From the IMG/VR virus record IMGVR_UViG_3300022752_000015, positions 124,001-188,000 of that record: a stretch of 64,000 bases of DNA; one strand, 5' to 3'. Of this stretch, positions 1-64,000 are shown piece after piece (positions within the stretch are counted from its first letter, which is position 1; the number at the start of each line of letters is the position of its first letter). The notes under the pieces are model-generated. The model was not told the origin of the DNA, made no database searches, and saw only the letters and a list, made by a program, of their open reading frames with translations. A program made the translations under genes and the position numbers.

Positions 1-987
1 ATTATCCCCTGTACGAGCAGTAGTGGGTAGAGAACTCTTACAATCTAGGTTTCGTAAACTTTGCCTAGGCAATATTCTTCGTTTATTTAACGGAGGTTGG
101 AATACCAAAGTTGATCCAAAGTTTTTTTGACCTGGCCAATTAAGCAACGGGCGGAGACCTATAGAATAACTAGCTACGTTTAAAGCTGTATCTGTGTCAG
201 AATAGGATGAATCATATTCTGCTCCACCATAAGTAGATAATTTTCTTACGGACTTAGAATAATCTAGTTCAGTAGCAAAATCTCTCATTTGATAATAACC
301 GTCAAGGAAGACTCCTACGGTCGCATTATCGTTTGATCCGCCAGTGTATAATCTCCAACCAGAACGAGGCGAGTATCTAAATTCAACGCGTCCGTTCTCA
401 TAAACTATACATTCAAAAATTAAAACGTTGTCTTCGGCTAAGGAAATTGAATGCCATCTAATGACAAGTCTTTTTCCTAAAGGAGAATTTTTGTCGATGC
501 AATACATCACTCCATTTGCTGTAGGGTGGTAGGCATCAGTGAGGGGGAAAAGCCCTTTGTTCACGGAGTCTTGTTGGACTGTCGTGAAGAGAGAAGCTAG
601 ATCGTATTTGTTTTTTAAATCATCAAACCATGGGGCAAGCAAGAGATGTTGCTTACCTCCAAAGCTTGAATTTATAGACCAATTTTCTCCAGAAGTTGAA
701 GATAAAATATCACCCAAAGAAAATGCGAACGAAGGATCAACAAGAAGCATCCATCCGTTTGTCGAAACGACGAATTTATTGTATGTGATGCCGTTGATCT
801 GAAATCCAAATCCGATGTCCAGCTCAGAAGAAACTGCATCATCAGCGCTTGGTTGTCCAACTGAACCTGGGATTGGCACGAATAACGATGCATCGACCCC
901 CGAAAGACCTCTACCTATTTCTTTGGTTAAAATATAATCTTTGAATAACCTCTGCGGAGGCGTTCTAGAAGATCTTGCGGAAGGCAT
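1..987 (-). CDS. Putative virion structural protein with N-terminal nidogen(NIDO)-like domain; partial, runs off the left edge (not in ORF track)
   Basis: Manual translation from ATG at 987 (overlapping the TAA of the upstream gene) is open to base 1: MPSARSSRTPPQRLFKDY...LDIGFGFQINGITYNKFVVSTNGWMLL...LLAPWFDDL...LVIRWH...FECIVYENGRVEFRY, which resembles the GF.F.FYG..Y...VSTNG...APFW.DL pattern of NIDO-like extracellular domains. Confidence 0.6.
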   Translation of the reverse strand, partial: MPSARSSRTPPQRLFKDYILTKEIGRGLSGVDASLFVPIPGSVGQPSADDAVSSELDIGFGFQINGITYNKFVVSTNGWMLLVDPSFAFSLGDILSSTSGENWSINSSFGGKQHLLLAPWFDDLKNKYDLASLFTTVQQDSVNKGLFPLTDAYHPTANGVMYCIDKNSPLGKRLVIRWHSISLAEDNVLIFECIVYENGRVEFRYSPRSGWRLYTGGSNDNATVGVFLDGYYQMRDFATELDYSKSVRKLSTYGGAEYDSSYSDTDTALNVASYSIGLRPLLNWPGQKNFGSTLVFQPPLNKRRILPRQSLRNLDCKSSLPTTARTGDN

Positions 988-1883
988 TAGTATCCAAACC
1001 CTCCAAATGCAATCGAATCAGTTCCATGAACCGTCACGTCATCGTACGTCCACCCTGCCGTTGCAGATATGTACCCGTCAGCAACGTAGTTATCGGTTGA
1101 CCCATTCAACAGTCTTGCGGCTAAAAGCATTGTACCTTCTAAGTTTGATGATAATTCTAACTTATACTTTTGATCGTTAAACGGAGCAATAAAAGTACGA
1201 TCGTCGTTAAAATATCCCATCGTTGGGATTTTCTTGACTTCTCCCACCATATCTATCATGTCCAACCAAGGAACAATCCTGTTCTCATTTCTTTCTCGAA
1301 CAGTCTTAATTCTATCATTAGATCGAATTATGGTGCTGTTGCCGTCCTCTAGATTGGCTTTCACGTCATGAGCTTCGAAAGGAACGTCAATGCTAAAAAA
1401 CGAAACTAGTGCTCTTATGGTTAAAGGCTCAATTACGCCGTTGAAGTTATAATTTTCAGTTTCATCATTATCGCCAGTAATAATAGGATATGAAAAAACT
1501 CGAGTTGACGTCAGGTAGTCAACAGGATCAAAATAATCAATATCGCTATAAAAATTATCTTTTCTAAAATTACGATCATATCCATAAGAATTTTTTCTGA
1601 CGACCCCTCCGGGTTCACCTGCGTGAATTTTTAAAGAAGTTCCCGCGTCAAAATGTCGAGACCTTGTGATCTCTACGCCTTGTCTAAAAGCGTCGATGGC
1701 AGATGTATCCATCGAACCAGTTAAAACGAATTCAGTTGACGAAGGCTTGAGTTTTAGATCGTTGCTTTCACCCTGACCATCATCAAAATATTCTTTGTTA
1801 ATTCTAGGTAAGAAACCATAGAAAAAATTAGTATTTTTTTTGGGTGTCAATAGCTGTAAAGCTTTGCTAACTTCATTTCCCAT
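987..1883 (-). CDS. Hypothetical virion/baseplate-associated protein
   Basis: 298-aa ORF, stop/start overlaps with both neighbours inside the baseplate operon; no recognisable motif. Confidence 0.55.
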   Translation of the reverse strand: MGNEVSKALQLLTPKKNTNFFYGFLPRINKEYFDDGQGESNDLKLKPSSTEFVLTGSMDTSAIDAFRQGVEITRSRHFDAGTSLKIHAGEPGGVVRKNSYGYDRNFRKDNFYSDIDYFDPVDYLTSTRVFSYPIITGDNDETENYNFNGVIEPLTIRALVSFFSIDVPFEAHDVKANLEDGNSTIIRSNDRIKTVRERNENRIVPWLDMIDMVGEVKKIPTMGYFNDDRTFIAPFNDQKYKLELSSNLEGTMLLAARLLNGSTDNYVADGYISATAGWTYDDVTVHGTDSIAFGGFGY

Positions 1884-4800
1884 TAAAATCTCCTTATCGT
1901 TCCAGCGATTTGTTGAAGCAACAAATTGTCTCTAATTCTATTACGATCATTTTCGCCTAGATATATCTCGCTAGAATAATACTCTTGCTTATGCCTTTCA
2001 AGCATGTGAGACTCTACGATAAAGTTAGTACCTTTATACACTGTCTTTCTAGGTATCAACTGTTCTATAAAATTGCTTATTGAATTATCAAACCAACTAT
2101 AGAACTCGAAAAAAGCCTTGAAATTTAGTTTTTCTTTCAAACGATTAAAGTACACGTTTCTCAAAGTTTCTAGATCTGGATAATCGGGGGAATAGACTAA
2201 ATCAGGATTTCCTATGGCGTTCTCTAGTGCTTCAAAAGTTGAGAACATGTTTACTATGTCGTTGTTTAAAGAATCAACCAAAGAAAAATCGATTGAAAAT
2301 CTAGTATCATCTGTTGGGCTTTCCGATCTAGATATCTGATGAACGGGCGCTCTCGAAGCCCAAGGGTTTGCATCAATCAAAGAATCTTCTAGATATCCAC
2401 GAACTCTTATCTTATCGTTAGATAGCGCTTCATCATAGTACGAAGACAAGTGTGAATACCTAATAATTTCAGGTAAGAAAAAGTCAGTGGCCGTTGGAAA
2501 TCCCGTTCCCAACATGTGCATGTTATTTTCGCTGAAATCCAAGAACGTGATGCTTCCGTCAGGAGCAGAAGCCGTTCTATTCGATTGTTTAGATAAAGAA
2601 TCTAGTCTTAGCTTTTCGAAAGAACCTGATACTGTGTACACGTAATTGTAGTTTTTGGATGGATCAGACACACCCAAAGACTGATAGTTTCGTATGTGTT
2701 CCGACCATTCTTTGGTGGTAAATGACTTTGACCAAAATCTTGTCTTAGCTAACCTTCCTTCAAAGTCAGTGCTTCTAGCTGCTTCGTCAGTAACAACTGA
2801 CGAGTTATTAAGGTAAAGATAAGTCGAAGTAGTTCCATCTGGAATTACTTGATTGGATCCTAAGCTCAAAAAAGTTCCAGATGCATTTAACGTTGAATTA
2901 AGACTTCTGAAAGCATTTTCATCAGGAGATCCCATTCCTGCTAGTTCAAAAAAGTAAGACGACGTCGTGTAATATGCTTGAATTTCTCCTTCATTTTGAA
3001 ATCCTGCTCGAATGTAGTAAGAAGATGAAGCTAAAGATTCTATCTCATCATTCCTTATGCATCCGAACGAAACGTTCCAAACATCTCCATTGAAAATAGA
3101 AGACTTATCTAGATTCAAACGTAATTTGAAAAGAGGAGCAGAAGTCGAATTACCAGGTCGCAAAAACAAATCAATTCTTGGATCGTTGTCGTCGTTGTAA
3201 GTAACCAAATTTGCAACCAATCCAGGATTTTGTATGCCAGAACCAGTCACACACAATCTAGCTAAAGATTGTGTCGTCGATAATATAACTCCAGAATTGA
3301 TTGATCCGTATTTGACAGCGGTCTCAAAAGTCCAAGAACCTGAAGTAAAGAGCCCATCATTCGGGTCATCAGAAATTCCATGAAATCCGTATGAAGGATC
3401 TTGAACATAATTTCCTGCAATTTTTGGTTTTCCTGCCTCTATTCTAGAGCCTGAAAGGTATTGAGACGTTACTAATGAAGAAGAGGTAAAGTTAATCATC
3501 GTAGTTACGTCAGACTTCAGCTCTCTAGATTTTGATAGAACTTTGTAAGTAGGTCCACCATACTCTCTAAATCTCATGCTGCTGTCTGGATCTATTCCTA
3601 CTGCTCTGAGAAATGATTTTATGCTATGTTGAGTCCCTTTTGAACGTATGACCGACGGTAAATTGACTAGAACTCTACGTAGTATTGAATTTTGAACTTG
3701 CTGTAAAGACAGAGATTCATTGCTCTTAAATAGAGGATCGATATTTTCTCCCTGCAAGTATTGTTCGACTGTAGAATTGGCAAACAGCGGAGGAATATAG
3801 AATCCATAGCTTTTCGCTATGTCAAAAAGAAAATTATCAGGAGCACTTTCTCTAGTATCATAAGAGACGTACTTGATTGTGCTAAATGTGTCAAGAAACA
3901 ACTTAATTTCATCAAAAAACTTTGCCCAAATATAAAGCAAAGACAGCAACAATTGAACGTTATTTAACTTACCTTGTCCAGGAATTCCTGTACCTGAATA
4001 CTGAGAACCGTTATTTTGTAACGCAGTATTGAACCCTTCTAACGCAGCACCTTCTAAAAGATAGTGTCTGGGAATTAACTTCGTTATCAAATTGGGATTT
4101 TCTGCATCAAAATCAGCAGCTTCGTTTAAAAGATCATTATTTAAAGCAACGACTCCTGCATAGGCTGGGAATAGAACCGGACAAGTCGACAGCTTTTCAT
4201 ATGTCATGTTGCTTGCTGTATCAGCAGCAGCGTCAATCCTTAAAGAATCTTCGAAATTTCTAACGTAGGAATGTAAAGAGTTTCCTGAGCTATCAAGAAC
4301 AATCGTGTTCGTTACGTCATTGTTGATTGGTGACAGCGGAGGGGCTGGTTCATTGAATCGATAATATAACTTTAAATCAGGAGTAGAAAAAATTGATTTT
4401 TTTGCATAAGAAGTTTGTTGGAGCACGCTTCTAACGCTATGAAAAACTCTTAACTCATCAAGAACCCCTGATAACGTCTGTTGCGGGGTGACTATAGTAG
4501 AAGCTACCTTGTAAGAAGTTCCGCTACCTATGACAAAATCATTATAGTCGATATCAAGATTGGTTAAATACATGCTATCAGAAGTAGCTTTTAAAATTTC
4601 ATTATTATAAAATCTTAAAACATTGTTGTTAGATTCTTTATCCAACACCACGCATAAATGATTAAATTCGCCTTTTTTAATCTGCGATGAAACCGTCATT
4701 GCAGCTGATCCTGAAAACACGTCAAACTGTGCCTCAACTTCATCTGTCGAAGTTGTAGGATTCAATCGCAAAGATATTCCGTGGTTGTTACTGGCATTTA

Positions 4801-5383
4801 TTTTTTGAAAGACTATTTGCGTTCCTGCAGTTTGTATGCTTGGAATGAAAAGCTGCATTTCTACGCTTAGTGACTTATCATTCTTTGGATTAAGAACTGA
4901 AGACTTTACTAACGCATCAGGGTTAAGTGATGGAAACATCGATCCCGGGATGTCTTTTACGACTATATAAGTTCCTTTGTCAGGAGTCGTTTCGGATAGC
5001 TGGGTTCCTGAAAAAAGCAACTCTCCTTTGTACTTCGGAATTTGATCAAAAACCCATTTTTCAAATCCAGTCAAGTTCGAAAAAAATGAATCTATTTCTT
5101 CTTTACTACCGTCAAAAGGATAAGAGTTAATTATCAACTCAAAAGCTAAGTTAACTTTAGCTTCCGCTGACATAAAGAAAGTATGATTTTCAAATTTTGA
5201 CCAGTCTATGTCGAGCTGCTGAGTAGATTTTAATCCTGTTCCCTGAATGTCGTTTGCAAATGAGTTTTCGTTGCTGGAGTCAGACTCAGGTAAATCTGCA
5301 AACTTCAATACGTAAGATCTGTTGTTATCTCCAACTGCCTTTATAAAAGAAGGTACGTACTGAGTGAAACTGTAATTAGCCAT
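1883..5383 (-). CDS. Large baseplate wedge-like protein with LamG/concanavalin-A-like domains
   Basis: 1166 aa; LamG-type motifs (FNHLCVV...LRFYNN...FVIGSG...LSGVLDELRVF; second domain SWTFE...WNVSF...FEGRLAKTRFW) and a baseplate-wedge-like NLPSVIRSKGTQHSIKSFLRAVG segment; lies in an operon with the gp6/gp25-like genes. Confidence 0.6.
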   Translation of the reverse strand: MANYSFTQYVPSFIKAVGDNNRSYVLKFADLPESDSSNENSFANDIQGTGLKSTQQLDIDWSKFENHTFFMSAEAKVNLAFELIINSYPFDGSKEEIDSFFSNLTGFEKWVFDQIPKYKGELLFSGTQLSETTPDKGTYIVVKDIPGSMFPSLNPDALVKSSVLNPKNDKSLSVEMQLFIPSIQTAGTQIVFQKINASNNHGISLRLNPTTSTDEVEAQFDVFSGSAAMTVSSQIKKGEFNHLCVVLDKESNNNVLRFYNNEILKATSDSMYLTNLDIDYNDFVIGSGTSYKVASTIVTPQQTLSGVLDELRVFHSVRSVLQQTSYAKKSIFSTPDLKLYYRFNEPAPPLSPINNDVTNTIVLDSSGNSLHSYVRNFEDSLRIDAAADTASNMTYEKLSTCPVLFPAYAGVVALNNDLLNEAADFDAENPNLITKLIPRHYLLEGAALEGFNTALQNNGSQYSGTGIPGQGKLNNVQLLLSLLYIWAKFFDEIKLFLDTFSTIKYVSYDTRESAPDNFLFDIAKSYGFYIPPLFANSTVEQYLQGENIDPLFKSNESLSLQQVQNSILRRVLVNLPSVIRSKGTQHSIKSFLRAVGIDPDSSMRFREYGGPTYKVLSKSRELKSDVTTMINFTSSSLVTSQYLSGSRIEAGKPKIAGNYVQDPSYGFHGISDDPNDGLFTSGSWTFETAVKYGSINSGVILSTTQSLARLCVTGSGIQNPGLVANLVTYNDDNDPRIDLFLRPGNSTSAPLFKLRLNLDKSSIFNGDVWNVSFGCIRNDEIESLASSSYYIRAGFQNEGEIQAYYTTSSYFFELAGMGSPDENAFRSLNSTLNASGTFLSLGSNQVIPDGTTSTYLYLNNSSVVTDEAARSTDFEGRLAKTRFWSKSFTTKEWSEHIRNYQSLGVSDPSKNYNYVYTVSGSFEKLRLDSLSKQSNRTASAPDGSITFLDFSENNMHMLGTGFPTATDFFLPEIIRYSHLSSYYDEALSNDKIRVRGYLEDSLIDANPWASRAPVHQISRSESPTDDTRFSIDFSLVDSLNNDIVNMFSTFEALENAIGNPDLVYSPDYPDLETLRNVYFNRLKEKLNFKAFFEFYSWFDNSISNFIEQLIPRKTVYKGTNFIVESHMLERHKQEYYSSEIYLGENDRNRIRDNLLLQQIAGTIRRF

Positions 5384-5397
5384 TTGTTTGCCTTACA

Positions 5398-6942
5398 TCA
5401 CGAAACTTGAGAGTTGCTAACGTTAAATACATTTGAGACAGCCTTATAGATTTTTTTGTACCCTATCACGTTAACCATTATATCAACTACATAACTTCTA
5501 TCTAGCGGTAAACTAGACATATCCAAGTTAAAGTACATGCCGTCTGTGTCACTAGACACTCTTGTTGAGTTATAAACTTCGTCAAACGGAATTATTACTT
5601 CGTTTGTCGAAAAATCTCTTACTTGATAATAAGTTCTTTTTAACACTATCCCAGGCAAGTTAATTGGTTTTTTAACTAACTTGATAAAAGGTGCAGTATA
5701 ATCGAATATATTAAGACGAACTATCACGTCTTCATTCGACCTATGCAAGTTTTGTAATCCAGTCGTCGTAATCACATATTCTTTTCCATCAAGTATAGCA
5801 GAACTTCTGTTAGGCGGATAAGCATATAAGTCAGATCCTGTGTAATAAACTACAGATTCATCTAACGAACTCCAGACAGGAGTGAAAAGAACAGAACCTG
5901 ATTTAGCTAGTTCAGCGTATAAAATTGAGTCCGATTGCGGAAGCACGAATGATGCAGAATATAATCCTGCAAAATAATTCAAGCCGTCGAAATGTTGAGA
6001 TCCTGTCGCGTATATTGAATAAGATCCGCTACCGTCAGACCTCGTTGTCTTTAACTTTAACAATAAACAATTGCTACCAGTAACTTGTGATAAGGAAGAT
6101 CCACTCAAGATGTTAGAAAGTTGATCATCTCGATAATTTCTTAAAAACATTGTTGATGTTGTGTCGAATCTTAATATCCTCGAATCATCAATAATCGAGT
6201 CATTATATCTTACAATCATTCGTGGGTGTTTTGAAGAATTGTAAGCCGTTCTAGCAGCGAACCTTTTAACAAAGTAAGAATAAGCGTTGTTTTCTTCAAC
6301 GTTAGAGAAAGAAATTCTAAATCCGTTATCAGGCAAATCACCTGAAAGAGTAGCTGACACGATGGTTGTAACATCTAAATCTAGATTTTCTTCTCCAGAA
6401 GCAAAATGTTGTTTAGACTCAAAGCTAGAAATAGATAACAAATTTGACGATGTTATATAATCGCAGCTTGATTCAGCATAACCCGCTAACGAACATCCTG
6501 TAACAAACCATGATCCTTCAGAGAAAGATGAAGATAAGAAATTGCAATAATCAATATCAGAGTAATAAACTACGTCCCTTCCTTCTCCTTCATCAAAAGA
6601 TCTGGACAAAGGATAAGCTGATACGTCGAAATTATTTGGAGTTGTTTGCCCTCCGTACACATCAAATAGTTGCAATTTGCAATTGAAAGACGAATGATTA
6701 ATGTTTATCTTATTTTGCGATATTAGGTCTTTTAAAGGTTGCAGATCAAAATGAATGAGAATTCTTGAGAGTTCTTTTCTTGGATTGCCATTCTCATCAA
6801 GATTAGATCCGTACAATTTAAAAAGATCTAAAGTAGAAGCCGCGCCAACATTTGAACTAGTTTTTATGGACGAAGTACTTGCGTTTCTAACAAATCTGTT
6901 AGTAATATAAGCGTCTTTATCCGCTAACAATACTTTATACAT
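5398..6942 (-). CDS. Virion structural protein with N-terminal DNRLRE/CBM96-like domain
   Basis: 514 aa; ADKDAYIT...NVGAASTL...SRILIHFDL...CKLQLFD...AYPLSRSFDEGEG resembles the DNRLRE-domain pattern; coupled to the gp6-like gene. Confidence 0.5.
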   Translation of the reverse strand: MYKVLLADKDAYITNRFVRNASTSSIKTSSNVGAASTLDLFKLYGSNLDENGNPRKELSRILIHFDLQPLKDLISQNKININHSSFNCKLQLFDVYGGQTTPNNFDVSAYPLSRSFDEGEGRDVVYYSDIDYCNFLSSSFSEGSWFVTGCSLAGYAESSCDYITSSNLLSISSFESKQHFASGEENLDLDVTTIVSATLSGDLPDNGFRISFSNVEENNAYSYFVKRFAARTAYNSSKHPRMIVRYNDSIIDDSRILRFDTTSTMFLRNYRDDQLSNILSGSSLSQVTGSNCLLLKLKTTRSDGSGSYSIYATGSQHFDGLNYFAGLYSASFVLPQSDSILYAELAKSGSVLFTPVWSSLDESVVYYTGSDLYAYPPNRSSAILDGKEYVITTTGLQNLHRSNEDVIVRLNIFDYTAPFIKLVKKPINLPGIVLKRTYYQVRDFSTNEVIIPFDEVYNSTRVSSDTDGMYFNLDMSSLPLDRSYVVDIMVNVIGYKKIYKAVSNVFNVSNSQVS

Positions 6943-8777
6943 TATATGCTAGTCCTTCCAATTATGTCTACGTTGGGAAATTTGAATTCGAATATTCCAC
7001 CCTCTGGTGGATATAACATACCTTTTCTAAGATGCATTTTTACGTCAAAAGAATTTTCGCTGTATTGAAGATTGTTTATCTTTCCGTTTAAATTAAAGAA
7101 TTCTATATTAGTAACAGCGATAACACCAGGGGTGTTATATATCAAATTTTGCAAATCGTTGATGACAATTGGTTGATCTATAGAAAAATTCTTAATATTG
7201 AGACGATCGATCAACTTTACCAAGATTTCTTGCAGTAAAATTTGTTTATTCAAGGAAGGATCGGCAACGACCTCGAAAATCATCGATAGATTGACTATGT
7301 AAGCGTCTAATATATCGATTGCATCATTCACCAGACGATAAGGGGCAATATATTTTCGAAGATTTTCTTTCAACGTATCAGGACTATTTATTAAAGTAGA
7401 ATTTGCAGATCTTGAAACAACGTAAAGTTGAGTCGCTAGAGGGTTGTTGGGATTTGAACGAACTGCAGCTCTAAATACTCGACCAAAGTTAGAAGGTATA
7501 GAATAGATCCTAGCAAGCAAATCTTCTCTTGTCACAATTCTTTCTTGAGCATTTCTTGCTGAAGGAATTAAGGATTTCAACTCGTCGACGCCTGGTGCTT
7601 CTTCTCCTCCTGAAGCCACCTTCTTGTTCGTGACGACCATGCCATTTCTAACTGCGTTTATAACTGAAAGCTTTGGATTTAGCGGAAAATCCACTGTCAT
7701 ACTAGTGATAGTGTTGATAGTCTTTGCAGGAACGTTGTGAGATAGTCCACCGCCATATCTATAAACCACTGTTAATTGAGACTCTGGCGCATACACTCCC
7801 AAAGTCCTCGTCTTCAACATTTGAAGAGGGTTAACTGTTGTTCTAGAGAACGTTTTTGAATAAGGAAAGCTAATTGCAAACTCAGATGGATCAGGAACCG
7901 CATCGTCTTCAAGACTGGTGTCTGAACCTCCACCCATGATCATATAGGTTTTTCTGGTGCTTAGATCAACATTGGTGATGTACCGATACGGAGCTGGAAT
8001 TACTTTTATAGCTTCAGATATTTCTTGAGAATCTCTAGCTAAATTCAATACGTTACGATAGACAACATCATCTGTCAACGAACTAACTTCGTAATAAACG
8101 TTACCTTTGCTATCAAACACCGATAATATTTCCGTGACATTGCTTCTTGATAATTCAATCGTCCTAAATGGTAATTCTCCGCTTAACGAAAAAGATTCTT
8201 TTTCTTGTTTACCAGAAATGCATTGTCCATCTAAAACCATGACAAAGCTAAGAGGAGTACCATCCCCAGATATCTTTCCAACTTGAACATCAGCTAAAAA
8301 AGTACCATCTGATCTTTTTCTGGAAAAATCTACGTCTGAAAGCAACGTAAAGTCTATTCCTGAGTTAGAAGTAAAGATAGAATTTGCCCTTACGATCGGT
8401 AGAGCTTCAGCAGAAGGAACTATGGCGTTAGAAACTATCGATGATGGAACTTCGATAACAAAAGTTAAATCAACTATTGAAGGAGAAGCTCCCGTTATTT
8501 TAACTCCCGAAGACCTGATAGCTCGTTCTATGTTTTGCGGTTCAATCGCAGCGTTGTAATCTAATTCGTTGTATTGATGATCCAAATAAAAAGACATCAC
8601 ATCGCCTGTATAGGCGGCTAAGTCTAATAACATTCCTCCCATAGAAGATTCAGAAAAATCTTGTATCTTATCAGGGTAATAAGTCCTTGCGTATTGAACA
8701 AGCTGAGCTCGAAGAGAATCAAAATCTTTTGCTAGATAAGTCCTAATACGATAGTTCTTTAAATCATTTATTGCCAT
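6942..8777 (-). CDS. Baseplate wedge subunit (T4 gp6 / baseplate J-like)
   Basis: 611 aa; YLAKDFDSLRAQL...DFSESSMGGMLLDLAAYTGDVMSFYLD, GGEEAP...AQERIVTREDL are typical gp6/gpJ motifs. Confidence 0.85.
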   Translation of the reverse strand: MAINDLKNYRIRTYLAKDFDSLRAQLVQYARTYYPDKIQDFSESSMGGMLLDLAAYTGDVMSFYLDHQYNELDYNAAIEPQNIERAIRSSGVKITGASPSIVDLTFVIEVPSSIVSNAIVPSAEALPIVRANSIFTSNSGIDFTLLSDVDFSRKRSDGTFLADVQVGKISGDGTPLSFVMVLDGQCISGKQEKESFSLSGELPFRTIELSRSNVTEILSVFDSKGNVYYEVSSLTDDVVYRNVLNLARDSQEISEAIKVIPAPYRYITNVDLSTRKTYMIMGGGSDTSLEDDAVPDPSEFAISFPYSKTFSRTTVNPLQMLKTRTLGVYAPESQLTVVYRYGGGLSHNVPAKTINTITSMTVDFPLNPKLSVINAVRNGMVVTNKKVASGGEEAPGVDELKSLIPSARNAQERIVTREDLLARIYSIPSNFGRVFRAAVRSNPNNPLATQLYVVSRSANSTLINSPDTLKENLRKYIAPYRLVNDAIDILDAYIVNLSMIFEVVADPSLNKQILLQEILVKLIDRLNIKNFSIDQPIVINDLQNLIYNTPGVIAVTNIEFFNLNGKINNLQYSENSFDVKMHLRKGMLYPPEGGIFEFKFPNVDIIGRTSI

Positions 8778-8795
8778 AATAGTTCCACCATTACA

Positions 8796-9260
8796 TTATA
8801 TTGCATACAAGACTATCTGCAATGATCTAATTTCAGTGCTAATCTTAGGGACAGTATAAGTTATCGTAATCTTAACAATAGCTGTAGAAAAATTGTTGAC
8901 ATTATCGGCAGAAGAAGAAAAATCTTTCAAAGAAACGAAAGGCATCCATTTTTCAACAGCGCTTCTTATTCTTGTGATAGCTAGTTCATCGAATGCATCG
9001 AGATTTGATATCTCTGATGTCAATTCTCTTAAATTTGCGCCAAAATAATACGAACCTAAACGCTCACCCCAGTTAGTCAAAAGCAAATTCTTCAAATTAT
9101 CATGTATCTGATCAGCTAAGCTATAATGCATAGCATATATGTCTTTATCGCTGACCTGCAAGGGGGTCTTTATACCTATGGGTTGCAAAAAAGTCTGCTC
9201 AACAGCCGTAGCGGGTTGTGAAGCAAGCTTTCCAGAACTCTTGAAATTAAAGCTACCCAT
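8796..9260 (-). CDS. Baseplate wedge / sheath initiator protein (T4 gp25-like)
   Basis: QIHDNLKNLLLTNWGERLGSYYFGANL...IRSAVEKWMPFV matches the GPW/gp25 family; adjacent to the gp6-like gene. Confidence 0.85.
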   Translation of the reverse strand: MGSFNFKSSGKLASQPATAVEQTFLQPIGIKTPLQVSDKDIYAMHYSLADQIHDNLKNLLLTNWGERLGSYYFGANLRELTSEISNLDAFDELAITRIRSAVEKWMPFVSLKDFSSSADNVNNFSTAIVKITITYTVPKISTEIRSLQIVLYAI

Positions 9261-9342
9261 GCCAAATATCTTTGCAAGAGTAAATATCTAAAGAAAAAAA
9301 TAAGACCACTTGTCTTTTGCTGGTAATTTTATCAGAAATAGT

Positions 9343-11853
9343 TTACTTTTTATTAGCAGCCTCGGCCTCGGCTTTTTTAGCAGCTTCAGCTTTATATTTT
9401 TTAGCGCCGAGAGTTGGAAAACACTTATACACACGTTCAAAGTCGCCACCGTTGTATTCAATGCGTCGTCTCCAAAGAAAAGCCGTCAATTCATCTTGAG
9501 CAGCTGCCGCAATCCCAGCTTCAGGATTTTCTTGACTATTCTCTTTCTCATCTAACATTAATTCAGCTCTCGCTATGTAATCTATTCTTCTAGTTTCGTT
9601 ATATGCCATACGTTGACCGTTCGACAAGATAATCTCTTCAGAACCTAACGAAAATCCGTTGACGGCGTCACGACCACCCAGATTTCTATTTACTCGTAAG
9701 ATCCCAGTGGGTTTACCGACCTTTAAATCTTCGGTAATATCTTGCGTCGAAAAGTTGACTTGCTTTTTTACTTTTTGACCATTTTCTATGACGGTCACGT
9801 CGCGAGGAGGATCATAATATCCCGTAATTTGTCTAACCTTATCTCCAACTACGAAGCGAGTTCCTACAGGAAATAAGGCTTGCTGCCAACCAGGAATTAT
9901 ATTTTTTTCATAAGGAAATCTAACAATAGTACTATAATCTCCTAAATTTACATCCGCTTTGTTGTCCGGATCGACTTGTCCTCCATCAATCGTGATAAAA
10001 GGTTCTTTGAGTTTTCTGTTTTCAATCAGCTCAAACCCTGCAGCACGGGGTTCTTCTAACACTGAAACGTGGTCGTTGTTTGCTTTTCCTATGACGTATA
10101 TTAGATCTCCTGGTTTTAATGCTGGAAAATCGGGACAATCAGGATGGTTTCTTTTAGCTATTGCCAATAGCTCACGACTTCCTATGTAGGGTCTTTGATT
10201 AAATGGTTTTAAATACTGTGATAGAAGATTTGCATTGTTAACCGGTTTTGCTCTATACCCGCCTGTTCCGTCTGGGACTATTTCTACTTCTAATCCGCCG
10301 ATCGTGTTAATCGCAACGCTGTTAATAGCGTCCTCATCCTGAGCCGCATTAACATTTGCAAATATTTTTTGCATAATATCGTAAAGTTCTACATTAAAAG
10401 TCCCATCGTCTTTCAACCATTTGTAATTTCTCAATACGAAAGACATTTTTAGACCTGCTGGGGCTGTCGACGTTGGGTACAAGGACGTAAAAAATCCTGC
10501 GTTGAATCCTCCTGCATAGTAGCAAGATCTTGCAAACAAAGCGCAGGAAGATTGTTCTAACGATAAACTTTTAGCATATTGATATTGACCGTTAGCGTTC
10601 TCAACAGGAGCAAATTTAGAATAATCCGACGACCAATCTGTAATTTCTTTTACGTTAATTCTTTTTGTTTCTTGCGCTTCTGGATCAATGGGTTCACCTA
10701 TCAGGTTCACGGTTCCATCATTCATCTGAGCTAGCGCAGCTTCTGCAAAATACAGAGAAGATATGTAGGGTTCTCCGTCATTTTGTCCTGCGCTTACTCC
10801 GGCAAGGCTGCGAGCATAACGACGAACCCTTTCTGACGGTGTGTCTGGTCCTTTCTTCGCGGGTTTCTTTTTAACGACATCATACCCTGAGATTTGCTGG
10901 TTGATAGCGCAACCTGCGCTTCCTGGTGCCATACCAATCGTTGAGGCAAAAGCAGCATTTAACAAACATTCGGCTGTTTTTCTCGCCAACACCACTGTTG
11001 CTGCAGCCTGAACAGAAGACGTGGGTTTAATGTTACCAAAAATACCAGAGTCTCTCACCATGCCGCATATTTCTGCTAATATCGCTTTTATATCTCCTAA
11101 TTTAGGCAAAAAACCAGGTATCTTCGCGATCATCTCAACCAACAAGTTAGGAATGCCTGTAACTAAAGCAACCTGTAAATCCACAAAGTCTAAAAATGCC
11201 TCAAGCGGATTCGGAATTCCAGGAATTGGAGGAATCTCTAAGCCTGGTATAGGAGGGAGAGCTGGTAATTCCGGGATTGGAGGGCTAGGTATTCCAGGAA
11301 TTGGCGGCGGAAAAGGTACATCAGGCGGCAAAGGTAATGAAGGTATTGATGGGACCTTGACTAGTTCAAGGAGCTTTGGTACCAATAAAACTGGAGGGAA
11401 AAAATCTGGGACTCCTGCTGCTAACAAATCTATGGCAAACTTGGGAACAAGCAATCCTGTAAAATACGGTATAAAACCGCTAGGGAATGATAATTCTGGC
11501 ATTTCAATGCCAAAAGATCCAGCTAGTGCTATGGGGTCAGCCAAGGCAGGTAATAAGCTGAAGGTCGACTCTAGATTGAGAGACTTGGCTATCTTTTCAT
11601 ACTGACCTTTCACTGTGTTCTTGTGAAAATCTGAAAAGATTGACTCGACTTCTAAATTAAATGCCTGCGGATCCATATTCGGATTCGGTGGAATAGGATC
11701 GCCACAGGGAAAAGGGGATGGTATAGTGAGGTTCTCTGATCCATTTATGACAATGTCCTTGACCTCTTCTATGAATTTGTTTTTTGCTTTTTCAGTCAAA
11801 GTCAAGTCATCTTCTTTTAAGATGCCAGCAGCAACTTGACAACCCATTCCCAT
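9343..11853 (-). CDS. Proline-rich virion protein with putative CHAP/NlpC-P60-like amidase domain
   Basis: 836 aa; Pro-rich PIPG repeats in the N-terminal part; SSCALFARSCY...LKPGDLIYV...DHVSVL...ITIDGGQ resembles the CHAP C...PGD...H...TIEGN motif series; lies between the gp5-like and gp25-like genes. Confidence 0.5.
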   Translation of the reverse strand: MGMGCQVAAGILKEDDLTLTEKAKNKFIEEVKDIVINGSENLTIPSPFPCGDPIPPNPNMDPQAFNLEVESIFSDFHKNTVKGQYEKIAKSLNLESTFSLLPALADPIALAGSFGIEMPELSFPSGFIPYFTGLLVPKFAIDLLAAGVPDFFPPVLLVPKLLELVKVPSIPSLPLPPDVPFPPPIPGIPSPPIPELPALPPIPGLEIPPIPGIPNPLEAFLDFVDLQVALVTGIPNLLVEMIAKIPGFLPKLGDIKAILAEICGMVRDSGIFGNIKPTSSVQAAATVVLARKTAECLLNAAFASTIGMAPGSAGCAINQQISGYDVVKKKPAKKGPDTPSERVRRYARSLAGVSAGQNDGEPYISSLYFAEAALAQMNDGTVNLIGEPIDPEAQETKRINVKEITDWSSDYSKFAPVENANGQYQYAKSLSLEQSSCALFARSCYYAGGFNAGFFTSLYPTSTAPAGLKMSFVLRNYKWLKDDGTFNVELYDIMQKIFANVNAAQDEDAINSVAINTIGGLEVEIVPDGTGGYRAKPVNNANLLSQYLKPFNQRPYIGSRELLAIAKRNHPDCPDFPALKPGDLIYVIGKANNDHVSVLEEPRAAGFELIENRKLKEPFITIDGGQVDPDNKADVNLGDYSTIVRFPYEKNIIPGWQQALFPVGTRFVVGDKVRQITGYYDPPRDVTVIENGQKVKKQVNFSTQDITEDLKVGKPTGILRVNRNLGGRDAVNGFSLGSEEIILSNGQRMAYNETRRIDYIARAELMLDEKENSQENPEAGIAAAAQDELTAFLWRRRIEYNGGDFERVYKCFPTLGAKKYKAEAAKKAEAEAANKK
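11205..11356 (-). repeat. Low-complexity Pro-rich coding repeat (PPIPG-like units)
   Basis: Encodes VPSIPSLPLPPDVPFPPPIPGIPSPPIPELPALPPIPGLEIPPIPGIPNP; recurring ggaattgg/ccaggaat words on the plus strand. Confidence 0.7.
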
Positions 11854-11862
11854 GTTAAGACC

Positions 11863-13428
11863 TCACTTAATTAGTACTTTGTTTGCATAGGTTCCTAAAG
11901 AAGGTGCGATAGCCCCTAGGTTACCGGCTGAATTTGCACTCTTTGCTCCTGCAAATTGACCACCCATGGTCGTCAGCAACGGTCCTCCCACGATGCCACC
12001 TCCCGTAGGTGTTACAGGAAAATCTGAACAAACTATTCCTCTATTTGCGTCATCTCCTCCTAACTTTATATAACCTAGCTTGGAAGGAGTAAACACTATG
12101 TCACCATTAGATTTTATAGTGATAGATGCGTATTTCGTAGAGTCATCACTCTCATCTTTTATCGGGTTCCCGTTAGCATCTTCATCATTAGAAAATCCTT
12201 TCACCAACAACTGAATGTCAGATCTGGCCACTATTCTAACTTTATCAGTTTTTAGAACTATAGCAGCATCTCCTTCTACGTTATCTCCAGTTGCAGGACC
12301 AAAGTTGGATTTGTTATACAAGTTCAATCCTAAAGCTGCATCAGGCGATGTTCTTTGAGAAATCATGATGCGGCTGCGGTCATTACGCGTGTCAGGATCA
12401 CCTTCAAGAGGCTCTAGATTTGTTATAAATTTATCTAACTCTTGTTCTCCTAAATCATTATTTACGATTTTTCCTGATGTCCCTTGTTCGTTCTTTACGA
12501 TTTCTTCATCAGCAGATTTTTTTCCTGATCCTCGGCCGACGACTATGTCTATTGCTCCCGCTGCAGTTTCAGCAGAAAAATTTCCTGAAGACAAAGGGTT
12601 AGGTCCATAGTTTTCGAACCTATCTCTGCCCAACACAATTAGAGAATTATTGCTTCCTTCAAGGGCTAAATCTCCTGGTCTCTTCTTGAAACGAGGAATT
12701 GGTTCTCTTACCTCTAGTGACGCGGCATTAGAATTTAAAATAATGTTCTCGTAAGCATTTGCGAAATCTTGTTTTGTCAAAATATATTGACTGTCCGCAT
12801 TTACGATTTGATCAGGTTCTTCATTTTCGTTTAAAACGTTGATAAAAATTCCGTTCTTAAAATGAAAACGAGGTTTGGTAGGTTCCTGAAGTTCATTTAT
12901 TACTTGGATTGTTTCAGGAGAAAACGTAGGATTAAAACTGTTATCGTACTCTCGAGGAGCATGACTGTGGTTGACATCATCTATGTGTTGTGAACCGACG
13001 ATTCGGCATATCCAATAGCCTATGCTTTTCTTCTCAGTCAAAGATTCAAAAACAACCCAGACATGCTCACCTGCCTTACATGGAATGGCTAAGTGAGATG
13101 GGAAAAAAGGATACAATATCATCGTTGTAGCTGCATCAGCTCGATTTGCCAAAACGTCTGATAAAACAGGCTTAGCAATAATCGAATTACGAGGCATAGA
13201 TCTAGAAAATTCAAAGTTTGTCAACTCGCCGTAGGCACTTTGAATCGAATCTAATGATTCAGTCGTCAATTCAGAAGGAGAATTAAAAACTTCAAGAACT
13301 ACAAACTTTTGGAAAACAGGGAATAGGCTAATGTCGCTGTTAGAAAACTCATTATAAGCAGCACGAATTGCAGAGTTAGTCTTAAAGGTACCTTCAGCTA
13401 TCTCAGATTGTAATCTGGAATTACCCAT
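11863..13428 (-). CDS. Baseplate hub/central spike protein (gp5/VgrG-like OB-fold)
   Basis: 521 aa; YPFFPSHLAIPCKAGEHVWVVFE (gp5 OB-fold-like P..GE.V.V.F), RPGDLALEGSNNSLIVLG and short beta-repeat-like AIVLKTDKVRIVARSDI / SITIKSNGDIVF segments; position upstream of the gp25/gp6-like genes. Confidence 0.6.
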   Translation of the reverse strand: MGNSRLQSEIAEGTFKTNSAIRAAYNEFSNSDISLFPVFQKFVVLEVFNSPSELTTESLDSIQSAYGELTNFEFSRSMPRNSIIAKPVLSDVLANRADAATTMILYPFFPSHLAIPCKAGEHVWVVFESLTEKKSIGYWICRIVGSQHIDDVNHSHAPREYDNSFNPTFSPETIQVINELQEPTKPRFHFKNGIFINVLNENEEPDQIVNADSQYILTKQDFANAYENIILNSNAASLEVREPIPRFKKRPGDLALEGSNNSLIVLGRDRFENYGPNPLSSGNFSAETAAGAIDIVVGRGSGKKSADEEIVKNEQGTSGKIVNNDLGEQELDKFITNLEPLEGDPDTRNDRSRIMISQRTSPDAALGLNLYNKSNFGPATGDNVEGDAAIVLKTDKVRIVARSDIQLLVKGFSNDEDANGNPIKDESDDSTKYASITIKSNGDIVFTPSKLGYIKLGGDDANRGIVCSDFPVTPTGGGIVGGPLLTTMGGQFAGAKSANSAGNLGAIAPSLGTYANKVLIK

Positions 13429-13431
13429 TCT

Positions 13432-13803
13432 TCAGTTGTCCCTTATTTTACTAAACACTTCATCAGGATCTATGGTCTCAGAAGCTGTCTCAGCCTTTGC
13501 TACGAGTTCAGCTAGCTTGATAAGCTGATCGTTCGCCTTGCTCATTCTTTCAATGTATGACGAAATGTTTCTTCCATGCACTGCATGTTCTGTGCTCTTA
13601 TCATGCACAATCATCACCAATTTTGTGAACATTATGTACGCATTTTGTCGATCACAAATGGCGTTTTCGTATATCTCTTTCCATAGTTGCTTTTTCTTAT
13701 CAGTCAAAGATTCTATTTGATTTAGTAGCGTGCTAAAATCTTTTACTTTTTCCTGTATGGTCTTGTCGCTCAACTCCAAAGCATCATGTAGATCTGTAGT
13801 CAT
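13432..13803 (-). CDS. Hypothetical helical protein
   Basis: 123-aa all-helical-looking ORF between the sigma-like gene and the baseplate hub. Confidence 0.55.
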   Translation of the reverse strand: MTTDLHDALELSDKTIQEKVKDFSTLLNQIESLTDKKKQLWKEIYENAICDRQNAYIMFTKLVMIVHDKSTEHAVHGRNISSYIERMSKANDQLIKLAELVAKAETASETIDPDEVFSKIRDN

Positions 13804-13811
13804 AATTGAAA

Positions 13812-14597
13812 TTATTCGAAGATATCGTTTAAGGAATTAAATTTTAGCTTGTTATAATGCTTTTTTATCGATTGTATTGATGTCGTCAGTTGTTTAGGGC
13901 TTAAACCTGATAACTCACGCATGTAAATAAAAATTGCGCTTTTATTCAATATGTCAATATCATCAATATTTTCAAAGATTGTTATAACCGAATTGATACA
14001 TGCTAGTTCATTCTCAACTTTTACCTTGGCGCGGATATCATACAACATCTTAAGTATCTTAGCGGTATATGCGGCCTTATCCAGATCATGATCTTGAGAA
14101 GGTACCATGTTGTACTCTTCTATTATTTGTATTTCACTGTTTGAAAGCATCTCGACATCGCTCAAACTAACCATTCTCTTTGTTTTTTGAGCTTTTTGTT
14201 TCGTTTTTATGATCAACCAGTTCTTTGCGACAACGTTAAAGTAAGAAAATGCATTGGTACCCATTGATTGGTTGAACTTATGAATTGTTTCAAACAAAAA
14301 ATTTACGCAATCACTCTTTAAGTCCTCATAAGAATCATACATGCTGCTAAACTTATGAATGTTAATAAGGTTTTCAACCAGCTTTTCAAAAGCTGGCATT
14401 ATTTCATCTACATACAATCTTTCTCTTTCAATCTTATCCACCGAACTTTGAAACTTGCAGATAGCTTCTTGAGTGTTGGAAGTGAAATAAAATTTAGGAT
14501 TTTGTTGCGTTCCTTCTTCATTGGGTGAATCAGTTTGCGCACTTTTTCTCTTTTTTCTAGTTTTTTTTGTTTTTGTTTCTTCCACAATTTTACTCAT
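13812..14597 (-). CDS. Phage sigma factor, T4 gp55-like (late transcription)
   Basis: 261 aa; YFT...FEKLVENLI...YEDLKSDCVNFLFETIHKFN...NAFSYFNVVAKNWL resembles sigma region 2 as in gp55 (NPFAYFT-like); C-terminal HTH-like AIFIYMRELSGLSPKQLT. Confidence 0.7.
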   Translation of the reverse strand: MSKIVEETKTKKTRKKRKSAQTDSPNEEGTQQNPKFYFTSNTQEAICKFQSSVDKIERERLYVDEIMPAFEKLVENLINIHKFSSMYDSYEDLKSDCVNFLFETIHKFNQSMGTNAFSYFNVVAKNWLIIKTKQKAQKTKRMVSLSDVEMLSNSEIQIIEEYNMVPSQDHDLDKAAYTAKILKMLYDIRAKVKVENELACINSVITIFENIDDIDILNKSAIFIYMRELSGLSPKQLTTSIQSIKKHYNKLKFNSLNDIFE

Positions 14598-14883
14598 TGT
14601 TCGGTTGTAATTTTTCGTTTACTATGTTGTTAGCTACTAAAAGCATGGCATCGCGGGCGTTCTTTGCGCTTTGTACTAATTCGACAGCAATTGGATCATC
14701 AAATGCAACTGGTGTTTCTAACAACTTTGTCATTCTTCCATAAGAAAAATCAAGCACGTCTAAAGATTCTTCAATTCTTTCAGTCAAATCTTCAAACTGT
14801 TCTAACGTCTGCATGTGCCTCTTTACTAAGAGAAACAAACATGAAAATGTTAAAAGATTAGAAAATATCAAAAAATAAATCAT
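14590..14883 (-). CDS. Small membrane-anchored coiled-coil protein
   Basis: 97 aa; hydrophobic N-terminus MIYFLIFSNLLTFSCLFLLV followed by a heptad-like helix; overlaps both neighbours. Confidence 0.55.
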   Translation of the reverse strand: MIYFLIFSNLLTFSCLFLLVKRHMQTLEQFEDLTERIEESLDVLDFSYGRMTKLLETPVAFDDPIAVELVQSAKNARDAMLLVANNIVNEKLQPNNE

Positions 14884-16040
14884 TTTAAGAAATGTCCTAA
14901 TTGATCATCATAAATTTTCGCAACTTCTGAAAACCGATATTTCTCTTTAATCACATTAGCTCCTTCTAATGCCCATTCTTTAGGCAAAGTAGGAGATGAT
15001 CTAAACTTTGCAATTTTTTTCTTAAAATCTGACTCTAGGGGTTCAGCCCATTTAGCTCCTGCTACAAAGATCTTATCATCTATGCGCGACGGATGGACTG
15101 GGACGATCTTACTATCAATCTTAGTAAATTTGGTGTGCTTCAAAAAATCTAAGTGTCCTGACCAATTTGTAGCAATGACTGGTAATCCAGAAGCGGCGGC
15201 TTCTAAAATTGGTAATCCATATCCTTCTCCCCTAGTCAAAGTTACCAAAGCTTTAATTTTAGGATTCGTGTAAAGACCAGCTACATCTTTATTACTTAGT
15301 TCGCCATGCAAAAGATGTAATTTAGGATATGGACCTTTTCTAACTTCAGATAAAACATTTTTTAGAATCTTAATGATAAGATTTCTATCAATTTTAGTAT
15401 TTCTTCCTGAATTAGTCTTTAGAACTATTCCAACATCAGGATCATCCTTAAAAACTTCGCACAACCATTTAATGGTAAACAGAATATTCTTTCGATCATT
15501 GTGCGGGTTATTTCCTGTAAGTTGTCCGAACACTAAAAAATTAAATTTGGTGTCAACTTCTGGCAAATCTAAACTGTGATCATTACCTAATATTTCTTCG
15601 CAAAAAGATTCTGGTATTACGTGAACTGGTTTTATTACTTCGCCTATTGAAGTAATGCTTTCTTTTGCATGATTAGAAGGAAAAACAACTGCATCCATGC
15701 TGTTACAAGCGGTTACCCAAGACGTATGAGCCTTGTCTGTTTCTACTGATGCTGTCAAACCTACGTTTTTTGAAGATAATTTTGGATCCCATTCGTTAGG
15801 AAGCTGAAGTTGAAAAGAAACGTCTGCCTTGTAATCAGGACCAACCGTTCTTTCCATTATTTTTCCGACCAATCCATCATCAAAATCTTTATCTAAAATC
15901 CATGGAGTATCTCCCCAAGGAGTTGCCATAAATTTCACGGAAATATCAGGTTGATTAATTAACCACTTTGCTACCTGTCTACTATGAACTCCGTATCCAG
16001 ATTGCGTCATCACAGGACCCCTGAGAACTACAGTTTTCAT
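14880..16040 (-). CDS. Glycosyltransferase, GT4 family (GT-B)
   Basis: RGPVMTQSGYG...DRKN...GEGYGLPILEAAASGLPVIATNWSGHLDF (EX7E motif); start moved to ATG 16040 (ATGA overlap with upstream stop). Confidence 0.85.
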   Translation of the reverse strand: MKTVVLRGPVMTQSGYGVHSRQVAKWLINQPDISVKFMATPWGDTPWILDKDFDDGLVGKIMERTVGPDYKADVSFQLQLPNEWDPKLSSKNVGLTASVETDKAHTSWVTACNSMDAVVFPSNHAKESITSIGEVIKPVHVIPESFCEEILGNDHSLDLPEVDTKFNFLVFGQLTGNNPHNDRKNILFTIKWLCEVFKDDPDVGIVLKTNSGRNTKIDRNLIIKILKNVLSEVRKGPYPKLHLLHGELSNKDVAGLYTNPKIKALVTLTRGEGYGLPILEAAASGLPVIATNWSGHLDFLKHTKFTKIDSKIVPVHPSRIDDKIFVAGAKWAEPLESDFKKKIAKFRSSPTLPKEWALEGANVIKEKYRFSEVAKIYDDQLGHFLK

Positions 16041-17281
16041 AGAGAATTTACCTCCCAAGCTTTTCTTTGGTCTTTCCAAGTTTCAATCAGTTTCATCAAT
16101 GAAATATCCCAATCAGAAACAATCTTCTTTAGATCATAATCTTTGTGAGCGTGTTCTAATGCTCTCATTCCGACTTGCTTTCTCTTATCAGGACCCCATT
16201 CATACATTTCTAAAAATGCATTTGCTAATTTTTCATGAGTAACTAAATCTTCGTAAATGAAAGGTACCATTTGATTGCCAACCAAAGATTTAACGTCAGG
16301 TTCTAATGCAATCCCATATTGTTCACCAGTCTCTAGATCTTCAACTTGTCTAGTTAACCCGCCGGTTTTAATAGCAATAATGGGCTTTCCACACATCATA
16401 GCTTCTAAAGTGGGTAAACCAAATCCTTCATTAGAACTTCTATTAACGATTGTATCGCATGCCGAATAAACTTCTCTCATTTCATCGAAATCAACTCTCT
16501 TTTTAGAGAATTTTACATGATCTTCAATCTGAAGCATCTCTATGACATGATAAAGATTAGGACCTTCATGATCAAGAGGATCTGTATGCATCAAAAGCGT
16601 AGCTTTTTTATGACCATGCTTTTCTTGCAAAGCATCTAAAAATTGCTTCCAAGACACTAAAATATCACTTGGCATTTTTCTTCTAGCATTTCTAGAGACA
16701 TAAAGAGCCACAAAGTGATCTGCTCTATCGGAACCTAAAATCTTAACTTTATTTTTTCTAGAATTATCTTCAGATAAAGGATAATAGATTTCTTTTGGAA
16801 CTCCATGAGGAATATAGTTGGTTTTTTCTGGAAATCTTTCCTTAACCATTTGATAGGTGGGCCAATTTATACAATTGACTAAATCAGTAGATTCATATAG
16901 CACTTTATTGAATTCTGGCCAAGGACCGTTATCCCATAGATGATTGTATGCGATTGGACATATTTGATGTATTTCATCCTCCATTTCCCAAACCCAAATA
17001 AAAAATCTAGGATCGGTAAATAGCATTAGAGCGTCTGGTCGTTCAGTCGCAAGGACTTGTCGCAAAAGATTTCTGTCACCAAATCCGTTAGTCGGTTTGA
17101 TAATGAAATCTTCATTTACTACAATCGTTCTATAGTCTTCATGCTTCATTGCACCACCAAAGCACTTAAACTTATATTTCCCTGTAGAAATTAGTCCATT
17201 AATCAACCATCTAGCTTGAGTTCCTACTCCGCTCGTAGAAAGTGGGTGATCTGAAAGTAACAATATTGTCTTTTTCTGCAT
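16037..17281 (-). CDS. Glycosyltransferase, GT4 family (GT-B)
   Basis: LSDHPLSTSGVG...VSRNARRK...NEGFGLPTLEAMMCGKPIIA (EX7E motif). Confidence 0.85.
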   Translation of the reverse strand: MQKKTILLLSDHPLSTSGVGTQARWLINGLISTGKYKFKCFGGAMKHEDYRTIVVNEDFIIKPTNGFGDRNLLRQVLATERPDALMLFTDPRFFIWVWEMEDEIHQICPIAYNHLWDNGPWPEFNKVLYESTDLVNCINWPTYQMVKERFPEKTNYIPHGVPKEIYYPLSEDNSRKNKVKILGSDRADHFVALYVSRNARRKMPSDILVSWKQFLDALQEKHGHKKATLLMHTDPLDHEGPNLYHVIEMLQIEDHVKFSKKRVDFDEMREVYSACDTIVNRSSNEGFGLPTLEAMMCGKPIIAIKTGGLTRQVEDLETGEQYGIALEPDVKSLVGNQMVPFIYEDLVTHEKLANAFLEMYEWGPDKRKQVGMRALEHAHKDYDLKKIVSDWDISLMKLIETWKDQRKAWEVNSL

Positions 17282-17341
17282 CAACGATATATTACCTACT
17301 TTTCAAAAGTTGTAATAAAAATTCATCAAACTAACAAAAAA

Positions 17342-18160
17342 TTATGTGCAATGCTCAGTGCCTTTATACTCACAGTATGTGCATGCATCTCTATTTTTGA
17401 TGGCAATGCCTCGTTTGACGGAAGTCAACATGTTTCCAACAACCTTAAGAGATTTCTTAATTGGTACCTCACCAAGAGAAACAGAAAATAACTCGCAATG
17501 TTCTCCTGGTTTTGCTGACTTTTTCAAAAGCACAAAACCGCATCTAACATCCTTGAATGGAACATTAGGATTTTTTTGGCACCAATAGTTTTTGTAAAGA
17601 GCCAGCTGGGCTTTTACCATGTCGTCTGATCTTTTTTCTCGAAACCACCCTCTTATAGTAGTTTTCCAATCGAGAATCCAATAGACTGTTTCTCCTCTTT
17701 TACCCTTGGCTTTAATGACTCCATCAATAAAACCTTTGAATGCATGAGGATGACCTTCAACGGCTTCATAAAGTTGATGCTCTGCATCAACGACTTGCCA
17801 TTCAGGAAACTCTTTATCTAAAAATGCAGGAACCTCAGATAGAATTTGAGATACTTCAACCTTAGCTTTCTCTAAAGCAGATTTAGAAAAATCAGGATTG
17901 TCTTCATGCTTCTTCCAAGCATTGTCTAGATGACTAAACGCGACCTGCTGATCCATCTCTCGAGTCAACAGATATTTTTCGCAAGATGCATGGACAGCGG
18001 TTCCAAAGTCTAAAACAGGAGAAGGTTTAGACAAATCAATCTTTTTAATATGAATTAGATGATGTCTAAAAGAACATTCCTTCCATAACTTTACCTCAGA
18101 AAAAGAAACGTGCGGTTTTCCAGTAGGTAAAGTTTGGAAGGAACTATTATTTTCTTGCAT
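17342..18160 (-). CDS. Cas4/AddB-like PD-(D/E)XK nuclease with 4-Cys Fe-S motif
   Basis: HVSFSEV...C...FGTAVH...AEHQL...FKGFIDGV...ILDWKT...QLALY...CTYCEYKGTEHC. Confidence 0.8.
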   Translation of the reverse strand: MQENNSSFQTLPTGKPHVSFSEVKLWKECSFRHHLIHIKKIDLSKPSPVLDFGTAVHASCEKYLLTREMDQQVAFSHLDNAWKKHEDNPDFSKSALEKAKVEVSQILSEVPAFLDKEFPEWQVVDAEHQLYEAVEGHPHAFKGFIDGVIKAKGKRGETVYWILDWKTTIRGWFREKRSDDMVKAQLALYKNYWCQKNPNVPFKDVRCGFVLLKKSAKPGEHCELFSVSLGEVPIKKSLKVVGNMLTSVKRGIAIKNRDACTYCEYKGTEHCT

Positions 18161-18196
18161 TGTTATAAGGTAATTTACATTACCTTATTAGTTCAA
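18161..18196 (-). promoter_or_regulatory. Sigma70-like promoter, leaderless type, overlapped by a perfect 10-bp inverted repeat
   Basis: TTGAAC-N18-TACCTT-N6-ATG(18160); IR ataaggtaat-ttac-attaccttat at 18165-18188. Confidence 0.55.
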
Positions 18197-19125
18197 TCTT
18201 TGGGTTTTTTAGAAACTGCACGGCCAGACATGCGTTCCCAATCTCTGTCTTTTCTAACCTCAAGATTCTTTTCCCACGCAGCTTTAAGAACAGTCGGTTT
18301 AACCTCAAGATTTTTTGCAACGTCGATCATAGCATTGATGTCCTTAGGGAAACAGTGACCCCCGCTGCCAAAGTCACCATCAGGTCCAGGTACACTCCAG
18401 TGGCTTGATCCTAACCTAGAATCATACTTTGCATATTCAATTACCTTATCATAATCCACATTTAATCCGGATTTATCTAGGGCATTACAAACCTGATACA
18501 TCTCGTTTGCAAACGAAACCTTAACTGTCAGGAAGTTATTAGTGACATATTTCACCATCTCAGCTGTCGTTGACGAAGTTTTGATGAGTGGAACTTTTGG
18601 AAACGCTGTTTGAAAAACTTGTTTCACGGTATTAATCCACGGGCGAGGTCCACCAAGAATAATACGATTTTGATTTCTCATGTCATCTAGAGCGTTGGCC
18701 TCTGTGAGAAATTCTGGATTAAAAACTACATGAAGGCCTTGTTCCGAGAACATCTTGTTCCATCTCTCAGTAGAGCCAGGAGGAACCGTGGATTTTACTA
18801 CAGCAATTCTCTCGCCAGGTAAAGTTGCCAATTGCGAAAGAACACCTTCTACGATAGACAGATCCGCAGATCCGTCATCATACATCGGAGTCGGTAGACA
18901 CACAAAATACACTTTTGAGAAGTTTTCAGATGCTTCACATGACTTTACGAACTCATTTACATTAGTCGGGTGTAATCCTTCTGGTGTTGTTGGTTGCTTT
19001 CCTCCAGTACAGACTTTTCCTGTCTTGTCATGCACCAAGACGTCGAATCCTCTTTCAGCAAAGACAGTAGTAAGAGAGCCGCCAACAAACCCTTGACCTA
19101 CAACAGCAATAGATTGTTTCTTCAT
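18193..19125 (-). CDS. ugd: UDP-glucose/GDP-mannose 6-dehydrogenase family protein (short form)
   Basis: GQGFVG Rossmann motif, CLPTP, KSTVPPG, FNPEFL, AEMVKY, GGHCFPKD (catalytic Cys); only 310 aa. Confidence 0.9.
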   Translation of the reverse strand: MKKQSIAVVGQGFVGGSLTTVFAERGFDVLVHDKTGKVCTGGKQPTTPEGLHPTNVNEFVKSCEASENFSKVYFVCLPTPMYDDGSADLSIVEGVLSQLATLPGERIAVVKSTVPPGSTERWNKMFSEQGLHVVFNPEFLTEANALDDMRNQNRIILGGPRPWINTVKQVFQTAFPKVPLIKTSSTTAEMVKYVTNNFLTVKVSFANEMYQVCNALDKSGLNVDYDKVIEYAKYDSRLGSSHWSVPGPDGDFGSGGHCFPKDINAMIDVAKNLEVKPTVLKAAWEKNLEVRKDRDWERMSGRAVSKKPKD

Positions 19126-19160
19126 ACAAAGATTATAAGAAAAAATAAAAAAATGATCAA
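19126..19160 (-). promoter_or_regulatory. Sigma70-like promoter, leaderless type
   Basis: TTGATC-N17-TATAAT-N6-ATG(19125). Confidence 0.65.
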
Positions 19161-19162
19161 GA

Positions 19163-20068
19163 TTATTCTAACGCCTTAATAACAGTTTTCCATCCAACAT
19201 CATTCTTTATTACGTTCACTGATTCAATTATTTTGTCTTGAAGTTGATTCGCTTCTTTCAAGTTTCTTCTTATCACTTCAATTGCATTCTCAAATGAATC
19301 ATAAGTCATTATCGTAGAGATATTATTTTTAGGAACATAATTTTCTAATTCTTCTTCATAATCTCTAATGCTTATACAACCTCTAGCTGCGGCCTCAACA
19401 TCTTTAATCCACAGTGCATTTGCTGAGATGTTTTTTCCATTCACTTGCCAATTGACTTGCTCATTATGCACATAGATTTTTATATTTGACAAATTTTGCA
19501 AAAATTCTTGGTAAGGAGCAGGTTTCAGCACCTCGACAACAATTCCTTCACTTTTAAGATAATCAAAGAATTTTTTCCTATAAGGATGTAGTTGGCCACA
19601 AAAGCCTAAATCTATTTGTCGTGAAGATAATTCAGGAACAGCAGAACAATATTCTGGCAACATCCACATCTTCACAAATTTAGACCTTATTCCTTGAGAG
19701 TTGATAAAGTCGCTCCACCACTTCGACGTATTTAAGAAGGATAAAACATTCAACTCGTTATAAATCTTATGATATGAACCCTTGTATTGCGAATCATCTT
19801 TGAAAGATTCCCAAGGATCCTGTTCATAGATATAAATTTCTCTATTATCTAAAAACCTCTTAATTGTATGAACGTTGTTGTTTATTGTCCTAAGCTTTAA
19901 ACATGACAATATCCTATCATGGTTTGAAGATATTTTTTTATTCTTCAATATGTCATCAATTGTGCTAAAGGTCAATTCACACTCTTGACTTAAGGTTTTG
20001 AATAACTGATGTTGATAACAGTTAGACTGAATGTAAGACAAGTTGTCAATCAATACATGCAATTTCAT
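19163..20068 (-). CDS. Putative GT-B glycosyltransferase-like protein
   Basis: DLGFCGQLHPYRKKF...YQEFL...IYVHNE...KDVEAAARGC resembles CgeB/Glyco_trans_1_2-type C-termini; glyco-cluster context. Confidence 0.55.
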   Translation of the reverse strand: MKLHVLIDNLSYIQSNCYQHQLFKTLSQECELTFSTIDDILKNKKISSNHDRILSCLKLRTINNNVHTIKRFLDNREIYIYEQDPWESFKDDSQYKGSYHKIYNELNVLSFLNTSKWWSDFINSQGIRSKFVKMWMLPEYCSAVPELSSRQIDLGFCGQLHPYRKKFFDYLKSEGIVVEVLKPAPYQEFLQNLSNIKIYVHNEQVNWQVNGKNISANALWIKDVEAAARGCISIRDYEEELENYVPKNNISTIMTYDSFENAIEVIRRNLKEANQLQDKIIESVNVIKNDVGWKTVIKALE

Positions 20069-20769
20069 CTTTTTACTTTTTCTTTTGAGTAAGTTCTCTT
20101 AGCAATTTCAAAAGCATTTTGAAAATCTTCATCTCTATAATCAACATTTTCGTACGATAAAGACAACTTAAATCCCATTAGACACATGCCTCTGATTCTG
20201 TCAAAATCGTTTTTTTCCCAAGCAGAATAGACCTTATTAAGAATGTCTGATTGGTTCTTTTTACCTCTATGAAAGCCGTAATGAAATGCTTGAGATTCTG
20301 AAGAGTACCAGCAATGCTTCCCGGCAGGTATTAACTTTTCAGGTAATTGATTTCCGCGTAAAACGATATCATGACCCGTGTCTGCTCGATCAGGATACAA
20401 CTTATCAACTTTTGTTGCAACATTGACAGTGTTTTTTAAGCAAGTTAGTCCATATATCAAGCTGTCTGTCAAATAATCGTGTAACCAAGCTTGCGCACCT
20501 GTTACTCTAGAGTTACTTTCAAAAACTTCAACAAAGTTTTTTATAACTTCATTATGAGACAAGACAGTATCGGCATCAACCTTCAAGAAAAGTTGATGAT
20601 CTTTTTTAGCTTCATTCCACGCGGAAAATAATTTTTCATGAGCTTCTTTTTCTGGAAGATTAGAAACAACGTAATGTGTCAGTTCTACGCCTACTTGATT
20701 TTTTATTGATTCTTTACAAGTTTGAAAATCTAACTCTCCATGTTCCATGGTTCCAACAAAAATTTTCAT
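20065..20769 (-). CDS. Putative GT-A (GT2-like) glycosyltransferase
   Basis: FLKVDADTVL DxD motif after a hydrophobic strand; cluster context. Confidence 0.55.
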   Translation of the reverse strand: MKIFVGTMEHGELDFQTCKESIKNQVGVELTHYVVSNLPEKEAHEKLFSAWNEAKKDHQLFLKVDADTVLSHNEVIKNFVEVFESNSRVTGAQAWLHDYLTDSLIYGLTCLKNTVNVATKVDKLYPDRADTGHDIVLRGNQLPEKLIPAGKHCWYSSESQAFHYGFHRGKKNQSDILNKVYSAWEKNDFDRIRGMCLMGFKLSLSYENVDYRDEDFQNAFEIAKRTYSKEKVKR

Positions 20770-22076
20770 TTATCATTCCAATCTTGTCTTAACAAATACA
20801 TACAAATAGAATCATGATATTTTTCTTCTCTATACAACGATTCAACTTGTTTACCTTCTTTTTTGAACCCTAGATTCTTATAGACTTTTTGTCCCACCAC
20901 GTTGTATGATGCTGTTGTCAGCGAAACTCTATGTAAATTTAACGCGTTGAAACATACCTGAAGCATCAGCTTCCACATGAATTTTGCGTATCCTTTTCCT
21001 CTATGATTTTTGTGTATGTCCGCTCCTAACACACAATTGTTATTATTACGATCTATCGAATAGATCTTACAAAAGCCTACTTTTTCTTCATTAACGCAAA
21101 AAATATATCTTTTTTCTTTTTCTTTATGTAAAGAATTCCACCACCTCAAATGAGATTCTAAAGTAATAGGTTGTGGATTTGTCAAATTTTTTAGGACTTC
21201 AGGATCATTGTGCAGATCTACTAACCAATCATGATCATCGTCACAAACTTCTCTTAAAGAAAACAAGTCTTCTTTCTCACAAAAATGAGAATCTACAACT
21301 GAATAGAATTGACTAGAGATTTCAGAATTTTTAAACTTATGACTCATTGAACCTCTTTGATGTCCTACAAAGGGTAAATTATCTAATTGATACTCTTCAT
21401 GATAATCGTTGTTAGTTTTTATTATTTTTGCGTTTTTTGTAGGCTTTTCGTGAGTCAATATTTTATAAGAAATACTGTTTTCGTGTAGGAAACTAGGTAT
21501 TTGCCAGCCTGTATCTCTTAAAACTCGAAAGCCTATAGGTAATTGATATATTTCTGCTTCTAAATCGTTAGATATATCTAAATGAGATCCTTTATGAGGG
21601 GTAACGTCTATGCCAGAAAAATCTACGTTTTTTGACATAGCAAACCAAGTAAAGTTTGGTTTATTTTTATAAGTTTGAACGTTTCCAGAACCAGATGAAA
21701 ATCCGCCATAAGCTTCATATGATGAACCTAAAATATCAACTTTTGATAATTCATCTACAAGTAATTTATCCCATTCTTTAACTAACATGACTGTATCTGA
21801 ATCAGCAATCACATTAATTGAATTATTTTTTGATTTTATTTTAGAAAGAGCTAATTTAATTGCCTCACAATGTCCTCTAGTCCCTCTTTCGTTGTTAACA
21901 AAATGAGAAACTATTGATTTTGAGCTATGAAATTTGTTAAAAGAATATTCATCTAAACAGTAAGCATGAAATTTTAACTTGTTCTTATTACTAAGAAGTT
22001 GACTATAGTTTTTTTGCATATATTCAAAATAAGCAATTGAATTTTCGCTGACTGTAACATGAATATTAATTTTCAT
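20766..22076 (-). CDS. Fusion: GT-A-like N-terminal domain + GNAT (PseH/RimL-like) N-acetyltransferase
   Basis: N-part VIADSDTVML (DxD); C-part LREV...HNDPEV...HLRWW...VGFC...HRGKGYAK...LNLHRVSL...YKNLGFKKEG, a typical GNAT acetyl-CoA motif. Confidence 0.7.
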   Translation of the reverse strand: MKINIHVTVSENSIAYFEYMQKNYSQLLSNKNKLKFHAYCLDEYSFNKFHSSKSIVSHFVNNERGTRGHCEAIKLALSKIKSKNNSINVIADSDTVMLVKEWDKLLVDELSKVDILGSSYEAYGGFSSGSGNVQTYKNKPNFTWFAMSKNVDFSGIDVTPHKGSHLDISNDLEAEIYQLPIGFRVLRDTGWQIPSFLHENSISYKILTHEKPTKNAKIIKTNNDYHEEYQLDNLPFVGHQRGSMSHKFKNSEISSQFYSVVDSHFCEKEDLFSLREVCDDDHDWLVDLHNDPEVLKNLTNPQPITLESHLRWWNSLHKEKEKRYIFCVNEEKVGFCKIYSIDRNNNNCVLGADIHKNHRGKGYAKFMWKLMLQVCFNALNLHRVSLTTASYNVVGQKVYKNLGFKKEGKQVESLYREEKYHDSICMYLLRQDWNDK

Positions 22077-23211
22077 TAATAATTTCTTTCACTTTTGTTG
22101 CTATTTGCAATATGTCATTTTCATCAAGCCACCATCCACAAGGCAAAGAAAATTGATTTTTTGAAAATTCTTCTACGCCAGGTAAATCAACGTTATGATC
22201 TTTAAATGCAGTATATTCATGATTAGGAACGTGTACTACTCCCGCATGTATTCCTGATTCATTCAACAACTTCAATAGTTGATCTCTTGTAATTTTAGGA
22301 TGTTTTAATTTCATAGTATAAACCCAAAATGTAGAGTTCGATCCTTCTGGAACTAATACTGGGCATAAAAACTTTTCTTGTTCAAAGATAGAATTATACA
22401 ATTTAGCATTTTTTACATGAGATGTCACAATTTTATCAAGATATTCAATCTGTGACAATCCAATTGCAGCTGACACATTATTCATGTTAAATTTGTAACC
22501 AGCTTCAAGTATATCTACGTCCCACTGCTGGCCTTTCCAATTTCCTGAAGCATCTTTTGCTACATCTCTATCTAACCCAAACCATTTCATAGACTTAGAT
22601 CGTTTATAATCTTCGTCAGACTTACTTATCAAAGCTCCACCGTCGCCTGTTGTGACGTGTTTAATAGCTTGAAAGCTGTAACAAACAAAATCGCACCAGT
22701 CATGTAACGGTAAATTCTCGTAAGATGCTCCAAAAGCATGGGCGGCATCCAAAATAAGCTTGATATTTTTTTCTTGGCAAATTTTGCTTAATTCTCTAAG
22801 TCTTGGAGGCGTGCCTGCCCAGGCAACAGCAATAACAGCTTTAGTTTTTGAAGTAATCTTATTGATAACGTCATCTGGATTTATCATTCCATTTTCAGGA
22901 TCTACGTCGGCCCAAACTACTTTTGCTCCTAAATTATCAATAGGAGTATTTGTAGCAACACAGGTCATAGAAGTAGAAATAACTTCATCATCTTTTGTTA
23001 CGTTTGAAAGACGTAGAGCCATCGTTAAGGCTGAAGTGCAACTGTTGACTAATATCAAATTTTTTGATTTTAGATATAATTTTAATTTTTCTGTCAGTTC
23101 AGTTACTTGGACACCTTCATTTATAAATCCTGACTCAAAAACTTTCTTAATTTCTTCTAAGGCTTTATCGACAGGTATATGAACTTTAAAAAGATGATAT
23201 TGTTTATTCAT
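22066..23211 (-). CDS. DegT/DnrJ/EryC1/StrS PLP-dependent sugar aminotransferase
   Basis: VNSCTSAL...DAAHAFGA...YSFQAIKHVTTGDGGAL...GYKFNMNNVSAAIG; start moved to ATG 23211. Confidence 0.9.
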   Translation of the reverse strand: MNKQYHLFKVHIPVDKALEEIKKVFESGFINEGVQVTELTEKLKLYLKSKNLILVNSCTSALTMALRLSNVTKDDEVISTSMTCVATNTPIDNLGAKVVWADVDPENGMINPDDVINKITSKTKAVIAVAWAGTPPRLRELSKICQEKNIKLILDAAHAFGASYENLPLHDWCDFVCYSFQAIKHVTTGDGGALISKSDEDYKRSKSMKWFGLDRDVAKDASGNWKGQQWDVDILEAGYKFNMNNVSAAIGLSQIEYLDKIVTSHVKNAKLYNSIFEQEKFLCPVLVPEGSNSTFWVYTMKLKHPKITRDQLLKLLNESGIHAGVVHVPNHEYTAFKDHNVDLPGVEEFSKNQFSLPCGWWLDENDILQIATKVKEIINEN

Positions 23212-23212
23212 T

Positions 23213-24238
23213 TTAGTTCTTTCTATTAGTTGCAATCTCTTCTATCTTTAACCCTTGAAAATTATCTAAAGACATGTCAATAATTCCAAGCTCATTAAGT
23301 TTGGCAAAAAGTTGTTCTTTAGTCATGACATCGTCGGCACTAGTGTAAGTGAATCTGTTATTAGTTCCAGACTGATATGCAGGTCCTATTACGTAGTGAG
23401 TTTCTACATCTTTTGTCCTGACGGATTCAGATTCGTTAACAAGATCTTCATGTTTTTTCTCGCCTGGTCTCAAACCAATTATTTTAATTGGTTTTTTATA
23501 TAAGCTTGAAAAAATTTCTGCCAAATCTCCTATTTTCATCGCTGGTATTTTAGGGATCCAAGTTTCACCACTCTCTCCTCTTTTTAAAGCTTCTAAAATT
23601 AGATCTACACTGTCATCTAAAGTCATAACAAATCTAGTCATGTTTGGATCTGTTACTGTCAAATTTTCAGAATACTCAGCTTGATACTTAAAAAGAGGAA
23701 TTATACTTCCTCTAGATTCTAGAACATTTCCATACCTAGTGCACAAAAACTTAACGCCAGTTGAGTCATTCTTTGATTGACTAGTTACAAGACGTTCAGA
23801 TATCCCTTTACACATTCCGTAAACATTTACAGGAGAGCAAGCCTTGTCTGTACTGACAAATAAAACTTTTTCAACTTTCCAGTCTGATGCCCAAGATTGA
23901 GAAATATCTTTCACGGATTTAACGACATTTTGAGTTCCTAACAAATTTGTCATTACGCTTTCAAAAGGGCTAAGCTCACAAGTGTCAACTTGTTTTAGAG
24001 CAGCCGCAACAATTATGATTTCAGGTTTGTAATGAAGTATGACTTCTTTTACTCGATTATAATCTCTAATGTCTCCAACAAAAAACTCTACATCCGTAGA
24101 AGAATTAAGTTCATTCTTTATGGTCCAATGTTTGGCTTCATCTCTAGAATAAACTGCGATTTTATCTCCGTTTATCAAAAATCTAGAAATTAATTTTTTT
24201 CCTAATGAACCTGTTCCACCAAATATAAGATATTTCAT
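23213..24238 (-). CDS. UDP-GlcNAc 4,6-dehydratase (PseB/FnlA/CapD-like, Polysacc_synt_2 family)
   Basis: FGGTGSLG, YSRDEAK, GDIRD, AAALKQV, STDKACSPVNVYGMCK, RYGNVLESRGSIIP, GLRPGEK. Confidence 0.9.
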   Translation of the reverse strand: MKYLIFGGTGSLGKKLISRFLINGDKIAVYSRDEAKHWTIKNELNSSTDVEFFVGDIRDYNRVKEVILHYKPEIIIVAAALKQVDTCELSPFESVMTNLLGTQNVVKSVKDISQSWASDWKVEKVLFVSTDKACSPVNVYGMCKGISERLVTSQSKNDSTGVKFLCTRYGNVLESRGSIIPLFKYQAEYSENLTVTDPNMTRFVMTLDDSVDLILEALKRGESGETWIPKIPAMKIGDLAEIFSSLYKKPIKIIGLRPGEKKHEDLVNESESVRTKDVETHYVIGPAYQSGTNNRFTYTSADDVMTKEQLFAKLNELGIIDMSLDNFQGLKIEEIATNRKN

Positions 24239-24275
24239 CGTTCAAATTATAACTTTTGCAAAAAAAACTGTTCAA
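24239..24275 (-). promoter_or_regulatory. Sigma70-like promoter, leaderless type
   Basis: TTGAAC-N18-TATAAT-N7-ATG(24238). Confidence 0.65.
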
Positions 24276-25099
24276 AGTTTAGTAACATCATTTAAAGAAA
24301 TTTCAGATATTGTATCAGATCTAGTAGGTCTATAATCAATTTCTAAATTGTAATTTCTGCTTCCGTTTACAACAACATTGACATTTTCATTTCCTAGCTT
24401 AGAATGAAATACTCCGCCATCTAAAAGTGCTGAAATCTTGTATCTATCGTAGTATAACTTTTGATAATCAGTTTCGCTAAATTTTTTTAAAGAAGAAAGA
24501 TCTAAAAAAACTTCTTTTATAGCTTGAATTCTACTTAAAGCTGGTAGTTTTGCTAAAAAATTGCATTTATAAATTCCTTCATAATTTGTCTTATGAAACT
24601 CTACTCTTTTGTTTTGAATAAAATTATTTTGAGTCACCCATGCATATTTCCTTGAATTTTTTTTTGGACTTCCTTTATCATAAAGATGTCTTTCTGCAAC
24701 AAAAAATTCTTCTGTTCTTACAAACCCTACATCATCATTAGAATCTAAAAATGACTCACACATCTCTAGCTTTTTTAAAGAATCATCAAAATGGATTAAA
24801 TCAGATTCAATTATGTAAAGATATTTGTAATCTCTACTCATTAACGTTTGATAATTTTTCAAACACCAATGTATTGCACTCCAAAGTCCTACGTTTAGTT
24901 TAGATTGATAAACATTATTAAAGTTGTCTGTCAGCAATTTTACGCTACCTGTATAAGAAGAAGCGTTGTCAAATACCAACATGTTATGTAACGTTTTTTT
25001 ATCAAATACATTACACAAATTATTAACAACTTGATTCAAAATTTCAAATCTTGTAATATCTTTCGTACAAGTAACCAAAAGAAATAAAGTATCTTTCAT
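24272..25099 (-). CDS. Putative GT2-like glycosyltransferase
   Basis: LVFDNAS...NVGL...YLYIIESD; start moved to ATG 25099 (ATGA overlap). Confidence 0.55.
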   Translation of the reverse strand: MKDTLFLLVTCTKDITRFEILNQVVNNLCNVFDKKTLHNMLVFDNASSYTGSVKLLTDNFNNVYQSKLNVGLWSAIHWCLKNYQTLMSRDYKYLYIIESDLIHFDDSLKKLEMCESFLDSNDDVGFVRTEEFFVAERHLYDKGSPKKNSRKYAWVTQNNFIQNKRVEFHKTNYEGIYKCNFLAKLPALSRIQAIKEVFLDLSSLKKFSETDYQKLYYDRYKISALLDGGVFHSKLGNENVNVVVNGSRNYNLEIDYRPTRSDTISEISLNDVTKL

Positions 25100-26229
25100 G
25101 TTAGTTCTCCAATAAAATTTTCCCAATTTTCCCAATAAGAATTATTAAGAATCTCTTTTTGAAGTTCTAACATCCCATTTCTTAATTTTTTAACGTAAGA
25201 ATCATCAAATAACAATTTTTCAATCGAGTTTGTTGCTTTAATTGCATCATCAACAAGAATACAATTAATGTTATCTATAAGATATTTTGAAGCATTTGAA
25301 GAATTAACGTATCTATTAGTCGTAATAATAGGAGTTCCAGAATTTAAGCAGTAATAAAAAACTCCTCCGCCCCAATCAGTCTGTTTAAAATGAACAGCCG
25401 CTTTTAATCCAGAAGTAATCTTATAAGATTGCCTAGGCGTGATTGTAGGAAATTTACCAGTTACGCCATTTTCTTTTGAATATCTGATGTCAGCTCCTGC
25501 GCTACGGACGTTTCCGCCAAAGTTTATTACTTCTGGAAGATTGATTTCCTTAAGTAAGGAATTCATTTTTTTGAAAATCTTATAGTCGTCTGGTTGTCTT
25601 ACTTCAAAGTTGTGATTAAACGAAGCAAAAGAAACGTTTTCGTAACCTGAAATAGAGACATTCGTGATATCTAGTAATGACTTTTCGAATGGTAGGCAAA
25701 AGACATTAACGTTGTTTACGTCTACATTTTTATTTTCATAGTTTGCAGGAATAAATTTGGCGGCATTTCTTGTTTTATAATTTCCAGGCGAACTATCCCA
25801 AGCATTCATCGTTGAAGATACCCATTTTGCATTTGGGAAATATTCTGAAGCTATTTTGAAATATTGGTATAAAGAACTCTCGCCGCCTCGTAAAGTGTGG
25901 AATACATCAATTGAACATTTTTGTTTTGTCAAATCTATGATTTGACAAGAGATGTCTTCTTCATAAAGATTATGAGATTTAAAATCTTTCAAAAAGTAAT
26001 CTTCTCCAAAAAAAGAAAAATTTTCTTCAAATGGATAAATTTCTAAATTTCTTTTTGTTTTGTCTTCAAAAGATTTACAAAGCATAGCAGGCCAAGTTGC
26101 TATTCTTTGCCAGTTTAGACCAAGAGTTCCTTTTTTAGGAACAAAAACCTTATGTCCCAATTTTGAATAGTGGTAGATCATAGAAGCTAGTCCACTTCTA
26201 TCATCTGTAGGAAATATTAAGACGTTCAT
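25096..26229 (-). CDS. Putative GT-B glycosyltransferase-like protein
   Basis: C-terminal HFKQTDWGGGVFYYCLNSGTPIIT...YLIDNINCILVD resembles a degenerate GT4 donor-binding region; cluster context. Confidence 0.5.
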   Translation of the reverse strand: MNVLIFPTDDRSGLASMIYHYSKLGHKVFVPKKGTLGLNWQRIATWPAMLCKSFEDKTKRNLEIYPFEENFSFFGEDYFLKDFKSHNLYEEDISCQIIDLTKQKCSIDVFHTLRGGESSLYQYFKIASEYFPNAKWVSSTMNAWDSSPGNYKTRNAAKFIPANYENKNVDVNNVNVFCLPFEKSLLDITNVSISGYENVSFASFNHNFEVRQPDDYKIFKKMNSLLKEINLPEVINFGGNVRSAGADIRYSKENGVTGKFPTITPRQSYKITSGLKAAVHFKQTDWGGGVFYYCLNSGTPIITTNRYVNSSNASKYLIDNINCILVDDAIKATNSIEKLLFDDSYVKKLRNGMLELQKEILNNSYWENWENFIGELT

Positions 26230-27143
26230 CAAAATTCCTCTTCAGGTCCTTCTAAAAGAATTTTATTTTGTGGATATTTTACCTGGTCTTTATTAACCAC
26301 TTTGTATTCCCACCCGTCTGATTTACAGACATCAGTAAACCCTAATGGAATCCTAGAATTTTGCTTTTGTTGATATTGTTCATCAGACAATCTTTCATAG
26401 TACATACCAGAAGCAGATGGAGCATCTAAATAATAACCATATCTCTTATTGCCTCTAATGAAAGCGTATCCTCCTCTAGGATCATTCCATACTGGGGCGA
26501 ACAGTGGAACCCAGCTAGAATAGTTCGTTTGATCTTTTAACTTCAATTTTACTTCATTGTCGTACCAGTCTTCTGATCTTCCCCAATAATCTTGAGTCTG
26601 AGGCCAATCGACTGGGTACTTTCCGATTAAGTCAAAGACTTCTTTTTTGAAAAATCCCATCGTAGGGAAATGATTATCTGTTGGTTTGTAATATTTGTAA
26701 TTTTCAAGCTTAAAAACTTCACATCTATCAGCATCATACCTGTTTGATACAGTCGAGTTTCTAACAGCATTTACTTCTAATGCTTTCGCCTCATCAAAGT
26801 TGACAAAATCTTGAACTGTTTTTTCAAAAACTTCATTATTAACAATCAATTGCAAATCATCTTGTAAGAATAAAATCACATCATTTTTTGCGGTCTCGAT
26901 GATCATGTTCTTAGCGACGTATTCATCATTTACCCAATTTCTTTCTTTGGGATCTCTCAAAAATAAATCGTCTATCAAATTAGATTTTTTAAGATTAAAA
27001 AGATAATCTTGCAAACCTTTTTCAGTGCTACAATTATCAATAACAATAATTTGATTGTTGCTTTTTACATTTTCTAAAGACTTTAAAAGAGACTTAGCAT
27101 ACTTTAGTCTATTAAAAGTTGTAACTGCAATAGTAATTGACAT
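26229..27143 (-). CDS. Glycosyltransferase, GT2 family
   Basis: ITIAVTTFNRL...IIVIDNCSTE...AKN...ILFLQDD...YWGRSED. Confidence 0.8.
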   Translation of the reverse strand: MSITIAVTTFNRLKYAKSLLKSLENVKSNNQIIVIDNCSTEKGLQDYLFNLKKSNLIDDLFLRDPKERNWVNDEYVAKNMIIETAKNDVILFLQDDLQLIVNNEVFEKTVQDFVNFDEAKALEVNAVRNSTVSNRYDADRCEVFKLENYKYYKPTDNHFPTMGFFKKEVFDLIGKYPVDWPQTQDYWGRSEDWYDNEVKLKLKDQTNYSSWVPLFAPVWNDPRGGYAFIRGNKRYGYYLDAPSASGMYYERLSDEQYQQKQNSRIPLGFTDVCKSDGWEYKVVNKDQVKYPQNKILLEGPEEEF

Positions 27144-27164
27144 ATTTGCCTCCTTATCTACTCT

Positions 27165-28067
27165 TCAAATAATGGATATTAAATTTCTATATCCTTGATA
27201 TCCTTGTGGTAATTTCCAGGATTCAACGTTGGGGATTGAAGGAATAGCTAAGCTAACATCGTCTTGAATAGAATGAAGAGGAAGAACTTGAGTAGCTATT
27301 CCTATGTTTCTTGAAACTACTGGAACATTTAATAATCCACATTCTATCAAAGATTGAGGACCTCCTTCACACCTTGCTGTCACAGGATATAAATCAAGAG
27401 TTTGATATAACTCGTTTATTACATCGTGAGGTGGTCGTTCGACATATGTGAATGGTATTCCAGATTTTTTTAGTCTAGAGATTATATACTGTCTTCTCCA
27501 TCCAGCCAAAACAACATGCAAGTCAGGATTCTTTTTAACGACTTTTTCTAGATAATCGGCCAGCAAATCTGGACCTTTTTCTAATTTAGGACTTATCAAA
27601 TCAGATCCTTCTGTGTCTCTTTGAAAAGATCCTATCAAGTATGAATTCAACGGCAAATTATATTTTTTTCTTAAATCGTTTTTACTTCCAGTTGCTTTCC
27701 ATATCTTTTGATTTGCCCAATATGGTACCACGAATACTTCTTTTTTTGTTAATCTACTTATAAAGTCTTTAGTCTGTTCATTGTAAACGTGATACGCTGT
27801 CGTTAACTTATCTCTAAACATAAATTCTTGATAAGCTAAAGAATTAAATTTTTCAGGAACAATGTGGTGAACGGTGGTCAAAACTTTTTTCCCGTTTAAC
27901 CAACCTGATTGATACAGATTTTGCCAAGCCCAATCAGCTAATAACCAAACTACATTTGCGTCTTTTGGGTGATTAACACTTATGTCTGAATTATCTTCAT
28001 TCCATTCTTTGACAAATCTATCGACTATCCAATCCTCAGATGGAGGTAAGACAAACACCTTATTCAT
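27165..28067 (-). CDS. Glycosyltransferase, GT4-like
   Basis: GSFQRD...EKGPDLL...YPVTARCEGGPQSLIECGLLNVPVVS; start moved to ATG 28067 (ATGA overlap). Confidence 0.8.
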   Translation of the reverse strand: MNKVFVLPPSEDWIVDRFVKEWNEDNSDISVNHPKDANVVWLLADWAWQNLYQSGWLNGKKVLTTVHHIVPEKFNSLAYQEFMFRDKLTTAYHVYNEQTKDFISRLTKKEVFVVPYWANQKIWKATGSKNDLRKKYNLPLNSYLIGSFQRDTEGSDLISPKLEKGPDLLADYLEKVVKKNPDLHVVLAGWRRQYIISRLKKSGIPFTYVERPPHDVINELYQTLDLYPVTARCEGGPQSLIECGLLNVPVVSRNIGIATQVLPLHSIQDDVSLAIPSIPNVESWKLPQGYQGYRNLISII

Positions 28068-28963
28068 TGAAAAATTATATTCCAAAAATGTTTCATTGAA
28101 TCGGACCATCTTAAAATATCATAAGAATTATTCTTCAAATCTCTGCTAAGCAACAACTTTTCAATTTCAAAAAAATTCTTATAGACATGATCTATGCCTG
28201 CGAATTCTACAGATCCGCCACCTTCAACATGAACGTATGTTGGCAAACCTACAGCAATAGATTCTAAAACATGATTAGGTCCTGGGTCATGTCTTGATCC
28301 ACTTATATAAACATCATGTTTTGCTAACTCTTTTGCTAACTCTTCTCCGTGAATTGGAGGAATTATTTTTGTATTGTTAAAGGTACCTCTTTCTCTTCCG
28401 ATGTAAGTAAATTCAATATTTCTTTCTTTCGTGGTCAAATAATCAATAAACTCGTATACGTCAAATCCCTTTAAAGAATTGTTAGACCAATGATGAGTTA
28501 CTACTTTGAGTTTATTATCTGAACGAGTATATGAGTTGTTCTTTCTATTTTCAATGAAAGTGTCATCTACTCCGTTGTGCACAACGTATTGTTTCTTACA
28601 ATTCCACCCTTTTTTATTGAAGTAATCTTTCATCCAGTTACTAACAAAAATTGTTTTTGTATTTAAGATGCTACATTGTAAGAGCAAACTATCCATGTGT
28701 TCAGTACCTTTTCTAGCATCACATTCATTGATTCTTTGAACAACTGGAATTTTTTTAACAGAAGACACAAATTTGTAGACGTCATTTGCGTCAAACATTC
28801 CATTTTCTTTTCTAGGATCCATTAGAAATATGGAATCAACATCTTCTGACAGATTATTAGTAATGGTTATGCCAGAAGGAACAGTTGCATATACTGCTCT
28901 AACAAAATTGTTTCCGCCGCCCCAAGGTCCGTCTATTGGCTTTCTATTTATGGCTATTTTCAT
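28064..28963 (-). CDS. Glycosyltransferase, GT4-like
   Basis: GPWGGGNNF...FVSNW...VVHNGVD...KGFD...DPGPNHVLESIAVGLP. Confidence 0.8.
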   Translation of the reverse strand: MKIAINRKPIDGPWGGGNNFVRAVYATVPSGITITNNLSEDVDSIFLMDPRKENGMFDANDVYKFVSSVKKIPVVQRINECDARKGTEHMDSLLLQCSILNTKTIFVSNWMKDYFNKKGWNCKKQYVVHNGVDDTFIENRKNNSYTRSDNKLKVVTHHWSNNSLKGFDVYEFIDYLTTKERNIEFTYIGRERGTFNNTKIIPPIHGEELAKELAKHDVYISGSRHDPGPNHVLESIAVGLPTYVHVEGGGSVEFAGIDHVYKNFFEIEKLLLSRDLKNNSYDILRWSDSMKHFWNIIFQ

Positions 28964-29889
28964 AATAGTTCTTTAAAAAATGTTAGATAATCATTCATGA
29001 CTCTATTCATTGAGACGTCTGTGTCAGGCTTTTTGTCTTTTAGGTCTGGAAGTTTTTCTTTTATTTGGCTCACGTCTATTTTTGGAGGATTATCATAGTT
29101 GACTAGTTCGTAATCATATGGTTGATTCTCTTTTAAAATCACTCCAAAATTCTTAACTAGTTCTTTTGTGCCTCCTTGCTCCGAACAAATAACAGGAGTA
29201 AATTGAGATAAAGATTCTACCACCGTATTAGGACAATGATCTAACCAAGCAAGGTGAATCATCCAATTTGAAGCAGAGAATACTTCTAGACAAACTTCAT
29301 GAGGTTGAGGTCCTGTGTAGAATATGTCTACATCAGGAATCATTTTTGGATTTGAACCCATCACTATGAGCGCGGCTGAACTATAAAAACTTTGTAAATG
29401 CTTGAATAACTCAACGTTAGATTCAAGCCTTTTTTGTGAGTGCCAATTTGCTGAACAGACAAAAAGCATTTCATACTTTTGTCTAATTTGTTCTAATGAA
29501 GAAATTTTAAACTGTTTAACGGGTTCAGCATTTATGCCATTCAATATGATCTTTCCATTTTTTGGAATTCCCCACCATTTCGACGCCATATTCTTATCAA
29601 ATTCAGATTGCCAGATCACGCCATCAGCTTTTTGATATAATGATTTTATATTGAAGTTTTTTACGTGAAATTCAGATGGAGAAAACCAAATTCCATCAAG
29701 TCTTTGAACGACTTTCTTTGCCAAGGGTCTACCGCTAGGTTCAATAAAAACCAAAGAAACATCTGAATTTCTTCCATCATAAATTTCTACCTCATGCCCA
29801 GATTCTATAAGACCTTTTGCAAATCTCTTTGCAAAAGAATTTGGACCTGAATTAGATCCCATATTCACATTGTCTAAATGTATTTTCAC
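28960..29889 (-). CDS. Glycosyltransferase, GT4-like
   Basis: SGPNSF...VQRLDG...WQSEF...ILNGI...KRL...DHCPNTVVESLSQFTPVICSEQGGTKELV. Confidence 0.8.
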   Translation of the reverse strand: MKIHLDNVNMGSNSGPNSFAKRFAKGLIESGHEVEIYDGRNSDVSLVFIEPSGRPLAKKVVQRLDGIWFSPSEFHVKNFNIKSLYQKADGVIWQSEFDKNMASKWWGIPKNGKIILNGINAEPVKQFKISSLEQIRQKYEMLFVCSANWHSQKRLESNVELFKHLQSFYSSAALIVMGSNPKMIPDVDIFYTGPQPHEVCLEVFSASNWMIHLAWLDHCPNTVVESLSQFTPVICSEQGGTKELVKNFGVILKENQPYDYELVNYDNPPKIDVSQIKEKLPDLKDKKPDTDVSMNRVMNDYLTFFKELL

Positions 29890-30248
29890 GATCTTCGTTT
29901 TACCTCTGAAATAAAAGGTGTGGCAAATTCAGTACCATTTAGCATAACGGCCATTAAAGCAATTTCTTTAGTTTCAATATTTTTTAAACTAGCTCTTTGC
30001 GTAAAGATGTTGGGATCTAATTCTTGGGTCTCGTTTATGTTTATAGAATCATAGTACATTTGAGCTAGAAAATTAACTGATTCATTTGATAGAGGGGTTG
30101 CAGCCGTTTTTATCACTTCAGACAATGTAAAAAATACATCGTTATAAATCTCTATGCAAGTTGCTTTATTTAAAATTTGATTCTTTCTTTTTGAAAGTCT
30201 TTCCACTAACAGCTTAGTAATAGAATCATGAAAATTTTGCTTTTTCAT
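29886..30248 (-). CDS. Hypothetical protein within the glycosylation island
   Basis: 120 aa, ATGA-coupled to GT genes on both sides; no motif recognised. Confidence 0.55.
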   Translation of the reverse strand: MKKQNFHDSITKLLVERLSKRKNQILNKATCIEIYNDVFFTLSEVIKTAATPLSNESVNFLAQMYYDSININETQELDPNIFTQRASLKNIETKEIALMAVMLNGTEFATPFISEVKRRS

Positions 30249-30979
30249 TTTACAAACCCACGTTTTCTTAAAAATACAGCTTCATCTCTTTGAAATTTAG
30301 CGTCATCTGTTTGATACGTCTCAGGAACATCTTTAATGGTATAATGATACATTATACGAGGCAAAAATAGCCTTTTTTTAGACTTATGAAGAACTGGTAA
30401 GTAAATCGCTTGATCTCCTGCTCTTCTTATATAGTTGCCGTCCTCTCCTCTAAAGTTTTCATCTTTTACTTCATTTATTAAAATTTTTCTAAACGTTTTT
30501 AGATGACTTGAAACCCAAGGATAAGCGTAAACATCTGCGTCGTTAGGCATAGTGTTGCTAATATTTTTATCAGAAAAACTCCATCGATGAGCTGTCCAAA
30601 GAGCTTCGCAACCTGTTTCAACATACGCATGGTTAATGATAGATAACGCATCAAGATCTGTCAACCAATCATCTGCATCTATTCTACAAACAATATCATT
30701 GTCATCGCACTTAGATATTCCTGTTAATACATTAGCTACTTCCCATTTTTTTTCAACATTCCATACAAAATCAATTTTTTTCTTGTAAGCTTGATCTAAC
30801 ATGTTAGAAAAATCATTTTCTATTTTTTTACATTTTCTAACATGTTCGTCTGAAGATACGTCATCGATCAAAATTACTCGCCAATTTTCATATGATTGAC
30901 CACAAATAGAATGAAGCATCCGAGGCAAGGTCTCGGATGCGTTATACATTGGAGCAACAAAAACGAATCTATTTTGCAT
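30245..30979 (-). CDS. Glycosyltransferase, GT2 family
   Basis: FVAPMYNAS...SICGQSYENW...LIDDVSSD...RIDADDWL...AGDQAIY. Confidence 0.85.
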   Translation of the reverse strand: MQNRFVFVAPMYNASETLPRMLHSICGQSYENWRVILIDDVSSDEHVRKCKKIENDFSNMLDQAYKKKIDFVWNVEKKWEVANVLTGISKCDDNDIVCRIDADDWLTDLDALSIINHAYVETGCEALWTAHRWSFSDKNISNTMPNDADVYAYPWVSSHLKTFRKILINEVKDENFRGEDGNYIRRAGDQAIYLPVLHKSKKRLFLPRIMYHYTIKDVPETYQTDDAKFQRDEAVFLRKRGFVK

Positions 30980-30983
30980 TAGA

Positions 30984-32906
30984 TTATAACATAATTTTGG
31001 GCTGAGATTTGTTCACAACAATATGATAAGTTTTTGTCTTACCATCCCATTTTTTATGCCAAATCCAACCGCCTAAACTTTCCGAAAGTTCAGTAGCTTT
31101 AGAAGCTATCATTTCATCTGTTACTTGCGACCAAGGGACATCAAACATCATATTTGATTCTGCTGTGTCTTCATAAGATTTTCCTGACAAAGATTCCCAA
31201 TGTTTGGTCCAATATTTTTTGTAAAGCTTAATCTTTCTATTCAAATCAAACCAACTATAATGAAACACACCAGGTAAATTATCAACGACTTTATTGAACC
31301 ACTCTTGATAATTTTTTATTGCGTCAGGATCTCCTAAAACAGCTTTATTACGAACATCATCAACTTCAGAAGTGTAAAAAGTTACGTGAGGTATTCTTTC
31401 GTAAGATGATGAATCTATCATGTCACATCCATCTCCATAAGCCGCATAAAGATTTCCATTTTCATCAGTTCGACGAGCATCTAAAGGTATTCCGTGAGTG
31501 ATATTTTTCTTATTTTTACTTAATCTCCACTTCCAAGGAAGAACATCGGCTCTAACTTTCTCAGGGCCTCCCCAATATTCAACAACTGGCAATGATATAA
31601 TATCTACGCTAGTTGGGAACTTAGCACATAAATTTAATATTTTTTCACAATCTTCTTCATGCACTATTTCGTCTGAATCCATTTGCCAACAAAAATCTCC
31701 TGTGCACATGGATCTTGCTTCGGCTTTTTGCATTCCGTCAAAAACAGCAAATCTAGGATGACTCCAATCTCTTATCACTTGTTTCAGTTTGATCTTTGTT
31801 TCAGTAGATGACAATTCTTGAAGCTTCTCCCAAGTGCCGTCTGTAGAACCTCCATCAACAATACAAACCTCCTCACAAAAAGGAAGCATAGACTTAACAC
31901 ACTGTATAAATGGATATTCTTGAGACAATGCATTATAAACCGTCACATATCCGCTGATATTAGGACGATATTCCATCATCTTTTTTATGTAATTCCAAAA
32001 TAGAGTTGGCGCTCCAAATAAGTACTCTTCAATCTCTTCAACGTTATTTGTAGAGAACCAATCTTCATTTTTATGTTGTACGTTTTCATTCAAATGAAGT
32101 TTGCATCCCAGAAGCTTCGCTTCTATGACCATTCTTGGGCAGGTATCAGCGCCTGCTGGAAGATATACAAAACCTTCTGCATTAGCTAACTTTTCCAACA
32201 TGACTTCGTAAGCTACATTCCAGACAACTTCATATTCTACTTTGTTGTCTAAGCACCACTTTTCTGCAGCTTGAGCTCCTTTTACCCATGATTCTGATCC
32301 TAAGACTATCCACCTTTTTCGATCTGATGTTGATAAAGAAACAGCTTCTCTGAGCCACTTGATGGTACCTAGAGTTTTTTTCGAAAATACGCTTGATAAG
32401 ACAACATTATCTTTTTCAGATAAAAATGGGAACATTCTATGATAACGATCTTTTTGCGCCTCTGACATCCACCATAGAACTTTTGCTCCATAATAAAAAG
32501 CAGAAATTAATTTTCCATTGAATTGGTTGTGACAATCACATGGAGATCCGGTTTTCTCAGAATGTTTTTCAGGAGATCTGTACTTGCAATATTTGTAATC
32601 ATATTCTAAAATAGAATAATTCAAATTTCCAATTATGCTTGGAACTAGTTCCATGTTCATTTGAGCAAAATTGCCAAAGATCCAAAACTTATTGGTTCCT
32701 TGAGCTAACAAATGCATAGTCAGCTCTTTTGAACGAATTTTCATGTAAGGCAAAGGACATTCATCAATCAAAGCCTGCGTGGTTAGTTCTGCTCCGCCGA
32801 CATAATCTTCTGAAAAAAGATCAGCTACAAAAATAACCTTAACTTCATCAGGGATGATGAGAGGTCTAGAACTATTTTCGAATACGCTTTTATTGAATGT
32901 TTGCAA
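30984..32906 (-). CDS. Two-domain glycosyltransferase (GT-B + GT2 fusion)
   Basis: N-part GGAELT...KGA...DTCPRMVIEAKLLGCKL (GT-B); C-part ISGYVTVYNA...CIVDGGSTDGT...WQMDSDEIV (GT2); TTG start with GAGG upstream. Confidence 0.8.
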   Translation of the reverse strand: MQTFNKSVFENSSRPLIIPDEVKVIFVADLFSEDYVGGAELTTQALIDECPLPYMKIRSKELTMHLLAQGTNKFWIFGNFAQMNMELVPSIIGNLNYSILEYDYKYCKYRSPEKHSEKTGSPCDCHNQFNGKLISAFYYGAKVLWWMSEAQKDRYHRMFPFLSEKDNVVLSSVFSKKTLGTIKWLREAVSLSTSDRKRWIVLGSESWVKGAQAAEKWCLDNKVEYEVVWNVAYEVMLEKLANAEGFVYLPAGADTCPRMVIEAKLLGCKLHLNENVQHKNEDWFSTNNVEEIEEYLFGAPTLFWNYIKKMMEYRPNISGYVTVYNALSQEYPFIQCVKSMLPFCEEVCIVDGGSTDGTWEKLQELSSTETKIKLKQVIRDWSHPRFAVFDGMQKAEARSMCTGDFCWQMDSDEIVHEEDCEKILNLCAKFPTSVDIISLPVVEYWGGPEKVRADVLPWKWRLSKNKKNITHGIPLDARRTDENGNLYAAYGDGCDMIDSSSYERIPHVTFYTSEVDDVRNKAVLGDPDAIKNYQEWFNKVVDNLPGVFHYSWFDLNRKIKLYKKYWTKHWESLSGKSYEDTAESNMMFDVPWSQVTDEMIASKATELSESLGGWIWHKKWDGKTKTYHIVVNKSQPKIML

Positions 32907-33030
32907 GATTTACCTCTTTAAATTCTCTGAAGAATTATAATTAATTCTATAAGTAAATTGATCTAAATTTATAGATTTAGAACTAAGATTTAGTAAATTA
33001 TAAATCTTAATCTTAGAAAAAATAATAACG
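32907..33030. other. A/T-rich divergent intergenic region at the major strand switch, with short direct and inverted repeats
   Basis: IRs agaatta/taattct (32931-32948) and taagattta/taaatctta (32984-33009); AGATTTAG at 32973 and 32986; genes diverge on either side. Confidence 0.5.
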
Positions 33031-33045
33031 TTTAGGAGGATGTAT

Positions 33046-33648
33046 ATGTCGAGAAAAAAATCTAACACTCAAGTAAGTTCTCCAAATTTTCCTGATAAAC
33101 ATCTTGACATCAAAGATTCTCCTGACAGCATTGAAACAAAAAAGACGTTGGATGCTATTGAAAGCAATAGACAGCAGATTTTAGAGATGCAAAAAAGAAT
33201 CTTATCGGCTCCTGCTATGAATGGTGGCTTCTCTAATTTAATGTACAAAATTGAAAAAATAGAGCAATCGCAAACGCAGTTGGTTGTGAAAGTCGATGAG
33301 ATAAGAGAAGTCTTATATGATCCTGATAATGGTTTATACGCAAGAATAAAAAACGTTGAAAATAGTTCAGCTGAAATTGAAAGAGTTGAAGAGTTGGAAG
33401 AACAACTACATTCCATACAAAGCTGGAAAATTCATGAAGAAAAATTAGCTCAAAAAGAAGAGCTCAATGATGAAAATCTTGCAAAGATTATAAATCAACA
33501 TTCTGAGGTAATTAAAGAATTACAGTCTTGGTACCAAAAACAAGCAGCTTTTACTAGATGGCTTTCAATTGCAGTAGGTACAGCAATCTTAGGTGCTATT
33601 GGTAAGATAATACATGCTTACATCAATTCTCATGTTCAAATTATTTGA
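33046..33648 (+). CDS. Coiled-coil protein with C-terminal transmembrane helix (XhlA/holin-like architecture)
   Basis: Heptad-rich body, then WLSIAVGTAILGAIGKII; AGGAGG at 33034-33039 favours the ATG at 33046. Confidence 0.55.
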   Translation: MSRKKSNTQVSSPNFPDKHLDIKDSPDSIETKKTLDAIESNRQQILEMQKRILSAPAMNGGFSNLMYKIEKIEQSQTQLVVKVDEIREVLYDPDNGLYARIKNVENSSAEIERVEELEEQLHSIQSWKIHEEKLAQKEELNDENLAKIINQHSEVIKELQSWYQKQAAFTRWLSIAVGTAILGAIGKIIHAYINSHVQII

Positions 33649-33680
33649 ACATTAAACAAATAATTGGCTACATTGATTTT
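33645..33680 (+). promoter_or_regulatory. Sigma70-like promoter, leaderless type
   Basis: TTGAAC-N18-TACATT-N6-GTG(33681). Confidence 0.6.
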
Positions 33681-34874
33681 GTGGCAATTTTTCTAAAAAA
33701 AGAAATACTTGAATCATTTAAAGAAGTCTGTAATGATTTAAGAAATTTTTCAAATACAGAAAAAGTATTATTCCTTGAAAAAGATCAAGTTTTGATTAAA
33801 ACTTCATTTCAAGGAATTTTTAATTTAAAATATTCTAATCAGCTAAAATTAGCTATTCATAGGTTGATAGTAGAACACTGCATTTTATCAGAAAAAATAT
33901 CTCCTGGAGGGTTTGACTTAACATTACATAAAATTGTAAGTTCTGATTTAAACAATCTAGATAAAGCTTCAAATAAAGCTACTTTGAATGATTTAAAAAA
34001 TATAATTGTTTCTCAAACTAAAGACGATGACTTTCTGAACAAAATGTTATTTGATGCCGTGCTTTTAGCTGGATTTGGCGGTAGAATATCTGTAGAAAAA
34101 TCCAGTAATAATTTTGCTTCGATTGAAGTGATTGATGGTTTCACATTTAAAGTAAAAACTTTTGAAGAAAAACCTATCAAAATAGCAAATCCTAAAATCA
34201 TTGTTATTGATGGATTTGTTGAATCTGTTTCTGAAATTAATTTATTGCTTGAAGGTGCAAGTGTAACAAAGCATCCTGTAGTCTTAATAACTAGAGGACT
34301 TCATGAAGAAGTACTAAATACGATAAAAGTTAATAAAATTAGAGGAGTTATTGAAGTTTATCCTATCGTAGTAGAGTTTAATCTAGAAGGTATAAATAAG
34401 CTTAACGACATCTCAATAGCTTGTTCTACATCTTTGTTTTCTAGCAATTTAGGCCAGCTAATTTCTAACATTTCTATAGATGATGCAAAAAAAATAGATG
34501 AAATTTCTATTTATGTTAATTCAATTTGCATAAAGAATCAAGCATCAAAATCTGATGTTAATTCTCATATAAAATTCTTATTGTCTAAAAGAGAAGAATC
34601 AAAAAATGTAGAAGAAATTTACGAAGATAGAATAAGATCTTTATCTTCCAATAATGTACTCATTAGACTTCCAGATACTAACGATTTTGTTGTAAAAAGA
34701 CAATCAATTGACTATTGTCTTAGGTCGATAAAATCTATGATAGAATTTGGAGTATTAAATGATTCTAAACCTTATGGATCTTATGTCTCTTCTAATTTAT
34801 ATTCTAAATTGTTTTTTGAAAAATTAAGTTCATTAGGTGCAGTAATACATAACTCTGCCATTATGTCATACTAG
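33681..34874 (+). CDS. Degenerate GroEL/Cpn60-like chaperonin
   Basis: AGFGGRISVEKS...IEVIDGF...IANPKIIVIDGFVESVSEINLLLE...HPVVLITRG...LNTIKVNKIRG...EDRIRSLS...KRQSIDYCLRSIKSMIEFGV aligns by eye with the GroEL intermediate and apical regions; no GDGTTT motif; start moved to GTG 33681. Confidence 0.7.
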   Translation: MAIFLKKEILESFKEVCNDLRNFSNTEKVLFLEKDQVLIKTSFQGIFNLKYSNQLKLAIHRLIVEHCILSEKISPGGFDLTLHKIVSSDLNNLDKASNKATLNDLKNIIVSQTKDDDFLNKMLFDAVLLAGFGGRISVEKSSNNFASIEVIDGFTFKVKTFEEKPIKIANPKIIVIDGFVESVSEINLLLEGASVTKHPVVLITRGLHEEVLNTIKVNKIRGVIEVYPIVVEFNLEGINKLNDISIACSTSLFSSNLGQLISNISIDDAKKIDEISIYVNSICIKNQASKSDVNSHIKFLLSKREESKNVEEIYEDRIRSLSSNNVLIRLPDTNDFVVKRQSIDYCLRSIKSMIEFGVLNDSKPYGSYVSSNLYSKLFFEKLSSLGAVIHNSAIMSY

Positions 34875-35676
34875 CAAGTATTGCAGCTAGATCATCTTTA
34901 TCAGAAAGTTCAAACCCAAATTTTTCTTTGAATTTTTCATTAAACTTTCTTATATCTTGTTCGTTTGCTCCCTTAAAGATATCTTTAATCTTTACATCAG
35001 GTGTGGCAGGTGTTGGTGGACCACCAGGGGGTGTTGGTGGAGCTGGCGGTTCACTTTCTTGTACTTTTCCTGCAAAAGCGTTTAATGACTTAACTGGCAT
35101 GTTTACAAACTCATCAACTAGACGAGTTATATCAAAAGGAATTTCTAGCTTTTCAGGATTAAGAACTTTAATTTCAGAATTAAAAGAAGAAGTTAAAGCA
35201 GATTTGAACTTTTTATATTCATTAGGAAAAAGTTCTGTCATCTTTTTGCTAACTCTGTTACCGGTTTTACTGTCTTCTAATTCTTTTTTTAGAATATCTT
35301 CATAATCTCTTATAGATGCTCCTGCCTCTGAAATATCTTTTATTACATTATGAAATCCCACAAAAATTCTTTGTAGTTTTTTTATGCCTTCTATTGCTGC
35401 CGCTTCATCCTTAGGTTTTAAAGAACCTGATTGAATTTTTTCTAGATACTCAAATTGTTTGTCTCGAGCTTTTTCTAAAAAACCTTTGATGGCAGTAGAA
35501 CTTATACCTTCGCTGGTTAAAGCATCCAGATATATTTTTGATTGTTTATTAACAGCTCCAGCGAATTTTATAAATTGTTTTTTTTCTTTTTCAGATATCT
35601 CTTTTAGAACCTTAGATTCTAATAAAGCGATTTTTAACGCTACGATATCTTCATTAACTTTGTTTACTTCACTCAT
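34861..35676 (-). CDS. Hypothetical Lys/Glu-rich protein with Pro-rich linker (possible internal virion protein)
   Basis: 271 aa, counter-oriented; EPPAPPTPPGGPPTPATP linker; preceded by the late-type motif ATAATTTATT. Confidence 0.55.
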   Translation of the reverse strand: MSEVNKVNEDIVALKIALLESKVLKEISEKEKKQFIKFAGAVNKQSKIYLDALTSEGISSTAIKGFLEKARDKQFEYLEKIQSGSLKPKDEAAAIEGIKKLQRIFVGFHNVIKDISEAGASIRDYEDILKKELEDSKTGNRVSKKMTELFPNEYKKFKSALTSSFNSEIKVLNPEKLEIPFDITRLVDEFVNMPVKSLNAFAGKVQESEPPAPPTPPGGPPTPATPDVKIKDIFKGANEQDIRKFNEKFKEKFGFELSDKDDLAAILASMT

Positions 35677-35697
35677 GTAATAAATTATATCTTACTT

Positions 35698-35940
35698 ATG
35701 TTAAACAAGAATAAAGTAAGCAAATTAACTTGGGATTTTTTTGAAGTTACAAAAGAAATCGCCAAGAGAAATTTAGTCACGGCTGTCAACACAAAGCAAA
35801 TTGACGTAAATGAAAGCTTACTACCTGCTATTTTAGGGCTTATTGATGCGTCAGTTAATGAAGGATTCAATAAAGGCCACAATAATTTCTTAAATGCTTT
35901 ATCAAACATGACTGAAGAACAGCCAAAGAAAAAAAAATAG
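35698..35940 (+). CDS. Hypothetical protein
   Basis: 80-aa ORF at the head of a tightly packed plus-strand run. Confidence 0.55.
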   Translation: MLNKNKVSKLTWDFFEVTKEIAKRNLVTAVNTKQIDVNESLLPAILGLIDASVNEGFNKGHNNFLNALSNMTEEQPKKKK

Positions 35941-35946
35941 TAGATC

Positions 35947-36462
35947 ATGAAGAAAAGAAAAGCCCAAATCCAGGATTCTGGAACAAGCTTAAAAGAATCT
36001 TTTGGACAAAAGCATCTAATAAAATGTAGATGCATTTTGCCGCAAATGAAAAACACTGCAAATCCTGCTCCTCATTGTTTTGTGGTTTTTTCTGAAGTAT
36101 TTGAAGGTCAAATAAAACCTAAATTTTCTCAATGTAATAACTGCGGAGTGGTTCACAAGGTTGTTGACATATGCTCTTCGGAAATAATGAGTGGAAAAGA
36201 TGCAATGAGTTCTATTATGACTATAGACGACATTAGATCTTCCATGAACAAAAGCTTATCTTCGATATTAGATAGACACAATTGTGATTTACCTACTTGG
36301 GAGTTTGCTCAATACGTTGTTGAGAATAAAAGATGGGGAGAAATTGTCGTATTATCTACTGACGTAGAAAAAGAAGATAAAATTATAAAATACGTTAGAA
36401 TTTTAGGCGATTCATTGTTCAAAGTAGATTCTCACATAAGAAAAGAAACATTAGGTGAGTAA
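35947..36462 (+). CDS. Hypothetical Zn-finger protein
   Basis: HLIKCRC...HC...QCNNCGVVH...DIC Cys/His clusters. Confidence 0.55.
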   Translation: MKKRKAQIQDSGTSLKESFGQKHLIKCRCILPQMKNTANPAPHCFVVFSEVFEGQIKPKFSQCNNCGVVHKVVDICSSEIMSGKDAMSSIMTIDDIRSSMNKSLSSILDRHNCDLPTWEFAQYVVENKRWGEIVVLSTDVEKEDKIIKYVRILGDSLFKVDSHIRKETLGE

Positions 36463-36703
36463 TATGCAAACTTTTGGTAAGCTTTCTTCTGAAAAATTAG
36501 CAGAGGAAAATGAAGAATGTCGAAAGATCGTAAAAGAAATTTTGAATGTAGGTCTTACGCAAAGGCAACAAATGTTCCTTATTTATTTACTTTCTCTTGA
36601 ATTAGAGAATATAGAATATGTAAAAGACCTGACAGAAGTGATTAAAGAAATTGCAGGAGACGATATTTTTGTCTCAAGGAGCGATGATGGGAAGATCAAT
36701 TAA
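36455..36703 (+). CDS. Hypothetical protein
   Basis: 82-aa ORF overlapping both neighbours. Confidence 0.5.
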   Translation: MSNMQTFGKLSSEKLAEENEECRKIVKEILNVGLTQRQQMFLIYLLSLELENIEYVKDLTEVIKEIAGDDIFVSRSDDGKIN

Positions 36704-37301
36704 CGTAAAAACTCCGTTTACAACAAAAAATAAAACCGGCGATCATGATGAAGCTGAATTAGCAGCTTTGCTCCCTCATCCAAAACATGGAGAAGATTCT
36801 AGAATCGTAGTATTATACGGAGGGGTCAGCGAACAATCAATTTCCGCAGTAATCTATCAGCTCTTGTATTTAGCAAATCAAAACCACAAACCAATTCATC
36901 TAGTGGTTTCTACTTACGGAGGATCTGTAGATGAAATGTTTTCGCTTTATGATACCATCAGATTTTTGCCATGTCCTGTCCATACCATAGCGTTGGGCAA
37001 AGTAATGTCAGCAGGCGTGCTACTATTAGCTTCTGGTGTGAAAGGTAAACGTTTAATCGGGTCATCAGCAAGACTTATGATGCATCCTATATCAGGTGGT
37101 TTTTACGGTAACGTTTTTGAATCTATGAGTGAAACTAACGAATTCAAAAGGTTGCAAGAATTGATGGTTTCATCTCTTCAAAAAGAATCCAACATGACAA
37201 AGGAGCAAGTCGAAAAAATCATGAAATCTGGACATGATTTTTATGTGACTCCTGAAGAAGCAATCAAATTAGGCATCGTGGATAAAATTATTGGTGCATA
37301 A
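36687..37301 (+). CDS. clpP: ClpP-family serine protease (peptidase S14)
   Basis: VSTYGGSV...LYDTIR...GKVMSAG (Ser)...KGKR...MMHP (His)...HDFY (Asp)...EEAIKLGIVDKI; AAGGAG at 36676-36681 supports a start at 36684/36687. Confidence 0.9.
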   Translation: MGRSINVKTPFTTKNKTGDHDEAELAALLPHPKHGEDSRIVVLYGGVSEQSISAVIYQLLYLANQNHKPIHLVVSTYGGSVDEMFSLYDTIRFLPCPVHTIALGKVMSAGVLLLASGVKGKRLIGSSARLMMHPISGGFYGNVFESMSETNEFKRLQELMVSSLQKESNMTKEQVEKIMKSGHDFYVTPEEAIKLGIVDKIIGA

Positions 37302-37304
37302 ATT

Positions 37305-37363
37305 TTGTAATTGATCGATAGTTTGCTTTATGATCGTCTGGGGAGAATAAATCCTCAGACGAT
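37305..37363 (+). promoter_or_regulatory. Sigma70-like promoter plus leader hairpin upstream of the helicase
   Basis: TTGTAA-N18-TATGAT (37305-37334); stem atcgtctgggga/tcctcagacgat (37333-37363, one G-U pair). Confidence 0.45.
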
Positions 37364-37371
37364 TATCATTT

Positions 37372-39027
37372 ATGAAAAAAATCTCTATTGAAGATTGGAA
37401 AATGTATTTTCCATTCGATAAGATTCGCAAAGAGCAAGAAGTCGCAATTAACTTTGCTTTAAACTCTTTCTTAAACGAAAATAAGAAGTATGTAATCTTA
37501 GAGCTAGGCACTGGCGTGGGTAAATCCGCAACAGGAATTACAATTGCTAGATACATGGAAAATCATGCTCCGATTTCAATTGGAGAGAATGGTGATCGTT
37601 TGGTTGGTTCTTACGTGGTTACAACGCAAAAAATTCTTCAAGAGCAGTATCTAAGAGACTTTGGCCCAAGTTGTGGGAAGAACCTTGTCAAATCTATAAA
37701 ATCTTCCAGCAACTATATGTGTTCTTTTTATTCAGATCAAACGTGCGCTGAATCTAAAAGAATCTTGATGAATTTAGGAAAACAGTTAAATGGAACTGAT
37801 TTTCAAAAAAACTGTAAAACTAATTGCAAGTATTCTATAGAAAAGCAAGAATTTATAGATTCTTCTATCGCTGTTACTAATTTTCCTTATCTTCTTGCAG
37901 AATCTACTTATGCAGGGAAATTAGAACCTAGAGCTATGCTTATCGTAGACGAAGCTCACAATGCTGAAACTGAGCTCGGAAAATTCATTGAGATTACTTT
38001 TTCAGAAAAATTTGCTAGAGACATTCTAAAGTGTAAGTCTCCAAAATCAGAATCTCAATCTGCTATTTTTGAATGGATTAATTCAACTTACAAAAAAGCT
38101 TTGTTGAAACATATTAAAGAAGTAGAAAAGGCTCTAGAAAAACTTAGTAATGATATTGAAGGATATGGCAATTTTTCAAAGCAATATGAGATTTTAGATA
38201 AACATGTGTGTAAAATCAATCGATTTACAGAAGTCTATAAACCTGAAAATTGGATCATGAACGTAGCTTTACCTTCATACGATAACAAGAAGGCAGGTAA
38301 AAAATTCGAATTTAAACCAATTGATGTTTCACCTTATGCATATTCAAGTTTTTTTAGATTAGGAAATAGAGTGTTGCTAATGTCTGCAACAATTGTCAAC
38401 AAAGAGATTTTTTCTCGATCTATAGGCATCGAAGAGAAAGATGTTTCTTATCTTTCTATACCTTCTCCATTTCCTGTAGAAAACAGACCTGTTCATTTTT
38501 TGCCTGTAGGATCTATGTCAAAATCGACGATTGATTCTACGCTACCAAAAATGGTAGAAGTTGTAAAATTGTTGCTAGAAAAGCATCCTCAAGAAAAAGG
38601 AATCATTCATTGTACTAATTTCAAAGTAGCAAAATACATCAAAGAGAATGTAGATTCTAATAGGTTAGTGCTTCATGATTCAAGCAATAGAGAAGAAATG
38701 CTAAAGTTTCATGTCAATAGCAAAGATCCAACTGTATTAGTCAGCCCTTCTATGATGGAAGGAGTAGACTTACATGATGATTTAAGTCGTTTTCAAATTA
38801 TATGCAAGATTCCTTTCCCTTATCTAGGAGACTTGGTCGTAAAAAAGAGAATGGAAAAAAACAAGTTTTGGTATCCTTATATGACAGCCAAATCAATAAT
38901 CCAATCTTTAGGTAGATCAATTAGGAATGAAAGTGACCATGCAATCTCTTACATATTAGATTCTGATTGGGAAAAGTTTTTTCGAATGAACAGAACGTTA
39001 TTTGACGAGACATTTAAAATTTTTTAA
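37372..39027 (+). CDS. DinG/Rad3/XPD-family SF2 helicase
   Basis: Q motif RKEQ, ELGTGVGKS, four Fe-S-like Cys, DEAHN, MSAT, SPF, EGVDL, KIPFP, QSLGRSIR. Confidence 0.85.
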   Translation: MKKISIEDWKMYFPFDKIRKEQEVAINFALNSFLNENKKYVILELGTGVGKSATGITIARYMENHAPISIGENGDRLVGSYVVTTQKILQEQYLRDFGPSCGKNLVKSIKSSSNYMCSFYSDQTCAESKRILMNLGKQLNGTDFQKNCKTNCKYSIEKQEFIDSSIAVTNFPYLLAESTYAGKLEPRAMLIVDEAHNAETELGKFIEITFSEKFARDILKCKSPKSESQSAIFEWINSTYKKALLKHIKEVEKALEKLSNDIEGYGNFSKQYEILDKHVCKINRFTEVYKPENWIMNVALPSYDNKKAGKKFEFKPIDVSPYAYSSFFRLGNRVLLMSATIVNKEIFSRSIGIEEKDVSYLSIPSPFPVENRPVHFLPVGSMSKSTIDSTLPKMVEVVKLLLEKHPQEKGIIHCTNFKVAKYIKENVDSNRLVLHDSSNREEMLKFHVNSKDPTVLVSPSMMEGVDLHDDLSRFQIICKIPFPYLGDLVVKKRMEKNKFWYPYMTAKSIIQSLGRSIRNESDHAISYILDSDWEKFFRMNRTLFDETFKIF

Positions 39028-39080
39028 GATATTTACCTGCAAACGTGATTCCGTATATTAATTCTGGAGGTAACAATCAA

Positions 39081-39284
39081 ATGTCCGATAATGAAGTTTT
39101 AGCAAAATGGAATGAAGTTAAATCTTTAGTTGAATCTCTTGAACATGACGTTGCAAAGTCAGCTAGAGGCGTCGCGGCGGCAGGCGTCAGAGTTAGAAAA
39201 GGATTAAGAGAATTAAAGACAAAAGCATCCGACATGGTGAAAACAACGATTGCTTTTGAAAAAAGTTCAAAAGATTCAAAGTGA
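39081..39284 (+). CDS. Histone H1-like (Hc1-type) small DNA-binding protein
   Basis: 67 aa; LVESLEHDVAKSARGVAAAGVRVRKGLRELK resembles the G(N)KAAG.R.RK core of Hc1-like proteins; GGAGG at 39066-39070. Confidence 0.7.
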   Translation: MSDNEVLAKWNEVKSLVESLEHDVAKSARGVAAAGVRVRKGLRELKTKASDMVKTTIAFEKSSKDSK

Positions 39285-39293
39285 ATAATTATT

Positions 39294-39317
39294 AAACGGG
39301 TGCTGAAGCACCCGTTT
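39294..39317 (+). terminator. Intrinsic terminator-like hairpin
   Basis: aaacgggtgct-ga-agcacccgttt perfect stem just after the Hc1-like stop; the U-tract is short. Confidence 0.55.
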
Positions 39318-39355
39318 GAATTAATATTCAAATTTTAATTGAATAAGAGGAAAAA

Positions 39356-39769
39356 ATGCCAGCACCTAGAGCAGTCCTAGCAGATATCTTAAACTTGGGA
39401 TTAGATCCAAAAAAATCCCATAGATCTTTGTCTAAAGATGGAAAGCTTAAGAATGCTTCTTTAGAAAAGAAGAAAGATCTTAAACCAGGTTTTGTTTTTG
39501 TACCGACGCAAGAAGAATCCGCCAAGGTGGAAACTCTAAAGCAAGAAAAGCATACCGAAATTATGGACGTTAGTCCTAACGTTGAAAACGAAAAAGTTAC
39601 CATTACTACTGATGCTTCCTTAAAAGAAAAAGAAGCTGACACTACATCCACAATTATTAAAGAAAAAGTGGAAGTTAATTTTTCAACTGATAAAAGTGTT
39701 GATGAACAGTCAGAAAAGCAAAAGAAAAAGCAATTATTTCAAAAGAAATCATTATCAAACAACAGCTGA
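39356..39769 (+). CDS. Hypothetical Lys/Glu-rich protein
   Basis: 137 aa; GAGG RBS; MPAPRAVLADI head followed by a low-complexity tail. Confidence 0.55.
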   Translation: MPAPRAVLADILNLGLDPKKSHRSLSKDGKLKNASLEKKKDLKPGFVFVPTQEESAKVETLKQEKHTEIMDVSPNVENEKVTITTDASLKEKEADTTSTIIKEKVEVNFSTDKSVDEQSEKQKKKQLFQKKSLSNNS

Positions 39770-40017
39770 AACTTTAACTTTTGAATGATGTTTTTTTCTA
39801 TTTGACAAATTCTCATTCTTGTCAATCCATATATTTTTCCTATATTTTGTAGGGTATATGGTCCTTTTTGAGCTGCAATGATTACACAGTTTTGATTATT
39901 TTTATCATTCATGTAATTTTTGCAGCTGTCTTTATTGCAGTTGACGTTGTATTTAGCATGCGTCTCAAAGCAAGTAGCTGATTGTTTTAGTATTGGTAAA
40001 CTTTTGCCTTTTGTCAT
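39739..40017 (-). CDS. Stand-alone sigma70 region-4 HTH protein with Cys-rich N-terminus
   Basis: PYTLQNIGKIYGLTRMRICQIEKNIIQKLK matches sigma region 4.2 (TL.EIG..F..TRERIRQIE..AL.KL); C..C...C...C N-part. Confidence 0.7.
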   Translation of the reverse strand: MTKGKSLPILKQSATCFETHAKYNVNCNKDSCKNYMNDKNNQNCVIIAAQKGPYTLQNIGKIYGLTRMRICQIEKNIIQKLKFQLLFDNDFF

Positions 40018-40080
40018 TAGAATTTGTTTATACTTTAGGCAAAAAAAGGTACATTGTTCAAAGAAGATATTGAAATCAAC

Positions 40081-41472
40081 ATGAAAAAAACATACGTCCT
40101 TGACACGAACGTTCTTTTAAGCGATCCTAATGCTATATTTTCATTTCAAGATAATGATGTCATTATTCCAATGGTGGTTTTAGAGGAATTAGACCACCAT
40201 AAAAGCAGAATGGATGAAGTAGGACACAACGCCAGAAGCGTGAGCAGAACGTTGGATGGTATGAGATCATCTAATGATAGTTTGATAGACGGAGTTGCAT
40301 TGCCTGAAGGCGGAATTTTACGAGTAGTATCAGTTGATTCTACAGTTGTAAAAGAAAAACTACCAGTAGAACTAGATCCAACGAAGGCAGACAACGTAAT
40401 CATAAGCTTAATGTTAGGATTACCAAGAGATTACATACTGGTTTCTAAAGATATTAACGTAAGAATTAAGTGTGATGCTTTAGGAATAGTATCTGAAGAT
40501 TATTTGAAATTAAGAATTACTAATGATCCAAAAACTTTTTACAAAGGAGTAGAAGTTGTAGAGCTATCTGAAGATGAAATAGACAATTTTTATCATCAGG
40601 AAAAATTAGTAATCGATGTTCCTCAAGTCAGATATCCAAACCAAGTCGTCATAATCAAGCACGTAGAGAACGAAAAGACAGTAAAATCAGCAATAACGAA
40701 GTTAAAAGTTGTTGACGGAGTTAAAACACTTGTTCCAATCGAGAAGTTTGAAAGTGTTTTTGGGTTAAAACCTAGAAACAAAGAACAAGCATTTTCTTTA
40801 GATTTGCTTTTTGATCCTGACGTTAAACTTTTAACCTTGGTCGGGTTAAGTGGAAGTGGAAAAACCCTATTAGCGTTAGCCGCAGCATTAGAACAGCTAA
40901 AAGGAATAGGAAGTCCAGAAGTAGCCAGATATTCAAAGTTGATAGTAACTAAGCCAGTTCAACCCGTAGGAAAAGATATCGGATTTTTGCCTGGAACTTT
41001 ACAGGAAAAAATGGAACCCTGGATATCTCCTATCAAAGACAATTTAAATTTCTTAATGGGAAGTAAGAGAGGCAACGCAGCAAAAGTCAGAGGCGGAACA
41101 AAAGCAGATAGCGGGTGGAACAAGACCGATAGCAACGCGTATTTGTCTTTAATGCAAGAAAAAGGGTTAATTGAGATTGAAGCGATCACCTTCATCAGAG
41201 GAAGATCTATACCTAATTCTTTTATAGTCATTGATGAAGCGCAAAATCTTACTATGCATGAATTAAAGACGATTATAACCAGAGTAGGAGACGGAACAAA
41301 AATAGTTCTTACTGGAGATATTGAGCAGATCGACAATGTGCATGTTGATGCATACACATGCGGTTTAACATACGCAATTGAAAAATTTAAAGAGTATGAT
41401 ATAGCTGGACACGTTACTATGCTAAAAGGAGAAAGAAGCGAACTTGCTACATTGGCTTCTCAAATATTGTAA
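40081..41472 (+). CDS. phoH: PIN-PhoH (PhoH2/YlaK-like) protein
   Basis: YVLDTNVLL...VLEELD...ADNVII...LVSKDINVRIK (PIN); PRNKEQ, GLSGSGKT, IGFLPG, FIRGRS, IDEAQN, TGDIEQID (PhoH). Confidence 0.9.
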   Translation: MKKTYVLDTNVLLSDPNAIFSFQDNDVIIPMVVLEELDHHKSRMDEVGHNARSVSRTLDGMRSSNDSLIDGVALPEGGILRVVSVDSTVVKEKLPVELDPTKADNVIISLMLGLPRDYILVSKDINVRIKCDALGIVSEDYLKLRITNDPKTFYKGVEVVELSEDEIDNFYHQEKLVIDVPQVRYPNQVVIIKHVENEKTVKSAITKLKVVDGVKTLVPIEKFESVFGLKPRNKEQAFSLDLLFDPDVKLLTLVGLSGSGKTLLALAAALEQLKGIGSPEVARYSKLIVTKPVQPVGKDIGFLPGTLQEKMEPWISPIKDNLNFLMGSKRGNAAKVRGGTKADSGWNKTDSNAYLSLMQEKGLIEIEAITFIRGRSIPNSFIVIDEAQNLTMHELKTIITRVGDGTKIVLTGDIEQIDNVHVDAYTCGLTYAIEKFKEYDIAGHVTMLKGERSELATLASQIL

Positions 41473-41502
41473 ATTGTTTGGTTGCATATAATGACATCAA
41501 AC

Positions 41503-41512
41503 ATAATTTATT
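41503..41512 (+). promoter_or_regulatory. Putative late-promoter motif ATAATTTATT
   Basis: Three nt before the ATG of the structural module; the identical 10-mer precedes 35676(-) at 35679-35688. Confidence 0.45.
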
Positions 41513-41515
41513 GCT

Positions 41516-42499
41516 ATGAGTGGTATATTAGACAGCCGAAAACGTATCATGGATACCATCGTTACGTTGGAAGGCAGGAAGCAAATTGCTGATGGAAAAT
41601 TAAAGATAGAATACATCAGCTTTACTGATAGTTCCACTTTTTATAGTGCGGATGTCGTTAGCGGATCTGCTGATGTAACCAAAAGATTGTATTTTGAGCA
41701 ATGTCATTTACCTCAAGATCAAATCACTTTTGAAGCAGATGATTCAGGAAAATTAAAACCGTTCAAAAACGCTAACGAAATTGACGTATTGAATGGAAAA
41801 TTATCCAAAAAAGTCATTAATCAAGTCTTTGAAGGTTCTTCTAGAGAAGAGACTGTTTATTTGACAGGCTCTCAGTTTGCTTCAACAGCAGAGAGCTTGT
41901 TGAACTCTTCAATAGATAACTACAAAAAGCTTTATGTCTTAGGAACTAGAGATTATTTGTTTGAAGATGATGGATTTGGTATTGGAAATAACGAGATAGA
42001 ATTTAAGATATTGAAAGACAATCCAATTTCTAGCCCGCAATTTTATGAAAAAAACTTGAATGACATACCAAGTTTATTCAACGATAAGCTACTAAGTAAT
42101 GTATTAAATTTCAAATTTTTGCCGCCAATAAACAAGGTGCAAAACGATTTGGTGGACAAATCTTCAAAAGAAATAATCGAATCTAACAAGATCGGCGATT
42201 ATCAACCTTTAAATCAAGCTGAAAAGTATAATTTTGTTCAACTAGAAGACGATTTAGCAAACTTTGAAAAATTAGGATACAAAAAAACTATAGTTTTTGA
42301 TCCGACGTCTTTAAATAACAAATTAGTTTCTCAATTCTTTGAAGTGAACGAAGAAGAAATGAAAAAACTAGACGTGATAGATTACGGATCTTATCGTTAC
42401 AAAAATAAGATGAAACAAGCATTTTTCGTAGGAAAAGTGTTGTTGGATGATAATGGTACTAACACGTTCGTTAGACTTTTTACAGTGGTTTTTGAATAG
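41516..42499 (+). CDS. Putative tail/baseplate structural protein
   Basis: N-terminus GILDSRKRIMDTIVTLEGRKQIADG...ISFTD is paralogous to 50942..51661 (GFLD...LDAVLTDTGRQFLS...FALGD). Confidence 0.5.
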   Translation: MSGILDSRKRIMDTIVTLEGRKQIADGKLKIEYISFTDSSTFYSADVVSGSADVTKRLYFEQCHLPQDQITFEADDSGKLKPFKNANEIDVLNGKLSKKVINQVFEGSSREETVYLTGSQFASTAESLLNSSIDNYKKLYVLGTRDYLFEDDGFGIGNNEIEFKILKDNPISSPQFYEKNLNDIPSLFNDKLLSNVLNFKFLPPINKVQNDLVDKSSKEIIESNKIGDYQPLNQAEKYNFVQLEDDLANFEKLGYKKTIVFDPTSLNNKLVSQFFEVNEEEMKKLDVIDYGSYRYKNKMKQAFFVGKVLLDDNGTNTFVRLFTVVFE

Positions 42500-42517
42500 C
42501 AAAGGTAAATAACTGTT

Positions 42518-45007
42518 ATGTACTTTAATCCAGCAAATAACGTAAAAGGATTATTAGAAATAGATGATAATTTTGCCGAGTTGGTAGAAATTACAGGACC
42601 ACCAGCTTCTTCTAGTTCTGATTTTAAAAGCCAACGTATTGATTCATGTTTAAAGTTTAAATTTACTTACAAGGTTTCTCAAATAAAAGTCACGCAAGAG
42701 AATGCGTTGTTAGTTAGAATCACAGTAAAAAAGAAAAACAAAACAAAAAATAGCATTACTCAATCTACTAAAGTAGGATCAGTTGATACTAAAAAGTTAG
42801 TAGAAAATATCTTAATGCAAAAGATAAACATTGTCAATTCAAACAAAGAAGAGAAAGATTCTATAATACTGGTCAAAGAATCTGATATTGGTTCAAGAGT
42901 AAACAACCAAATCTTAAATGCTCTAAAAAATGGTGACGACATAAGCGAGCTTAAAGGATTAAAAAAATCCAAGCTAGTGTTCTTAGCAAAAAACGAAATA
43001 AATAATTTTTCAAAGAACTCCATTTTAGAAGCTCAAGTAGGGCATAACTCTGTAGAAATAAAAGACAATGATACATTGTTGAAAAACAATCTTTCTACAT
43101 TCGTTAATGTCAAGAATGAAAGACTAAAGCTAATCTTCAATAAAGAAAATTCGCCATCTCAGATAACTCAACTCTCAGATAGATCTTTATCAATTCATAA
43201 TGCATCTTCAGGAACTTCTAGAAAACAAAAAACAGAAGAATATGCAGGAGACATAAAAACAAAATTACTTAATGCTCATCTTTTTGAGGGTCAAAGAAAT
43301 CTTGAAACAAAAAAAGATTTTTTTGCATCTATTCAAGATATTTTTGACGATAAAATTTTGATAGATACTGAAATTAACATAAAAGAATCAGTTGCAAAAG
43401 ATCAGTCTACGGTTTTGGTCAGCTTCGAACTTCTAAAGTCAACAACAAAAAAATCTGGCGTTAAAGAAGTCAAGGTTATCGAAAAAATAGAAAAAGATCT
43501 AAACATACAGTCTTACATTTCGAATCTTTTTCGTCCTACGACTCCGCCTCTTGTTAGATTTTCAAAGACAAATCAAAACATCACTTTCAAAATAAAACAA
43601 TTGGATGCAAACGCTAATTTTGTTTCGGTGTATAAACGAACAATAAACAATGGAAATTTAAGAGAGAAATATGTAAAACTAGCTTCTGTTCCTGTTACAA
43701 CGAAAGAAGGAGAAGCTAGTTTCAACATTATTAATTTAAAAGACAACATAGCGATTTTTCGATTTGTGCCTTTTAACGGGATAACAAAAATTCAATCTTA
43801 TGAATTTACTGATGTGGTGATAAGAGATAATCCTAGAGTAAATGAAAGAAAATTAATCATTATTCCTTCCTTATCGAAACAAGGAGGAGAAGGAATAGAG
43901 ATAACAGCACATAACGATTATTTGCCAGACGTCGTCGCCGCTAAACTCTTAGTAAGAAACGCAACCACTGGAAAGAAAAACTTTGAAGTTGTAAATAATT
44001 TTAATTTTTCTGATAAACAAAACAGCTCTAGATTAATTGTAAAAAATTTAATCCCATATAACCTTTACGAATTTAAGACGATTTTAATTACCGAAATGGG
44101 AGATGAAATACCATCAAATTATTCTGCTTGTCTAGAGTATATTCCGCCCGTTGGAACTCCGCTAAACGTTGTTATATCTAAACCGTTAACTGTTTCTAAC
44201 AGTGGAAATACCATAGACGTTCAATTTTCTGTGGCTGCTAACGTAGTTGATGATCAAACCAAGATGCTGAGGACTATGTTGGATCAATTGCAGATTTCAG
44301 ATCCCGTAGGTAGAAGCACGCTTTCTGAATTAATAGCATTCAGCATAACCAGATACAACACGTTAACGGGCGATGTCGATGACATGGGAATCATTTCCAA
44401 TGATTCTACTTTTTCTGATTCTATAGAATCAGGTAAAAGAGGAATAAAGACAGTAGAAATCGGCCAATCTTACAAGTACATAATATATCCGTTGGTCAGA
44501 GATCCAAATACCGTCGTTGACAAAGTCATCGACATGGTTGATACTGAAACAAAGAAAAGTTACAAAATAACCCCACAAAAACACCACCATCCAGCGACCT
44601 TGTTAAAAGGAAATGTTGTATCAGATCACTTTATAAAAAACGACCCAAGACCAGAGATGATGAAAGGTATGCTTGGAATTAGTTATGAAGTTCCTATCTC
44701 ATTTGCCAATAAAAATCCGCGGATAAATGGTCTTTCAATTAGACAAACGAATAGCAAAAATTATCTAACTTGGAAAATTGATGGAGATCCTAATTTAATT
44801 GATCATATACTTGTAATGAAAACAACTGATGACGTTAGAACCTTGGTGGGCAAGTCGGCTAGCTTTTCTGATTTGCATAATTTTATTCATAACTTAACAA
44901 AAGATGATATAGGACTTGTTTCTTACCTTTTGACGCCCGTTTATTTAGATTATACTTCAGGTAATACTGTAGAATCTTCTAAGATTTTAATAGAACAGGC
45001 AAATTAA
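42518..45007 (+). CDS. Large hypothetical protein, C-terminal Ig/FN3-like beta-sandwich repeats (putative virion)
   Basis: 829 aa; VKNLIPYNLYEFK, VEIGQSYKYIIYP, YLTWKID FN3-like patterns. Confidence 0.45.
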   Translation: MYFNPANNVKGLLEIDDNFAELVEITGPPASSSSDFKSQRIDSCLKFKFTYKVSQIKVTQENALLVRITVKKKNKTKNSITQSTKVGSVDTKKLVENILMQKINIVNSNKEEKDSIILVKESDIGSRVNNQILNALKNGDDISELKGLKKSKLVFLAKNEINNFSKNSILEAQVGHNSVEIKDNDTLLKNNLSTFVNVKNERLKLIFNKENSPSQITQLSDRSLSIHNASSGTSRKQKTEEYAGDIKTKLLNAHLFEGQRNLETKKDFFASIQDIFDDKILIDTEINIKESVAKDQSTVLVSFELLKSTTKKSGVKEVKVIEKIEKDLNIQSYISNLFRPTTPPLVRFSKTNQNITFKIKQLDANANFVSVYKRTINNGNLREKYVKLASVPVTTKEGEASFNIINLKDNIAIFRFVPFNGITKIQSYEFTDVVIRDNPRVNERKLIIIPSLSKQGGEGIEITAHNDYLPDVVAAKLLVRNATTGKKNFEVVNNFNFSDKQNSSRLIVKNLIPYNLYEFKTILITEMGDEIPSNYSACLEYIPPVGTPLNVVISKPLTVSNSGNTIDVQFSVAANVVDDQTKMLRTMLDQLQISDPVGRSTLSELIAFSITRYNTLTGDVDDMGIISNDSTFSDSIESGKRGIKTVEIGQSYKYIIYPLVRDPNTVVDKVIDMVDTETKKSYKITPQKHHHPATLLKGNVVSDHFIKNDPRPEMMKGMLGISYEVPISFANKNPRINGLSIRQTNSKNYLTWKIDGDPNLIDHILVMKTTDDVRTLVGKSASFSDLHNFIHNLTKDDIGLVSYLLTPVYLDYTSGNTVESSKILIEQAN

Positions 45008-45036
45008 AAGCGCAATAAATTAAAGAAGGATCAAAG

Positions 45037-48000
45037 ATGTTTAGATTCCCTAAGTCAAGCAATGGAACGTTTCTTAAGTCAGGAAACATGCAAACAAGAG
45101 TTGTTAGTTCTGATTCAAACAACTCTAGAAAAACATCTACCGTTTATATACCAAAAAAAGACCTAGATCCGTCTTCTGATCCGTCTGCAACTTCTACAAA
45201 TTCTCATAAACGTAAGTTAACAAAATATGAAGAACTAGCAAATCTTTCAGAAGACAGACCTGAAATGATTGCGCTAACTAATTTTTCTCCTATCTTGACT
45301 GATTCTCAAACAAAGACTGCATATGGAGAATTATTCGATCTATACGTAGAAACATTAAGGCAGATTGATGCTTCAACTCAATCTGCCATGAACTCAGAAA
45401 AAAATAAGAAGTTAATAAAAGACAACAACAAACAGTTCAAACAACAAATTTCCATTTTGAGAAACAGATTGAGCGAACTCAATAACATTCTTAAAATGTT
45501 AGCAACAGCCAACAAGAACATTAATTCTCACAACTCAATATACAGATTTTCTCCAACTGAGTTTGTTTCTAGAATGTTTGAAGGCTCGCAAAGAAAAACT
45601 AAAAAAGAAGATTTAGATGCCATAGCAGAAAAGCTACCTGAAACATTAACCCTAGAAACATCTCTGGCAGATGCTATCATCTCTACGCCTTCAACTGCAA
45701 AAAATTATTCTTCTACAAAGCTATGGTTGATGTGTGTAGGTGAATTAGCAAAATTAATAAAAACTCACTCAAAGAAGTCTTTGAATGTAAATCCGCTTGA
45801 AGAAAAGCAGTCATCTATTAAAGGGCAGATTCCTCCTCTCGATGGTGGAAAAAACAGGATATCATTAAGTAGTATTCAAAAAAATGCTAATGTACCTTCA
45901 AATTTAGTGATTGCTCCCACTTTTCAAACTTCTCTTACTGATTCAGAACAAAAAAAATTAGAGCAAGCACAAAAAGACTTAAAAAATCTTGGAGTTTCTT
46001 TCGAAATTCCAACAGGAGTAAAAGATCAAAAAGTAAATCAACAGAAGTTAAATTCCGACTTAACATCTCTTGCTTCTAATTTAAAAGTATCTATGTTAGA
46101 AATAGATACAGCTCTTAACAATAATTTAAAAAGCGAAAATTATATAGCTCCTGTATTGATTCACTTGTTGTCAAAAGAGTTGAGACATTCTGCTTGTTTC
46201 GATCAAAACTTCCAATTTTTAAGAAATTTTCGTTCAACTGGGACAGGAGTCGTTAACTCTACAAATTACATTGAAAAAATATTTGGACAAGACCCAGGCG
46301 GTTTTGATGTTTTTCAGGCACCCAGTAAAAATGTTAACGTAAATTCATTTTCTTTATTTGATCTTACTTACTCTAGACATGTAGAAGATAGCTCTAAAAT
46401 AGTGTTAACTCTTGAAGAGAATGAATCTTCTAACATGTCTACAACATTGGTTCCTGGAGGTCGTTATTTTTTTGATTCACAAGCGCTATTCAATAACATA
46501 TCTCAAAATAGCATAAATCTATCTAGAATGTTTGAAATTTCTAGAGAAATTGAAAGATTAGATTCTGGCTTTTTTGAAATTATTTCAAACTTTGGATTTT
46601 TGCCGATAGATGACAGCATGTTTGAGACCATGAAAAATGACAGTTCTCAAAAACCTTCATTTACATCCTTTAATCCAGCAACTTTTGCTAAAAATATTCT
46701 TAATGTTCTTGTCGATGGAGAAGGAAACTCTAAAACGTATGATTTTGCCGATAGAGAATCAGATCTTGAGATATTTGCTCAAAAAGACAGGGGAATAGTT
46801 GCTATTTTAGCAAAAGCTGGAGAAAACAGTGATTTTGGTAGAGAACTAAGAGCTTCTCTATTAATTTCTTTGATTGAATTAGTGGAAGATTCTGTTAACG
46901 CAGGTAATAATGATGAAAATCTAAAGATGCTCTTGATTAATGAATCCAAAAACGTTCCTCCTGAGTTATTATCTCAAATAATCGCCGACCGCGCCGCATT
47001 TTCAGCTTTTTTTGGCGTGAGCAATTATAATGATATCTTTCAAAAGACTGCAGAAGTTCTTAAAACATCATTGACAGCTAATTACGAAAGCAAAAATATA
47101 ATCAATAGAATTCCTTGCAAATATGATAACACTGCAGATTTAGGAAATTCTCTAAGAAGTAACAAGTTATTTCTTTCAATTGTTAACATAATAAAAGATA
47201 TCAAGGCTGCATTCTCTAACTATGCGACTTCAAGTTCTACCAATAACACTATTTTCTCTGAATTAAACATTAATACAATAATTGTGCTAGCTTTTACTGT
47301 TATTTGCTCGTTAGTCAAGAAATTCTCAGACAACAATTTTGCTGCTACTAATGCATTTCAAGATTTTTTAACGCCATACTCAAATGGCATAAATCTTTCA
47401 ACGGCCAATGGAAATTTTTCATTAACCCCTGAAGACAAAAAATTTCTCGTAAGCGTAGGAGCTTCCTTTTACGAACTTGTCGTATATGTTGATTCTAATC
47501 CAACAAATCATTCTATAGGCCAACAAGAAATTATCTCCATAATTGAAGACGAAATGAAAACTTTGACTTCAATGATATTTTCTGTAACCAATTTTTTGGA
47601 TACCTTGAATGGAAAAATTCAAACGATATACAACACGATTAACAAATTCAATAAAGAAGCAATAGCTTATTTGCTAGGATATCTGGAAACTACTGAAAAG
47701 TTGTCAATTTTGATGAGAGAGCAACAACTTATGATGTTGCTCTCATCAGTAGAAGATGTGTATCAAAATTTTCAAACTTTTACTGAAAACTTTTCGACGG
47801 AAGAAACTGATCCTGATATGATCTTAGCGACCAAGTATCTTAAAAGCTTGCATTATTCTCCACAAATGGTATCAGTTTTACAAAGATTCTTTTCAGACTC
47901 AGAATTCACTGAGACAAAAGGATACAATAAAAAAATTGCCACAATTGGAATTCCGCAAGGGTTGCTTAAAGGTTTGTTAAAAAATCCCTTGATGGCTGAC

Positions 48001-49017
48001 AGTAATAAACATAATGATATTATAAAGATCTTAATCTATAAGATAGACGTCTTTAATAGTGATATTGTGTATAAACCAAAGGAATTTTTGTTTGAAGCTT
48101 CTAGATTTCCAACTCGTGTTTATTCATCAGTAAAGCCAATCAACACAGACGTGAGAGGAATCAGTGACATAGCTAATGCAATTCCAACTAGAAATTACTC
48201 TTTATTTACAAGCTTGAACTTGATAGACACAGGAGCATCTACGTATTGGGACGATAAAACCAGCTCTTTTGGAGAAGAATATAATTTTCTAACATCAAGA
48301 GAAAAAAATGAAATTATAGAAAATCACATAACTAGTTTTCTTTTGGAAAATTACATAAAAATCTTGACAGGTTTTGATGTTGGAGATGTTCAATTTAATC
48401 TATCGAATATAGAAGCAGATGCTCTTGCTGAAGCTGGTAATTCAACTAACGATGACGTAACTAAGAATTTGCAAAGTTCTACTTCGACCACTAAAGATTC
48501 TAAATCTTCTAACTCTTTATCTAAAGGATTAGGAAATGCAGGAAAATCTGTTTTAAATTCTTCTGGTCTCAATAAGATACCGAAGATAAAGAATGAAGCT
48601 TTAAAAAATTTGATAGTTGCAGATGTTTTGATTCCAAGACAAGATTTGTATATTAAGAACTTGGTTCAGCCTAAAAAATTTGATAGAGTCTTTAACATTA
48701 TATTCGATCCTGAGTTTGAAATAGATTATGAAAAATCAACATCAACCCAAAGTAGTTCTTCTAAATTAGAATTTTTAATAAAAACTGCAAAATCTATTAA
48801 ACAAAAAAGTAATCCCAATGTCTATGTTGATGTAGATAAATCTTTTGAAAATCCATCCCTAGACGCTTTTTTTGCGGTCGTAGAAACTCATGCAGAGCCT
48901 TTTGTTGCGGATCCAAAATTGTTAACTTCAATTCAAAAGAGCGAAAATGCGCAGGAATCAGCAAGAAAGCAACAAGACAAAAAATCCATAACGAAAAAAA
49001 GCGTTGGTAAGCTATAA
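45037..49017 (+). CDS. Very large hypothetical protein (putative virion)
   Basis: 1326-aa open frame inside the structural module; coiled-coil and helical segments; no motif recognised. Confidence 0.5.
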   Translation: MFRFPKSSNGTFLKSGNMQTRVVSSDSNNSRKTSTVYIPKKDLDPSSDPSATSTNSHKRKLTKYEELANLSEDRPEMIALTNFSPILTDSQTKTAYGELFDLYVETLRQIDASTQSAMNSEKNKKLIKDNNKQFKQQISILRNRLSELNNILKMLATANKNINSHNSIYRFSPTEFVSRMFEGSQRKTKKEDLDAIAEKLPETLTLETSLADAIISTPSTAKNYSSTKLWLMCVGELAKLIKTHSKKSLNVNPLEEKQSSIKGQIPPLDGGKNRISLSSIQKNANVPSNLVIAPTFQTSLTDSEQKKLEQAQKDLKNLGVSFEIPTGVKDQKVNQQKLNSDLTSLASNLKVSMLEIDTALNNNLKSENYIAPVLIHLLSKELRHSACFDQNFQFLRNFRSTGTGVVNSTNYIEKIFGQDPGGFDVFQAPSKNVNVNSFSLFDLTYSRHVEDSSKIVLTLEENESSNMSTTLVPGGRYFFDSQALFNNISQNSINLSRMFEISREIERLDSGFFEIISNFGFLPIDDSMFETMKNDSSQKPSFTSFNPATFAKNILNVLVDGEGNSKTYDFADRESDLEIFAQKDRGIVAILAKAGENSDFGRELRASLLISLIELVEDSVNAGNNDENLKMLLINESKNVPPELLSQIIADRAAFSAFFGVSNYNDIFQKTAEVLKTSLTANYESKNIINRIPCKYDNTADLGNSLRSNKLFLSIVNIIKDIKAAFSNYATSSSTNNTIFSELNINTIIVLAFTVICSLVKKFSDNNFAATNAFQDFLTPYSNGINLSTANGNFSLTPEDKKFLVSVGASFYELVVYVDSNPTNHSIGQQEIISIIEDEMKTLTSMIFSVTNFLDTLNGKIQTIYNTINKFNKEAIAYLLGYLETTEKLSILMREQQLMMLLSSVEDVYQNFQTFTENFSTEETDPDMILATKYLKSLHYSPQMVSVLQRFFSDSEFTETKGYNKKIATIGIPQGLLKGLLKNPLMADSNKHNDIIKILIYKIDVFNSDIVYKPKEFLFEASRFPTRVYSSVKPINTDVRGISDIANAIPTRNYSLFTSLNLIDTGASTYWDDKTSSFGEEYNFLTSREKNEIIENHITSFLLENYIKILTGFDVGDVQFNLSNIEADALAEAGNSTNDDVTKNLQSSTSTTKDSKSSNSLSKGLGNAGKSVLNSSGLNKIPKIKNEALKNLIVADVLIPRQDLYIKNLVQPKKFDRVFNIIFDPEFEIDYEKSTSTQSSSSKLEFLIKTAKSIKQKSNPNVYVDVDKSFENPSLDAFFAVVETHAEPFVADPKLLTSIQKSENAQESARKQQDKKSITKKSVGKL

Positions 49018-49029
49018 AGAGAAACGAAC

Positions 49030-50859
49030 ATGGGAATAAAATCAATACCGACAAGAATCATCTATTCAGTAGACGTACCTGAAGTCACTGAGTTGAAGAC
49101 AGAATTTGTTTACAATTATTATGTTCCTAATGAAGCTGTCAGAGACAAAGATATCTTAACCGATGACGCGATAAAAAATATGAATTTATCGCAAAATATC
49201 ATCTCTAAACCACGTACTGAGTTAGCAGAATCTTATTTGGATTATGGTAGCAGAAAATTCCCAAGGTACGTAAAAATTACATTCAAAGGTCCTAAAAAGA
49301 TACCTTACATAGAATCTGGAGAAGAGAACGACATAATTGCTCAAAATTTTGACAAGATTGTGTCAGAAAGTCAGTTTGCTACCAGCTATTACACTGCTGT
49401 AAATTTAAAAAATAATGAAATAGACAAACAGACTGCTTCGATTTTTAAAAATGCTTCAATGCTGCTTCATGATACTGAAGAAATTGATTCTTCAAAGTCT
49501 GTACAGTCTGTAAAAAATTTGGTAGGAAGTTCTAATGAAAAAGTAGTAGGAAATGTGCTAAGCCAGCAAGAATACATTTCTAACACTATCTATAAAAAAA
49601 ATGATGGTAAAAAAACAATAAACAACTACTTGAATAGTTTAAAGAATGTTTCGACCAACATGCAGATTAGTAATAATTTGCTATACGACTTGGTTCAAAG
49701 AGCATCCAATGATTCATTGAATTTAAACAAGGACTCTTTTAAAAAATTAAAAAATTCGGTTGGTAATAAAAGAAATAGCAACAGCAATTTTGACCTGACC
49801 GAAGATGAATTTAAGACGAACGTACAATATATCAATGTAGTATCTTCAGCGGATGATGCGAATGTTCCAACCACCTACAAGCTTGTTGGTTATGTTATAG
49901 AAAAAACAGAAATCTTCCCCGATGGAACCCAAAGAGATTTTAATCCAATTATTATAGAGGATCCAAGATCAACTAGCTATGCAGATTTTGATGTACGGTA
50001 TGGTACTGTCTACATTTACCAAGTTAAATCAATAATGGAAGCAACCTTTGCCGCTGTCGATAACGTCGGACTAGGAATATCGATGATCAGCTCTTTGATC
50101 AGTTCAAAACCTGTGATTTCTTATGTAGAAACGACAGAGGATATAGCTCCTCCTCCGCCTACAGGATTAAAGTTTGTTTGGGATTTTGACAGGATAAATC
50201 CTGTAACCGCAGAATTTGATCATATCTCGAACAGCATTATACCCGGAACTGGTGTTAGAGGAAGTTTATTAATTTGCTGGTCATTCCCAGTAAATTCGCA
50301 AATGGACATCAAAAAATTTCAAGTATTTAGAAGAAAAAATCTGGAACACCCATTTGAGTTATTAAAAGTTTTTGACTTTAACGATGCATCTATCAAATTC
50401 CCAGATGATGAAAAAAAGATTGATCAAAAGTTGGTAGAAATAGTTACACCAAATCCAGAATCTTCTTATTATGATGATGATTTTTTTAAGAATTCAGAGT
50501 ACATTTACGCAGTTGCGTCTGTAGATGCTCACGGAATTAGCTCCAATTACTCTGAACAGTTTCAAGTGAAATTTGATCAATATGCAAATAAACTAATAAT
50601 AAGATTAGTTTCTACTCAAAATGCTCCTAAGAGTTATCCTAACATGTATCTTGAAAAAGATCTATTCTTGGATTCAGTAAAAACAAGCAACAAAAATACG
50701 ATGCATGTTTATTTCACACCAACCTGTTATTCCGTCAACAACGATAACGTCAAAACTGATGTAGTCGTGACAGAAAATGGAAGATACAAGATAAATTTTA
50801 TAAACATAGAGAATCAAGCTTCTACGCAACTCACTATTAACTTGAAAGATTTTCGATAG
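49030..50859 (+). CDS. FN3-domain-containing putative virion protein
   Basis: GYVIEK...SYADFDVRYGTVYIYQVKS; DIAPPPPTGL...ICWS...FQVFRR...YIYAVASVDAHGISSNYS are fibronectin type III patterns. Confidence 0.6.
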   Translation: MGIKSIPTRIIYSVDVPEVTELKTEFVYNYYVPNEAVRDKDILTDDAIKNMNLSQNIISKPRTELAESYLDYGSRKFPRYVKITFKGPKKIPYIESGEENDIIAQNFDKIVSESQFATSYYTAVNLKNNEIDKQTASIFKNASMLLHDTEEIDSSKSVQSVKNLVGSSNEKVVGNVLSQQEYISNTIYKKNDGKKTINNYLNSLKNVSTNMQISNNLLYDLVQRASNDSLNLNKDSFKKLKNSVGNKRNSNSNFDLTEDEFKTNVQYINVVSSADDANVPTTYKLVGYVIEKTEIFPDGTQRDFNPIIIEDPRSTSYADFDVRYGTVYIYQVKSIMEATFAAVDNVGLGISMISSLISSKPVISYVETTEDIAPPPPTGLKFVWDFDRINPVTAEFDHISNSIIPGTGVRGSLLICWSFPVNSQMDIKKFQVFRRKNLEHPFELLKVFDFNDASIKFPDDEKKIDQKLVEIVTPNPESSYYDDDFFKNSEYIYAVASVDAHGISSNYSEQFQVKFDQYANKLIIRLVSTQNAPKSYPNMYLEKDLFLDSVKTSNKNTMHVYFTPTCYSVNNDNVKTDVVVTENGRYKINFINIENQASTQLTINLKDFR

Positions 50860-50941
50860 GCGTTAATCAATTCTTGGCAAATAAAGGAAAGCAATATTTA
50901 ACTAACTAATACTTACGTGTAGATTTAAGAGTAGAGGAATT

Positions 50942-51661
50942 ATGGGTTTTCTTGATCATTCGACCAATAACATCATCCTTGATGCTGTTTTAACGGACAC
51001 GGGCCGACAATTTTTGTCAAGAAATAATGGCGATTTTACTTTGACTAAGTTCGCTCTGGGAGATGATGAAGTAAACTACAGCATTATACAAAAATACGGT
51101 AGAACGGTAGGCAGAGAAAAAATCGAAAAAAACACTCCTATTTTTGAAGCATTAACGAATCAAGCTCATTCTCAGAAATATAGGCTCATAAGTGTATCTA
51201 ATCCTAATTTAGTTAGATTACCGAGCTTCACATACACTGGAGATGCAGCTTCATCTGGAAGTGTTATAACCTTATACACCGTGTCTACTTCTGGAAAAGC
51301 TACATCTTCTAAGATTAATTTAGAACAGACAGTGCTGAATGAAACGTTGATTGATGTCGAATTAAGAGATCAAACTTTTATTGTTGACGTACCAAATTTG
51401 TTCTTGTTGGTAGATTCTGGTAACAAATCTCCAAACAATATAGACAATCAGCAAAGAGCGTATTATACTCTTACCAAATCAGGAACTAATAGCATAGCTG
51501 GATCTACTTTAATGTTTACTGTTAATGCAAAATCTTTAACGCAAACTGTATTTGATGTGTACGGAACAGGTACACAAAAAAATACAATAAAGACCTATGT
51601 TCGCGTGACAGGTATGCAATCAGGCGCTGTGAAAGACATAGCCGTTGAACTCAAACGTTGA
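50942..51661 (+). CDS. Putative baseplate/tail-fibre attachment protein
   Basis: MGFLD...LDAVLTDTGRQFLSR...FTLTKFALGDDEVNY resembles the N-terminal half of P2 gpH-type (DUF3751) collar domains (LT..G...LA...I..MA.GD). Confidence 0.55.
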   Translation: MGFLDHSTNNIILDAVLTDTGRQFLSRNNGDFTLTKFALGDDEVNYSIIQKYGRTVGREKIEKNTPIFEALTNQAHSQKYRLISVSNPNLVRLPSFTYTGDAASSGSVITLYTVSTSGKATSSKINLEQTVLNETLIDVELRDQTFIVDVPNLFLLVDSGNKSPNNIDNQQRAYYTLTKSGTNSIAGSTLMFTVNAKSLTQTVFDVYGTGTQKNTIKTYVRVTGMQSGAVKDIAVELKR

Positions 51662-51673
51662 AAAAAGAAATAT

Positions 51674-52882
51674 ATGGCCACCTATAAAAACTTAGATCCA
51701 TCAGACGTAAAAACTGCTCGTTCTTTTTTAAGTCAATTGATTGACGTAATTCAAGAAGACATCAGCGGATCAACTTCAAGAAGAAAATATCAAGTTTTCG
51801 TAACTGGAGGTGTTGGTCCCGGAATTACGTCTTCATTATTTCAAACCGTCTATGATCAAGATTTTACGTTACAAACGGCTAACCCTGTTTTTGACTGTAC
51901 TGTTGGAATTTATCCCAACTCGGATATTACTTCATCTTCTTTATCATCAGTAGATTCCGCAGGAAAAGAAATTTTTCCTTCATCTTCATTGATGATGAGA
52001 GAAAAGCTTGACAACTATCGTCAGTTTGCGCAACTTTTGTTAGGAGATGCTAATTCTCAATTTGTCGCTCCATATGGATCAGTTAGCGCAAATGATAAAA
52101 TTGATGCCGCGTTCTTTATAGCATTTAAGAGATTATTCGCTCGTGATGCGATAAAGAGAGAATCATTTGCAATGAGATTCTTTCAATCAGCTTCTCTTTG
52201 CAGATACGACGGAGCTCCTAACATTCCTAATCTTTATAAAACATCAGAGATTGGAATGTCGATTTACACTGATATCGGAGCTTCCACCAACAAACTAACT
52301 GAGTTTGGTGGTCAATTAGGCAACATAGTTGATGCCGCTGACACGAATAGAACTGTCGGTCTGCTGTTCTATGACAGAGGAATTGCCGTGATGGATCTAG
52401 AAAAGATCACATCAGCTAGCCAATTCGTGTCTGGAAATATTGATGCCATGTCTCCAACAGGATTGGCTGTGTTAGGTGGACCTGGGACCGAAACTTCAGG
52501 AATCTCTAAATTTATTCCTGACTTTATAGTTTCAGCTTCTATTGACAATGTAGTAGATCACATTTGTGCCACCAGATTTAGTTCGGGATCGCAGACGGCA
52601 ATTACTTTTCAAAACACGACAAATATTAACAGCACGTTAGTCTTTTGCAGAGCAGCGGCTGATGAGTTCAACTATTCTTCGAATCCTACTTTTACAGATT
52701 CACAAAACAGAATAGTTGTAATTGATTCGGGGCAAGAAGACACGCAACAGACTTTCACTTTCGTGACGTCGGTTGGGCTTTATGATCCGAATGATAACTT
52801 GCTCGCAGTTGCTAAGTTAAGTAGACCAGTAGAGAAGAGTCCAGAAAGAGACTTGACCTTTAGAGTACGTCTAGATTTCTGA
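51674..52882 (+). CDS. Putative tail/baseplate structural protein
   Basis: C-terminal EFNYSSNPTF...FVTSVGLYDPNDNLLAVAKLSRPVEK...FRVRLDF, paralogous to the C-terminus of 52905..55400. Confidence 0.6.
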   Translation: MATYKNLDPSDVKTARSFLSQLIDVIQEDISGSTSRRKYQVFVTGGVGPGITSSLFQTVYDQDFTLQTANPVFDCTVGIYPNSDITSSSLSSVDSAGKEIFPSSSLMMREKLDNYRQFAQLLLGDANSQFVAPYGSVSANDKIDAAFFIAFKRLFARDAIKRESFAMRFFQSASLCRYDGAPNIPNLYKTSEIGMSIYTDIGASTNKLTEFGGQLGNIVDAADTNRTVGLLFYDRGIAVMDLEKITSASQFVSGNIDAMSPTGLAVLGGPGTETSGISKFIPDFIVSASIDNVVDHICATRFSSGSQTAITFQNTTNINSTLVFCRAAADEFNYSSNPTFTDSQNRIVVIDSGQEDTQQTFTFVTSVGLYDPNDNLLAVAKLSRPVEKSPERDLTFRVRLDF

Positions 52883-52904
52883 TCCTTAACGAGTTGAAGC
52901 GTGA

Positions 52905-55400
52905 ATGTCAATATACAAAGTAAACCCGACCGACTTTCAAAGCATCACTGTCGCCACTAATCCTAGTAGATATTATTCTTCAAGCTCAAGTGGCGTCACG
53001 GGATCCGTTCACGTTTTTGCGCGCAGATCAAAAATAGAAAAAGAGACAGCGCCTTTATCTTCCTTCATTGAAGCGACACACAATGACGTTGACATCGCTT
53101 CGACGATACAGGGAATAAAGCAACAGATAAAAAGTAAAAAGAATTCGACGACAGGCTCAATAGATGTAAAAAATGCAGTCGAATCTTTTTTAAATTTTGT
53201 AAATGATCAGGGAGTATCTGCAAAGAAGAAAAAAGTTCTTGACGTAATAAGATTCACACCTTCTTTTAACTTCACTTCGAATACAGTGCGAAAGATGGTG
53301 ATAAAAGAGAACTTATCTTCTTATTACAGAGGTGCATACCCATCATCTCACTGGGCTTATGTTAACTATAATTCTTTAAATTTTTTTTCTTCTTCCGATA
53401 TCCCATCTTCATCGGTCCTGTTGTATCCTAACTATGACAATGGGACAATCCACGAAGGTTACTCCTACGGCGCTTACATGCCAAGTGGAGCCATCAGTTT
53501 TGATTTTTACATAAATCCCAGATATAACAATATAGATGAAGGATTTAAAGCAGGAACCATTTTTCATCTTTCATCAACGTATGCGTTATCTTTGGTGTCA
53601 GGTAGCTTAAAAGATGGTCGAGGACGACCCCTGGGGTTTAAGATGCTGTTACAGCTAAGTCACAGCGCCGATATTCCTCCATCAATTGCTACGCAAGGTT
53701 CTTACCCAAATAATTTAGTATTTGAGTCTCAGGACAATGCATTGACATTTAATAAATGGCATCATGTTGTCGTCAGGTGGGGTACAAGTGAAATTAATGC
53801 AGGTACCGGTTCATTCAATGTTGACGGAGTTGACAAAGGTTACTTTGTAGTTCCTTCCGGAACAATAGCTCCGTTGGTATTTCCAGACAACGGAACCGAT
53901 CCAACAAATCCAGATGTTTTGTGCATCGGAAATTATTACGAAGGCAGTAATAGTGGGTTTAATACTCTTAAAAGTTTTTTTGCAAGAGACACGTCTAACA
54001 GAGAAGGTCTGTTAGAACTAGATCCAGCGACGGGCGTAGATGAACCTGACAAATATGCTTTTAATCACCCTCTTAGAGCAGAGGTCCATGATTTATCAAT
54101 AAAAAACTACTATATGTCAGAAGCCGACTTACAAGTTTCTAGCTCGATAGGTCCTTCAAGCATTGATTCTAGAGTGGCTTTTTATGTTCCTCCTTTCTTT
54201 GTCGAAGCAACGCCTGTTAGAAAATTCGTAAATACGTGGGGAGGAATACTACAAACTCCTTTTATTGAAGTCGATGGAACCACGGCTGATCCATTCAACA
54301 TTGCAATGGCATTTGGTGTGGCAGGCCATTACATCAACACTGAAAACTTTTTAAAAGATTTTGCCACCAACAACTTTCCTAGGCAACATCACCTTTCAGC
54401 ATCAGCATTAAACAGCACAACGACAGCTAGATCAGCGAATGAATTTCTTTACGATCAACCTATGGTCAGAAAAAGAAACTTGTTGATCATGCCATGTGAT
54501 GATGGAAATTTCTATCCTGATTACGATTTGCTTAAGAATGAAGAATTGCAAAACCTCTATTCAGATGATTTAGATAACTTCACTCCTGGATTTATCAGCC
54601 TTAATAACATGCTTTTGACATCTTCATTAGTGTTTAACACCTCTTTTGAAGATTCTGAATCTACTAATAAAGCAGAAAAAGACCCAGATTTCTTCATAAA
54701 AGAGACGATCGGCGTCACGCCTGAAAATCCCGCTTCATCTGGTGGGCCTGCTTACAAGAATTATTTGAGAAATACCAACAAAGCAATTTATGCAGGACAA
54801 TCAGGACAAGGTCTTCAAGAAAATGCTCCATTGACGATATATCAAAGAACAGGAGATTCTAGCTCTAATCAAGTAACTTTCTTTGATATCAGCAATCTGT
54901 ACTATGGGATGAGTATTTTACCCGGCAGTTTCATGATAAAAGATGTTTCTCTTTCAGGCTCTAACGGAGAAATGAAGATTACCATTAGAGACAACGGCAA
55001 CGGAGGGTTGTATAGAGCAGATAGCGATTCGCCTACTTGCAAGTGGAACACTGTAGGAACAATCTATTACAATGAAGGAATCATTGCAATAAAGAGTCCG
55101 CATCTGTACTTCTTTGGTAAGGAAAACTTTGAAGTTTCATTTAAAGGTGAACAAAACATTCACGTTTTGAAGTTAGACATGTCAGCACCAGTCAATCATC
55201 TAAATTCATCTTCAAATCCCACATTCGTGAAGGTTCCATCCACGCTGAATCCTAATGAATATGACTCTGACTTCGTGTATATTTCAGGCATAAATTTTCA
55301 TGATGATAATCTAAACGTGATCATGAAAACTCAGCTTGCACAGCCCATCATGAAACGACACTCTGATAAGATAGCTTTCAGAGTGAAATACGATTGGTAA
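52905..55400 (+). CDS. Putative tail/baseplate structural protein with LamG-like domain
   Basis: SFDFYINP...NKWHHVVVRW...FNVDG...LCIGN (LamG-like); C-terminal LNSSSNPTF...YISGINFHDDNLNVIMKTQLAQPIMKR...FRVKYDW. Confidence 0.6.
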   Translation: MSIYKVNPTDFQSITVATNPSRYYSSSSSGVTGSVHVFARRSKIEKETAPLSSFIEATHNDVDIASTIQGIKQQIKSKKNSTTGSIDVKNAVESFLNFVNDQGVSAKKKKVLDVIRFTPSFNFTSNTVRKMVIKENLSSYYRGAYPSSHWAYVNYNSLNFFSSSDIPSSSVLLYPNYDNGTIHEGYSYGAYMPSGAISFDFYINPRYNNIDEGFKAGTIFHLSSTYALSLVSGSLKDGRGRPLGFKMLLQLSHSADIPPSIATQGSYPNNLVFESQDNALTFNKWHHVVVRWGTSEINAGTGSFNVDGVDKGYFVVPSGTIAPLVFPDNGTDPTNPDVLCIGNYYEGSNSGFNTLKSFFARDTSNREGLLELDPATGVDEPDKYAFNHPLRAEVHDLSIKNYYMSEADLQVSSSIGPSSIDSRVAFYVPPFFVEATPVRKFVNTWGGILQTPFIEVDGTTADPFNIAMAFGVAGHYINTENFLKDFATNNFPRQHHLSASALNSTTTARSANEFLYDQPMVRKRNLLIMPCDDGNFYPDYDLLKNEELQNLYSDDLDNFTPGFISLNNMLLTSSLVFNTSFEDSESTNKAEKDPDFFIKETIGVTPENPASSGGPAYKNYLRNTNKAIYAGQSGQGLQENAPLTIYQRTGDSSSNQVTFFDISNLYYGMSILPGSFMIKDVSLSGSNGEMKITIRDNGNGGLYRADSDSPTCKWNTVGTIYYNEGIIAIKSPHLYFFGKENFEVSFKGEQNIHVLKLDMSAPVNHLNSSSNPTFVKVPSTLNPNEYDSDFVYISGINFHDDNLNVIMKTQLAQPIMKRHSDKIAFRVKYDW

Positions 55401-55412
55401 CAGATCTAGTTC

Positions 55413-55805
55413 ATGACAGTAAAAAAGAGAAAGAAAAAAGGAAGGTATCATAGAGGTACTCATAATTCTCCTCTGGCTGGCGAGTGTAAATTTCGTTCAG
55501 GATGGGAGCAAAAGTACATGGAGTATTTAGATGCTGACCCGAACGTAGAATCTTGGTCTTACGAAAAGATCGTTATCAAATACATCTCTAATAAGTCTTC
55601 AGGAAAAATTCGAAAGTACTATCCTGATTTTTTTGTGAAGATGAAAAATGGCGATCTACTCGTCGTGGAGATCAAACAAAAAAGGAAGTTAGATTCCTCG
55701 GCCGTCAAGAAAAAATCGGCAGCGGCACAACAGTGGTGCATGATCAACAATGCCTCTTTCTTAATTCTTACTGAATTAGAATTAAAAGATATGGGAATCT
55801 TATAA
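55413..55805 (+). CDS. Head completion nuclease (T4 gp4 / TnsA-N-like)
   Basis: FRSGWEQKYMEYLD...WSYE..VIKY...YYPDFFV...VVEIK...K..AAQQWC....FLILTE. Confidence 0.8.
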   Translation: MTVKKRKKKGRYHRGTHNSPLAGECKFRSGWEQKYMEYLDADPNVESWSYEKIVIKYISNKSSGKIRKYYPDFFVKMKNGDLLVVEIKQKRKLDSSAVKKKSAAAQQWCMINNASFLILTELELKDMGIL

Positions 55806-55845
55806 AAAGATTTTACCTGATGTCACCTGATGATGATAATCAGAT

Positions 55846-56403
55846 GTGTCAAAAATTGTTTTAGGTCTTGACGTTTCAACTTCAGTGACAGGTGTTTGCG
55901 TTATAGATAAAGATGTTCAACCTGATGACAAGGGTTCTCACATCCTTCTCCTCGACAAAGTAGAGTTCAAGAAGTGTAAAACATTTTGGGAGAAGTCTGA
56001 TGTTATTGAATCAGTTTTATCAGACATATTCCATCGACAGAAACTAGCACCAGTCGTATTCGCTCTTGAGGAACCGTTGTTGGGATTTCAAAAAGGAATG
56101 TCATCAGCAACAACCATCACCACCCTCATGAGGTTTAATGGTATAGTTTCTTATATCGGTAGAAGAATATTTCAGGTGGACCCAACCTACATCTCATCCT
56201 CGCACGCCAGAAAACTATGCGGAATAAAGATGCAACGAACATCTATCGCCGGAATGAATGGTAAGGAGCAGGTCTTCAAACACATGTCTGAAAACGACCT
56301 GAAGCATGTGGATTGGCCGAAGAAGAAAAATGGTCAACCCGTCGATTGGAGCCGTGATGCTACAGATGCATATGTAATAGCTCGAGCTGCATGTCTCTTA
56401 TAA
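55846..56403 (+). CDS. RuvC-like Holliday junction resolvase
   Basis: VLGLDVSTSVTG...ALEEP...L.RFNG...ARK...DATDAYVIA acidic catalytic residues; upstream TTTACC-N17-GATAAT-N5-GTG. Confidence 0.75.
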   Translation: MSKIVLGLDVSTSVTGVCVIDKDVQPDDKGSHILLLDKVEFKKCKTFWEKSDVIESVLSDIFHRQKLAPVVFALEEPLLGFQKGMSSATTITTLMRFNGIVSYIGRRIFQVDPTYISSSHARKLCGIKMQRTSIAGMNGKEQVFKHMSENDLKHVDWPKKKNGQPVDWSRDATDAYVIARAACLL

Positions 56404-56433
56404 TTTTTGTAAATGATATTTCTTAACTATAAT

Positions 56434-56444
56434 ATAATTAGTTA
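56434..56444 (+). promoter_or_regulatory. Putative late-promoter motif ATAATTAGTTA
   Basis: Identical 11-mer at 57788-57798 and variant ATACATAGTTA at 62190-62200, each in a short intergenic gap before a gene. Confidence 0.5.
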
Positions 56445-56465
56445 CATCCCAAAGGAGTATTTCAC

Positions 56466-56765
56466 ATGAAGATTACCCCTTCGCAATTACGTAAAATCAT
56501 AAAAGAAGAAGTCAAAAGATTGTCAGAAGGTCCTGAAGAGGAACAAAAGGTTTTTTATGACGCTTTACGTCAAGCAGAAGATGCCTTAATGAAAGTCGTA
56601 GAGATCGTAGAAAAATCCGGAAAGGGAAGCCCTGAAAAATTTGGAGGACAAGGTTCTCAACAGGTTAATCTAAAGGCGGTCCTTGCACAGATTTCCAACC
56701 AAAGAGAAATTGAACAAGACGCACCAGATTATGGCGGCGGTTTATTCGATCTGCCTGGCAAATAA
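56466..56765 (+). CDS. Hypothetical protein with IIKEE-type N-terminal leader (possible internal head protein)
   Basis: MKITPSQLRKIIKEEVKRLSE; AAGGAG RBS. Confidence 0.55.
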   Translation: MKITPSQLRKIIKEEVKRLSEGPEEEQKVFYDALRQAEDALMKVVEIVEKSGKGSPEKFGGQGSQQVNLKAVLAQISNQREIEQDAPDYGGGLFDLPGK

Positions 56766-56801
56766 TTGAACATATAACTCTACAAGTATTACGATGCTAT
56801 C
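56766..56801 (+). promoter_or_regulatory. Sigma70-like promoter, leaderless type
   Basis: TTGAAC-N18-TACGAT-N6-GTG(56802). Confidence 0.6.
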
Positions 56802-57785
56802 GTGGCCATTCGTTCGGTCTCCGATAGCATTAATTTTTTTGAATCTGTTTTTGGTAAGGGGCGTATATCTTCCAACGGTATCAACTTTGACGTTCGTTGT
56901 CCAATATGCGCCTCGGCAGATCCAACGAAAAAGAAACTTTCTATTCGCACTGACACCACCGCAAATCATTGTTGGGTTTGTGGGTGGAAGTCTCGTACCA
57001 TAGTTCCTCTAATAAGAAAATTTGGAACTCAAAATCAACTAGCAGAATTCAAAGAGTTGTTTGGACTGTTCGATAACTCTTTTCATCTGGTTACTGGTGA
57101 AAAAGAAGAAAAACAAAAGCTCGAACTTCCAAAAGATTTTAGGCTTTTGACGTTAGCAAATAGTATGGATCCTGACGTAAAGGCCGCCTGGCGCTATGTG
57201 TACTCTCGAGGACTTACTGACAGAGATGCTTGGTACTTCAAACTAGGAGTTTCTGATGAGCCTAGATGGAAGAGAAGAATCATCATGCCTTCATTTGATG
57301 CGCAAGGAAATTTAAATTTTTTTGTAGCTAGAGCGATCGATAAGGACAAAAAGCCAAAGTATGATAGCCCAGACGTAGATAAAAATCCTATCGTCTTTAA
57401 CGATCTAAACATAGATTGGTCAAAGAGATTGGTGCTAGTAGAAGGTTCATTCGATCTAGTAAAGTGCCCAGAAAACTCTACTGCAATATTAGGATCGGAT
57501 CTTGACGAGAGACACGAAATCTTTAATAAAATCTTACTACACAACACACCAATTGCGTTATCTTTAGATGGAGACATGTGGGACAAAAAGACTCCTAAAA
57601 TAGCGAAAAAGTTGCAGGAATATAATGTAGACGTCATCGTAGTTGATGTTCGTCCGTGGGGAGACCCAGGTAGCATGTCTAAAATCGAATTTGAAGAAGC
57701 GTTAAAAGAAGCAAAGCAAATTAGCTGGGACGATAACTTTAGTAGAAAGTTAAAAAAAGCTACTGCAGTAAGTTTTGCATTTTAG
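56802..57785 (+). CDS. DNA primase (DnaG/T4 gp61-like)
   Basis: Zn finger CPIC...HCWVC; YVYSRGL...RRIIMPS...FFVAR...PKY; TOPRIM LVEGSFD...LDGD...GDPG. Confidence 0.85.
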   Translation: MAIRSVSDSINFFESVFGKGRISSNGINFDVRCPICASADPTKKKLSIRTDTTANHCWVCGWKSRTIVPLIRKFGTQNQLAEFKELFGLFDNSFHLVTGEKEEKQKLELPKDFRLLTLANSMDPDVKAAWRYVYSRGLTDRDAWYFKLGVSDEPRWKRRIIMPSFDAQGNLNFFVARAIDKDKKPKYDSPDVDKNPIVFNDLNIDWSKRLVLVEGSFDLVKCPENSTAILGSDLDERHEIFNKILLHNTPIALSLDGDMWDKKTPKIAKKLQEYNVDVIVVDVRPWGDPGSMSKIEFEEALKEAKQISWDDNFSRKLKKATAVSFAF

Positions 57786-57800
57786 TGATAATTAGTTATT

Positions 57801-58715
57801 GTGAGAAAGCACGTAATTACAGAAGCCAGGATTAGAGAAATAATCCAAGAAGAAATAGCAATTCAACAGCTCCTTGAAGAAGGATTTTTAGATTCTGCTA
57901 AAGATGCAATAAAAAAATTGTCAGTTGCAGTTACTAATAGATTTAAGGAAGCAGCAGACAAGTGGGCAAACGTTATCTCTGAAAAGATAAACATGATGCA
58001 GACGATCCCTCCAGAGATATTGACAATCGTCAATGCACTCGAAGAAGGAAAGAAGTCGACAGGAGAATCAATAGAGTTAGATGAAACGTTAAAGCTAGCT
58101 CAGTCTCTCAGTAAAGAAAATCCTCTTGCTTCTGCTGAAGAAGAATTATCTGGTCCTATCTACGCAAAAGCAAAAGAATTAAAAGAAATGTATGTTGTAT
58201 TGTCCGATAATTCTTACGTCAAACAAAGAAAAAACTTACACGAAGCAGGAATAATAACTGGAGCAGGTATTGGATTAGCGATCATCGGAGGTTTACCTTT
58301 GTTATTTAAAGGGTTAACTAAGCTGGCTGTCTATTTGAAAGCTGAAAAATTAGCTTCAATCTTTGAAAAAGCTGAACATGTTACTCACGCTTTTGAGCAA
58401 AAATTTATAAAATTTGTAATCCCTAGCAAACTTTCATATTTCGTATATAAGTTTTTAGCTGAAAAAGGATTTCATACGGCTGGTGAAAAAGAAGTTTTAT
58501 CTTACGAAAGATATAAATCTTCGAAATCAGAGCAAAAAACAGCAGAATTAATCTATAAGGCTTTATTGATATATTTTGCTTTTCAAGGACTAGCAGGCGC
58601 TCTCAAGGCTGGTGCATCCTTGTTAGGATTTGTTGAAGGAACTGCAACAACAGTGAAAGGCATCGAACTAGCAAAAGGATTTGCTGACGTTCGAAAAATT
58701 GTCAGCGGAGCATGA
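57801..58715 (+). CDS. Hypothetical protein with IIQEE-type leader and hydrophobic helices (possible internal/ejected virion protein)
   Basis: MRKHVITEARIREIIQEEIAIQQLLEEG...NLHEAG then GIITGAGIGLAIIGGLPLLF and ALLIYFAFQGLAGAL hydrophobic segments. Confidence 0.55.
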   Translation: MRKHVITEARIREIIQEEIAIQQLLEEGFLDSAKDAIKKLSVAVTNRFKEAADKWANVISEKINMMQTIPPEILTIVNALEEGKKSTGESIELDETLKLAQSLSKENPLASAEEELSGPIYAKAKELKEMYVVLSDNSYVKQRKNLHEAGIITGAGIGLAIIGGLPLLFKGLTKLAVYLKAEKLASIFEKAEHVTHAFEQKFIKFVIPSKLSYFVYKFLAEKGFHTAGEKEVLSYERYKSSKSEQKTAELIYKALLIYFAFQGLAGALKAGASLLGFVEGTATTVKGIELAKGFADVRKIVSGA

Positions 58716-58718
58716 GAT

Positions 58719-58753
58719 ATGAACATACGCATTATCTACGTTACATTTAGATA
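58719..58753 (+). promoter_or_regulatory. Sigma70-like promoter, leaderless type
   Basis: ATGAAC-N17-TACATT-N6-ATG(58754). Confidence 0.55.
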
Positions 58754-61700
58754 ATGCTACGAATTGCGCATACAGCAGACGTGCACTGGCGTGGGCTTAG
58801 TCGACATGATGAATATCGAGAGATATTTTCTGCTTTTATAAATGACTGTAAGAAGAGCCGCGTCGACCACATCTTCATTGGTGGTGATATCTTTCATACA
58901 AAAACATCAGGAATTTCTCCTGAATACATCAACCAACTAACGTGGTGGCTAAATGCCATGTCTGAAGTTGCAGTGGTGCACATCATATTGGGTAACCATG
59001 ATGGTAACCTAACTAATCTTTCTAGGCAAGACGCAGTTTCTCCGATTGTTGATGCAATGAAAAATGATCGGATAAAGCTCTACAAGAAAAGTGGTACTTA
59101 CGAATTTTCTCCTGGATACAATTGGTGTGTTTTTAGTCTCTTTGACGAAGAAGGTTGGAAAGATGTAAAACCAGTCCCAGGAATGATCAACATCGCGTGT
59201 TTCCATGGATCAGTAAGAGGATGCGTAACGGAAACAGGATGGGACATAACAGAAGGCATCAGCACTGATTTTTTCAATGAATATGACTTTGTATTTCTAG
59301 GTGACATACACAAACGACAAATGTTAGCCTACAGAGATGGAAAGCCTTGGATAGGATTTCCAGGTACACCCATTCAGCAAAACTACGCAGAAGAGTTAGA
59401 TCATGGATATTTGCTTTGGGATATTGGTTCAGCATCCAACTGGGATGTTAAGTTTTGTCAACTTCCTAATGTTAAGCCTTACGTAACGATTGATTGGCAA
59501 GAGAATCATGAAAAGTTAATCAACGAAGCTTTGCTTTATCCAAAGCAGTCAAGATTTCGTATTAGATCTAACGTACCAATGTCACAAGGTGACATTCAGA
59601 CGATTTCTAATCAACTGAAAACTACATTTCAAGCAACGGAAGTTACTTTTAAAACAGACTGTAAAGTAGAGACGAAAAAAATCTCAACGTCAGATGTTGT
59701 AATAGAGAAATCTGATATTAGATCTAATGAAGTGATCTTATCTCTTTTGCGTTCTTATGCAAAAGAAAACAAATATTCTAACGTAAACTGGGAAGCGGTA
59801 GAAAATGATGTAAAAAAGTATCTTTCTTTGGTCACAACGACGGATGATTTAGCTAGAGGATCTTCATGGTCTCTTAAACAGTTGAAATGGGATAACATTT
59901 TTGCTTATGGCGAAGGCAATGAGATAGATTTTTCAAACTTGAATGGAATAGTAGGAATTTTTGGTCCCAACAGGATTGGAAAATCTTCGATTATAGGCAC
60001 AATCATGTATTCTTTATTCAACACGACCGATAGAGGATCCATGAAGAACATTTACGTTTGTAACGTAAGAAAGCCTTACTGTTCATCCAGGGCAATATTT
60101 GAACACAACGGTAAATCTTATGTTGTAGAAAGGCAAACGACAAAACAGCTGAATAAAAAAGGCGGAGTAAGTGCTTCAACAGCTCTTAACCTTTTTAAGA
60201 TTAATGACGATGAAGCAGAAGATCTAGGCGGCGAGCAAAGAACAGACACTGAAAAGATCATTAGATCGTTGTTAGGATCTCCTGATGACTTCTTGCTGAC
60301 TTCTTTTTCTGCACAAGGAGAAACCAACGCATTCATTGCATTATCATCAGCCAAAAGAAGATCATTGTTGTCTAGATTTCTAGATTTAGATGTCTTTGAT
60401 AAAATGTACGAAAATTGCAACAAAGAGCTAAATGGATTTAAAGCAAGGTTAAAGAATTACCCAGAAAAAGATTGGGATGCCTTGAAGAAACAAGGAGAAG
60501 ATCTTTGTATAGACCTTCAAAAAAAGATTGAAGATCTGCAGATCAAAATATCTGATACTCAAAATTTGCTAACGGACGTCAAGTACAAGCTGTCTTTGCA
60601 TAAAGATCTAAAGCCAGTAACAAAAATTCAGCTTGAAGCTCAAGAGAAAAAAGTTTCTTCGCTAGAAAAGCAAGCGCAAGAATGTTCTTCTTATATCGAT
60701 TCATTAAAAGCAGAAATATCATCTTTAACTTCAAAACTTGAAACTGTCAATTCTTTTATTGAAAGTGAAGACATTGATGAACTTAAAACCAAACTTACCG
60801 CAATAGATTCTATCGAAAAATCTATCACAAGTCTAAAACATTCTTACGAGTTAGAAACTGCTACTTTAAAACAACAACAAAAATCTCTTGCGTTGTTGGA
60901 TGAAGTCCCTTGTGGTGATGAATACCCCACTTGCAAATTCATCAAAGATGCTCACTTAGATAAGTCAAAATTTCAAAATCAAAAAGAAAAAGAAGCCAAT
61001 ATAAAAGCATCTCTTGACAAGGCAATCAACTCTTTAAATTTGTTAGATAAAAATTCCATAATTTCAAAAATCTCTAAATATGAAAAAGCTGTTGGTTTAT
61101 TGTCTAACATCAAATTGGAAATCTCTAAGAAAGAAACAGAAATTGAAAAGTGCAAATCTTCCTGCGAGATTTGTTTAGAGAACTTAAAAGAAGCAAAGAC
61201 CAAGTTAGTTGACATTCAAAAGGCTTTAAAAAATAATGAAAATTATGAGGTTGTTGCCTTACGTTCAAAATTAGAAGAATTATCTAGTATTGCTAGAGAT
61301 CATGACGATGAAAAGATACGATTAGCGACTCAGCATGGAAGAGCTTTATCTGATCTAGAAAAATTGAAATCTGAAAAAGATTCTAGAGAGAGTTTGATTC
61401 GTGAGATGAAATCGACGGAAATGATATGCGATGCCTTTTCAAAAAAAGGTCTTCCTTTAATGATCACGAAAACTCAGCTTCCTGTCATCAATCAAGAGAT
61501 TTCAAAAATTTTACAAGGTATCGTAGATTTTACAGTAGAACTTGAAAATGATGATGAAACAGACTCTACGGAAATATACATCAACTATGGAGACAGCAGG
61601 AGGATAATTGAGCTATGTTCAGGAATGGAAAAAACTATCTCATCAATTGCAATTAGAGTAGCCTTAGTTAATATTTCAACTCTTCCAAAATTGGATATGT

Positions 61701-61891
61701 TTATAATCGACGAAGGATTTGGAACGTTAGACGAATCTGGAGTGGAAGCATGTAGTAGATTGCTCAATAGCCTGAAGAGGTATTTTAAGACAATTTTGAT
61801 GATTACCCATGTGGATGGAATAAAAGATATGGCAGATCATATTATCGAAATAACCAAGCAAGAAAAAGATTCTAAGGTGGTTGTCACATGA
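58754..61891 (+). CDS. Fused Mre11/SbcD nuclease - Rad50/SbcC ATPase (T4 gp47-gp46-like)
   Basis: HTADVH, GGDIFH, GNHD, FHG, GDIH (metallophosphoesterase); GPNRIGKSS (Walker A), SAQG (Q-loop), long coiled coil, LCSGMEK (signature), IIDEGFG (Walker B), ITH, all in one frame. Confidence 0.9.
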   Translation: MLRIAHTADVHWRGLSRHDEYREIFSAFINDCKKSRVDHIFIGGDIFHTKTSGISPEYINQLTWWLNAMSEVAVVHIILGNHDGNLTNLSRQDAVSPIVDAMKNDRIKLYKKSGTYEFSPGYNWCVFSLFDEEGWKDVKPVPGMINIACFHGSVRGCVTETGWDITEGISTDFFNEYDFVFLGDIHKRQMLAYRDGKPWIGFPGTPIQQNYAEELDHGYLLWDIGSASNWDVKFCQLPNVKPYVTIDWQENHEKLINEALLYPKQSRFRIRSNVPMSQGDIQTISNQLKTTFQATEVTFKTDCKVETKKISTSDVVIEKSDIRSNEVILSLLRSYAKENKYSNVNWEAVENDVKKYLSLVTTTDDLARGSSWSLKQLKWDNIFAYGEGNEIDFSNLNGIVGIFGPNRIGKSSIIGTIMYSLFNTTDRGSMKNIYVCNVRKPYCSSRAIFEHNGKSYVVERQTTKQLNKKGGVSASTALNLFKINDDEAEDLGGEQRTDTEKIIRSLLGSPDDFLLTSFSAQGETNAFIALSSAKRRSLLSRFLDLDVFDKMYENCNKELNGFKARLKNYPEKDWDALKKQGEDLCIDLQKKIEDLQIKISDTQNLLTDVKYKLSLHKDLKPVTKIQLEAQEKKVSSLEKQAQECSSYIDSLKAEISSLTSKLETVNSFIESEDIDELKTKLTAIDSIEKSITSLKHSYELETATLKQQQKSLALLDEVPCGDEYPTCKFIKDAHLDKSKFQNQKEKEANIKASLDKAINSLNLLDKNSIISKISKYEKAVGLLSNIKLEISKKETEIEKCKSSCEICLENLKEAKTKLVDIQKALKNNENYEVVALRSKLEELSSIARDHDDEKIRLATQHGRALSDLEKLKSEKDSRESLIREMKSTEMICDAFSKKGLPLMITKTQLPVINQEISKILQGIVDFTVELENDDETDSTEIYINYGDSRRIIELCSGMEKTISSIAIRVALVNISTLPKLDMFIIDEGFGTLDESGVEACSRLLNSLKRYFKTILMITHVDGIKDMADHIIEITKQEKDSKVVVT

Positions 61892-62181
61892 CGTGGAAAG
61901 ATTATTCGCACGAAAGATTGATTAAAGAATGTTCAGGTTACTACGTGATCAAACCAAAAATTGCAAGAGAAATTGTACCATTGATTTGTCCAGTCTGCGA
62001 ATGTATTTTTAGATCTTCAGAAGATGAAAAATCTTATAAAAGCTTTGGATGCTGTGAAAGCTGTGAGACGTTATGGGCAAGACCCAACCAAGAAAAATGG
62101 AAAAATGGGTGGAGACCTGAAAAAGAGATTGTTCTTTTGAAAGCAGAACAAAAAAAGTTAGATATTCATTTAGAATTTTAA
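61888..62181 (+). CDS. Small Zn-finger hypothetical protein
   Basis: CPVC...GCCESC...W..GWRP. Confidence 0.6.
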   Translation: MTWKDYSHERLIKECSGYYVIKPKIAREIVPLICPVCECIFRSSEDEKSYKSFGCCESCETLWARPNQEKWKNGWRPEKEIVLLKAEQKKLDIHLEF

Positions 62182-62223
62182 ATGTGATGATACATAGTTA
62201 TCTTTGTTTTTGAAGAGGAAAAA

Positions 62224-62604
62224 ATGGCTGATATTGATCTTAGTTCTCTTGGAGAAGCAATCGATACATCATGGGGTAGATCTTCCATGCCTTTGACTTC
62301 AGGTTTTTCAGCAAAAATGTCGCTTGCTGGTCAAAATCAACTTCACTTGGTTTATCAGACTGTGATTAACTTTGCTTCAGAGCGAGAAATGCTTAGAGTA
62401 AAATTATTTGAGTCTGAGCAAGCTGTAAAAAATGTGAAATCGATAGTTGATAACGTTAAAAGCAAATATAAAGATCTGTCTGGACAGTCTTTAAAAGTTA
62501 AAGAAGTTTCTTCAGGCGAATCTGTTGAAATAATTGGTCTTAATGTTCACAATCCAAAAAGAACTGCTTTGTACAGAAGAAAGTGTATATTTGAACTAGC
62601 ATAA
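62224..62604 (+). CDS. Hypothetical protein upstream of the terminase
   Basis: 126 aa; GAGG RBS; its TAA overlaps the terminase ATG. Confidence 0.6.
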   Translation: MADIDLSSLGEAIDTSWGRSSMPLTSGFSAKMSLAGQNQLHLVYQTVINFASEREMLRVKLFESEQAVKNVKSIVDNVKSKYKDLSGQSLKVKEVSSGESVEIIGLNVHNPKRTALYRRKCIFELA

Positions 62605-64000
62605 TGTCTGAAAAAACGTTAACAAAACAGCAACAAGTCAACGAGATAATTCGTTGTGGCAAAGATCCGTCGTATTTTATAAAGCACTACGCAAGAATCC
62701 AGCATCCATTAAAAGGTACGATTCCATTTGAGTTGTATCCTTTTCAAGATGAATGCTTAGAAAACTTTCAAAAGCATAGATTTAACATTGTGCTAAAATC
62801 CAGACAGCTGGGTTTATCAACGGTTTCAGCTGCATATGCCACTTGGTTAGCTATTTTTTACAAAGATAAAAACGTATTAGTTATTGCAACAAAACTTGCT
62901 ACTGCTCAGAACTTTATTAAGAAAGTAGCTGTTTTACTACAATCTTTGCCAAAATGGCTTTTGATGCCCAAGTTTGAGCCATCAAAGCAACAAATATCTT
63001 TTAGCAATGGATCTCAGATAAAGGCTGTACCTACGTCGGAAGATGCAGGCCGTTCTGAAGCTCTATCTTTGCTAATTGTAGACGAGTGTGCATTTATTAG
63101 AGATTTTGACACGATATGGACAGGTCTCTATCCCACGCTTACGACAGGTGGTAACGCTATTCTAATTTCTTCTCCTAATGGAGTAGGTGGTTTATATTAC
63201 AGATTATGGGTTGAAGCAGAAGCTGGGGCTAACGAATTTAATCCGATAAGACTTCCGTGGACTGTTCACCCAGAGCACGATGAAATTTGGTTTGCAAAAG
63301 AAACTAGAAATCTACCAAAAAGAAAAGTTAGTCAAGAATATCTTTGCGATTTTATCACGTCTGGAGATACGTTCTTACAGTCAGAAGATCTAGAAGATTT
63401 AAGATCCAAAATATCTCCTCCTATTGAAAAATCAGGATTTGATAGAAACGTTTGGATATGGGATCACCCTTCACCAGAAAAATCATATGTAATTTCTGCA
63501 GATGTTGCTAGAGGCGATGCATCAGATTATTCTGCGTTTCATGTAATAGATCAATCTGCTTGTGAGATTGTAGCAGAATACATGGGTAAAATACCTCCAG
63601 AAAAGTTTGCAGAGTTATTGGCTGAATGGGGTAAAAAATATAATAATGCTTTCATCTGTCCAGAGAATAACACATTTGGATATTTCGTGAATGTTAAGCT
63701 TAGAGACTCCGGATATCCACGATTGTATTACCACAACAATAAAGGTGATCCGTTTTCTTACTCTTCAGTAGATCCTTCAGAACTACCAGGGTTCCCAACG
63801 AATCAAAAAACGAGAGTTCAAGTTTTAACAAAGCTTGAAGAACTTATAAGAAATAAGGTTTTAAGGTGCCATTCTCAACGCCTGTACGATCAACTTCAGG
63901 CTTTTATTTGGAATGGTAATAAGCCTATGGCTTCTAAAGATAGTCATGATGATTTAATCATGAGTCTTGCTATTGGTGCGTGGCTAGTTGAAGACGGAAG
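62604..64000 (+). CDS. terL: Terminase large subunit (T4 gp17-like); partial, runs off the right edge (not in ORF track)
   Basis: Manual translation open to the end: MSEKTLTKQQQVNEIIRCGKDPSYF...FELYPFQ...IVLKSRQLGLST (Walker A)...GRSEALSLLIVDECAF (Walker B)...ISSPNG...QEYLCDF...ISADVARGDASDYS...PENN...HDDLIMSLAI (RNase H-like nuclease). Confidence 0.92.
   Translation, partial: MSEKTLTKQQQVNEIIRCGKDPSYFIKHYARIQHPLKGTIPFELYPFQDECLENFQKHRFNIVLKSRQLGLSTVSAAYATWLAIFYKDKNVLVIATKLATAQNFIKKVAVLLQSLPKWLLMPKFEPSKQQISFSNGSQIKAVPTSEDAGRSEALSLLIVDECAFIRDFDTIWTGLYPTLTTGGNAILISSPNGVGGLYYRLWVEAEAGANEFNPIRLPWTVHPEHDEIWFAKETRNLPKRKVSQEYLCDFITSGDTFLQSEDLEDLRSKISPPIEKSGFDRNVWIWDHPSPEKSYVISADVARGDASDYSAFHVIDQSACEIVAEYMGKIPPEKFAELLAEWGKKYNNAFICPENNTFGYFVNVKLRDSGYPRLYYHNNKGDPFSYSSVDPSELPGFPTNQKTRVQVLTKLEELIRNKVLRCHSQRLYDQLQAFIWNGNKPMASKDSHDDLIMSLAIGAWLVEDG

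What the first reader, a model, noticed from the sequence alone, without database searches (positions are those of the whole stretch)
1883..8777. Structural proteins are studded with [S/T]-[G/A/S]-S tripeptides: a possible O-glycosylation sequon
Seen in the 1166-aa protein: FSGSA, LSGSR, TSGSW, VTGSG, VSGSF, FTSSS, ASSSY. In the 514-aa protein: LSGSS, VTGSN, GSGSY, ATGSQ, YSASF, KSGSV, YTGSD, LSSSF. By eye they are much rarer in the long enzymes (helicase, Mre11-Rad50, GTs). Inference: a short small-residue motif, often after a hydrophobic residue, recurring across otherwise unrelated virion proteins could be the acceptor site for the adjacent GT island.
Basis: inference. Interest (0 to 1): 0.75.

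Follow-up and report, generated by a model that had tools for sequence, protein, structure and literature searches.

The report
Conserved Ser/Thr-small-Ser motif on phage virion
The outer virion proteins of this uncultured jumbo phage and its relatives carry a conserved six-residue motif (hydrophobic-x-Ser/Thr-Gly/Ala/Ser-Ser-hydrophobic) far more often than chance allows; it could be a sugar-attachment site for the phage's own glycosyltransferases, but it could equally be a structural feature of beta-sheet domains.

Summary
The two motif-bearing proteins (1166 aa and 514 aa) have 22 [ST][GAS]S against about 10 expected, even when residues are shuffled only within 20-40-residue blocks.

Genome-wide, 28 outer virion ORFs have 152 against 64 expected (z 11). 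The other 213 ORFs have 121 against 125. The real unit is phi-x-[ST]-[GAS]-S-phi: 43 against 6.5 in the outer set, 12 against 13 elsewhere. Same-composition permutations are not enriched.

Across hundreds of environmental homologues, 27 sites keep the motif, changing only within its classes. Ser is kept across TCN/AGY codon switches.

The gp6-like protein inside the reported coordinates has no motif, and neither does its family.

Three lineages with a conserved adjacent GT4 pair (this clade, Flavobacterium phage immuto, Microcystis phage Mel-JY01) show the extended motif at about 6.6-7x. Three myoviruses with no GT4 hit (T4, A511, cyanophage S-RIM14) do not. All positives belong to one broad lineage.

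No tool here could show glycosylation or surface exposure. Gly-type sites sit at hairpin turns in AlphaFold models.

My estimates: structural beta-turn and strand-edge feature 0.42; O-glycosylation sequon 0.30.

The parts
1883..5383 (-). 1166-aa baseplate or outer-wedge protein: Laminin_G_3 domain at residues 169-319, a central helical region, and a second beta domain at about 620-980. It has 11 motifs. Eight are family-conserved: residues 224, 634, 644, 681, 713, 786, 807 and 919, at window 4706-4714, 3476-3484, 3446-3454, 3335-3343, 3239-3247, 3020-3028, 2957-2965 and 2621-2629.
5398..6942 (-). 514-aa protein: an N-terminal jelly-roll (CBM-like) domain plus two Ig-like sandwiches. It has 11 motifs. 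Eight are family-conserved: residues 137, 164, 280, 288, 313, 329, 348 and 368, at window 6526-6534, 6445-6453, 6097-6105, 6073-6081, 5998-6006, 5950-5958, 5893-5901 and 5833-5841. Seven motifs fall in the first Ig-like domain (262-380) and none in the second.
6942..8777 (-). 611-aa gp6-like inner baseplate wedge protein. It has no motif (0 vs 1.9), and its family averages 0.44x. It serves as an internal negative control.
8796..9260 (-). 154-aa gp25-like baseplate wedge protein, at chance level for the motif.
987..1883 (-). 298-aa protein downstream of the 1166-aa gene. Its family is 2.9x enriched, with one conserved site at residue 55.
14880..17284 (-). Two adjacent GT4 (GT-B) glycosyltransferases of 399 and 415 aa. 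Both keep the EX7E motif. They are core genes of the clade (59-70% identity) and have orthologous adjacent pairs in immuto and Mel-JY01.
18193..32906 (-). Sugar island: UDP-glucose dehydrogenase; PseH-like GNAT fusion, PseC-like aminotransferase and PseB-like 4,6-dehydratase (20766-24238); then GT2 and GT4 genes up to a 640-aa GT2-domain protein. No ORF has a membrane-spanning segment.
51674..55400 (+). 402-aa and 831-aa LamG-like virion proteins that share a C-terminal domain. Motif counts are 9 vs 2.3 (z 4.6) and 15 vs 3.8 (z 5.9).

Best explanation
SHOWN: phi-x-[ST]-[GAS]-S-phi is a real motif under purifying selection. It is confined to the peripheral baseplate proteins, the fibres, and the accessory (non-core) parts of the sheath and major capsid proteins in a lineage of aquatic large myoviruses.

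INFERRED, most likely mechanism: it is a structural feature of these outward-facing beta domains and is not necessarily modified. In the Gly form, the S/T is the last residue of a beta strand, Gly takes the first loop position, and Ser caps the turn, giving tight hairpins. In the Ala/Ser form, the triplet lies within or at the edge of a strand, so the two hydroxyls point to one face and the small residue to the other. This would allow close sheet or fibre packing and a neutral, hydroxyl-rich surface. Fibre proteins use it as a periodic unit, such as F-[ST]-G-S-F and [ST]-A-S-[YF] repeats.
For: - Flanks are hydrophobic: 0.71 at position -2 and 0.61 at +1, against a background of 0.34.
- In the AlphaFold models, Gly-type sites sit at strand-to-loop junctions. 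Site 224 of the 1166-aa protein is a two-residue hairpin; site 368 of the 514-aa protein is a three-residue hairpin; sites 681 and 786 lie just before strands and 713 just after one.
- Many sites are Gly-only and sit among invariant neighbours; SGS at 681 is kept in 117 of 117 homologues.
- Periodic use of the motif in fibre repeats.
- [ST]GS is mildly raised in two unrelated control phages as well: A511 8 vs 3.4 and S-RIM14 23 vs 13.8.
- The motif is absent from the alpha/beta inner baseplate proteins and from enzymes.
Against: - Turn positions normally let N, D, G, S and T interchange. Here N, D, A and G are almost excluded at positions 1 and 3, and control class triplets give 0-6 conserved sites against 27.
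- The same triplet is conserved in several backbone contexts: hairpin, mid-strand, coil and helix end.
- Two Ig-like domains of one protein carry 7 and 0 motifs.
- Between the 514-aa family and its remote homologue immuto gp111, only about 1 of 7 positions coincides, yet motif density is kept.
- T4, A511 and S-RIM14 outer proteins are also beta-rich and lack the extended motif.
Confidence: 0.42

Rival explanations
1. O-glycosylation sequon. Soluble phage GT4 enzymes, the conserved adjacent pair, would prime Ser/Thr in phi-x-[ST]-[GAS]-S-phi on virion proteins in the cytoplasm. Other island glycosyltransferases would extend the glycan using island-made sugars, such as a PseB/C/H-type di-N-acetyl-trideoxyhexose and UDP-GlcA.
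For: - Hydroxyl-specific conservation, with Ser kept across TCN/AGY codon switches at 17 of 27 sites.
- The motif occurs only in outer or accessory virion parts: 7 of 7 sites in the capsid protein lie N-terminal to the 347-608 stretch that matched the major-head-protein family, and 20 of 22 in the sheath paralogues lie in the N-terminal two-thirds.
- It recurs in proteins with no detectable similarity and in lineages whose beta domains no longer align.
- The extended motif is 6.6-7x where the GT4 pair exists, and 0.55x, 0.83x and a non-significant 3 vs 1.3 where no GT4 exists.
- LR756508 has only one of the two GT4s and shows a weaker signal.
- The island has no membrane proteins.
- Precedents: GT4-family enzymes glycosylate Ser-rich repeats (PMC5230774); the SASSAS signature motif of Lentilactobacillus S-layer glycoproteins (PMC10221546); mycobacteriophage virion glycosylation (cited in PMC12582341).
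Against: - There is no direct evidence for any modification.
- The acceptor of the glycosyltransferases is unknown; they could act on DNA (TS-like gene plus epimerases) or on host glycans.
- The motif is embedded between hydrophobic residues in ordered beta structure.
- Individual sites are far more conserved than glycosites usually are.
- The co-occurrence rests on one broad lineage against three outgroups.
Confidence: 0.3
2. Ligand-binding surface. Arrays of paired hydroxyls on the exposed sheets of lectin-like (LamG, CBM-like, Ig-like) domains would bind host polysaccharide weakly, as proposed for Ig-like decorations on phages.
For: - The motif-rich proteins carry LamG-, CBM- and Ig-like folds.
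- There is roughly one motif per strand in the first Ig-like domain of the 514-aa protein.
- The proteins are located peripherally in the virion.
Against: - Hosts differ widely (Flavobacterium, Microcystis, unknown freshwater hosts), yet the motif is the same.
- It is also found in the sheath and in the capsid accessory region.
- Binding sites usually include aromatic and charged residues.
Confidence: 0.1
3. Artefact of composition, low complexity, internal repeats or paralogy.
For: - The outer proteins are Ser-rich (10-15%).
- Several fibre proteins are internally repetitive, and some are paralogous.
Against: - Block shuffles keep the ratios at 2.2x for the tripeptide and 6.3x for the extended motif.
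- The permutations G[ST]S (0.96x) and [ST]SG (1.1x) are not enriched.
- Removing repeat proteins and paralogues leaves 99 vs 41.
- The Ser-rich 1326-aa protein has 5 vs 5.8.
Confidence: 0.02

Closest known systems
Virion glycosylation in mycobacteriophages (Freeman et al. 2023; cited in PMC12582341; the paper itself could not be read)
   Same: Phage-encoded glycosyltransferases near structural genes. Virion proteins are the proposed acceptors of O-linked sugars added in the cytoplasm.
   Different: From my own knowledge, those are siphoviruses of actinobacteria, glycosylated on Ser/Thr-rich C-terminal extensions of the capsid and tail-tube subunits, with no defined internal sequon. Here nothing is shown experimentally, and the motif sits inside folded beta domains.
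Serine-rich-repeat and SD-repeat adhesin glycosylation by GT4-family enzymes (GtfA/GtfB, SdgA/SdgB; PMC5230774)
   Same: Soluble GT-B enzymes add sugars to Ser in S-x-S-type sequences before export. Some fibre segments here ([ST]AS[YF] repeats) resemble such repeats.
   Different: Those targets are long, repetitive Ser-rich tracts (from my own knowledge, intrinsically disordered). GtfB is a non-catalytic partner (my own knowledge), whereas both phage GT4s keep EX7E. The only family hit to GtfA is marginal (E 7e-4).
SASSAS signature motif of Lentilactobacillus S-layer glycoproteins (PMC10221546); that it is the O-glycosylation site is from my own knowledge
   Same: A short Ser-Ala-Ser-type acceptor motif that matches [ST][GAS]S.
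   Different: A single site per protein in a secreted S-layer protein. There is no Gly form and no hydrophobic frame.
Autonomous glycosylation in giant viruses (chloroviruses, mimivirus; PMC4691112, PMC7019647)
   Same: Virus-encoded nucleotide-sugar pathways plus soluble glycosyltransferases that decorate capsid or fibril proteins without the host's membrane machinery. The specific 4,6-dehydratase, aminotransferase and N-acetyltransferase steps are from my own knowledge.
   Different: Eukaryotic viruses. The PBCV-1 glycans are N-linked at atypical sequons.
Two-residue beta-hairpin turns with Gly at the first loop position and Ser/Thr/Asn at the second (general structural knowledge)
   Same: The Gly-type sites match this geometry in the models.
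   Different: Such turns normally also accept Asn or Asp. The Ala/Ser-type sites cannot adopt this geometry.

Membership tests
Protein O-glycosylation sequon | Motif over-represented in target proteins beyond composition | tested here: met
   Outer set 152 vs 64; extended motif 43 vs 6.5; block shuffles and permutations as controls.
Protein O-glycosylation sequon | Acceptor hydroxyl conserved | tested here: met
   Position 1 is S or T in 96% of cells and position 3 is S in 92%. Motif Ser is 84-97% conserved against 34-46% for other Ser. Codon-class switches are seen.
Protein O-glycosylation sequon | Sites solvent-exposed | not testable with these tools
   The models return only DSSP and pLDDT, with no coordinates.
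Protein O-glycosylation sequon | Cognate protein glycosyltransferase present | tested here: inconclusive
   A soluble GT4 pair and more glycosyltransferases are present and conserved. Their acceptor is unknown, and their PDB and NCBIfam neighbours are generic.
Protein O-glycosylation sequon | Motif enrichment co-occurs with the glycosyltransferase across genomes | tested here: inconclusive
   Three positive lineages against three GT4-less controls, plus one intermediate. All positives share ancestry.
Protein O-glycosylation sequon | Sugar detected on the motif residue | not testable with these tools
   Needs virion glycoproteomics.
GtfA/GtfB serine-rich-repeat system | Catalytic GT4 paired with a non-catalytic GT-B partner, and a long disordered Ser-rich substrate | tested here: not met
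   Both GT4s keep EX7E. The substrates are folded beta domains.
Pseudaminic acid pathway | PseB, PseC and PseH plus PseI (NeuB) and a CMP-transferase | tested here: not met
   PseB-, PseC- and PseH-like hits fall below the curated cut-offs. No NeuB or CTP_transf_3 was found in the 212.8-kb record, though the record is only about 59% complete.
Gly-Ser two-residue hairpin turn | Motif at a strand-loop-strand junction with Gly first in the loop | tested here: inconclusive
   This holds for most Gly-type sites. It does not hold for sites 313, 329 and 807 (in strands) or for sites 644 and 919 (coil); the family-conserved SAS at residue 421 lies in a helix.

The most novel reading that the evidence does not exclude
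phi-x-[ST]-[GAS]-S-phi is the acceptor sequon of a phage-encoded cytoplasmic O-glycosylation system. The system would consist of a conserved GT4 pair plus a variable sugar island. It would coat the outer virion surface (capsid accessory region, sheath accessory domains, baseplate periphery, fibres) of a widespread lineage of aquatic large myoviruses. To my knowledge this would be the first sequence-defined sequon for phage virion glycosylation.
Probability: 0.3. Interest if true: 0.85.

Novelty: new variant of a known kind. Interest (0 to 1): 0.6.

Why it matters
Outside actinobacteriophages, phage virion glycosylation is almost unexplored, and no acceptor rule is known. If this motif is a sequon, glycosites could be predicted from sequence across thousands of environmental phage genomes. 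It would also give a function to the glycosyltransferase islands common in aquatic large phages, with consequences for host recognition, particle stability and grazing or immune recognition.

If it is purely structural, it is still a sharply lineage-specific and strongly selected sequence rule for exposed beta domains. It marks outer versus inner virion proteins in genomes where most genes have no annotation.

Two cultivated relatives, immuto and Mel-JY01, make the question directly testable.

Tried and rejected
- **Composition artefact:** rejected by whole-protein and 20/40-residue block shuffles and by same-composition permutations.
- **Repeats or paralogy as the only source:** rejected. Removing five repeat or paralogous proteins leaves 99 vs 41, and an all-against-all BLAST shows few paralogues.
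- **DNA-level motif:** rejected. Ser is encoded by both TCN and AGY at the same sites.
- **Generic property of myovirus outer proteins:** rejected for T4, A511 and S-RIM14.
- **GtfA/GtfB-like active/inactive pair:** rejected.
- **Full pseudaminic acid pathway:** not found.
- **Close relatives in the GenBank phage collection:** none. Only remote ones turned up.
- **Relative solvent accessibility:** could not be computed, because no model coordinates are delivered.
- **Freeman et al. 2023:** could not be read.
- **Fold search of the 514-aa model:** gave only generic Ig- and CBM-like matches.
- **Fold search of the 1166-aa model:** not run, because the model's confidence is low (pTM 0.44).
Full report
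**Setting.** The window is bases 124,001-188,000 of a 212,804-bp linear uncultured virus record that CheckV rates about 59% complete. The finding covers three minus-strand genes.
- A 1166-aa protein with a Laminin_G_3 domain.
- A 514-aa protein with no family match.
- A 611-aa gp6-like baseplate wedge protein, followed by a gp25-like gene.

From 14,880 to 32,906 lies a sugar island. It holds two GT4 genes, a PD-(D/E)XK nuclease, UDP-glucose dehydrogenase, PseH-, PseC- and PseB-like genes, and several GT2 and GT4 genes. No island ORF has a membrane-spanning segment.

**The observation.** Counts against per-protein shuffles:

| Protein | Observed | Expected | z |
|---|---|---|---|
| 514 aa | 11 | 3.6 | 3.9 |
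| 1166 aa | 11 | 5.8 | 2.2 |
| gp6-like, 611 aa | 0 | 1.9 | - |
| 402 aa (elsewhere in window) | 9 | 2.3 | 4.6 |
| 831 aa (elsewhere in window) | 15 | 3.8 | 5.9 |

The 402-aa and 831-aa proteins are LamG-like. The helicase, Mre11-Rad50 and the glycosyltransferases are at expectation.

I defined an outer-virion set of 28 ORFs over the whole genome. It comprises the contiguous module from the sheath genes to the 514-aa gene, plus the 402-aa, 831-aa, major capsid and 668-aa proteins. The set was partly chosen after seeing the data.
- Outer set: 152 vs 64 (2.4x, z 11.4).
- The other 213 ORFs: 121 vs 125.
- Outer set after dropping repeat proteins and paralogues: 99 vs 41.
- Shuffling only within 20- or 40-residue blocks leaves the ratios unchanged.

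Split by exact tripeptide, SGS (65 vs 34) and TGS (46 vs 23) carry most of the signal. GSS, SSG, GSG and SGG are at expectation.

Hydrophobic residues flank the motif. The extended form phi-x-[ST]-[GAS]-S-phi occurs 43 times vs 6.5 in the outer set and 12 vs 13 elsewhere.

**Conservation.** The 514-aa and 1166-aa proteins each have more than 860 environmental homologues.

Motif ratios were computed for families extracted from 81 IMG/VR loci:

| Family | Observed / expected |
|---|---|
| 514 aa | 3.3x |
| 1166 aa | 3.15x |
| 298 aa | 2.9x |
| 474 aa | 2.6x |
| 952 aa | 1.9x |
| gp6-like | 0.44x |
| 836 aa | 0.5x |
| 521 aa | 0.8x |
| sigma factor, glycosyltransferases, nuclease | about 1x or lower |

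- Twenty-seven alignment sites keep the motif in at least 60% of homologues in the five rich families. The gp6-like and 521-aa families have none. Control class triplets give 0-6 such sites.
- At several sites only the class is conserved. Residue 137 of the 514-aa protein reads SSS, TGS, SAS, SGS, TSS or TAS in 117 of 118 sequences.
- Pooled residue use is S 52% / T 44% at position 1, G 56% / S 24% / A 18% at position 2, and S 92% at position 3. Because sites were picked for keeping the motif, this spectrum is partly circular.
- Motif serines are 84-97% conserved, against 34-46% for other serines.
- At 17 of the 27 sites, the position-3 Ser uses both TCN and AGY codons across homologues.
- In the major capsid protein, all 7 motifs lie N-terminal to the 347-608 stretch that matched the major-head-protein family.
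- In the three sheath paralogues, 20 of 22 lie in the N-terminal two-thirds. Three capsid sites are kept in 110-118 of 118 homologues.

**Structure.**
- The 514-aa model (pLDDT 86) is a jelly-roll domain plus two Ig-like sandwiches. The first sandwich holds seven motifs and the second none.
- The 1166-aa model is weaker (pLDDT 68).
- Gly-type sites mostly sit where a strand ends and a tight loop begins. Ala/Ser-type sites lie in strands or coil.
- No coordinates are delivered, so exposure could not be measured.

**Comparison across phages.** Ratios are for the outer proteins of each phage.

| Phage | GT4 status | [ST][GAS]S | Extended motif |
|---|---|---|---|
| T4 | no PF00534/PF00535 hit | 0.98x | 0.55x |
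| Listeria A511 | no PF00534/PF00535 hit | 1.24x | 3 vs 1.3 |
| Cyanophage S-RIM14 | no PF00534 hit | 1.21x | 0.83x |
| Flavobacterium phage immuto | adjacent GT4 pair | 2.8x | 7.0x |
| Microcystis phage Mel-JY01 | adjacent GT4 pair | 3.4x | 6.6x |
| LR756508 (484 kb) | 415-aa-type GT4 only | four ORFs at z 2.6-3.0 | - |

- The 415-aa GT4 has orthologues only in the same remote relatives that share the gp6-like protein, plus RM378.
- In immuto and Mel-JY01 the gp6-like and gp25-like proteins are motif-free. Mel-JY01 was tested as a prediction.
- All five large relatives in the window's own clade carry 4-5 GT4 matches.
- Immuto gp109 aligns with the 1166-aa family only in the helical core.
- Immuto gp111 is a remote homologue of the 514-aa family. 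It shares about one motif position with that family yet has 7 vs 1.3.

**Interpretation.** The motif is real, selected and specific to outer virion parts. Two readings remain.

The structural reading is favoured by the hydrophobic frame, the hairpin geometry, the Gly-only sites, the periodic fibre repeats and the mild [ST]GS excess in A511 and S-RIM14.

The sequon reading is favoured by five points:
- hydroxyl specificity;
- the variety of backbone contexts;
- the 7-versus-0 split between two Ig-like domains;
- turnover of positions while density is maintained;
- co-occurrence with the GT4 pair.

The link to the glycosyltransferases is only circumstantial. All positive lineages are related. 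The genome also has a divergent thymidylate-synthase-family gene beside two sugar epimerases, which leaves DNA glycosylation open as an alternative role.

I put the structural reading at 0.42, the sequon at 0.30, a glycan-binding surface at 0.10, an artefact at 0.02, and the remainder on something not considered here.

Noticed in passing
outside the window: genome 44,079-49,361 (L093:79-5361): A divergent thymidylate-synthase-family ORF (332 aa; 82 bits against ThyA cut-offs above 300) sits between a thymidine kinase and two GalE/TviC-like nucleotide-sugar epimerase paralogues. It may be a pyrimidine hydroxymethylase and therefore a DNA hypermodification route.
   Followed up: partly
outside the window: genome 112,302-113,261 (L085:302-1261): A collagen-like protein with long G-X-Y repeats (GPTGS/GPTGP type) followed by a globular C-terminal part. 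The repeats resemble GPT repeats that are glycosylated in some bacterial collagen-like proteins (my own knowledge).
   Followed up: no
outside the window: genome 97,885-107,321 (L084:885-10321): Three tail-sheath paralogues of about 1,020 aa each, in tandem (29-52% identical). Their N-terminal two-thirds lie outside the sheath-family match.
   Followed up: partly
window 17342-18160: A PD-(D/E)XK nuclease lies between the GT4 pair and the rest of the sugar island. At about 77% identity it is among the most conserved genes in related loci.
   Followed up: no
window 45037-49017: A 1326-aa Ser-rich (11.6%) protein of unknown function shows no motif enrichment (5 vs 5.8). It is a useful internal control, and it has no PHROG or Pfam match.
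   Followed up: partly
window 58754-61891; 33645-34874; 36651-37301; 40054-41472: A fused Mre11-Rad50 (SbcD+SbcC) protein of 1045 aa, a GroEL-like 409-aa protein, a ClpP protease and a PIN-PhoH fusion.
   Followed up: no
L089:33659-36820 (immuto gp101) and genome 116,083-118,020 (L085:4083-6020): The fibre or spike proteins of two distant phages share YSHAEG-type repeats and GDGSGLTGI / DGTSYLVAG-type units. Immuto gp101 has 60 motifs in 1053 aa, including tandem [ST]AS[YF] repeats of about seven residues.
   Followed up: partly
L003 (IMGVR_UViG_3300044641_009805, 278,435 bp): This contig encodes a 99%-identical 514-aa protein but is 65 kb longer than the window's record. Together with the CheckV estimate of 59%, it suggests the window's genome is a fragment.
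   Followed up: no
window 14880-16079 and 16037-17284: Both GT4 ORFs were called from TTG starts and overlap by 43 bases. The true start codons are uncertain.
   Followed up: no

What the first reader, a model, noticed from the sequence alone, without database searches (positions are those of the whole stretch)
14880..32906. ~18-kb phage-encoded glycosylation island next to the baseplate operon: candidate virion glycosylation system
Seen: 18 co-oriented, mostly overlapping genes. About 13 carry GT-A or GT-B motifs (one is a GT-B+GT2 fusion), alongside Ugd, a 4,6-dehydratase, a DegT aminotransferase and a GNAT. I see no flippase (Wzx), polymerase (Wzy), initiating phospho-GT, ABC exporter or obvious multi-pass membrane protein. 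Known: bacterial LPS/capsule loci need such membrane machinery, whereas virion glycosylation (Mimiviridae fibrils, some mycobacteriophages) uses soluble GTs. Inference: this phage builds a complex glycan in the cytoplasm on its own proteins, or less likely on DNA, for shielding or receptor interaction. The island is co-oriented with, and directly upstream of, the late sigma and baseplate genes.
Basis: partly seen in the sequence, partly recalled or inferred. Interest (0 to 1): 0.85.

Follow-up and report, generated by a model that had tools for sequence, protein, structure and literature searches.

The report
Variable sugar-building island in lake jumbo phage
A giant freshwater phage carries an 18-kb block of soluble sugar-making and sugar-attaching enzymes, with conserved end genes and a strain-variable middle; similar blocks are known in other large aquatic phages, and what the sugars are attached to is still unproven.

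Summary
Eighteen co-oriented, tightly packed minus-strand ORFs (14880-32906) encode a PseB/PseC/PseH-like amino-sugar pathway and a short Ugd-like dehydrogenase. Seven glycosyltransferases pass Pfam thresholds, one more is supported by structure, and five are weaker leads. No ORF has a membrane-spanning segment.

New here: about 130 IMG/VR loci of related phages show the island has conserved anchors, g1 at one end and g15-g18 at the other, around swappable cargo. The g1-to-g17 distance ranges from 7.9 to 27 kb. Only 1 of 1130 ORFs on the island side of relatives has two hydrophobic segments, and none has more.

The g16-g17-g18 triad also occurs in cultured Flavobacterium phage immuto. Published LC-MS of that phage's DNA shows no sugar-nucleosides.

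The acceptor is unproven. Phage-autonomous cytoplasmic glycosylation of phage (virion) proteins is my best reading (about 0.4). Remodelling of the host envelope (about 0.25) and DNA glycosylation (about 0.1) remain open. The 'late operon' argument is weakened, because conserved sigma-70-like promoters precede g16 and g17, and g17-g18 look co-transcribed with the late-sigma gene.

Comparable GT-rich clusters are known in cyanophages and pelagimyophages, and core GTs were reported for 'moraphages'. I file this as a new member of a known kind, made testable by a cultured relative.

The parts
30984..32906 (-). g1, 640 aa. Left anchor of the island. Conserved N-terminal domain of unknown function (residues 1-310, Cys107/123/125, GGAE and DTCPR-VIEAK motifs) plus a GT2 domain.
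   Evidence: Pfam GT2 at 322-443. More than 2300 homologue clusters of about 640 aa, N-terminus 60-92% identical. Present in 42 of 43 related loci. AF2 pLDDT 86; Foldseek best hits are SunS/ThuS peptide S-glycosyltransferases, RmlT, TarS and GalNAc-T4. The N-terminal domain has no PDB or profile match. In other proteins it is fused to GT4, GT2, methyltransferase or Prim-Pol domains.
30245..30979 (-). g2, GT2 glycosyltransferase, semi-core
   Evidence: Pfam PF00535, E 5e-16. Homologue in 33 of 43 loci.
29886..30248 (-). g3, 120 aa, unknown, semi-core
   Evidence: No Pfam, NCBIfam or PDB match. Homologue in 31 of 43 loci.
28960..29889 (-). g4, GT-B (GT1/GT4) glycosyltransferase, semi-core
   Evidence: Pfam PF00534, 29.4 bits, above cut-off. 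In 26 of 43 loci.
28064..28963 (-). g5, probable divergent GT-B (sub-threshold)
   Evidence: Pfam GT4/GT1 below cut-off. Aligns only at the E-x7-E region of g17, not significantly. In 19 of 43 loci.
27165..28109 (-). g6, GT1 glycosyltransferase
   Evidence: Pfam PF00534, 33.8 bits. In 15 of 43 loci.
26229..27143 (-). g7, GT2 glycosyltransferase, variable cargo
   Evidence: Pfam PF00535, 34.6 bits. Patchy in relatives.
25096..26232 (-). g8, likely viral GT-B glycosyltransferase (lead), variable cargo
   Evidence: No Pfam hit. Atlas feature score 0.98 to viral clusters that partly carry Glycos_transf_1.
24272..25135 (-). g9, GT-A-fold protein (lead), variable cargo
   Evidence: Atlas model TM 0.59-0.63 to GT2 clusters. 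82% identical in the near-identical strain.
23213..24238 (-). g10, UDP-GlcNAc 4,6-dehydratase of the PseB/FnlA/CapD type
   Evidence: PF02719, E 2e-82. TIGR03589 PseB 276 bits (cut-off 408) and FnlA 221 bits.
22066..23235 (-). g11, PLP sugar aminotransferase (DegT/PseC-like)
   Evidence: PF01041, E 3e-81. TIGR03588 PseC 232 bits (cut-off 423).
20766..22076 (-). g12, fusion of a novel GT-A domain with a DxD motif (1-270) and a PseH-like GNAT N-acetyltransferase (274-427)
   Evidence: GNAT Pfam and PseH 65.8 bits. The N-terminal family has no Pfam model and invariant D92/D94. AF2 pLDDT 94; Foldseek hits WrtF, B3GNT2, Mimivirus R699 and GT8. The N-terminal domain is absent in the near-identical strain.
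20065..20769 (-). g13, GT-A-like protein (lead; WfgQ-like)
   Evidence: No Pfam hit. Atlas score 0.99 to unnamed clusters whose models resemble WfgQ and GT2. In 17 loci.
19163..20068 (-). g14, 301 aa, unknown (weak GT-like hit only)
   Evidence: PF13524, 17 bits, below cut-off. No PDB hit. In 16 loci.
18193..19125 (-). g15, short nucleotide-sugar 6-dehydrogenase-like protein. Has the catalytic Cys motif but no C-terminal UDP-binding domain. Part of the right anchor.
   Evidence: PF03721 and PF00984. TIGR03026 205.8 bits, covering profile positions 2-295 of 413. GGHCFPKD motif. In 50 loci at 40-89% identity and the same length.
17342..18160 (-). g16, PD-(D/E)XK nuclease, always next to g17-g18
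   Evidence: PF12705, E 2.5e-17. In 72 of 78 loci. Homologue in the same position in phages immuto and Mel-JY01.
16037..17284 (-). g17, core GT4 glycosyltransferase
   Evidence: PF00534, E 2.5e-16. 210 IMG/VR matches at 53-87% identity. Profile hits to BshA-type GT4s and chlorovirus B736L. 32% identical to immuto gp181.
14880..16079 (-). g18, core GT4 glycosyltransferase
   Evidence: PF00534, 35 bits; PF20706 GT4-conflict, 28.5 bits. In 76 of 78 loci. 32% identical to immuto gp180.
14590..14883 (-). g19, 97-aa protein with one N-terminal membrane anchor. Overlaps g18 and the sigma gene.
   Evidence: Hydropathy 2.24 at residues 1-22. In 56 loci.
13812..14597 (-). g20, late-sigma (gp55-like) factor gene, probably co-transcribed with g17-g19
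   Evidence: PHROG 234, E 1e-5. Gene overlaps. Conserved order in relatives.
18167..18196 (-). Sigma-70-like promoter upstream of g16 (TTGAAC, 18 nt, TACCTT), ending 6 nt before the ATG
   Evidence: TGAAC occurs in 23 of 24 distinct upstream regions of relatives. The full pattern occurs in 16 of 24, against about 0 in shuffles.
17289..17315 (-). Sigma-70-like promoter upstream of g17 (TTACAA, 15 nt, TAATAT)
   Evidence: Conserved TTACA...TAATAT/TACGAT in relatives. 7 of 26 match a strict pattern, against 0.1 in shuffles.
24246..24275 (-). Sigma-70-like promoter upstream of g10 (TTGAAC, 18 nt, TATAAT)
   Evidence: Conserved in the near-identical strain.
19132..19160 (-). Sigma-70-like promoter upstream of g15 (TTGATC, 17 nt, TATAAT)
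   Evidence: Seen in the window only, so weak.

Best explanation
The island is a phage-autonomous, purely cytoplasmic glycan-assembly system that belongs to the core genome of a widespread clade of freshwater jumbo myoviruses, probably the 'moraphage' lineage.

Sugar supply. g10, g11 and the g12 GNAT would convert UDP-GlcNAc into a UDP-2,4-diacetamido-2,4,6-trideoxyhexose. The pathway stops there, because no PseG, PseI or PseF is present. This is inferred from family-level homology. g15 may add a uronic-acid-type sugar, but that is uncertain.

Assembly. Eight to thirteen soluble GT-A and GT-B transferases assemble an oligo- or polysaccharide. The conserved transferases (g1, g2, g4, g17, g18) would lay a conserved inner structure. 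The swappable middle genes (g7-g14) would add strain-specific outer sugars.

Acceptor. The most likely acceptor is one or more phage-encoded (virion) proteins, as in chloroviruses, Mimiviridae and mycobacteriophages. The enzymes would be made before the late genes, so that structural proteins are decorated as they appear.

Status of each step. Shown: gene content, absence of membrane components, the anchor/cargo architecture, and mosaic exchange between strains. Inferred: sugar identity, order of action, timing, and the acceptor.
For: 1. All 18 proteins are soluble. In about 893 kb of island-side sequence from relatives, only 1 of 1130 ORFs has 2 hydrophobic segments and none has more. Cellular loci around PseB-like genes show 9-12-TM proteins with the same scan.
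2. g1, g17 and g18 are conserved about as well as the helicase: g1 60-94%, g17 53-87%, helicase 51-78% in non-identical relatives. They stay linked even when rearranged, as in L148 with g16-g17-g18-g1. This is core-gene behaviour, unlike sporadic host-modifying accessory genes.
3. The triad occurs in phages of very different hosts (Flavobacterium, Microcystis, and g17 alone in Rhodothermus). That argues for a phage-encoded or universal acceptor.
4. Cargo varies. The g1-to-g17 distance is 7.9-27 kb. Relatives carry Gmd/Fcl, Rml-type, ADP-heptose-type, GT9, GT11, GT6 and sulfotransferase genes. Two near-identical strains differ mainly in the cargo and in a fibre-like protein.
5. DNA of the cultured relative immuto has no sugar-nucleosides (PMC10516641). 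No methyltransferase, TET or hydroxymethylase family is found in the window.
6. The g1 GT2 domain is structurally closest to the peptide glycosyltransferases SunS and ThuS. g12N resembles Mimivirus R699, and g17 resembles chlorovirus B736L. These are leads only.
7. Precedents: jumbo phage XacN1 has phage-encoded GTs and at least 2 virion glycoproteins (PMC5852040). Mycobacteriophage capsids are glycosylated (PMC12363180).
Against: - There is no direct evidence that any virion protein is glycosylated. No mucin-like Ser/Thr-rich region was seen in the large structural-region proteins.
- The enzyme repertoire (Pse-type, Rml, Gmd/Fcl, heptose, GT9, GT11) is exactly that of O-antigen loci. O-antigen transferases are soluble anyway.
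- Conserved sigma-70-like promoters and the position of the triad among replication genes in immuto, Mel-JY01 and RM378 fit early or middle functions.
- Co-variation of the cargo with a fibre-like protein fits masking of the host receptor equally well.
- Published interpretations of analogous clusters favour host-surface modification (PMC7824862, PMC7029224).
- immuto is only about 32% identical in g17 and g18 and lacks g1.
Confidence: 0.4

Rival explanations
1. Host-envelope remodelling. The phage transferases act at the inner face of the membrane on host undecaprenyl-phosphate-linked or lipid A-core intermediates. The host's own initiating transferase, flippase and ligase export the altered glycan. 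This changes O-antigen, capsule or surface glycoproteins so as to block superinfection or stop progeny sticking to infected cells.
For: - The repertoire is O-antigen-like: PseBCH-like genes here, and Gmd/Fcl, Rml, an ADP-heptose module, GT9 heptosyltransferase and GT11 fucosyltransferase in relatives.
- Hypervariability and mosaic exchange resemble cellular O-antigen loci.
- The cargo co-varies with a fibre-like protein.
- Sigma-70-like promoters suggest expression before the late genes.
- This is the published reading for cyanophage and pelagimyophage clusters (PMC7824862 section 3.4.10; PMC7029224).
Against: - No Wzx, Wzy, phosphoglycosyl transferase, ligase or ABC-type membrane protein was found among 1130 ORFs of about 100 relatives.
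- The core transferases are as conserved as replication genes and are shared by phages of unrelated hosts, which is unexpected for host-specific surface chemistry.
- The sugar genes have no close cellular counterparts.
Confidence: 0.25
2. DNA hypermodification. Some of the transferases, above all the conserved g17-g18 pair next to the PD-(D/E)XK nuclease, attach sugars to a modified base in phage DNA. This would protect the DNA from restriction and from the phage's own nuclease.
For: - The nuclease-GT-GT adjacency is conserved.
- The triad sits among replication genes in cultured relatives.
- The promoters are of early or middle type.
- Phage transferases related to LPS enzymes put mono- to trisaccharides, including heptose, on 5hmC (10.1101/2023.12.21.572611).
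- The moraphage paper lists this as a possibility.
Against: - No C5-methyltransferase, TET/5mYOX, thymidylate-synthase-like hydroxymethylase or DpdA family is found in the 64-kb window. The other roughly 150 kb of the genome was not examined.
- immuto DNA contains dA, dC, dT and fdPreQ1 only.
- Thirteen transferases plus a diacetamido-sugar pathway far exceed known DNA glycans.
Confidence: 0.1
3. Another soluble acceptor. The conserved GT4 pair makes a small glycoside such as a thiol- or solute-like compound, or glycosylates host proteins to take over the cell. The variable genes would serve a separate purpose.
For: - The nearest solved relatives of g17 by profile are BshA, MshA, sucrose-phosphate-synthase-like enzymes and TreT, which use small acceptors.
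- g18 passes the Pfam 'GT4 in conflict systems' threshold.
Against: - The similarity lies mainly in the generic nucleotide-binding half of GT4 enzymes.
- There are no PADLOC matches.
- Stable linkage with g1 and with the sugar cargo suggests one pathway.
Confidence: 0.1

Closest known systems
LPS-like / glycosyltransferase clusters of large aquatic myoviruses (cyanomyophages such as P-SSM2, S-SCSM1, S-SCSM2R; the pelagimyophage 'host recognition cluster')
   Same: Many paralogous transferases plus NDP-sugar enzymes (dehydratases, epimerases, PfkB kinase, cupin, nucleotidyltransferases). The clusters vary between related phages, lie near tail or baseplate genes, and have no proven function (PMC7824862, PMC7029224, PMC12801897).
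   Different: A different phage lineage. Here conserved anchor genes (g1; g15-g18) bracket the variable part. A PseBCH-like diacetamido-sugar module is present. About 13 GT-fold proteins sit in one 18-kb block, whereas 13 was reported as a genome-wide maximum for S-SCSM2R. A clade-wide lack of membrane machinery is documented.
'Moraphages' (Perez-Hernandez et al. 2025, PMC12619734)
   Same: Freshwater jumbo phages of 200-307 kb with a sigma factor, chaperones, PhoH, a UvsW-like helicase and T4-like baseplate genes. Four core glycosyltransferase orthogroups of unknown role are reported, and variable genomic islands are noted but not analysed. The window's source contigs are 212.8 and 278 kb and come from lake water.
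   Different: Sequence-level membership could not be checked, because their genomes are not in the tools. The paper does not describe this island, its anchors, its cargo or its lack of membrane proteins.
Virus-encoded glycosylation of virions in chloroviruses and Mimiviridae
   Same: Soluble virus-encoded transferases together with virus-encoded nucleotide-sugar pathways, and glycans that vary between strains. By my own knowledge this includes a UDP-GlcNAc 4,6-dehydratase/aminotransferase/acetyltransferase route in Mimivirus, clade-specific clusters, a conserved core with variable decoration in chlorovirus glycans, and early expression of the transferases. There are structural hits to chlorovirus B736L and Mimivirus R699.
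   Different: Those are eukaryotic viruses with experimentally solved glycans and known acceptor proteins. Here nothing is shown at the protein level.
Mycobacteriophage virion glycosylation (Che8, Corndog, Myrna; Freeman et al. 2023, as summarised in PMC12363180 and PMC12619734)
   Same: Phage-encoded soluble transferases glycosylate capsid and tail-tube subunits in the cytoplasm.
   Different: Those phages have only a few transferases and no sugar-nucleotide pathway or variable island. They are siphoviruses and myoviruses of Actinobacteria. No sequence relationship was tested, and the primary paper is not held.
[quoted passage not shown]
   Same: The order is PD-(D/E)XK nuclease, then GT (32% identical to g17), then GT (32% identical to g18). 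This is followed by a GT2, WecE-type aminotransferases, a methyltransferase, an acetyltransferase, an epimerase and further GTs. GroES/GroEL genes are nearby.
   Different: The genome is 160 kb. It has no g1 homologue. The cluster lies next to replication and lysis genes, not the baseplate. The DNA carries fdPreQ1. The cluster's function is unstudied.
Bacterial pseudaminic-acid / flagellin glycosylation islands and O-antigen loci
   Same: PseB-, PseC- and PseH-like enzymes, and GT2/GT4 transferases.
   Different: No PseG, PseI, PseF or Maf. No Wzx, Wzy, phosphoglycosyl transferase or ABC transporter. Scores fall below the equivalog cut-offs.

Membership tests
Wzx/Wzy- or ABC-dependent O-antigen/capsule locus | Initiating phosphoglycosyl transferase (WbaP/WecA type, membrane protein) | tested here: not met
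   No Bac_transf or Glycos_transf_4 hit and no TM segment in any of the 18 ORFs. None among 1130 ORFs of relatives.
Wzx/Wzy- or ABC-dependent O-antigen/capsule locus | Flippase and polymerase, or an ABC exporter | tested here: not met
   No multi-pass protein was found. The positive control detects 9-12-TM ORFs in cellular loci.
Wzx/Wzy- or ABC-dependent O-antigen/capsule locus | NDP-sugar synthesis genes plus several glycosyltransferases | tested here: met
Pseudaminic acid (Pse) pathway | PseB, PseC and PseH equivalogs | tested here: inconclusive
   These are the best NCBIfam hits, but all fall below the equivalog cut-offs: 276 vs 408, 232 vs 423 and 66 vs 93 bits. FnlA and LegC score nearly as well.
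Pseudaminic acid (Pse) pathway | PseG hydrolase, PseI synthase, PseF CMP-transferase | tested here: not met
   No NCBIfam or Pfam hit in the island. The g12 N-terminus is a DxD GT-A fold, not the GT-B fold of PseG. The rest of the genome was not examined.
Phage DNA-glycosylation gene clusters (T4-type or MT/5mYOX-dependent) | Enzyme creating the acceptor base (dCMP/dUMP hydroxymethylase, or C5-methyltransferase plus TET-like dioxygenase) | tested here: not met
   No such Pfam family is found in any ORF of at least 100 aa in the 64-kb window (PHROGs). About 150 kb of the genome lies outside the window and is untested.
Phage DNA-glycosylation gene clusters (T4-type or MT/5mYOX-dependent) | Sugar-bearing nucleosides in virion DNA | not testable with these tools
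   Indirect only. The cultured relative immuto shows dA, dC, dT and fdPreQ1 by LC-UV-MS/MS (PMC10516641).
Virus-encoded virion glycosylation systems (chlorovirus, Mimiviridae, mycobacteriophage) | Soluble virus-encoded glycosyltransferases, with or without virus-encoded sugar-nucleotide enzymes | tested here: met
Virus-encoded virion glycosylation systems (chlorovirus, Mimiviridae, mycobacteriophage) | Glycan covalently attached to capsid, tail or fibre proteins | not testable with these tools
   This needs purified virions. No sequence proxy was found.
GT-rich hypervariable clusters of large aquatic myoviruses | Multiple GTs plus sugar enzymes, variable among related phages, near tail or baseplate genes | tested here: met
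Moraphage lineage | Jumbo genome from an aquatic sample with sigma factor, chaperone, PhoH, T4-like baseplate and core GTs | tested here: met
   Contigs of 212.8 and 278 kb. Lake metagenomes. PHROG hits. Core GTs.
Moraphage lineage | Sequence or phylogenetic placement with the 25 published genomes | not testable with these tools
   Their genomes and supplements are not held.

The most novel reading that the evidence does not exclude
A whole clade of freshwater jumbo phages runs its own essential cytoplasmic protein-glycosylation system. Conserved core transferases, including the uncharacterised g1 N-terminal domain, build a conserved inner glycan on virion proteins. A recombining cassette region supplies strain-specific outer sugars. 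This would be a bacterial-virus counterpart of chlorovirus and mimivirus glycosylation, with virion 'serotypes' that diversify like O-antigens.
Probability: 0.35. Interest if true: 0.85.

Novelty: new member of a known kind. Interest (0 to 1): 0.55.

Why it matters
GT-rich 'LPS-like' clusters are among the commonest unexplained features of large aquatic phages. They have been read, without experiments, as host-surface modifiers.

This island adds three things. The system never carries membrane export machinery in about 100 relatives. Part of it (g1, g15-g18) behaves as an essential core gene set, while the middle is swapped between near-identical strains. And the core triad exists in a cultured, tractable phage-host pair (Flavobacterium phage immuto) whose DNA is already known not to be glycosylated.

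Together these make the question 'what do these phage sugar islands decorate?' directly testable. If the acceptor is the virion, phage particles in lakes would carry variable glycan coats, with consequences for adsorption, grazing, decay and host range.

The analysis also turned up two widespread enzyme domains with no family model (g1N and g12N) and a short Ugd-like dehydrogenase.

Tried and rejected
- Megablast of the island against GenBank phages found no match.
- PDB sequence searches of g8, g9, g13, g12N, g1N, g3 and g14 found nothing significant.
- hhalign of g1 against the g17 profile, and of single g5, g14 and g8 against the g17 profile, gave no significant match. The GT-B nature of g1N, g14 and g8 therefore stays unverified.
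- PseG as the identity of g12N is rejected. The domain is a DxD GT-A fold.
- A T4-type late promoter (TATAAATA) occurs once in 64 kb and not in the island. The TTGAAC-N16-19-TANNAT pattern is not enriched in the window alone (3 found, 1.7 expected). The promoter argument therefore rests on conservation in relatives.
- The generic sigma-70 scan is not above shuffles (69 found, 77.5 expected).
- The search for Ser/Thr-rich, mucin-like segments in structural-region proteins found none.
- The two 'RNA-Seq' runs holding the sequence are flagged as probably DNA and give only low-depth fragments, so they say nothing about expression.
- The genome-contig scan with g10 finds only close matches by design. 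Its hits of at most 40% are weak evidence.
- PADLOC gave no hits for g1, g3 or g14-g19.
- The moraphage paper's supplements and the Freeman 2023 paper are not held.
- Walking the remaining roughly 150 kb of the genome to look for base-modification genes was judged too costly in look-ups and was not done.

Full report
WHAT IS THERE

The finding's coordinates hold 18 ORFs, all on the minus strand, read from 32906 down to 14880. I number them g1 (30984-32906) to g18 (14880-16079). Twelve of the 17 junctions overlap and the rest are at most 57 bp apart.

Pfam and NCBIfam give:
- GT2 domains in g1 (residues 322-443), g2 and g7.
- GT1/GT4 domains in g4, g6, g17 and g18.
- Sub-threshold GT-B signals in g5 and g14.
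- A PseB/FnlA-type UDP-GlcNAc 4,6-dehydratase (g10, E 2e-82).
- A DegT/PseC-type aminotransferase (g11, E 3e-81).
- A PseH-like GNAT at the C-terminus of g12.
- A nucleotide-sugar dehydrogenase (g15).

g15 is only 310 aa. It keeps the catalytic GGHCFPKD motif but lacks the C-terminal UDP-binding domain, and this short length is conserved in relatives.

None of the 18 proteins has a hydrophobic 19-mer above the usual threshold. The only anchor-like segment nearby is in the 97-aa g19 (14590-14883).

Downstream on the same strand lie a gp55-like late sigma gene (13812-14597) and gp6-like and gp25-like baseplate wedge genes. Upstream and divergent lie a GroEL-like gene, the prohead protease, a helicase and PhoH.

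THE UNANNOTATED PROTEINS

The protein atlas places g8 with viral GT-B clusters (score 0.98). It gives g9 a GT-A fold (TM about 0.6 to GT2 models) and places g13 with WfgQ-like GT-A-like proteins. I treat these as leads.

The N-terminal 270 residues of g12 belong to a family of mostly stand-alone proteins of about 267 aa with no Pfam model, sometimes fused to a methyltransferase. The family has an invariant D-x-D. The AF2 model is confident (pLDDT 94). Foldseek places it among GT-A transferases: WrtF fucosyltransferase, B3GNT2, Mimivirus R699 and GT8. So g12 is a GT-A plus acetyltransferase fusion, not PseG-PseH.

The GT2 half of g1 is structurally closest to the peptide S-glycosyltransferases SunS and ThuS, then to K4CP, RmlT, TarS and GalNAc-T4. 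The N-terminal 310 residues of g1 form a very conserved alpha/beta domain with three invariant cysteines and GT4-like GGAE and VIEAK-LG motifs. It has no PDB sequence relative and no profile similarity to g17. The domain occurs in 978 representative clusters, alone or fused to GT4, GT2, methyltransferase or even Prim-Pol domains.

WHERE IT COMES FROM

The window is positions 124001-188000 of a 212.8-kb JGI lake-metagenome contig. The same genes occur on a 194-kb ENA contig and, at about 96% nucleotide identity, on a 278-kb IMG/VR contig. The sequence is present in at least 18 lake or aquatic metagenome runs from 2017-2025.

GenBank phages have no DNA match. The helicase is about 31-33% identical to those of huge metagenomic phages and phage G.

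The features fit the recently named 'moraphages': freshwater, 200-307 kb, sigma factor, chaperones, and four core glycosyltransferase orthogroups of unknown role (PMC12619734). Membership could not be tested at sequence level.

COMPARATIVE ANATOMY (THE MAIN NEW RESULT)

I used the 521-aa baseplate-side protein, g17 and g1 as queries and fetched about 130 related IMG/VR loci.

The right anchor is the block g16-g17-g18-g19-sigma-g21-g22-baseplate, which is nearly universal. Of 78 g17 loci, g18 is in 76, g16 in 72, and g15 in 50.

The left anchor is g1, found in 42 of 43 loci next to the divergent GroEL-like/protease/helicase block. It is followed, less constantly, by g2 (33 loci), g3 (31), g4 (26), g5 (19) and g6 (15).

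g7-g14, including the PseBCH-like module, are patchy.

The distance from the g1 start to the g17 start ranges from 7.9 to 27 kb in 12 contigs. In one distant relative, g1 directly follows g16-g17-g18.

Relatives carry other sugar genes in the same place:
- Gmd, a fucose-synthase-like epimerase, further 4,6-dehydratases, a PfkB kinase, a cupin and a B12-radical-SAM enzyme.
- In a 37-ORF survey: nucleotidyltransferases, RmlD-like reductases, DegT, GT2, GT6, GT9, GT11, a hexapeptide acetyltransferase, a HAD phosphatase, a sulfotransferase and methyltransferases.
- Some carry NAD-salvage genes between g15 and g16.

The window and the 278-kb strain are 96-100% identical over most of 40 kb. They drop to 71-93% in four blocks: g7-g12 (with the g12 GT-A domain missing in the other strain), the g2/g1 junction, the GroEL-like region, and the C-terminal two thirds of an 836-aa fibre-like protein (9343-11853). 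The other strain has an extra 2.5-kb cassette with a sugar nucleotidyltransferase at the g2/g1 junction.

Across about 893 kb of island-side sequence from relatives, only 1 of 1130 ORFs has two hydrophobic segments and none has more. The same scan finds 9-12-TM proteins next to PseB-like genes in cellular genomes.

NOT A RECENT HOST CAPTURE

Island genes are shared in order among phages at 50-85% identity. The 120 best homologues of g10 (63-94%) are all unnamed metagenomic proteins. A scan of 185,579 species-representative genomes found nothing above 40%, although that scan is designed to find close relatives only.

TIMING

g17, g18, g19 and the sigma gene overlap one another, so they are probably one transcript. 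That transcript must be made before sigma-dependent late transcription.

In relatives, a sigma-70-like promoter lies directly upstream of g16. TGAAC is present in 23 of 24 distinct upstream regions, and the full -35/-10 pattern in 16 of 24, against about 0 in shuffles. A TTACA...TAATAT element lies upstream of g17.

Similar elements precede g10, g15 and the primase-like gene in the window, but the pattern is not enriched in the window alone. The T4 late consensus is absent from the island.

By my own recollection of the chlorovirus literature, early expression of the transferases is also the rule there, so early timing does not exclude virion glycosylation.

CULTURED RELATIVES

[quoted passage not shown] These are followed by a GT2, aminotransferases, a methyltransferase, an acetyltransferase, an epimerase and more GTs. 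The triad also occurs in Microcystis phage Mel-JY01. A g17 homologue alone is in Rhodothermus phage RM378. In all three it sits among replication genes.

immuto's DNA has been analysed by LC-UV-MS/MS. It contains dA, dC, dT and fdPreQ1 in place of dG, and no sugar-nucleoside is reported (PMC10516641). This is the best available evidence against DNA glycosylation by the triad. The caveats are that identity is about 32% and that immuto lacks g1.

The window itself has no C5-methyltransferase, TET or thymidylate-synthase-like family. The other roughly 150 kb of the genome was not examined.

INTERPRETATION

Shown: the sugar-enzyme content, the complete and clade-wide absence of membrane machinery, the anchor/cargo architecture, core-gene-level conservation of g1, g17 and g18, and mosaic exchange of the cargo.

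Inferred: the product (a glycan containing a 2,4-diacetamido-2,4,6-trideoxyhexose and perhaps a uronic acid), pre-late expression, and the acceptor.

- Phage (virion) protein glycosylation, about 0.4. The conserved transferases behave like essential phage genes and are shared by phages of unrelated hosts. DNA glycosylation is disfavoured. There are precedents: XacN1 glycoproteins (PMC5852040), mycobacteriophages, chloroviruses and Mimiviridae.
- Host-envelope remodelling through host lipid-carrier machinery, about 0.25. The enzyme repertoire is O-antigen-like, such transferases are soluble anyway, and the literature on analogous cyanophage and pelagimyophage clusters reads them this way.
- DNA hypermodification, about 0.1.
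- A small-molecule or host-protein acceptor for the GT4 pair, about 0.1.

NOVELTY AND SCORE

GT-rich variable clusters in large aquatic myoviruses are known, and core GTs were reported for the probable lineage. I therefore file this as a new member of a known kind whose function is unknown for the whole kind.

The added value is the architecture, the clade-wide negative for membrane proteins, the two unmodelled domains, and a cultured handle for experiments. Interest 0.55.

Noticed in passing
window 9343-11853 (-): An 836-aa protein between the baseplate genes. Its N-terminal 147 aa are 100% identical in the near-identical 278-kb strain, but its C-terminal roughly 600 aa are only 71% identical. 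That pattern is typical of a receptor-binding fibre. It is one of four divergence hot spots between the two strains, and two of the others lie inside the sugar island.
   Followed up: partly
window 18193-19125 (-); relatives such as L013:521-1471: The nucleotide-sugar dehydrogenase is a conserved short form of 310-316 aa. It has the catalytic Cys motif but no C-terminal nucleotide-sugar-binding domain. Its substrate and activity are unclear.
   Followed up: partly
window 31977-32906 (-) (g1 residues 1-310): This is a widespread domain with no family model: 978 representative clusters, 212 of them at E<=1e-30. It has invariant Cys residues and GT4-like motifs. It occurs alone or fused to GT4, GT2 or methyltransferase domains, and in two cases to Prim-Pol domains.
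   Followed up: partly
window 21267-22076 (-) (g12 residues 1-270): A GT-A family with a DxD motif and no Pfam model. It is usually a stand-alone protein of about 267 aa, and is fused to Methyltransf_24 in some metagenomic proteins. It is present in this strain but absent in the 96%-identical one.
   Followed up: yes
window 14590-14883 (-): A 97-aa protein with a single N-terminal membrane anchor is wedged between the core GT4 pair and the sigma gene, overlapping both. It is conserved in 56 related loci. It could tether something to the membrane, but its role is unknown.
   Followed up: no
window 18167-18196, 17289-17315, 24246-24275, 19132-19160, 56766-56795: The promoter-like elements are classical -35/-10 (TTGAAC ... 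TATAAT-like) and end only 6-8 nt before the start codon, so the mRNAs would be nearly leaderless. By my own knowledge this is not the Bacteroidota consensus (TTTG / TAnnTTTG). That sits oddly with the Bacteroidota host predicted for moraphages. One g1 homologue sits on a 213-kb contig binned as Caulobacteraceae.
   Followed up: partly
window 58754-61891 (+): A 1045-aa ORF combines an Mre11-like metallophosphoesterase N-terminus with a Rad50/SbcC-like Walker B C-terminus. It looks like a fused gp46/gp47-type recombination nuclease.
   Followed up: no
window 55413-55805 (+): A 130-aa TnsA-like / endonuclease I-like nuclease, possibly a homing or Holliday-junction endonuclease.
   Followed up: no
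window 33645-34874 (+): The 'GroEL-like' protein is only 409 aa. It matches a PHROG chaperonin family (E 1e-20) but no Pfam model. It is one of the least conserved genes among relatives, at 24-45% identity.
   Followed up: no
L013:1583-4097, L018:30-1328: Some relatives carry NAD+ salvage genes (NAMPT, and an NMNAT-Nudix fusion) inserted between the g15 and g16 homologues, inside the sugar island.
   Followed up: no
window 41516-55400 (+) and 1883-6942 (-): A run of large ORFs (327-1326 aa) has no Pfam or PHROG match at all. They are presumably structural proteins of a lineage with no characterised members.
   Followed up: no
window 14880-32906: Several ORF-finder starts (TTG or GTG for g1, g4, g8, g9, g11, g17, g18) differ from the public gene calls, for example g9 at 275-284 aa, g11 at 381 aa and g18 at 386 aa. 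Some of the larger apparent overlaps (40-46 bp) are therefore probably artefacts of taking the most upstream start.
   Followed up: partly

What the first reader, a model, noticed from the sequence alone, without database searches (positions are those of the whole stretch)
18161..58753. Recurrent sigma70-like promoters placed for leaderless translation
Seen: a -35/-10 pair followed by only 5-7 nt and then the start codon, with no Shine-Dalgarno, before the Cas4-like gene (TTGAAC-18-TACCTT-6), ugd (TTGATC-17-TATAAT-6), the dehydratase (TTGAAC-18-TATAAT-7), the GroEL-like gene (TTGAAC-18-TACATT-6-GTG), the RuvC-like gene (TTTACC-17-GATAAT-5-GTG), primase (TTGAAC-18-TACGAT-6-GTG) and Mre11-Rad50 (ATGAAC-17-TACATT-6). 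Inference: transcription starts at or next to the start codon, so many early/middle enzymes are made from leaderless mRNA. The conserved TGAAC -35 element may be phage- or host-specific and is a clue to the host. It also corrects one ORF start (33681).
Basis: partly seen in the sequence, partly recalled or inferred. Interest (0 to 1): 0.65.

Follow-up and report, generated by a model that had tools for sequence, protein, structure and literature searches.

The report
Leaderless-mRNA promoters in a lake phage
In this uncultured lake-water phage (relatives reach about 300 kb), dozens of genes carry a bacterial-type promoter exactly six bases before the start codon, so their messages probably begin at the start codon; this way of expressing genes is known from Actinobacteria, Deinococcus-Thermus and Thermus phages, and finding it in a new phage group hints at the host.

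Summary
All seven motif strings lie at the stated places. Generic sigma-70 matches are no commoner than in shuffled sequence. But a -35 (kTGmAm), a 16-19 nt spacer and a -10 (TANNNT) are locked 6 nt before start codons. In the window, 7 genes have this against 0.35 expected. In the 212.8-kb contig, 20 genes have it at exactly 6 nt against 0.3 at any other offset. Sixteen unrelated small genes at the GC-rich end share one 36-bp promoter that ends at ATG. Orthologues at 68-94% protein identity keep the -35, the -10 and the 6-nt gap while the bases in between change. A complete 298-kb relative shows the same peak. These starts are ATG or GTG, never TTG. A 1-nt indel in a close relative supports the corrected start at 33681. 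No RNA data could be obtained. The host is unknown; a freshwater Nanopelagicaceae genome has the same geometry. The phage also encodes a sigma factor with a degenerate region 4.2 and a separate region-4.2-like protein. Verdict: a new member of a known kind.

The parts
18161..18196 (-). Promoter of the Cas4-like gene: -35 TTGAAC (18191-18196), 18-nt spacer, -10 TACCTT (18167-18172), 6-nt gap ATAACA, then ATG
   Evidence: In 22 distinct orthologous upstream regions the gap is 6 nt while the 6-mer varies.
17342..18160 (-). PD-(D/E)XK (Cas4-like) nuclease gene, 272 aa, predicted leaderless
   Evidence: Pfam PF12705, E = 2.5e-17. The N-terminus MQE...LPTGK is conserved from the first ATG, with in-frame indels, in 29 sequences.
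19126..19160 (-). Promoter of the ugd-like gene: TTGATC-17-TATAAT-6-ATG
   Evidence: Relatives are mixed: some keep a 6-8 nt gap, others have the same promoter type with a GGAG-bearing leader.
18193..19125 (-). UDP-glucose/GDP-mannose dehydrogenase-like gene, 310 aa (N-terminal and central domains only)
   Evidence: Pfam PF03721 and PF00984.
24239..24275 (-). Promoter of the dehydratase gene: TTGAAC-18-TATAAT-7-ATG
   Evidence: Kept in relatives at 81-94% identity as TTGAAC or TTAAAC-18-TATAAT/TAAAAT/TACAAT with a 6-7 nt gap.
23213..24238 (-). PseB/FlaA1-like NDP-sugar 4,6-dehydratase gene, 341 aa
   Evidence: Pfam PF02719, E = 2e-82. Homologues are named UDP-GlcNAc 4,6-dehydratase by their sources.
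33645..33680 (+). Promoter of the GroEL-like gene: TTGAAC-18-TACATT-6-GTG. The TTG of the -35 is the false longest-ORF start.
   Evidence: L079 and L080 have a 1-nt deletion in the spacer (17 nt) and -10 TACAAT, which puts TTG 33645 out of frame.
33681..34874 (+). Chaperonin (GroEL)-like gene, 397 aa from the corrected GTG start
   Evidence: phrog_5725, E = 1.3e-20. No Pfam hit.
55812..55845 (+). Weak promoter of the RuvC-like gene: TTTACC-17-GATAAT-5-GTG
   Evidence: Relatives keep a TTTTAC/TTTACC word and a weak -10 (AACAAT, TATAGT) 5-7 nt before the start.
55846..56403 (+).
   Evidence: Only a sub-threshold Pfam hit (DUF3882, E = 0.006). The function was not confirmed.
56766..56801 (+). Promoter of the primase-like gene: TTGAAC-18-TACGAT-6-GTG
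   Evidence: About 13 distinct relatives (68-75% aa identity) keep kTGAAm-17/18-TACnGT-6-GTG with variable 6-mers.
56802..57785 (+). Primase-like gene, 327 aa, GTG start, predicted leaderless
   Evidence: Weak DnaG_N hit. The GTG start is conserved in relatives.
58719..58753 (+). Promoter of the Mre11-Rad50 (SbcCD) fusion gene: ATGAAC-17-TACATT-6-ATG
   Evidence: TTGAAC is kept in relatives at 55-62% identity, with gaps of 6-9 nt and a few of 13-14 nt.
58754..61891 (+). SbcD-SbcC fusion gene, 1045 aa
   Evidence: Pfam Metallophos plus SbcC Walker B.
30980..31016 (-).
   Evidence: Pfam PF00535.
41482..41515 (+). Further site: TTGCAT-16-TAATTT-6-ATG before the 327-aa gene 41516-42499
35677..35689 (-). 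-10-only site: TATAAT-7-ATG before the 271-aa gene 34861-35676. No good -35.
   Evidence: ATAATT words pile up 6-7 nt before starts contig-wide.
57787..57800 (+). -10-only site: GATAAT-8-GTG before the 304-aa gene 57801-58715
40018..40061 (-). Same promoter type with a short leader: TTGAAC-18-TAAAGT, then 14 nt, then ATG
   Evidence: It shows that not every TTGAAC promoter abuts the start codon.
39739..40017 (-). 92-aa protein P0001: Cys-rich N-terminus plus a sigma-70 region-4.2-like helix-turn-helix. A candidate -35 reader encoded by the phage.
   Evidence: PF04545, 37 bits. Sequence. Residues 52-83 align to region 4.2 of SigA chains. Homologues are present in 4 of 5 related phage records tested.

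Best explanation
These are sigma-70-type promoters placed so that transcription starts on the first base of the coding sequence.

**Mechanism.** RNA polymerase holoenzyme binds a -35 of the form kTGmAm. The variants are TTGAAC in the window, GTGAAA, and GTGCAAAG elsewhere in the genome. It also binds a TANNNT -10 lying 17-18 bp downstream. The polymerase normally starts at a purine 7 bp past the last T of the -10. A 6-nt gap therefore puts +1 on the A of ATG or the G of GTG. The mRNA has no 5' untranslated region and no Shine-Dalgarno. The ribosome with initiator tRNA engages the 5'-terminal AUG or GUG directly. Downstream genes of each unit are reached by overlap or coupling, or by ordinary SD sites.

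**Shown here.**
- The motifs exist.
- They are locked to start codons.
- The architecture is conserved across a clade of lake phages.
- The start codons are restricted to ATG and GTG.
- A freshwater actinobacterial genome has the same geometry.

**Inferred.**
- The actual transcription start sites.
- That translation is leaderless.
- Which sigma reads the promoters.
- That the host belongs to a lineage that translates leaderless mRNA efficiently. Actinomycetota is the best guess.
For: **1. Placement.** The composite promoter sits 6 nt before 20 longest-ORF starts, against 0.29 per other offset. In the window, 7 genes have it against 0.35-0.39 expected, with 0 of 2000 shuffles reaching 7. TANNNT alone occurs 21 times at d = 6, against about 7 at other upstream offsets and about 2.6 at internal starts.

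**2. One cassette, unrelated genes.** Sixteen promoters read GTGCAAAG-N16-TAnnnT-N6-ATG, with ATG always 36 nt from the first G. They stand before 16 proteins that show no pairwise similarity.

**3. Comparative evidence.**
- Cas4-like orthologues at 70-94% identity: 22 distinct upstream regions keep TTGAAC-17/18-TAnnnT-6-ATG, with 19 different 6-mers.
- Primase orthologues: about 13 keep the 6-nt gap and the GTG start.
- An independent complete relative, G005 (297,894 bp): TANNNT at d = 6 occurs 36 times against about 8, and the composite 18 times against 0-2.
- More distant relatives (44-46% identity) instead have TATAAT followed by a leader with AGGAG. Marine relatives show no peak.

**4. 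Internal consistency.** The 24 leaderless-type first starts are 23 ATG, 1 GTG and 0 TTG, against 49 TTG among 224 other starts (P = 0.006). The base at -1 is C or T in 20 of 24. In mycobacteria a 5'-terminal ATG or GTG, but not TTG, supports leaderless translation (PMC4633059).

**5. Coding starts at that ATG**. An indel supports the 33681 start.

**6. Precedent.** Most transcripts of Thermus phages YS40 and Lalka27a are leaderless (bioRxiv 10.64898/2026.04.20.719267). A -10 next to the ORF is common in Deinococcus-Thermus (PMC12340547) and in Actinobacteria (PMC3160421).

**7. A lake bacterium with the same geometry.** In a Nanopelagicaceae chromosome, TANNNT lies at d = 6 before 67 of 365 first starts, against a background of about 3.5. 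Opitutaceae and Gemmatimonadales contigs show nothing.
Against: - There are no RNA data. The only runs labelled RNA-Seq held short, low-depth contigs that the tool judged probably DNA, so no 5' ends were seen.
- Generic promoter matches are not enriched in this AT-rich DNA, so any single site could be chance. The RuvC-like site is weak.
- Some orthologues have gaps of 8-10 or 13-14 nt. One TTGAAC promoter in the window has a 14-nt leader. The design therefore tolerates short leaders.
- Some relatives express ugd from the same promoter type with an SD-bearing leader.
- The host is unidentified. In E. coli-like hosts leaderless mRNAs, above all those starting with GUG, are poorly translated.
Confidence: 0.8

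Rival explanations
1. The promoters are real but transcription starts a few bases upstream, or the true start codon lies downstream. The mRNAs would then have ordinary or short leaders and would not be translated in the leaderless way.
For: Gaps of 8-10 and 13-14 nt occur in some orthologues. The gene at window 40017 has a 14-nt leader. Some ugd relatives have GGAG leaders behind the same promoter type.
Against: The modal gap is exactly 6 nt in the phage, in a complete relative and in orthologue sets. The Cas4-like N-terminus is conserved from the first ATG, with in-frame indels and no SD inside. TTG starts are absent. A 1-3 nt leader would still be leaderless in function.
Confidence: 0.1
2. 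The matches are chance products of AT-rich intergenic DNA, picked out by eye.
For: Generic sigma-70 matches number 72 against 81 in shuffles. Strict TTGAAC-N17-19-TANNNT gives 9 against 4.3, with 3 of 100 shuffles reaching 9.
Against: The offset, shuffle and internal-start controls speak against chance. So do conservation in many orthologues, replication in G005 and the 16 identical cassettes.
Confidence: 0.02
3. The conserved words next to start codons are not promoters. They would be another signal, such as a binding site for a regulator or an A/T-rich translation enhancer, with transcription coming from elsewhere.
For: There is no direct transcription evidence. Many genes in the window have neither an SD nor a promoter, so some unconventional initiation signal must exist anyway.
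Against: The two-block structure, with a 17-18 bp spacer and the invariant T, A and T of TANNNT, is the anatomy of a sigma-70 promoter. The same geometry marks leaderless genes in a Nanopelagicaceae genome and in published TSS-mapped systems. The bases between the -10 and ATG are free to vary. That fits a spacer, not a binding site.
Confidence: 0.05
4. This rival concerns who reads the promoters, not what they are. The kTGmAm -35 words would be read by phage-encoded factors, not by the host primary sigma. These factors are the RpoD-like sigma with a degenerate region 4.2, acting together with a separate region-4.2-like protein (P0001) or with the small HTH protein encoded just after the sigma gene.
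For: The phage sigma has regions 1.2 to 4.1, but its region 4.2 is short and acidic: YKITQEQVEKIS here and YFISPEELVALE in G005. P0001 matches region 4.2 of SigA. The sigma was found in 2 of 5 related records tested, with a weak sub-threshold match in a third. P0001 was found in 4 of 5. Both are in G001 and in the complete genome G005. TTGAAC and GTGCAAA are clade-specific words.
Against: TTGAAC-17/18-TATAAT is close enough to the universal consensus for any primary sigma. P0001 is itself behind a TTGAAC promoter. The promoter classes were not assigned to times of infection.
Confidence: 0.25

Closest known systems
Leaderless transcription programmes of Thermus phages phiYS40 and Lalka27a
   Same: These are phages that use host RNA polymerase with TANNNT -10 elements. 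Most of their transcripts start on the A or G of the initiator codon, and they have several promoter classes with distinct consensus sequences (bioRxiv 10.64898/2026.04.20.719267, which cites Sevostyanova et al. 2007 for YS40).
   Different: - The habitat here is lake water, seen in 16 studies, not hot springs.
- There is no DNA match to any isolated phage, and proteins are only about 30% identical to those of isolated phages.
- The record is 212.8 kb and about 59% complete; relatives reach 298 kb.
- The phage carries its own sigma-like genes.
- The leaderless state is inferred here, not mapped.
Leaderless genes of Actinobacteria and Deinococcus-Thermus (-10 motif adjacent to the ORF)
   Same: TANNNT lies about 6-7 nt before an ATG or GTG start and there is no SD. 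This holds for 19-39% of genes in those phyla (PMC3160421; PMC12340547; PMC4633059). I measured the same peak in a freshwater Nanopelagicaceae chromosome.
   Different: Those are cellular genes, usually with a weak -35. The phage promoters have strong, nearly invariant -35 words and occur as repeated cassettes.
Phage lambda cI mRNA from PRM (classic single leaderless phage mRNA; from my own knowledge)
   Same: A phage mRNA that begins at the AUG.
   Different: Lambda has one regulatory transcript in an SD-dependent host. Here at least 37 units (about 15% of genes) share the design.
Jumbo phage phiKZ transcription map
   Same: A large phage with many short early units, each behind a conserved promoter.
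   Different: phiKZ uses its own multisubunit polymerases, has 5' UTRs of 31-40 nt, and no leaderless transcript was detected (PMC8244752). Leaderless design is therefore not a general trait of jumbo phages.
Split or two-piece sigma factors: T4 gp55 with gp33, Bacillus subtilis SigO-RsoA (from my own knowledge; relevant only to the side observation)
   Same: The sigma functions for -10 recognition and for the upstream or flap contact lie on separate polypeptides.
   Different: No interaction or function was tested here. The phage sigma keeps regions 1.2 to 4.1 in one chain.

Membership tests
Sigma-70-type (-35/-10) bacterial promoter | -10 hexamer with T at position 1, A at 2 and T at 6 (TANNNT) | tested here: met
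   Six of the seven reader sites have it; the RuvC-like site has GATAAT. All 16 class-A cassettes have it.
Sigma-70-type (-35/-10) bacterial promoter | -35 hexamer resembling TTGACA, placed 16-19 bp upstream of the -10 | tested here: met
   TTGAAC, TTGATC or ATGAAC at 17-18 bp. GTGCAA at 18 bp in all class-A sites. Kept in orthologues.
Sigma-70-type (-35/-10) bacterial promoter | More frequent than chance as a bare consensus match | tested here: not met
   72 matches against 81 +/- 9 in shuffles. The evidence comes from placement and conservation, not from frequency.
Sigma-70-type (-35/-10) bacterial promoter | Directs initiation by RNA polymerase holoenzyme | not testable with these tools
   No usable RNA reads.
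Leaderless mRNA gene | Transcription start coincides with the first base of the start codon | not testable with these tools
   Inferred only, from the 6-nt gap between the -10 and the start.
Leaderless mRNA gene | -10 element about 6-7 nt upstream of the start codon, as a sharp peak across genes | tested here: met
   20 genes at d = 6, 2 each at d = 7 and 8, and about 0.3 at other offsets. Replicated in G005 and in orthologue sets.
Leaderless mRNA gene | Start codon ATG or GTG (purine at +1), not TTG or CTG | tested here: met
   23 ATG, 1 GTG and 0 TTG among the leaderless-type starts, against 22% TTG among other starts (P = 0.006). The criterion comes from PMC4633059.
Leaderless mRNA gene | No Shine-Dalgarno upstream of the start | tested here: met
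   None of the composite sites in the window has an SD-like 4-mer. The gap is too short to hold one.
Leaderless mRNA gene | The protein really begins at that codon | tested here: inconclusive
   For the Cas4-like gene, the N-terminus is conserved and indels are in frame. For the GroEL-like gene, an indel excludes the upstream TTG. No proteomic data.
Relative of Thermus phages phiYS40 or Lalka | Sequence relatedness to those phages | tested here: not met
   No megablast hit in the phage collection. Thermus phages are not among the listed tblastn hits for the helicase or SbcCD. The resemblance is in strategy only.
Actinobacterial phage | Marker of an actinobacterial host (WhiB gene, or DNA shared with host genomes) | tested here: not met
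   No WhiB in G000, G001, G002, G003 or G004. Against 201 Nanopelagicales genomes only the conserved sigma region 2 and the tRNA-Glu matched, at 67-82% identity. The host remains unknown.

The most novel reading that the evidence does not exclude
A widespread clade of lake phages of about 300 kb runs its non-structural gene programme almost wholly from leaderless mRNAs. It reads at least one of its promoter classes with a phage-made two-piece sigma. One piece is an RpoD-like protein whose region 4.2 has lost its DNA-contacting residues. The other is a separate small protein carrying a region-4.2 helix-turn-helix (window 39739-40017, or the HTH gene just after the sigma gene), which recognises the clade-specific -35 words TTGAAC and GTGCAAA. 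If so, the phage would control both who transcribes and how ribosomes are recruited.
Probability: 0.15. Interest if true: 0.75.

Novelty: new member of a known kind. Interest (0 to 1): 0.55.

Why it matters
1. **Annotation.** It gives a rule that fixes start codons, and so N-termini, in a large and common group of uncultured lake phages. Examples are 33681 here and several internal starts elsewhere in the contig.
2. **Host clue.** Ordinary gene content failed to give a host. The host must translate 5'-terminal AUG and GUG well. Among lake bacteria tested here, a Nanopelagicaceae (Actinomycetota) genome has that geometry, while Opitutaceae and Gemmatimonadales contigs do not.
3. **Range.** Genome-wide leaderless expression in phages would extend from hot-spring Thermus phages to temperate freshwater jumbo phages.
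4. **Parts.** The 36-bp class-A cassette is a compact, portable expression element that could be tested as a leaderless promoter.
5. **Testable question.** A sigma with a degenerate region 4.2, together with a stand-alone region-4.2-like protein, raises a concrete question about how -35 recognition can be divided between proteins.

Tried and rejected
**RNA evidence.** The look-up of sequencing runs found the DNA in lake and freshwater metagenomes of 16 studies. Only two runs were labelled RNA-Seq. Laid on window 54001-60000 (6,000 letters), they gave short contigs of 150-270 nt at low depth. The tool judged them probably DNA. No starts or ends were reported, so nothing can be said about transcript ends.

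**Host identification.**
- No near DNA match in the phage collection. The best isolated-phage protein matches are about 30% identical and come from many host phyla.
- No WhiB, no psbA, no S21 or S1.
- The sigma protein as a query against genome contigs found nothing.
- UvsE homologues are all environmental phage contigs. The atlas search gave viral clusters.
Its many Actinomycetota titles carry no weight.
- DNA of the contig's right end against 201 Nanopelagicales genomes matched only sigma region 2 and tRNA-Glu.

**Possible lineage match.** The 'moraphage' lineage (PMC12619734) was considered. No identifier or marker links it to this contig, so this is left open.

**Bacteroidota host considered and set aside.** The promoters are not of the TTTG / TAnnTTTG type, and AAGGAG is enriched upstream of genes.

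**Calls that failed.**
The job was not run.
- The phiYS40 paper (PMC1885378) is not held. It is cited only through papers that cite it.

**Signal too blurred to use.** A position-frequency matrix over all upstream regions mixed the gene classes and was too blurred. It was replaced by offset histograms.

No other genetic code was used.

Full report
**What the window is.** The window is bases 124001-188000 of a single 212,804-bp virus record. IMG/VR classes the record as linear and CheckV estimates it at about 59% complete. GC is 41% overall and 31-40% in the window, rising to 58-64% in the last 7 kb. No isolated phage is close. Megablast finds nothing, and the helicase and the SbcD-SbcC fusion are about 30% identical to proteins of various jumbo phages. 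IMG/VR holds many relatives. One is a 278-kb contig whose SbcCD protein is identical, and another is a complete 297,894-bp genome with terminal repeats. Near-identical DNA occurs in lake and freshwater metagenomes from 16 studies.

**The observation.**
- PD-(D/E)XK, UDP-glucose dehydrogenase domains, a PseB-like dehydratase and Metallophos plus SbcC are supported by Pfam.
- The GroEL-like name rests on a PHROG match.
- The primase and RuvC-like names rest on weak hits only.

For the bare consensus that test is in fact met. The scan finds 72 sigma-70-like sites in 17001-36500 against 81 +/- 9 in shuffles. The strict TTGAAC word with a TANNNT gives 9 against 4.3. What is not random is the placement. 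I called genes across the contig and asked, at every offset from 0 to 44 nt, how often a composite site ends that far from the longest-ORF start. The composite is a -35 of form kTGmAm, a 16-19 nt spacer and TANNNT.
- Twenty genes have it at exactly 6 nt and two each at 7 and 8 nt. The mean at every other offset is 0.29 (P about 2e-23).
- 2645 internal in-frame start codons give only 1-4 at each of offsets 5-8.
- In the window alone, 7 of 54 genes have it. The expectation is 0.39 from other offsets and 0.35 from shuffles, and none of 2000 shuffles reached 7.
- TANNNT alone peaks at 6 nt with 21 genes, against about 7 at other upstream offsets.
- A further set has a good TATAATT-like -10 at 7-8 nt without a recognisable -35.

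By the strict rule, 37 starts in the contig are of this kind. Five sit at an internal candidate start in the low-GC body of the contig. Several more are class-A genes, where the cassette marks an ATG 12 or 21 codons inside the longest ORF.

**Promoter variants.** Three variants share one frame, with xTG 23-24 nt before the -10.
- TTGAAC dominates in the window and at 25-77 kb of the contig.
- GGTGAAAA occurs at the left end.
- GTGCAAAG occurs 16 times on the minus strand between 207.0 and 212.7 kb. Each time a TAnnnT (TATACT, TAAGGT, TAGGGT or TAAGTT) starts 24 nt on, and ATG lies exactly 36 nt from the first G.

The 16 proteins behind that cassette (28-247 aa) show no pairwise similarity. The cassette is therefore conserved in its own right and is not a by-product of gene duplication.

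**Comparative evidence.**
- Cas4-like gene. For relatives at 70-94% protein identity, 22 distinct upstream sequences read TTGAAC (or ATGAAC)-17/18-TAnnnT-6-ATG. The six bases of the gap take 19 different forms. One relative has a 7-nt gap and a handful have gaps of 8-10 nt.
- Primase-like gene. About 13 distinct relatives (68-75% identity) keep kTGAAm-17/18-TACnGT-6-GTG. Three instead have a stop-ATG junction with the upstream gene.
- SbcCD fusion. TTGAAC is kept, with gaps of 6-9 nt and a few of 13-14 nt.
- RuvC-like gene. Relatives keep a TTTTAC word and a weak -10 at 5-7 nt.
- Dehydratase. Only close relatives keep the arrangement.
- ugd. The picture is mixed. Some relatives have the same promoter type followed by a leader of about 10 nt with GGAG.
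- More distant relatives of the Cas4-like gene (44-46% identity) have TATAAT followed by a leader with AGGAG. The marine relatives of the SbcCD gene show no offset peak. The design therefore belongs to one freshwater clade.
- The complete relative G005 repeats the whole-genome result. TANNNT at 6 nt occurs 36 times against about 8, and the composite 18 times against 0-2. Most of its sites carry the GTGCAAA word.

**Consistency with leaderless initiation.**
- The 24 first starts with the composite are 23 ATG and 1 GTG. None is TTG, although 22% of other starts are TTG (P = 0.006). The base before the start is a pyrimidine in 20 of 24. A purine at +1 after a pyrimidine is the usual start context.
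- In mycobacteria a 5'-terminal ATG or GTG is necessary and sufficient for leaderless translation, TTG is not, and GTG works poorly in E. coli (PMC4633059).
- The Cas4-like protein is conserved from its first codon, and its length differences are in frame.
- For the GroEL-like gene, two close relatives have a 1-nt deletion in the promoter spacer (18 to 17 nt). That puts the longest-ORF TTG at 33645, which is the TTG of the -35 itself, out of frame with the gene.

**Mechanism proposed.** RNA polymerase holoenzyme binds the -35 and the -10. The 6-nt gap places the normal initiating position on the first base of the start codon. The transcript has no leader and is translated by direct engagement of its 5'-terminal AUG or GUG. 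The later genes of each unit overlap or abut their neighbours or have SD sites. Only about a quarter of window genes have even a 4-nt SD-like word, though AAGGAG is enriched upstream of genes contig-wide. Shown: the motifs, their placement, their conservation and the codon restriction. Inferred: the start sites, the mode of translation and the sigma involved.

**Who reads the promoters.** The phage encodes an RpoD-like sigma (G000:203263-204096, outside the window) with regions 1.2, 2, 3 and 4.1. Pfam region 4 is not detected. The stretch that aligns to the -35 recognition helix is short and acidic, both here and in G005. A small gene with a helix-turn-helix-like motif follows it in both genomes. 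Inside the window, gene 39739-40017 encodes a 92-aa protein. It has four cysteines in its N-terminal half and a C-terminal half that matches sigma region 4.2. It is conserved in relatives, including a marine one. Whether these proteins read any of the -35 words is open. TTGAAC-17/18-TATAAT is close enough to the general consensus for a host primary sigma.

**Host.** No direct link was found (see Tried and rejected). As a compatibility test I ran the same offset scan on named lake bacteria reached through another search.
- In 400 kb of a Candidatus Nanopelagicaceae chromosome, TANNNT lies 6 nt before 67 of 365 first starts and 7 nt before 19. The background is about 3.5, an excess of about 0.27 per gene.
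- 200 kb of an Opitutaceae MAG and 200 kb of a Gemmatimonadales MAG show no excess.
- The phage and G005 give 0.11 and 0.09 per gene.

Published surveys place leaderless genes mainly in Actinobacteria and Deinococcus-Thermus, with fewer in Acidobacteria, Aquificae and Deltaproteobacteria (PMC3160421). A freshwater actinobacterial host is therefore the best guess. The guess rests on analogy only. The 60% GC of the early-looking region and the size of the phage do not fit the small, low-GC Nanopelagicales well.

**Comparison with what is known.** The closest known case is the transcription strategy of Thermus phages phiYS40 and Lalka27a, where mapped transcripts mostly begin at the initiator codon and promoter classes differ by time of expression. 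The resemblance is in strategy. There is no sequence relatedness. The cellular counterpart is the '-10 next to the ORF' pattern of Deinococcus-Thermus and Actinobacteria. phiKZ, the best-mapped jumbo phage, has no leaderless transcripts.

**Verdict.** It is a new member of a known kind. The side finding of a sigma with a degenerate region 4.2 and a separate region-4.2-like protein is the most novel lead.

Noticed in passing
G000:C1:207000-212700 (outside the window, minus strand; locus L075): A GC-rich (58-64%) array of 16 small unrelated genes (28-247 aa). Each sits behind the same 36-bp cassette GTGCAAAG-N16-TAnnnT-N6-ATG. It looks like an early or host-takeover block. Its GC is about 25 points above that of the window.
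   Followed up: partly
G000:C1:203263-204096, minus strand (L076:1063-1896): A phage-encoded RpoD-like sigma (277 aa) with regions 1.2 to 4.1. Its region 4.2 is degenerate and acidic, and Pfam region 4 is not detected. The same architecture is present in the complete relative G005.
   Followed up: partly
window 39739-40017, minus strand: A 92-aa protein with a Cys-rich N-terminus and a C-terminal stretch that matches the -35-binding helix-turn-helix of primary sigmas (region 4.2). It is conserved in freshwater relatives and in one marine relative.
   Followed up: partly
L076:517-831, minus strand (G000 about 202717-203031); G005 homologue at L135:523-810: A small gene (104 aa; 95 aa in G005) just downstream of the sigma gene. 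It carries a helix-turn-helix-like motif (NYRDIADTM...SSARNYVLRVMRKF), and its position is conserved in both genomes. It has no family hit.
   Followed up: no
window 14880-32906, minus strand: An 18-kb run of sugar-nucleotide and glycosyltransferase genes: two GT genes, a ugd-like gene lacking the C-terminal domain, a PseB-like dehydratase, a GT2 gene and others. This is unusual bulk for a phage. The PseB-like protein is 63-72% identical to many environmental homologues.
   Followed up: partly
window 33681-34874 compared with L079/L080; window 58754-61891 compared with L001/L031: The same related contigs are 100% identical in the SbcCD protein, 94% in the dehydratase and only 88% in the GroEL-like protein. 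This mosaic divergence suggests recombination among co-occurring strains.
   Followed up: no
L127 and L128 (Cas4-like relatives at 44-46% identity); marine SbcCD relatives L033-L063: Distant relatives use TATAAT plus an AGGAG-bearing leader, or show no offset peak. The leaderless design seems to have been gained or lost within this phage lineage, presumably with a change of host.
   Followed up: partly
G007 (Candidatus Nanopelagicaceae chromosome), first 400 kb, loci L243-L262: About a quarter of genes in this abundant lake actinobacterium have TANNNT 6-7 nt before the start codon. The consensus is TAGnCT with C at -1, and the -35 is very weak.
   Followed up: partly
window, all 54 called genes: Only about 14 genes have even a 4-nt SD-like word, and many have neither an SD nor a promoter. 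Translation of internal genes probably relies on overlap or coupling, or on an unknown signal.
   Followed up: no
G000:C1:204457-205392 (L076:2257-3192, minus strand) and G000:C1:200209-200281: A UV damage endonuclease (UvsE) gene with hundreds of phage-borne homologues at 56-96% identity, and a single tRNA-Glu(TTC).
   Followed up: partly
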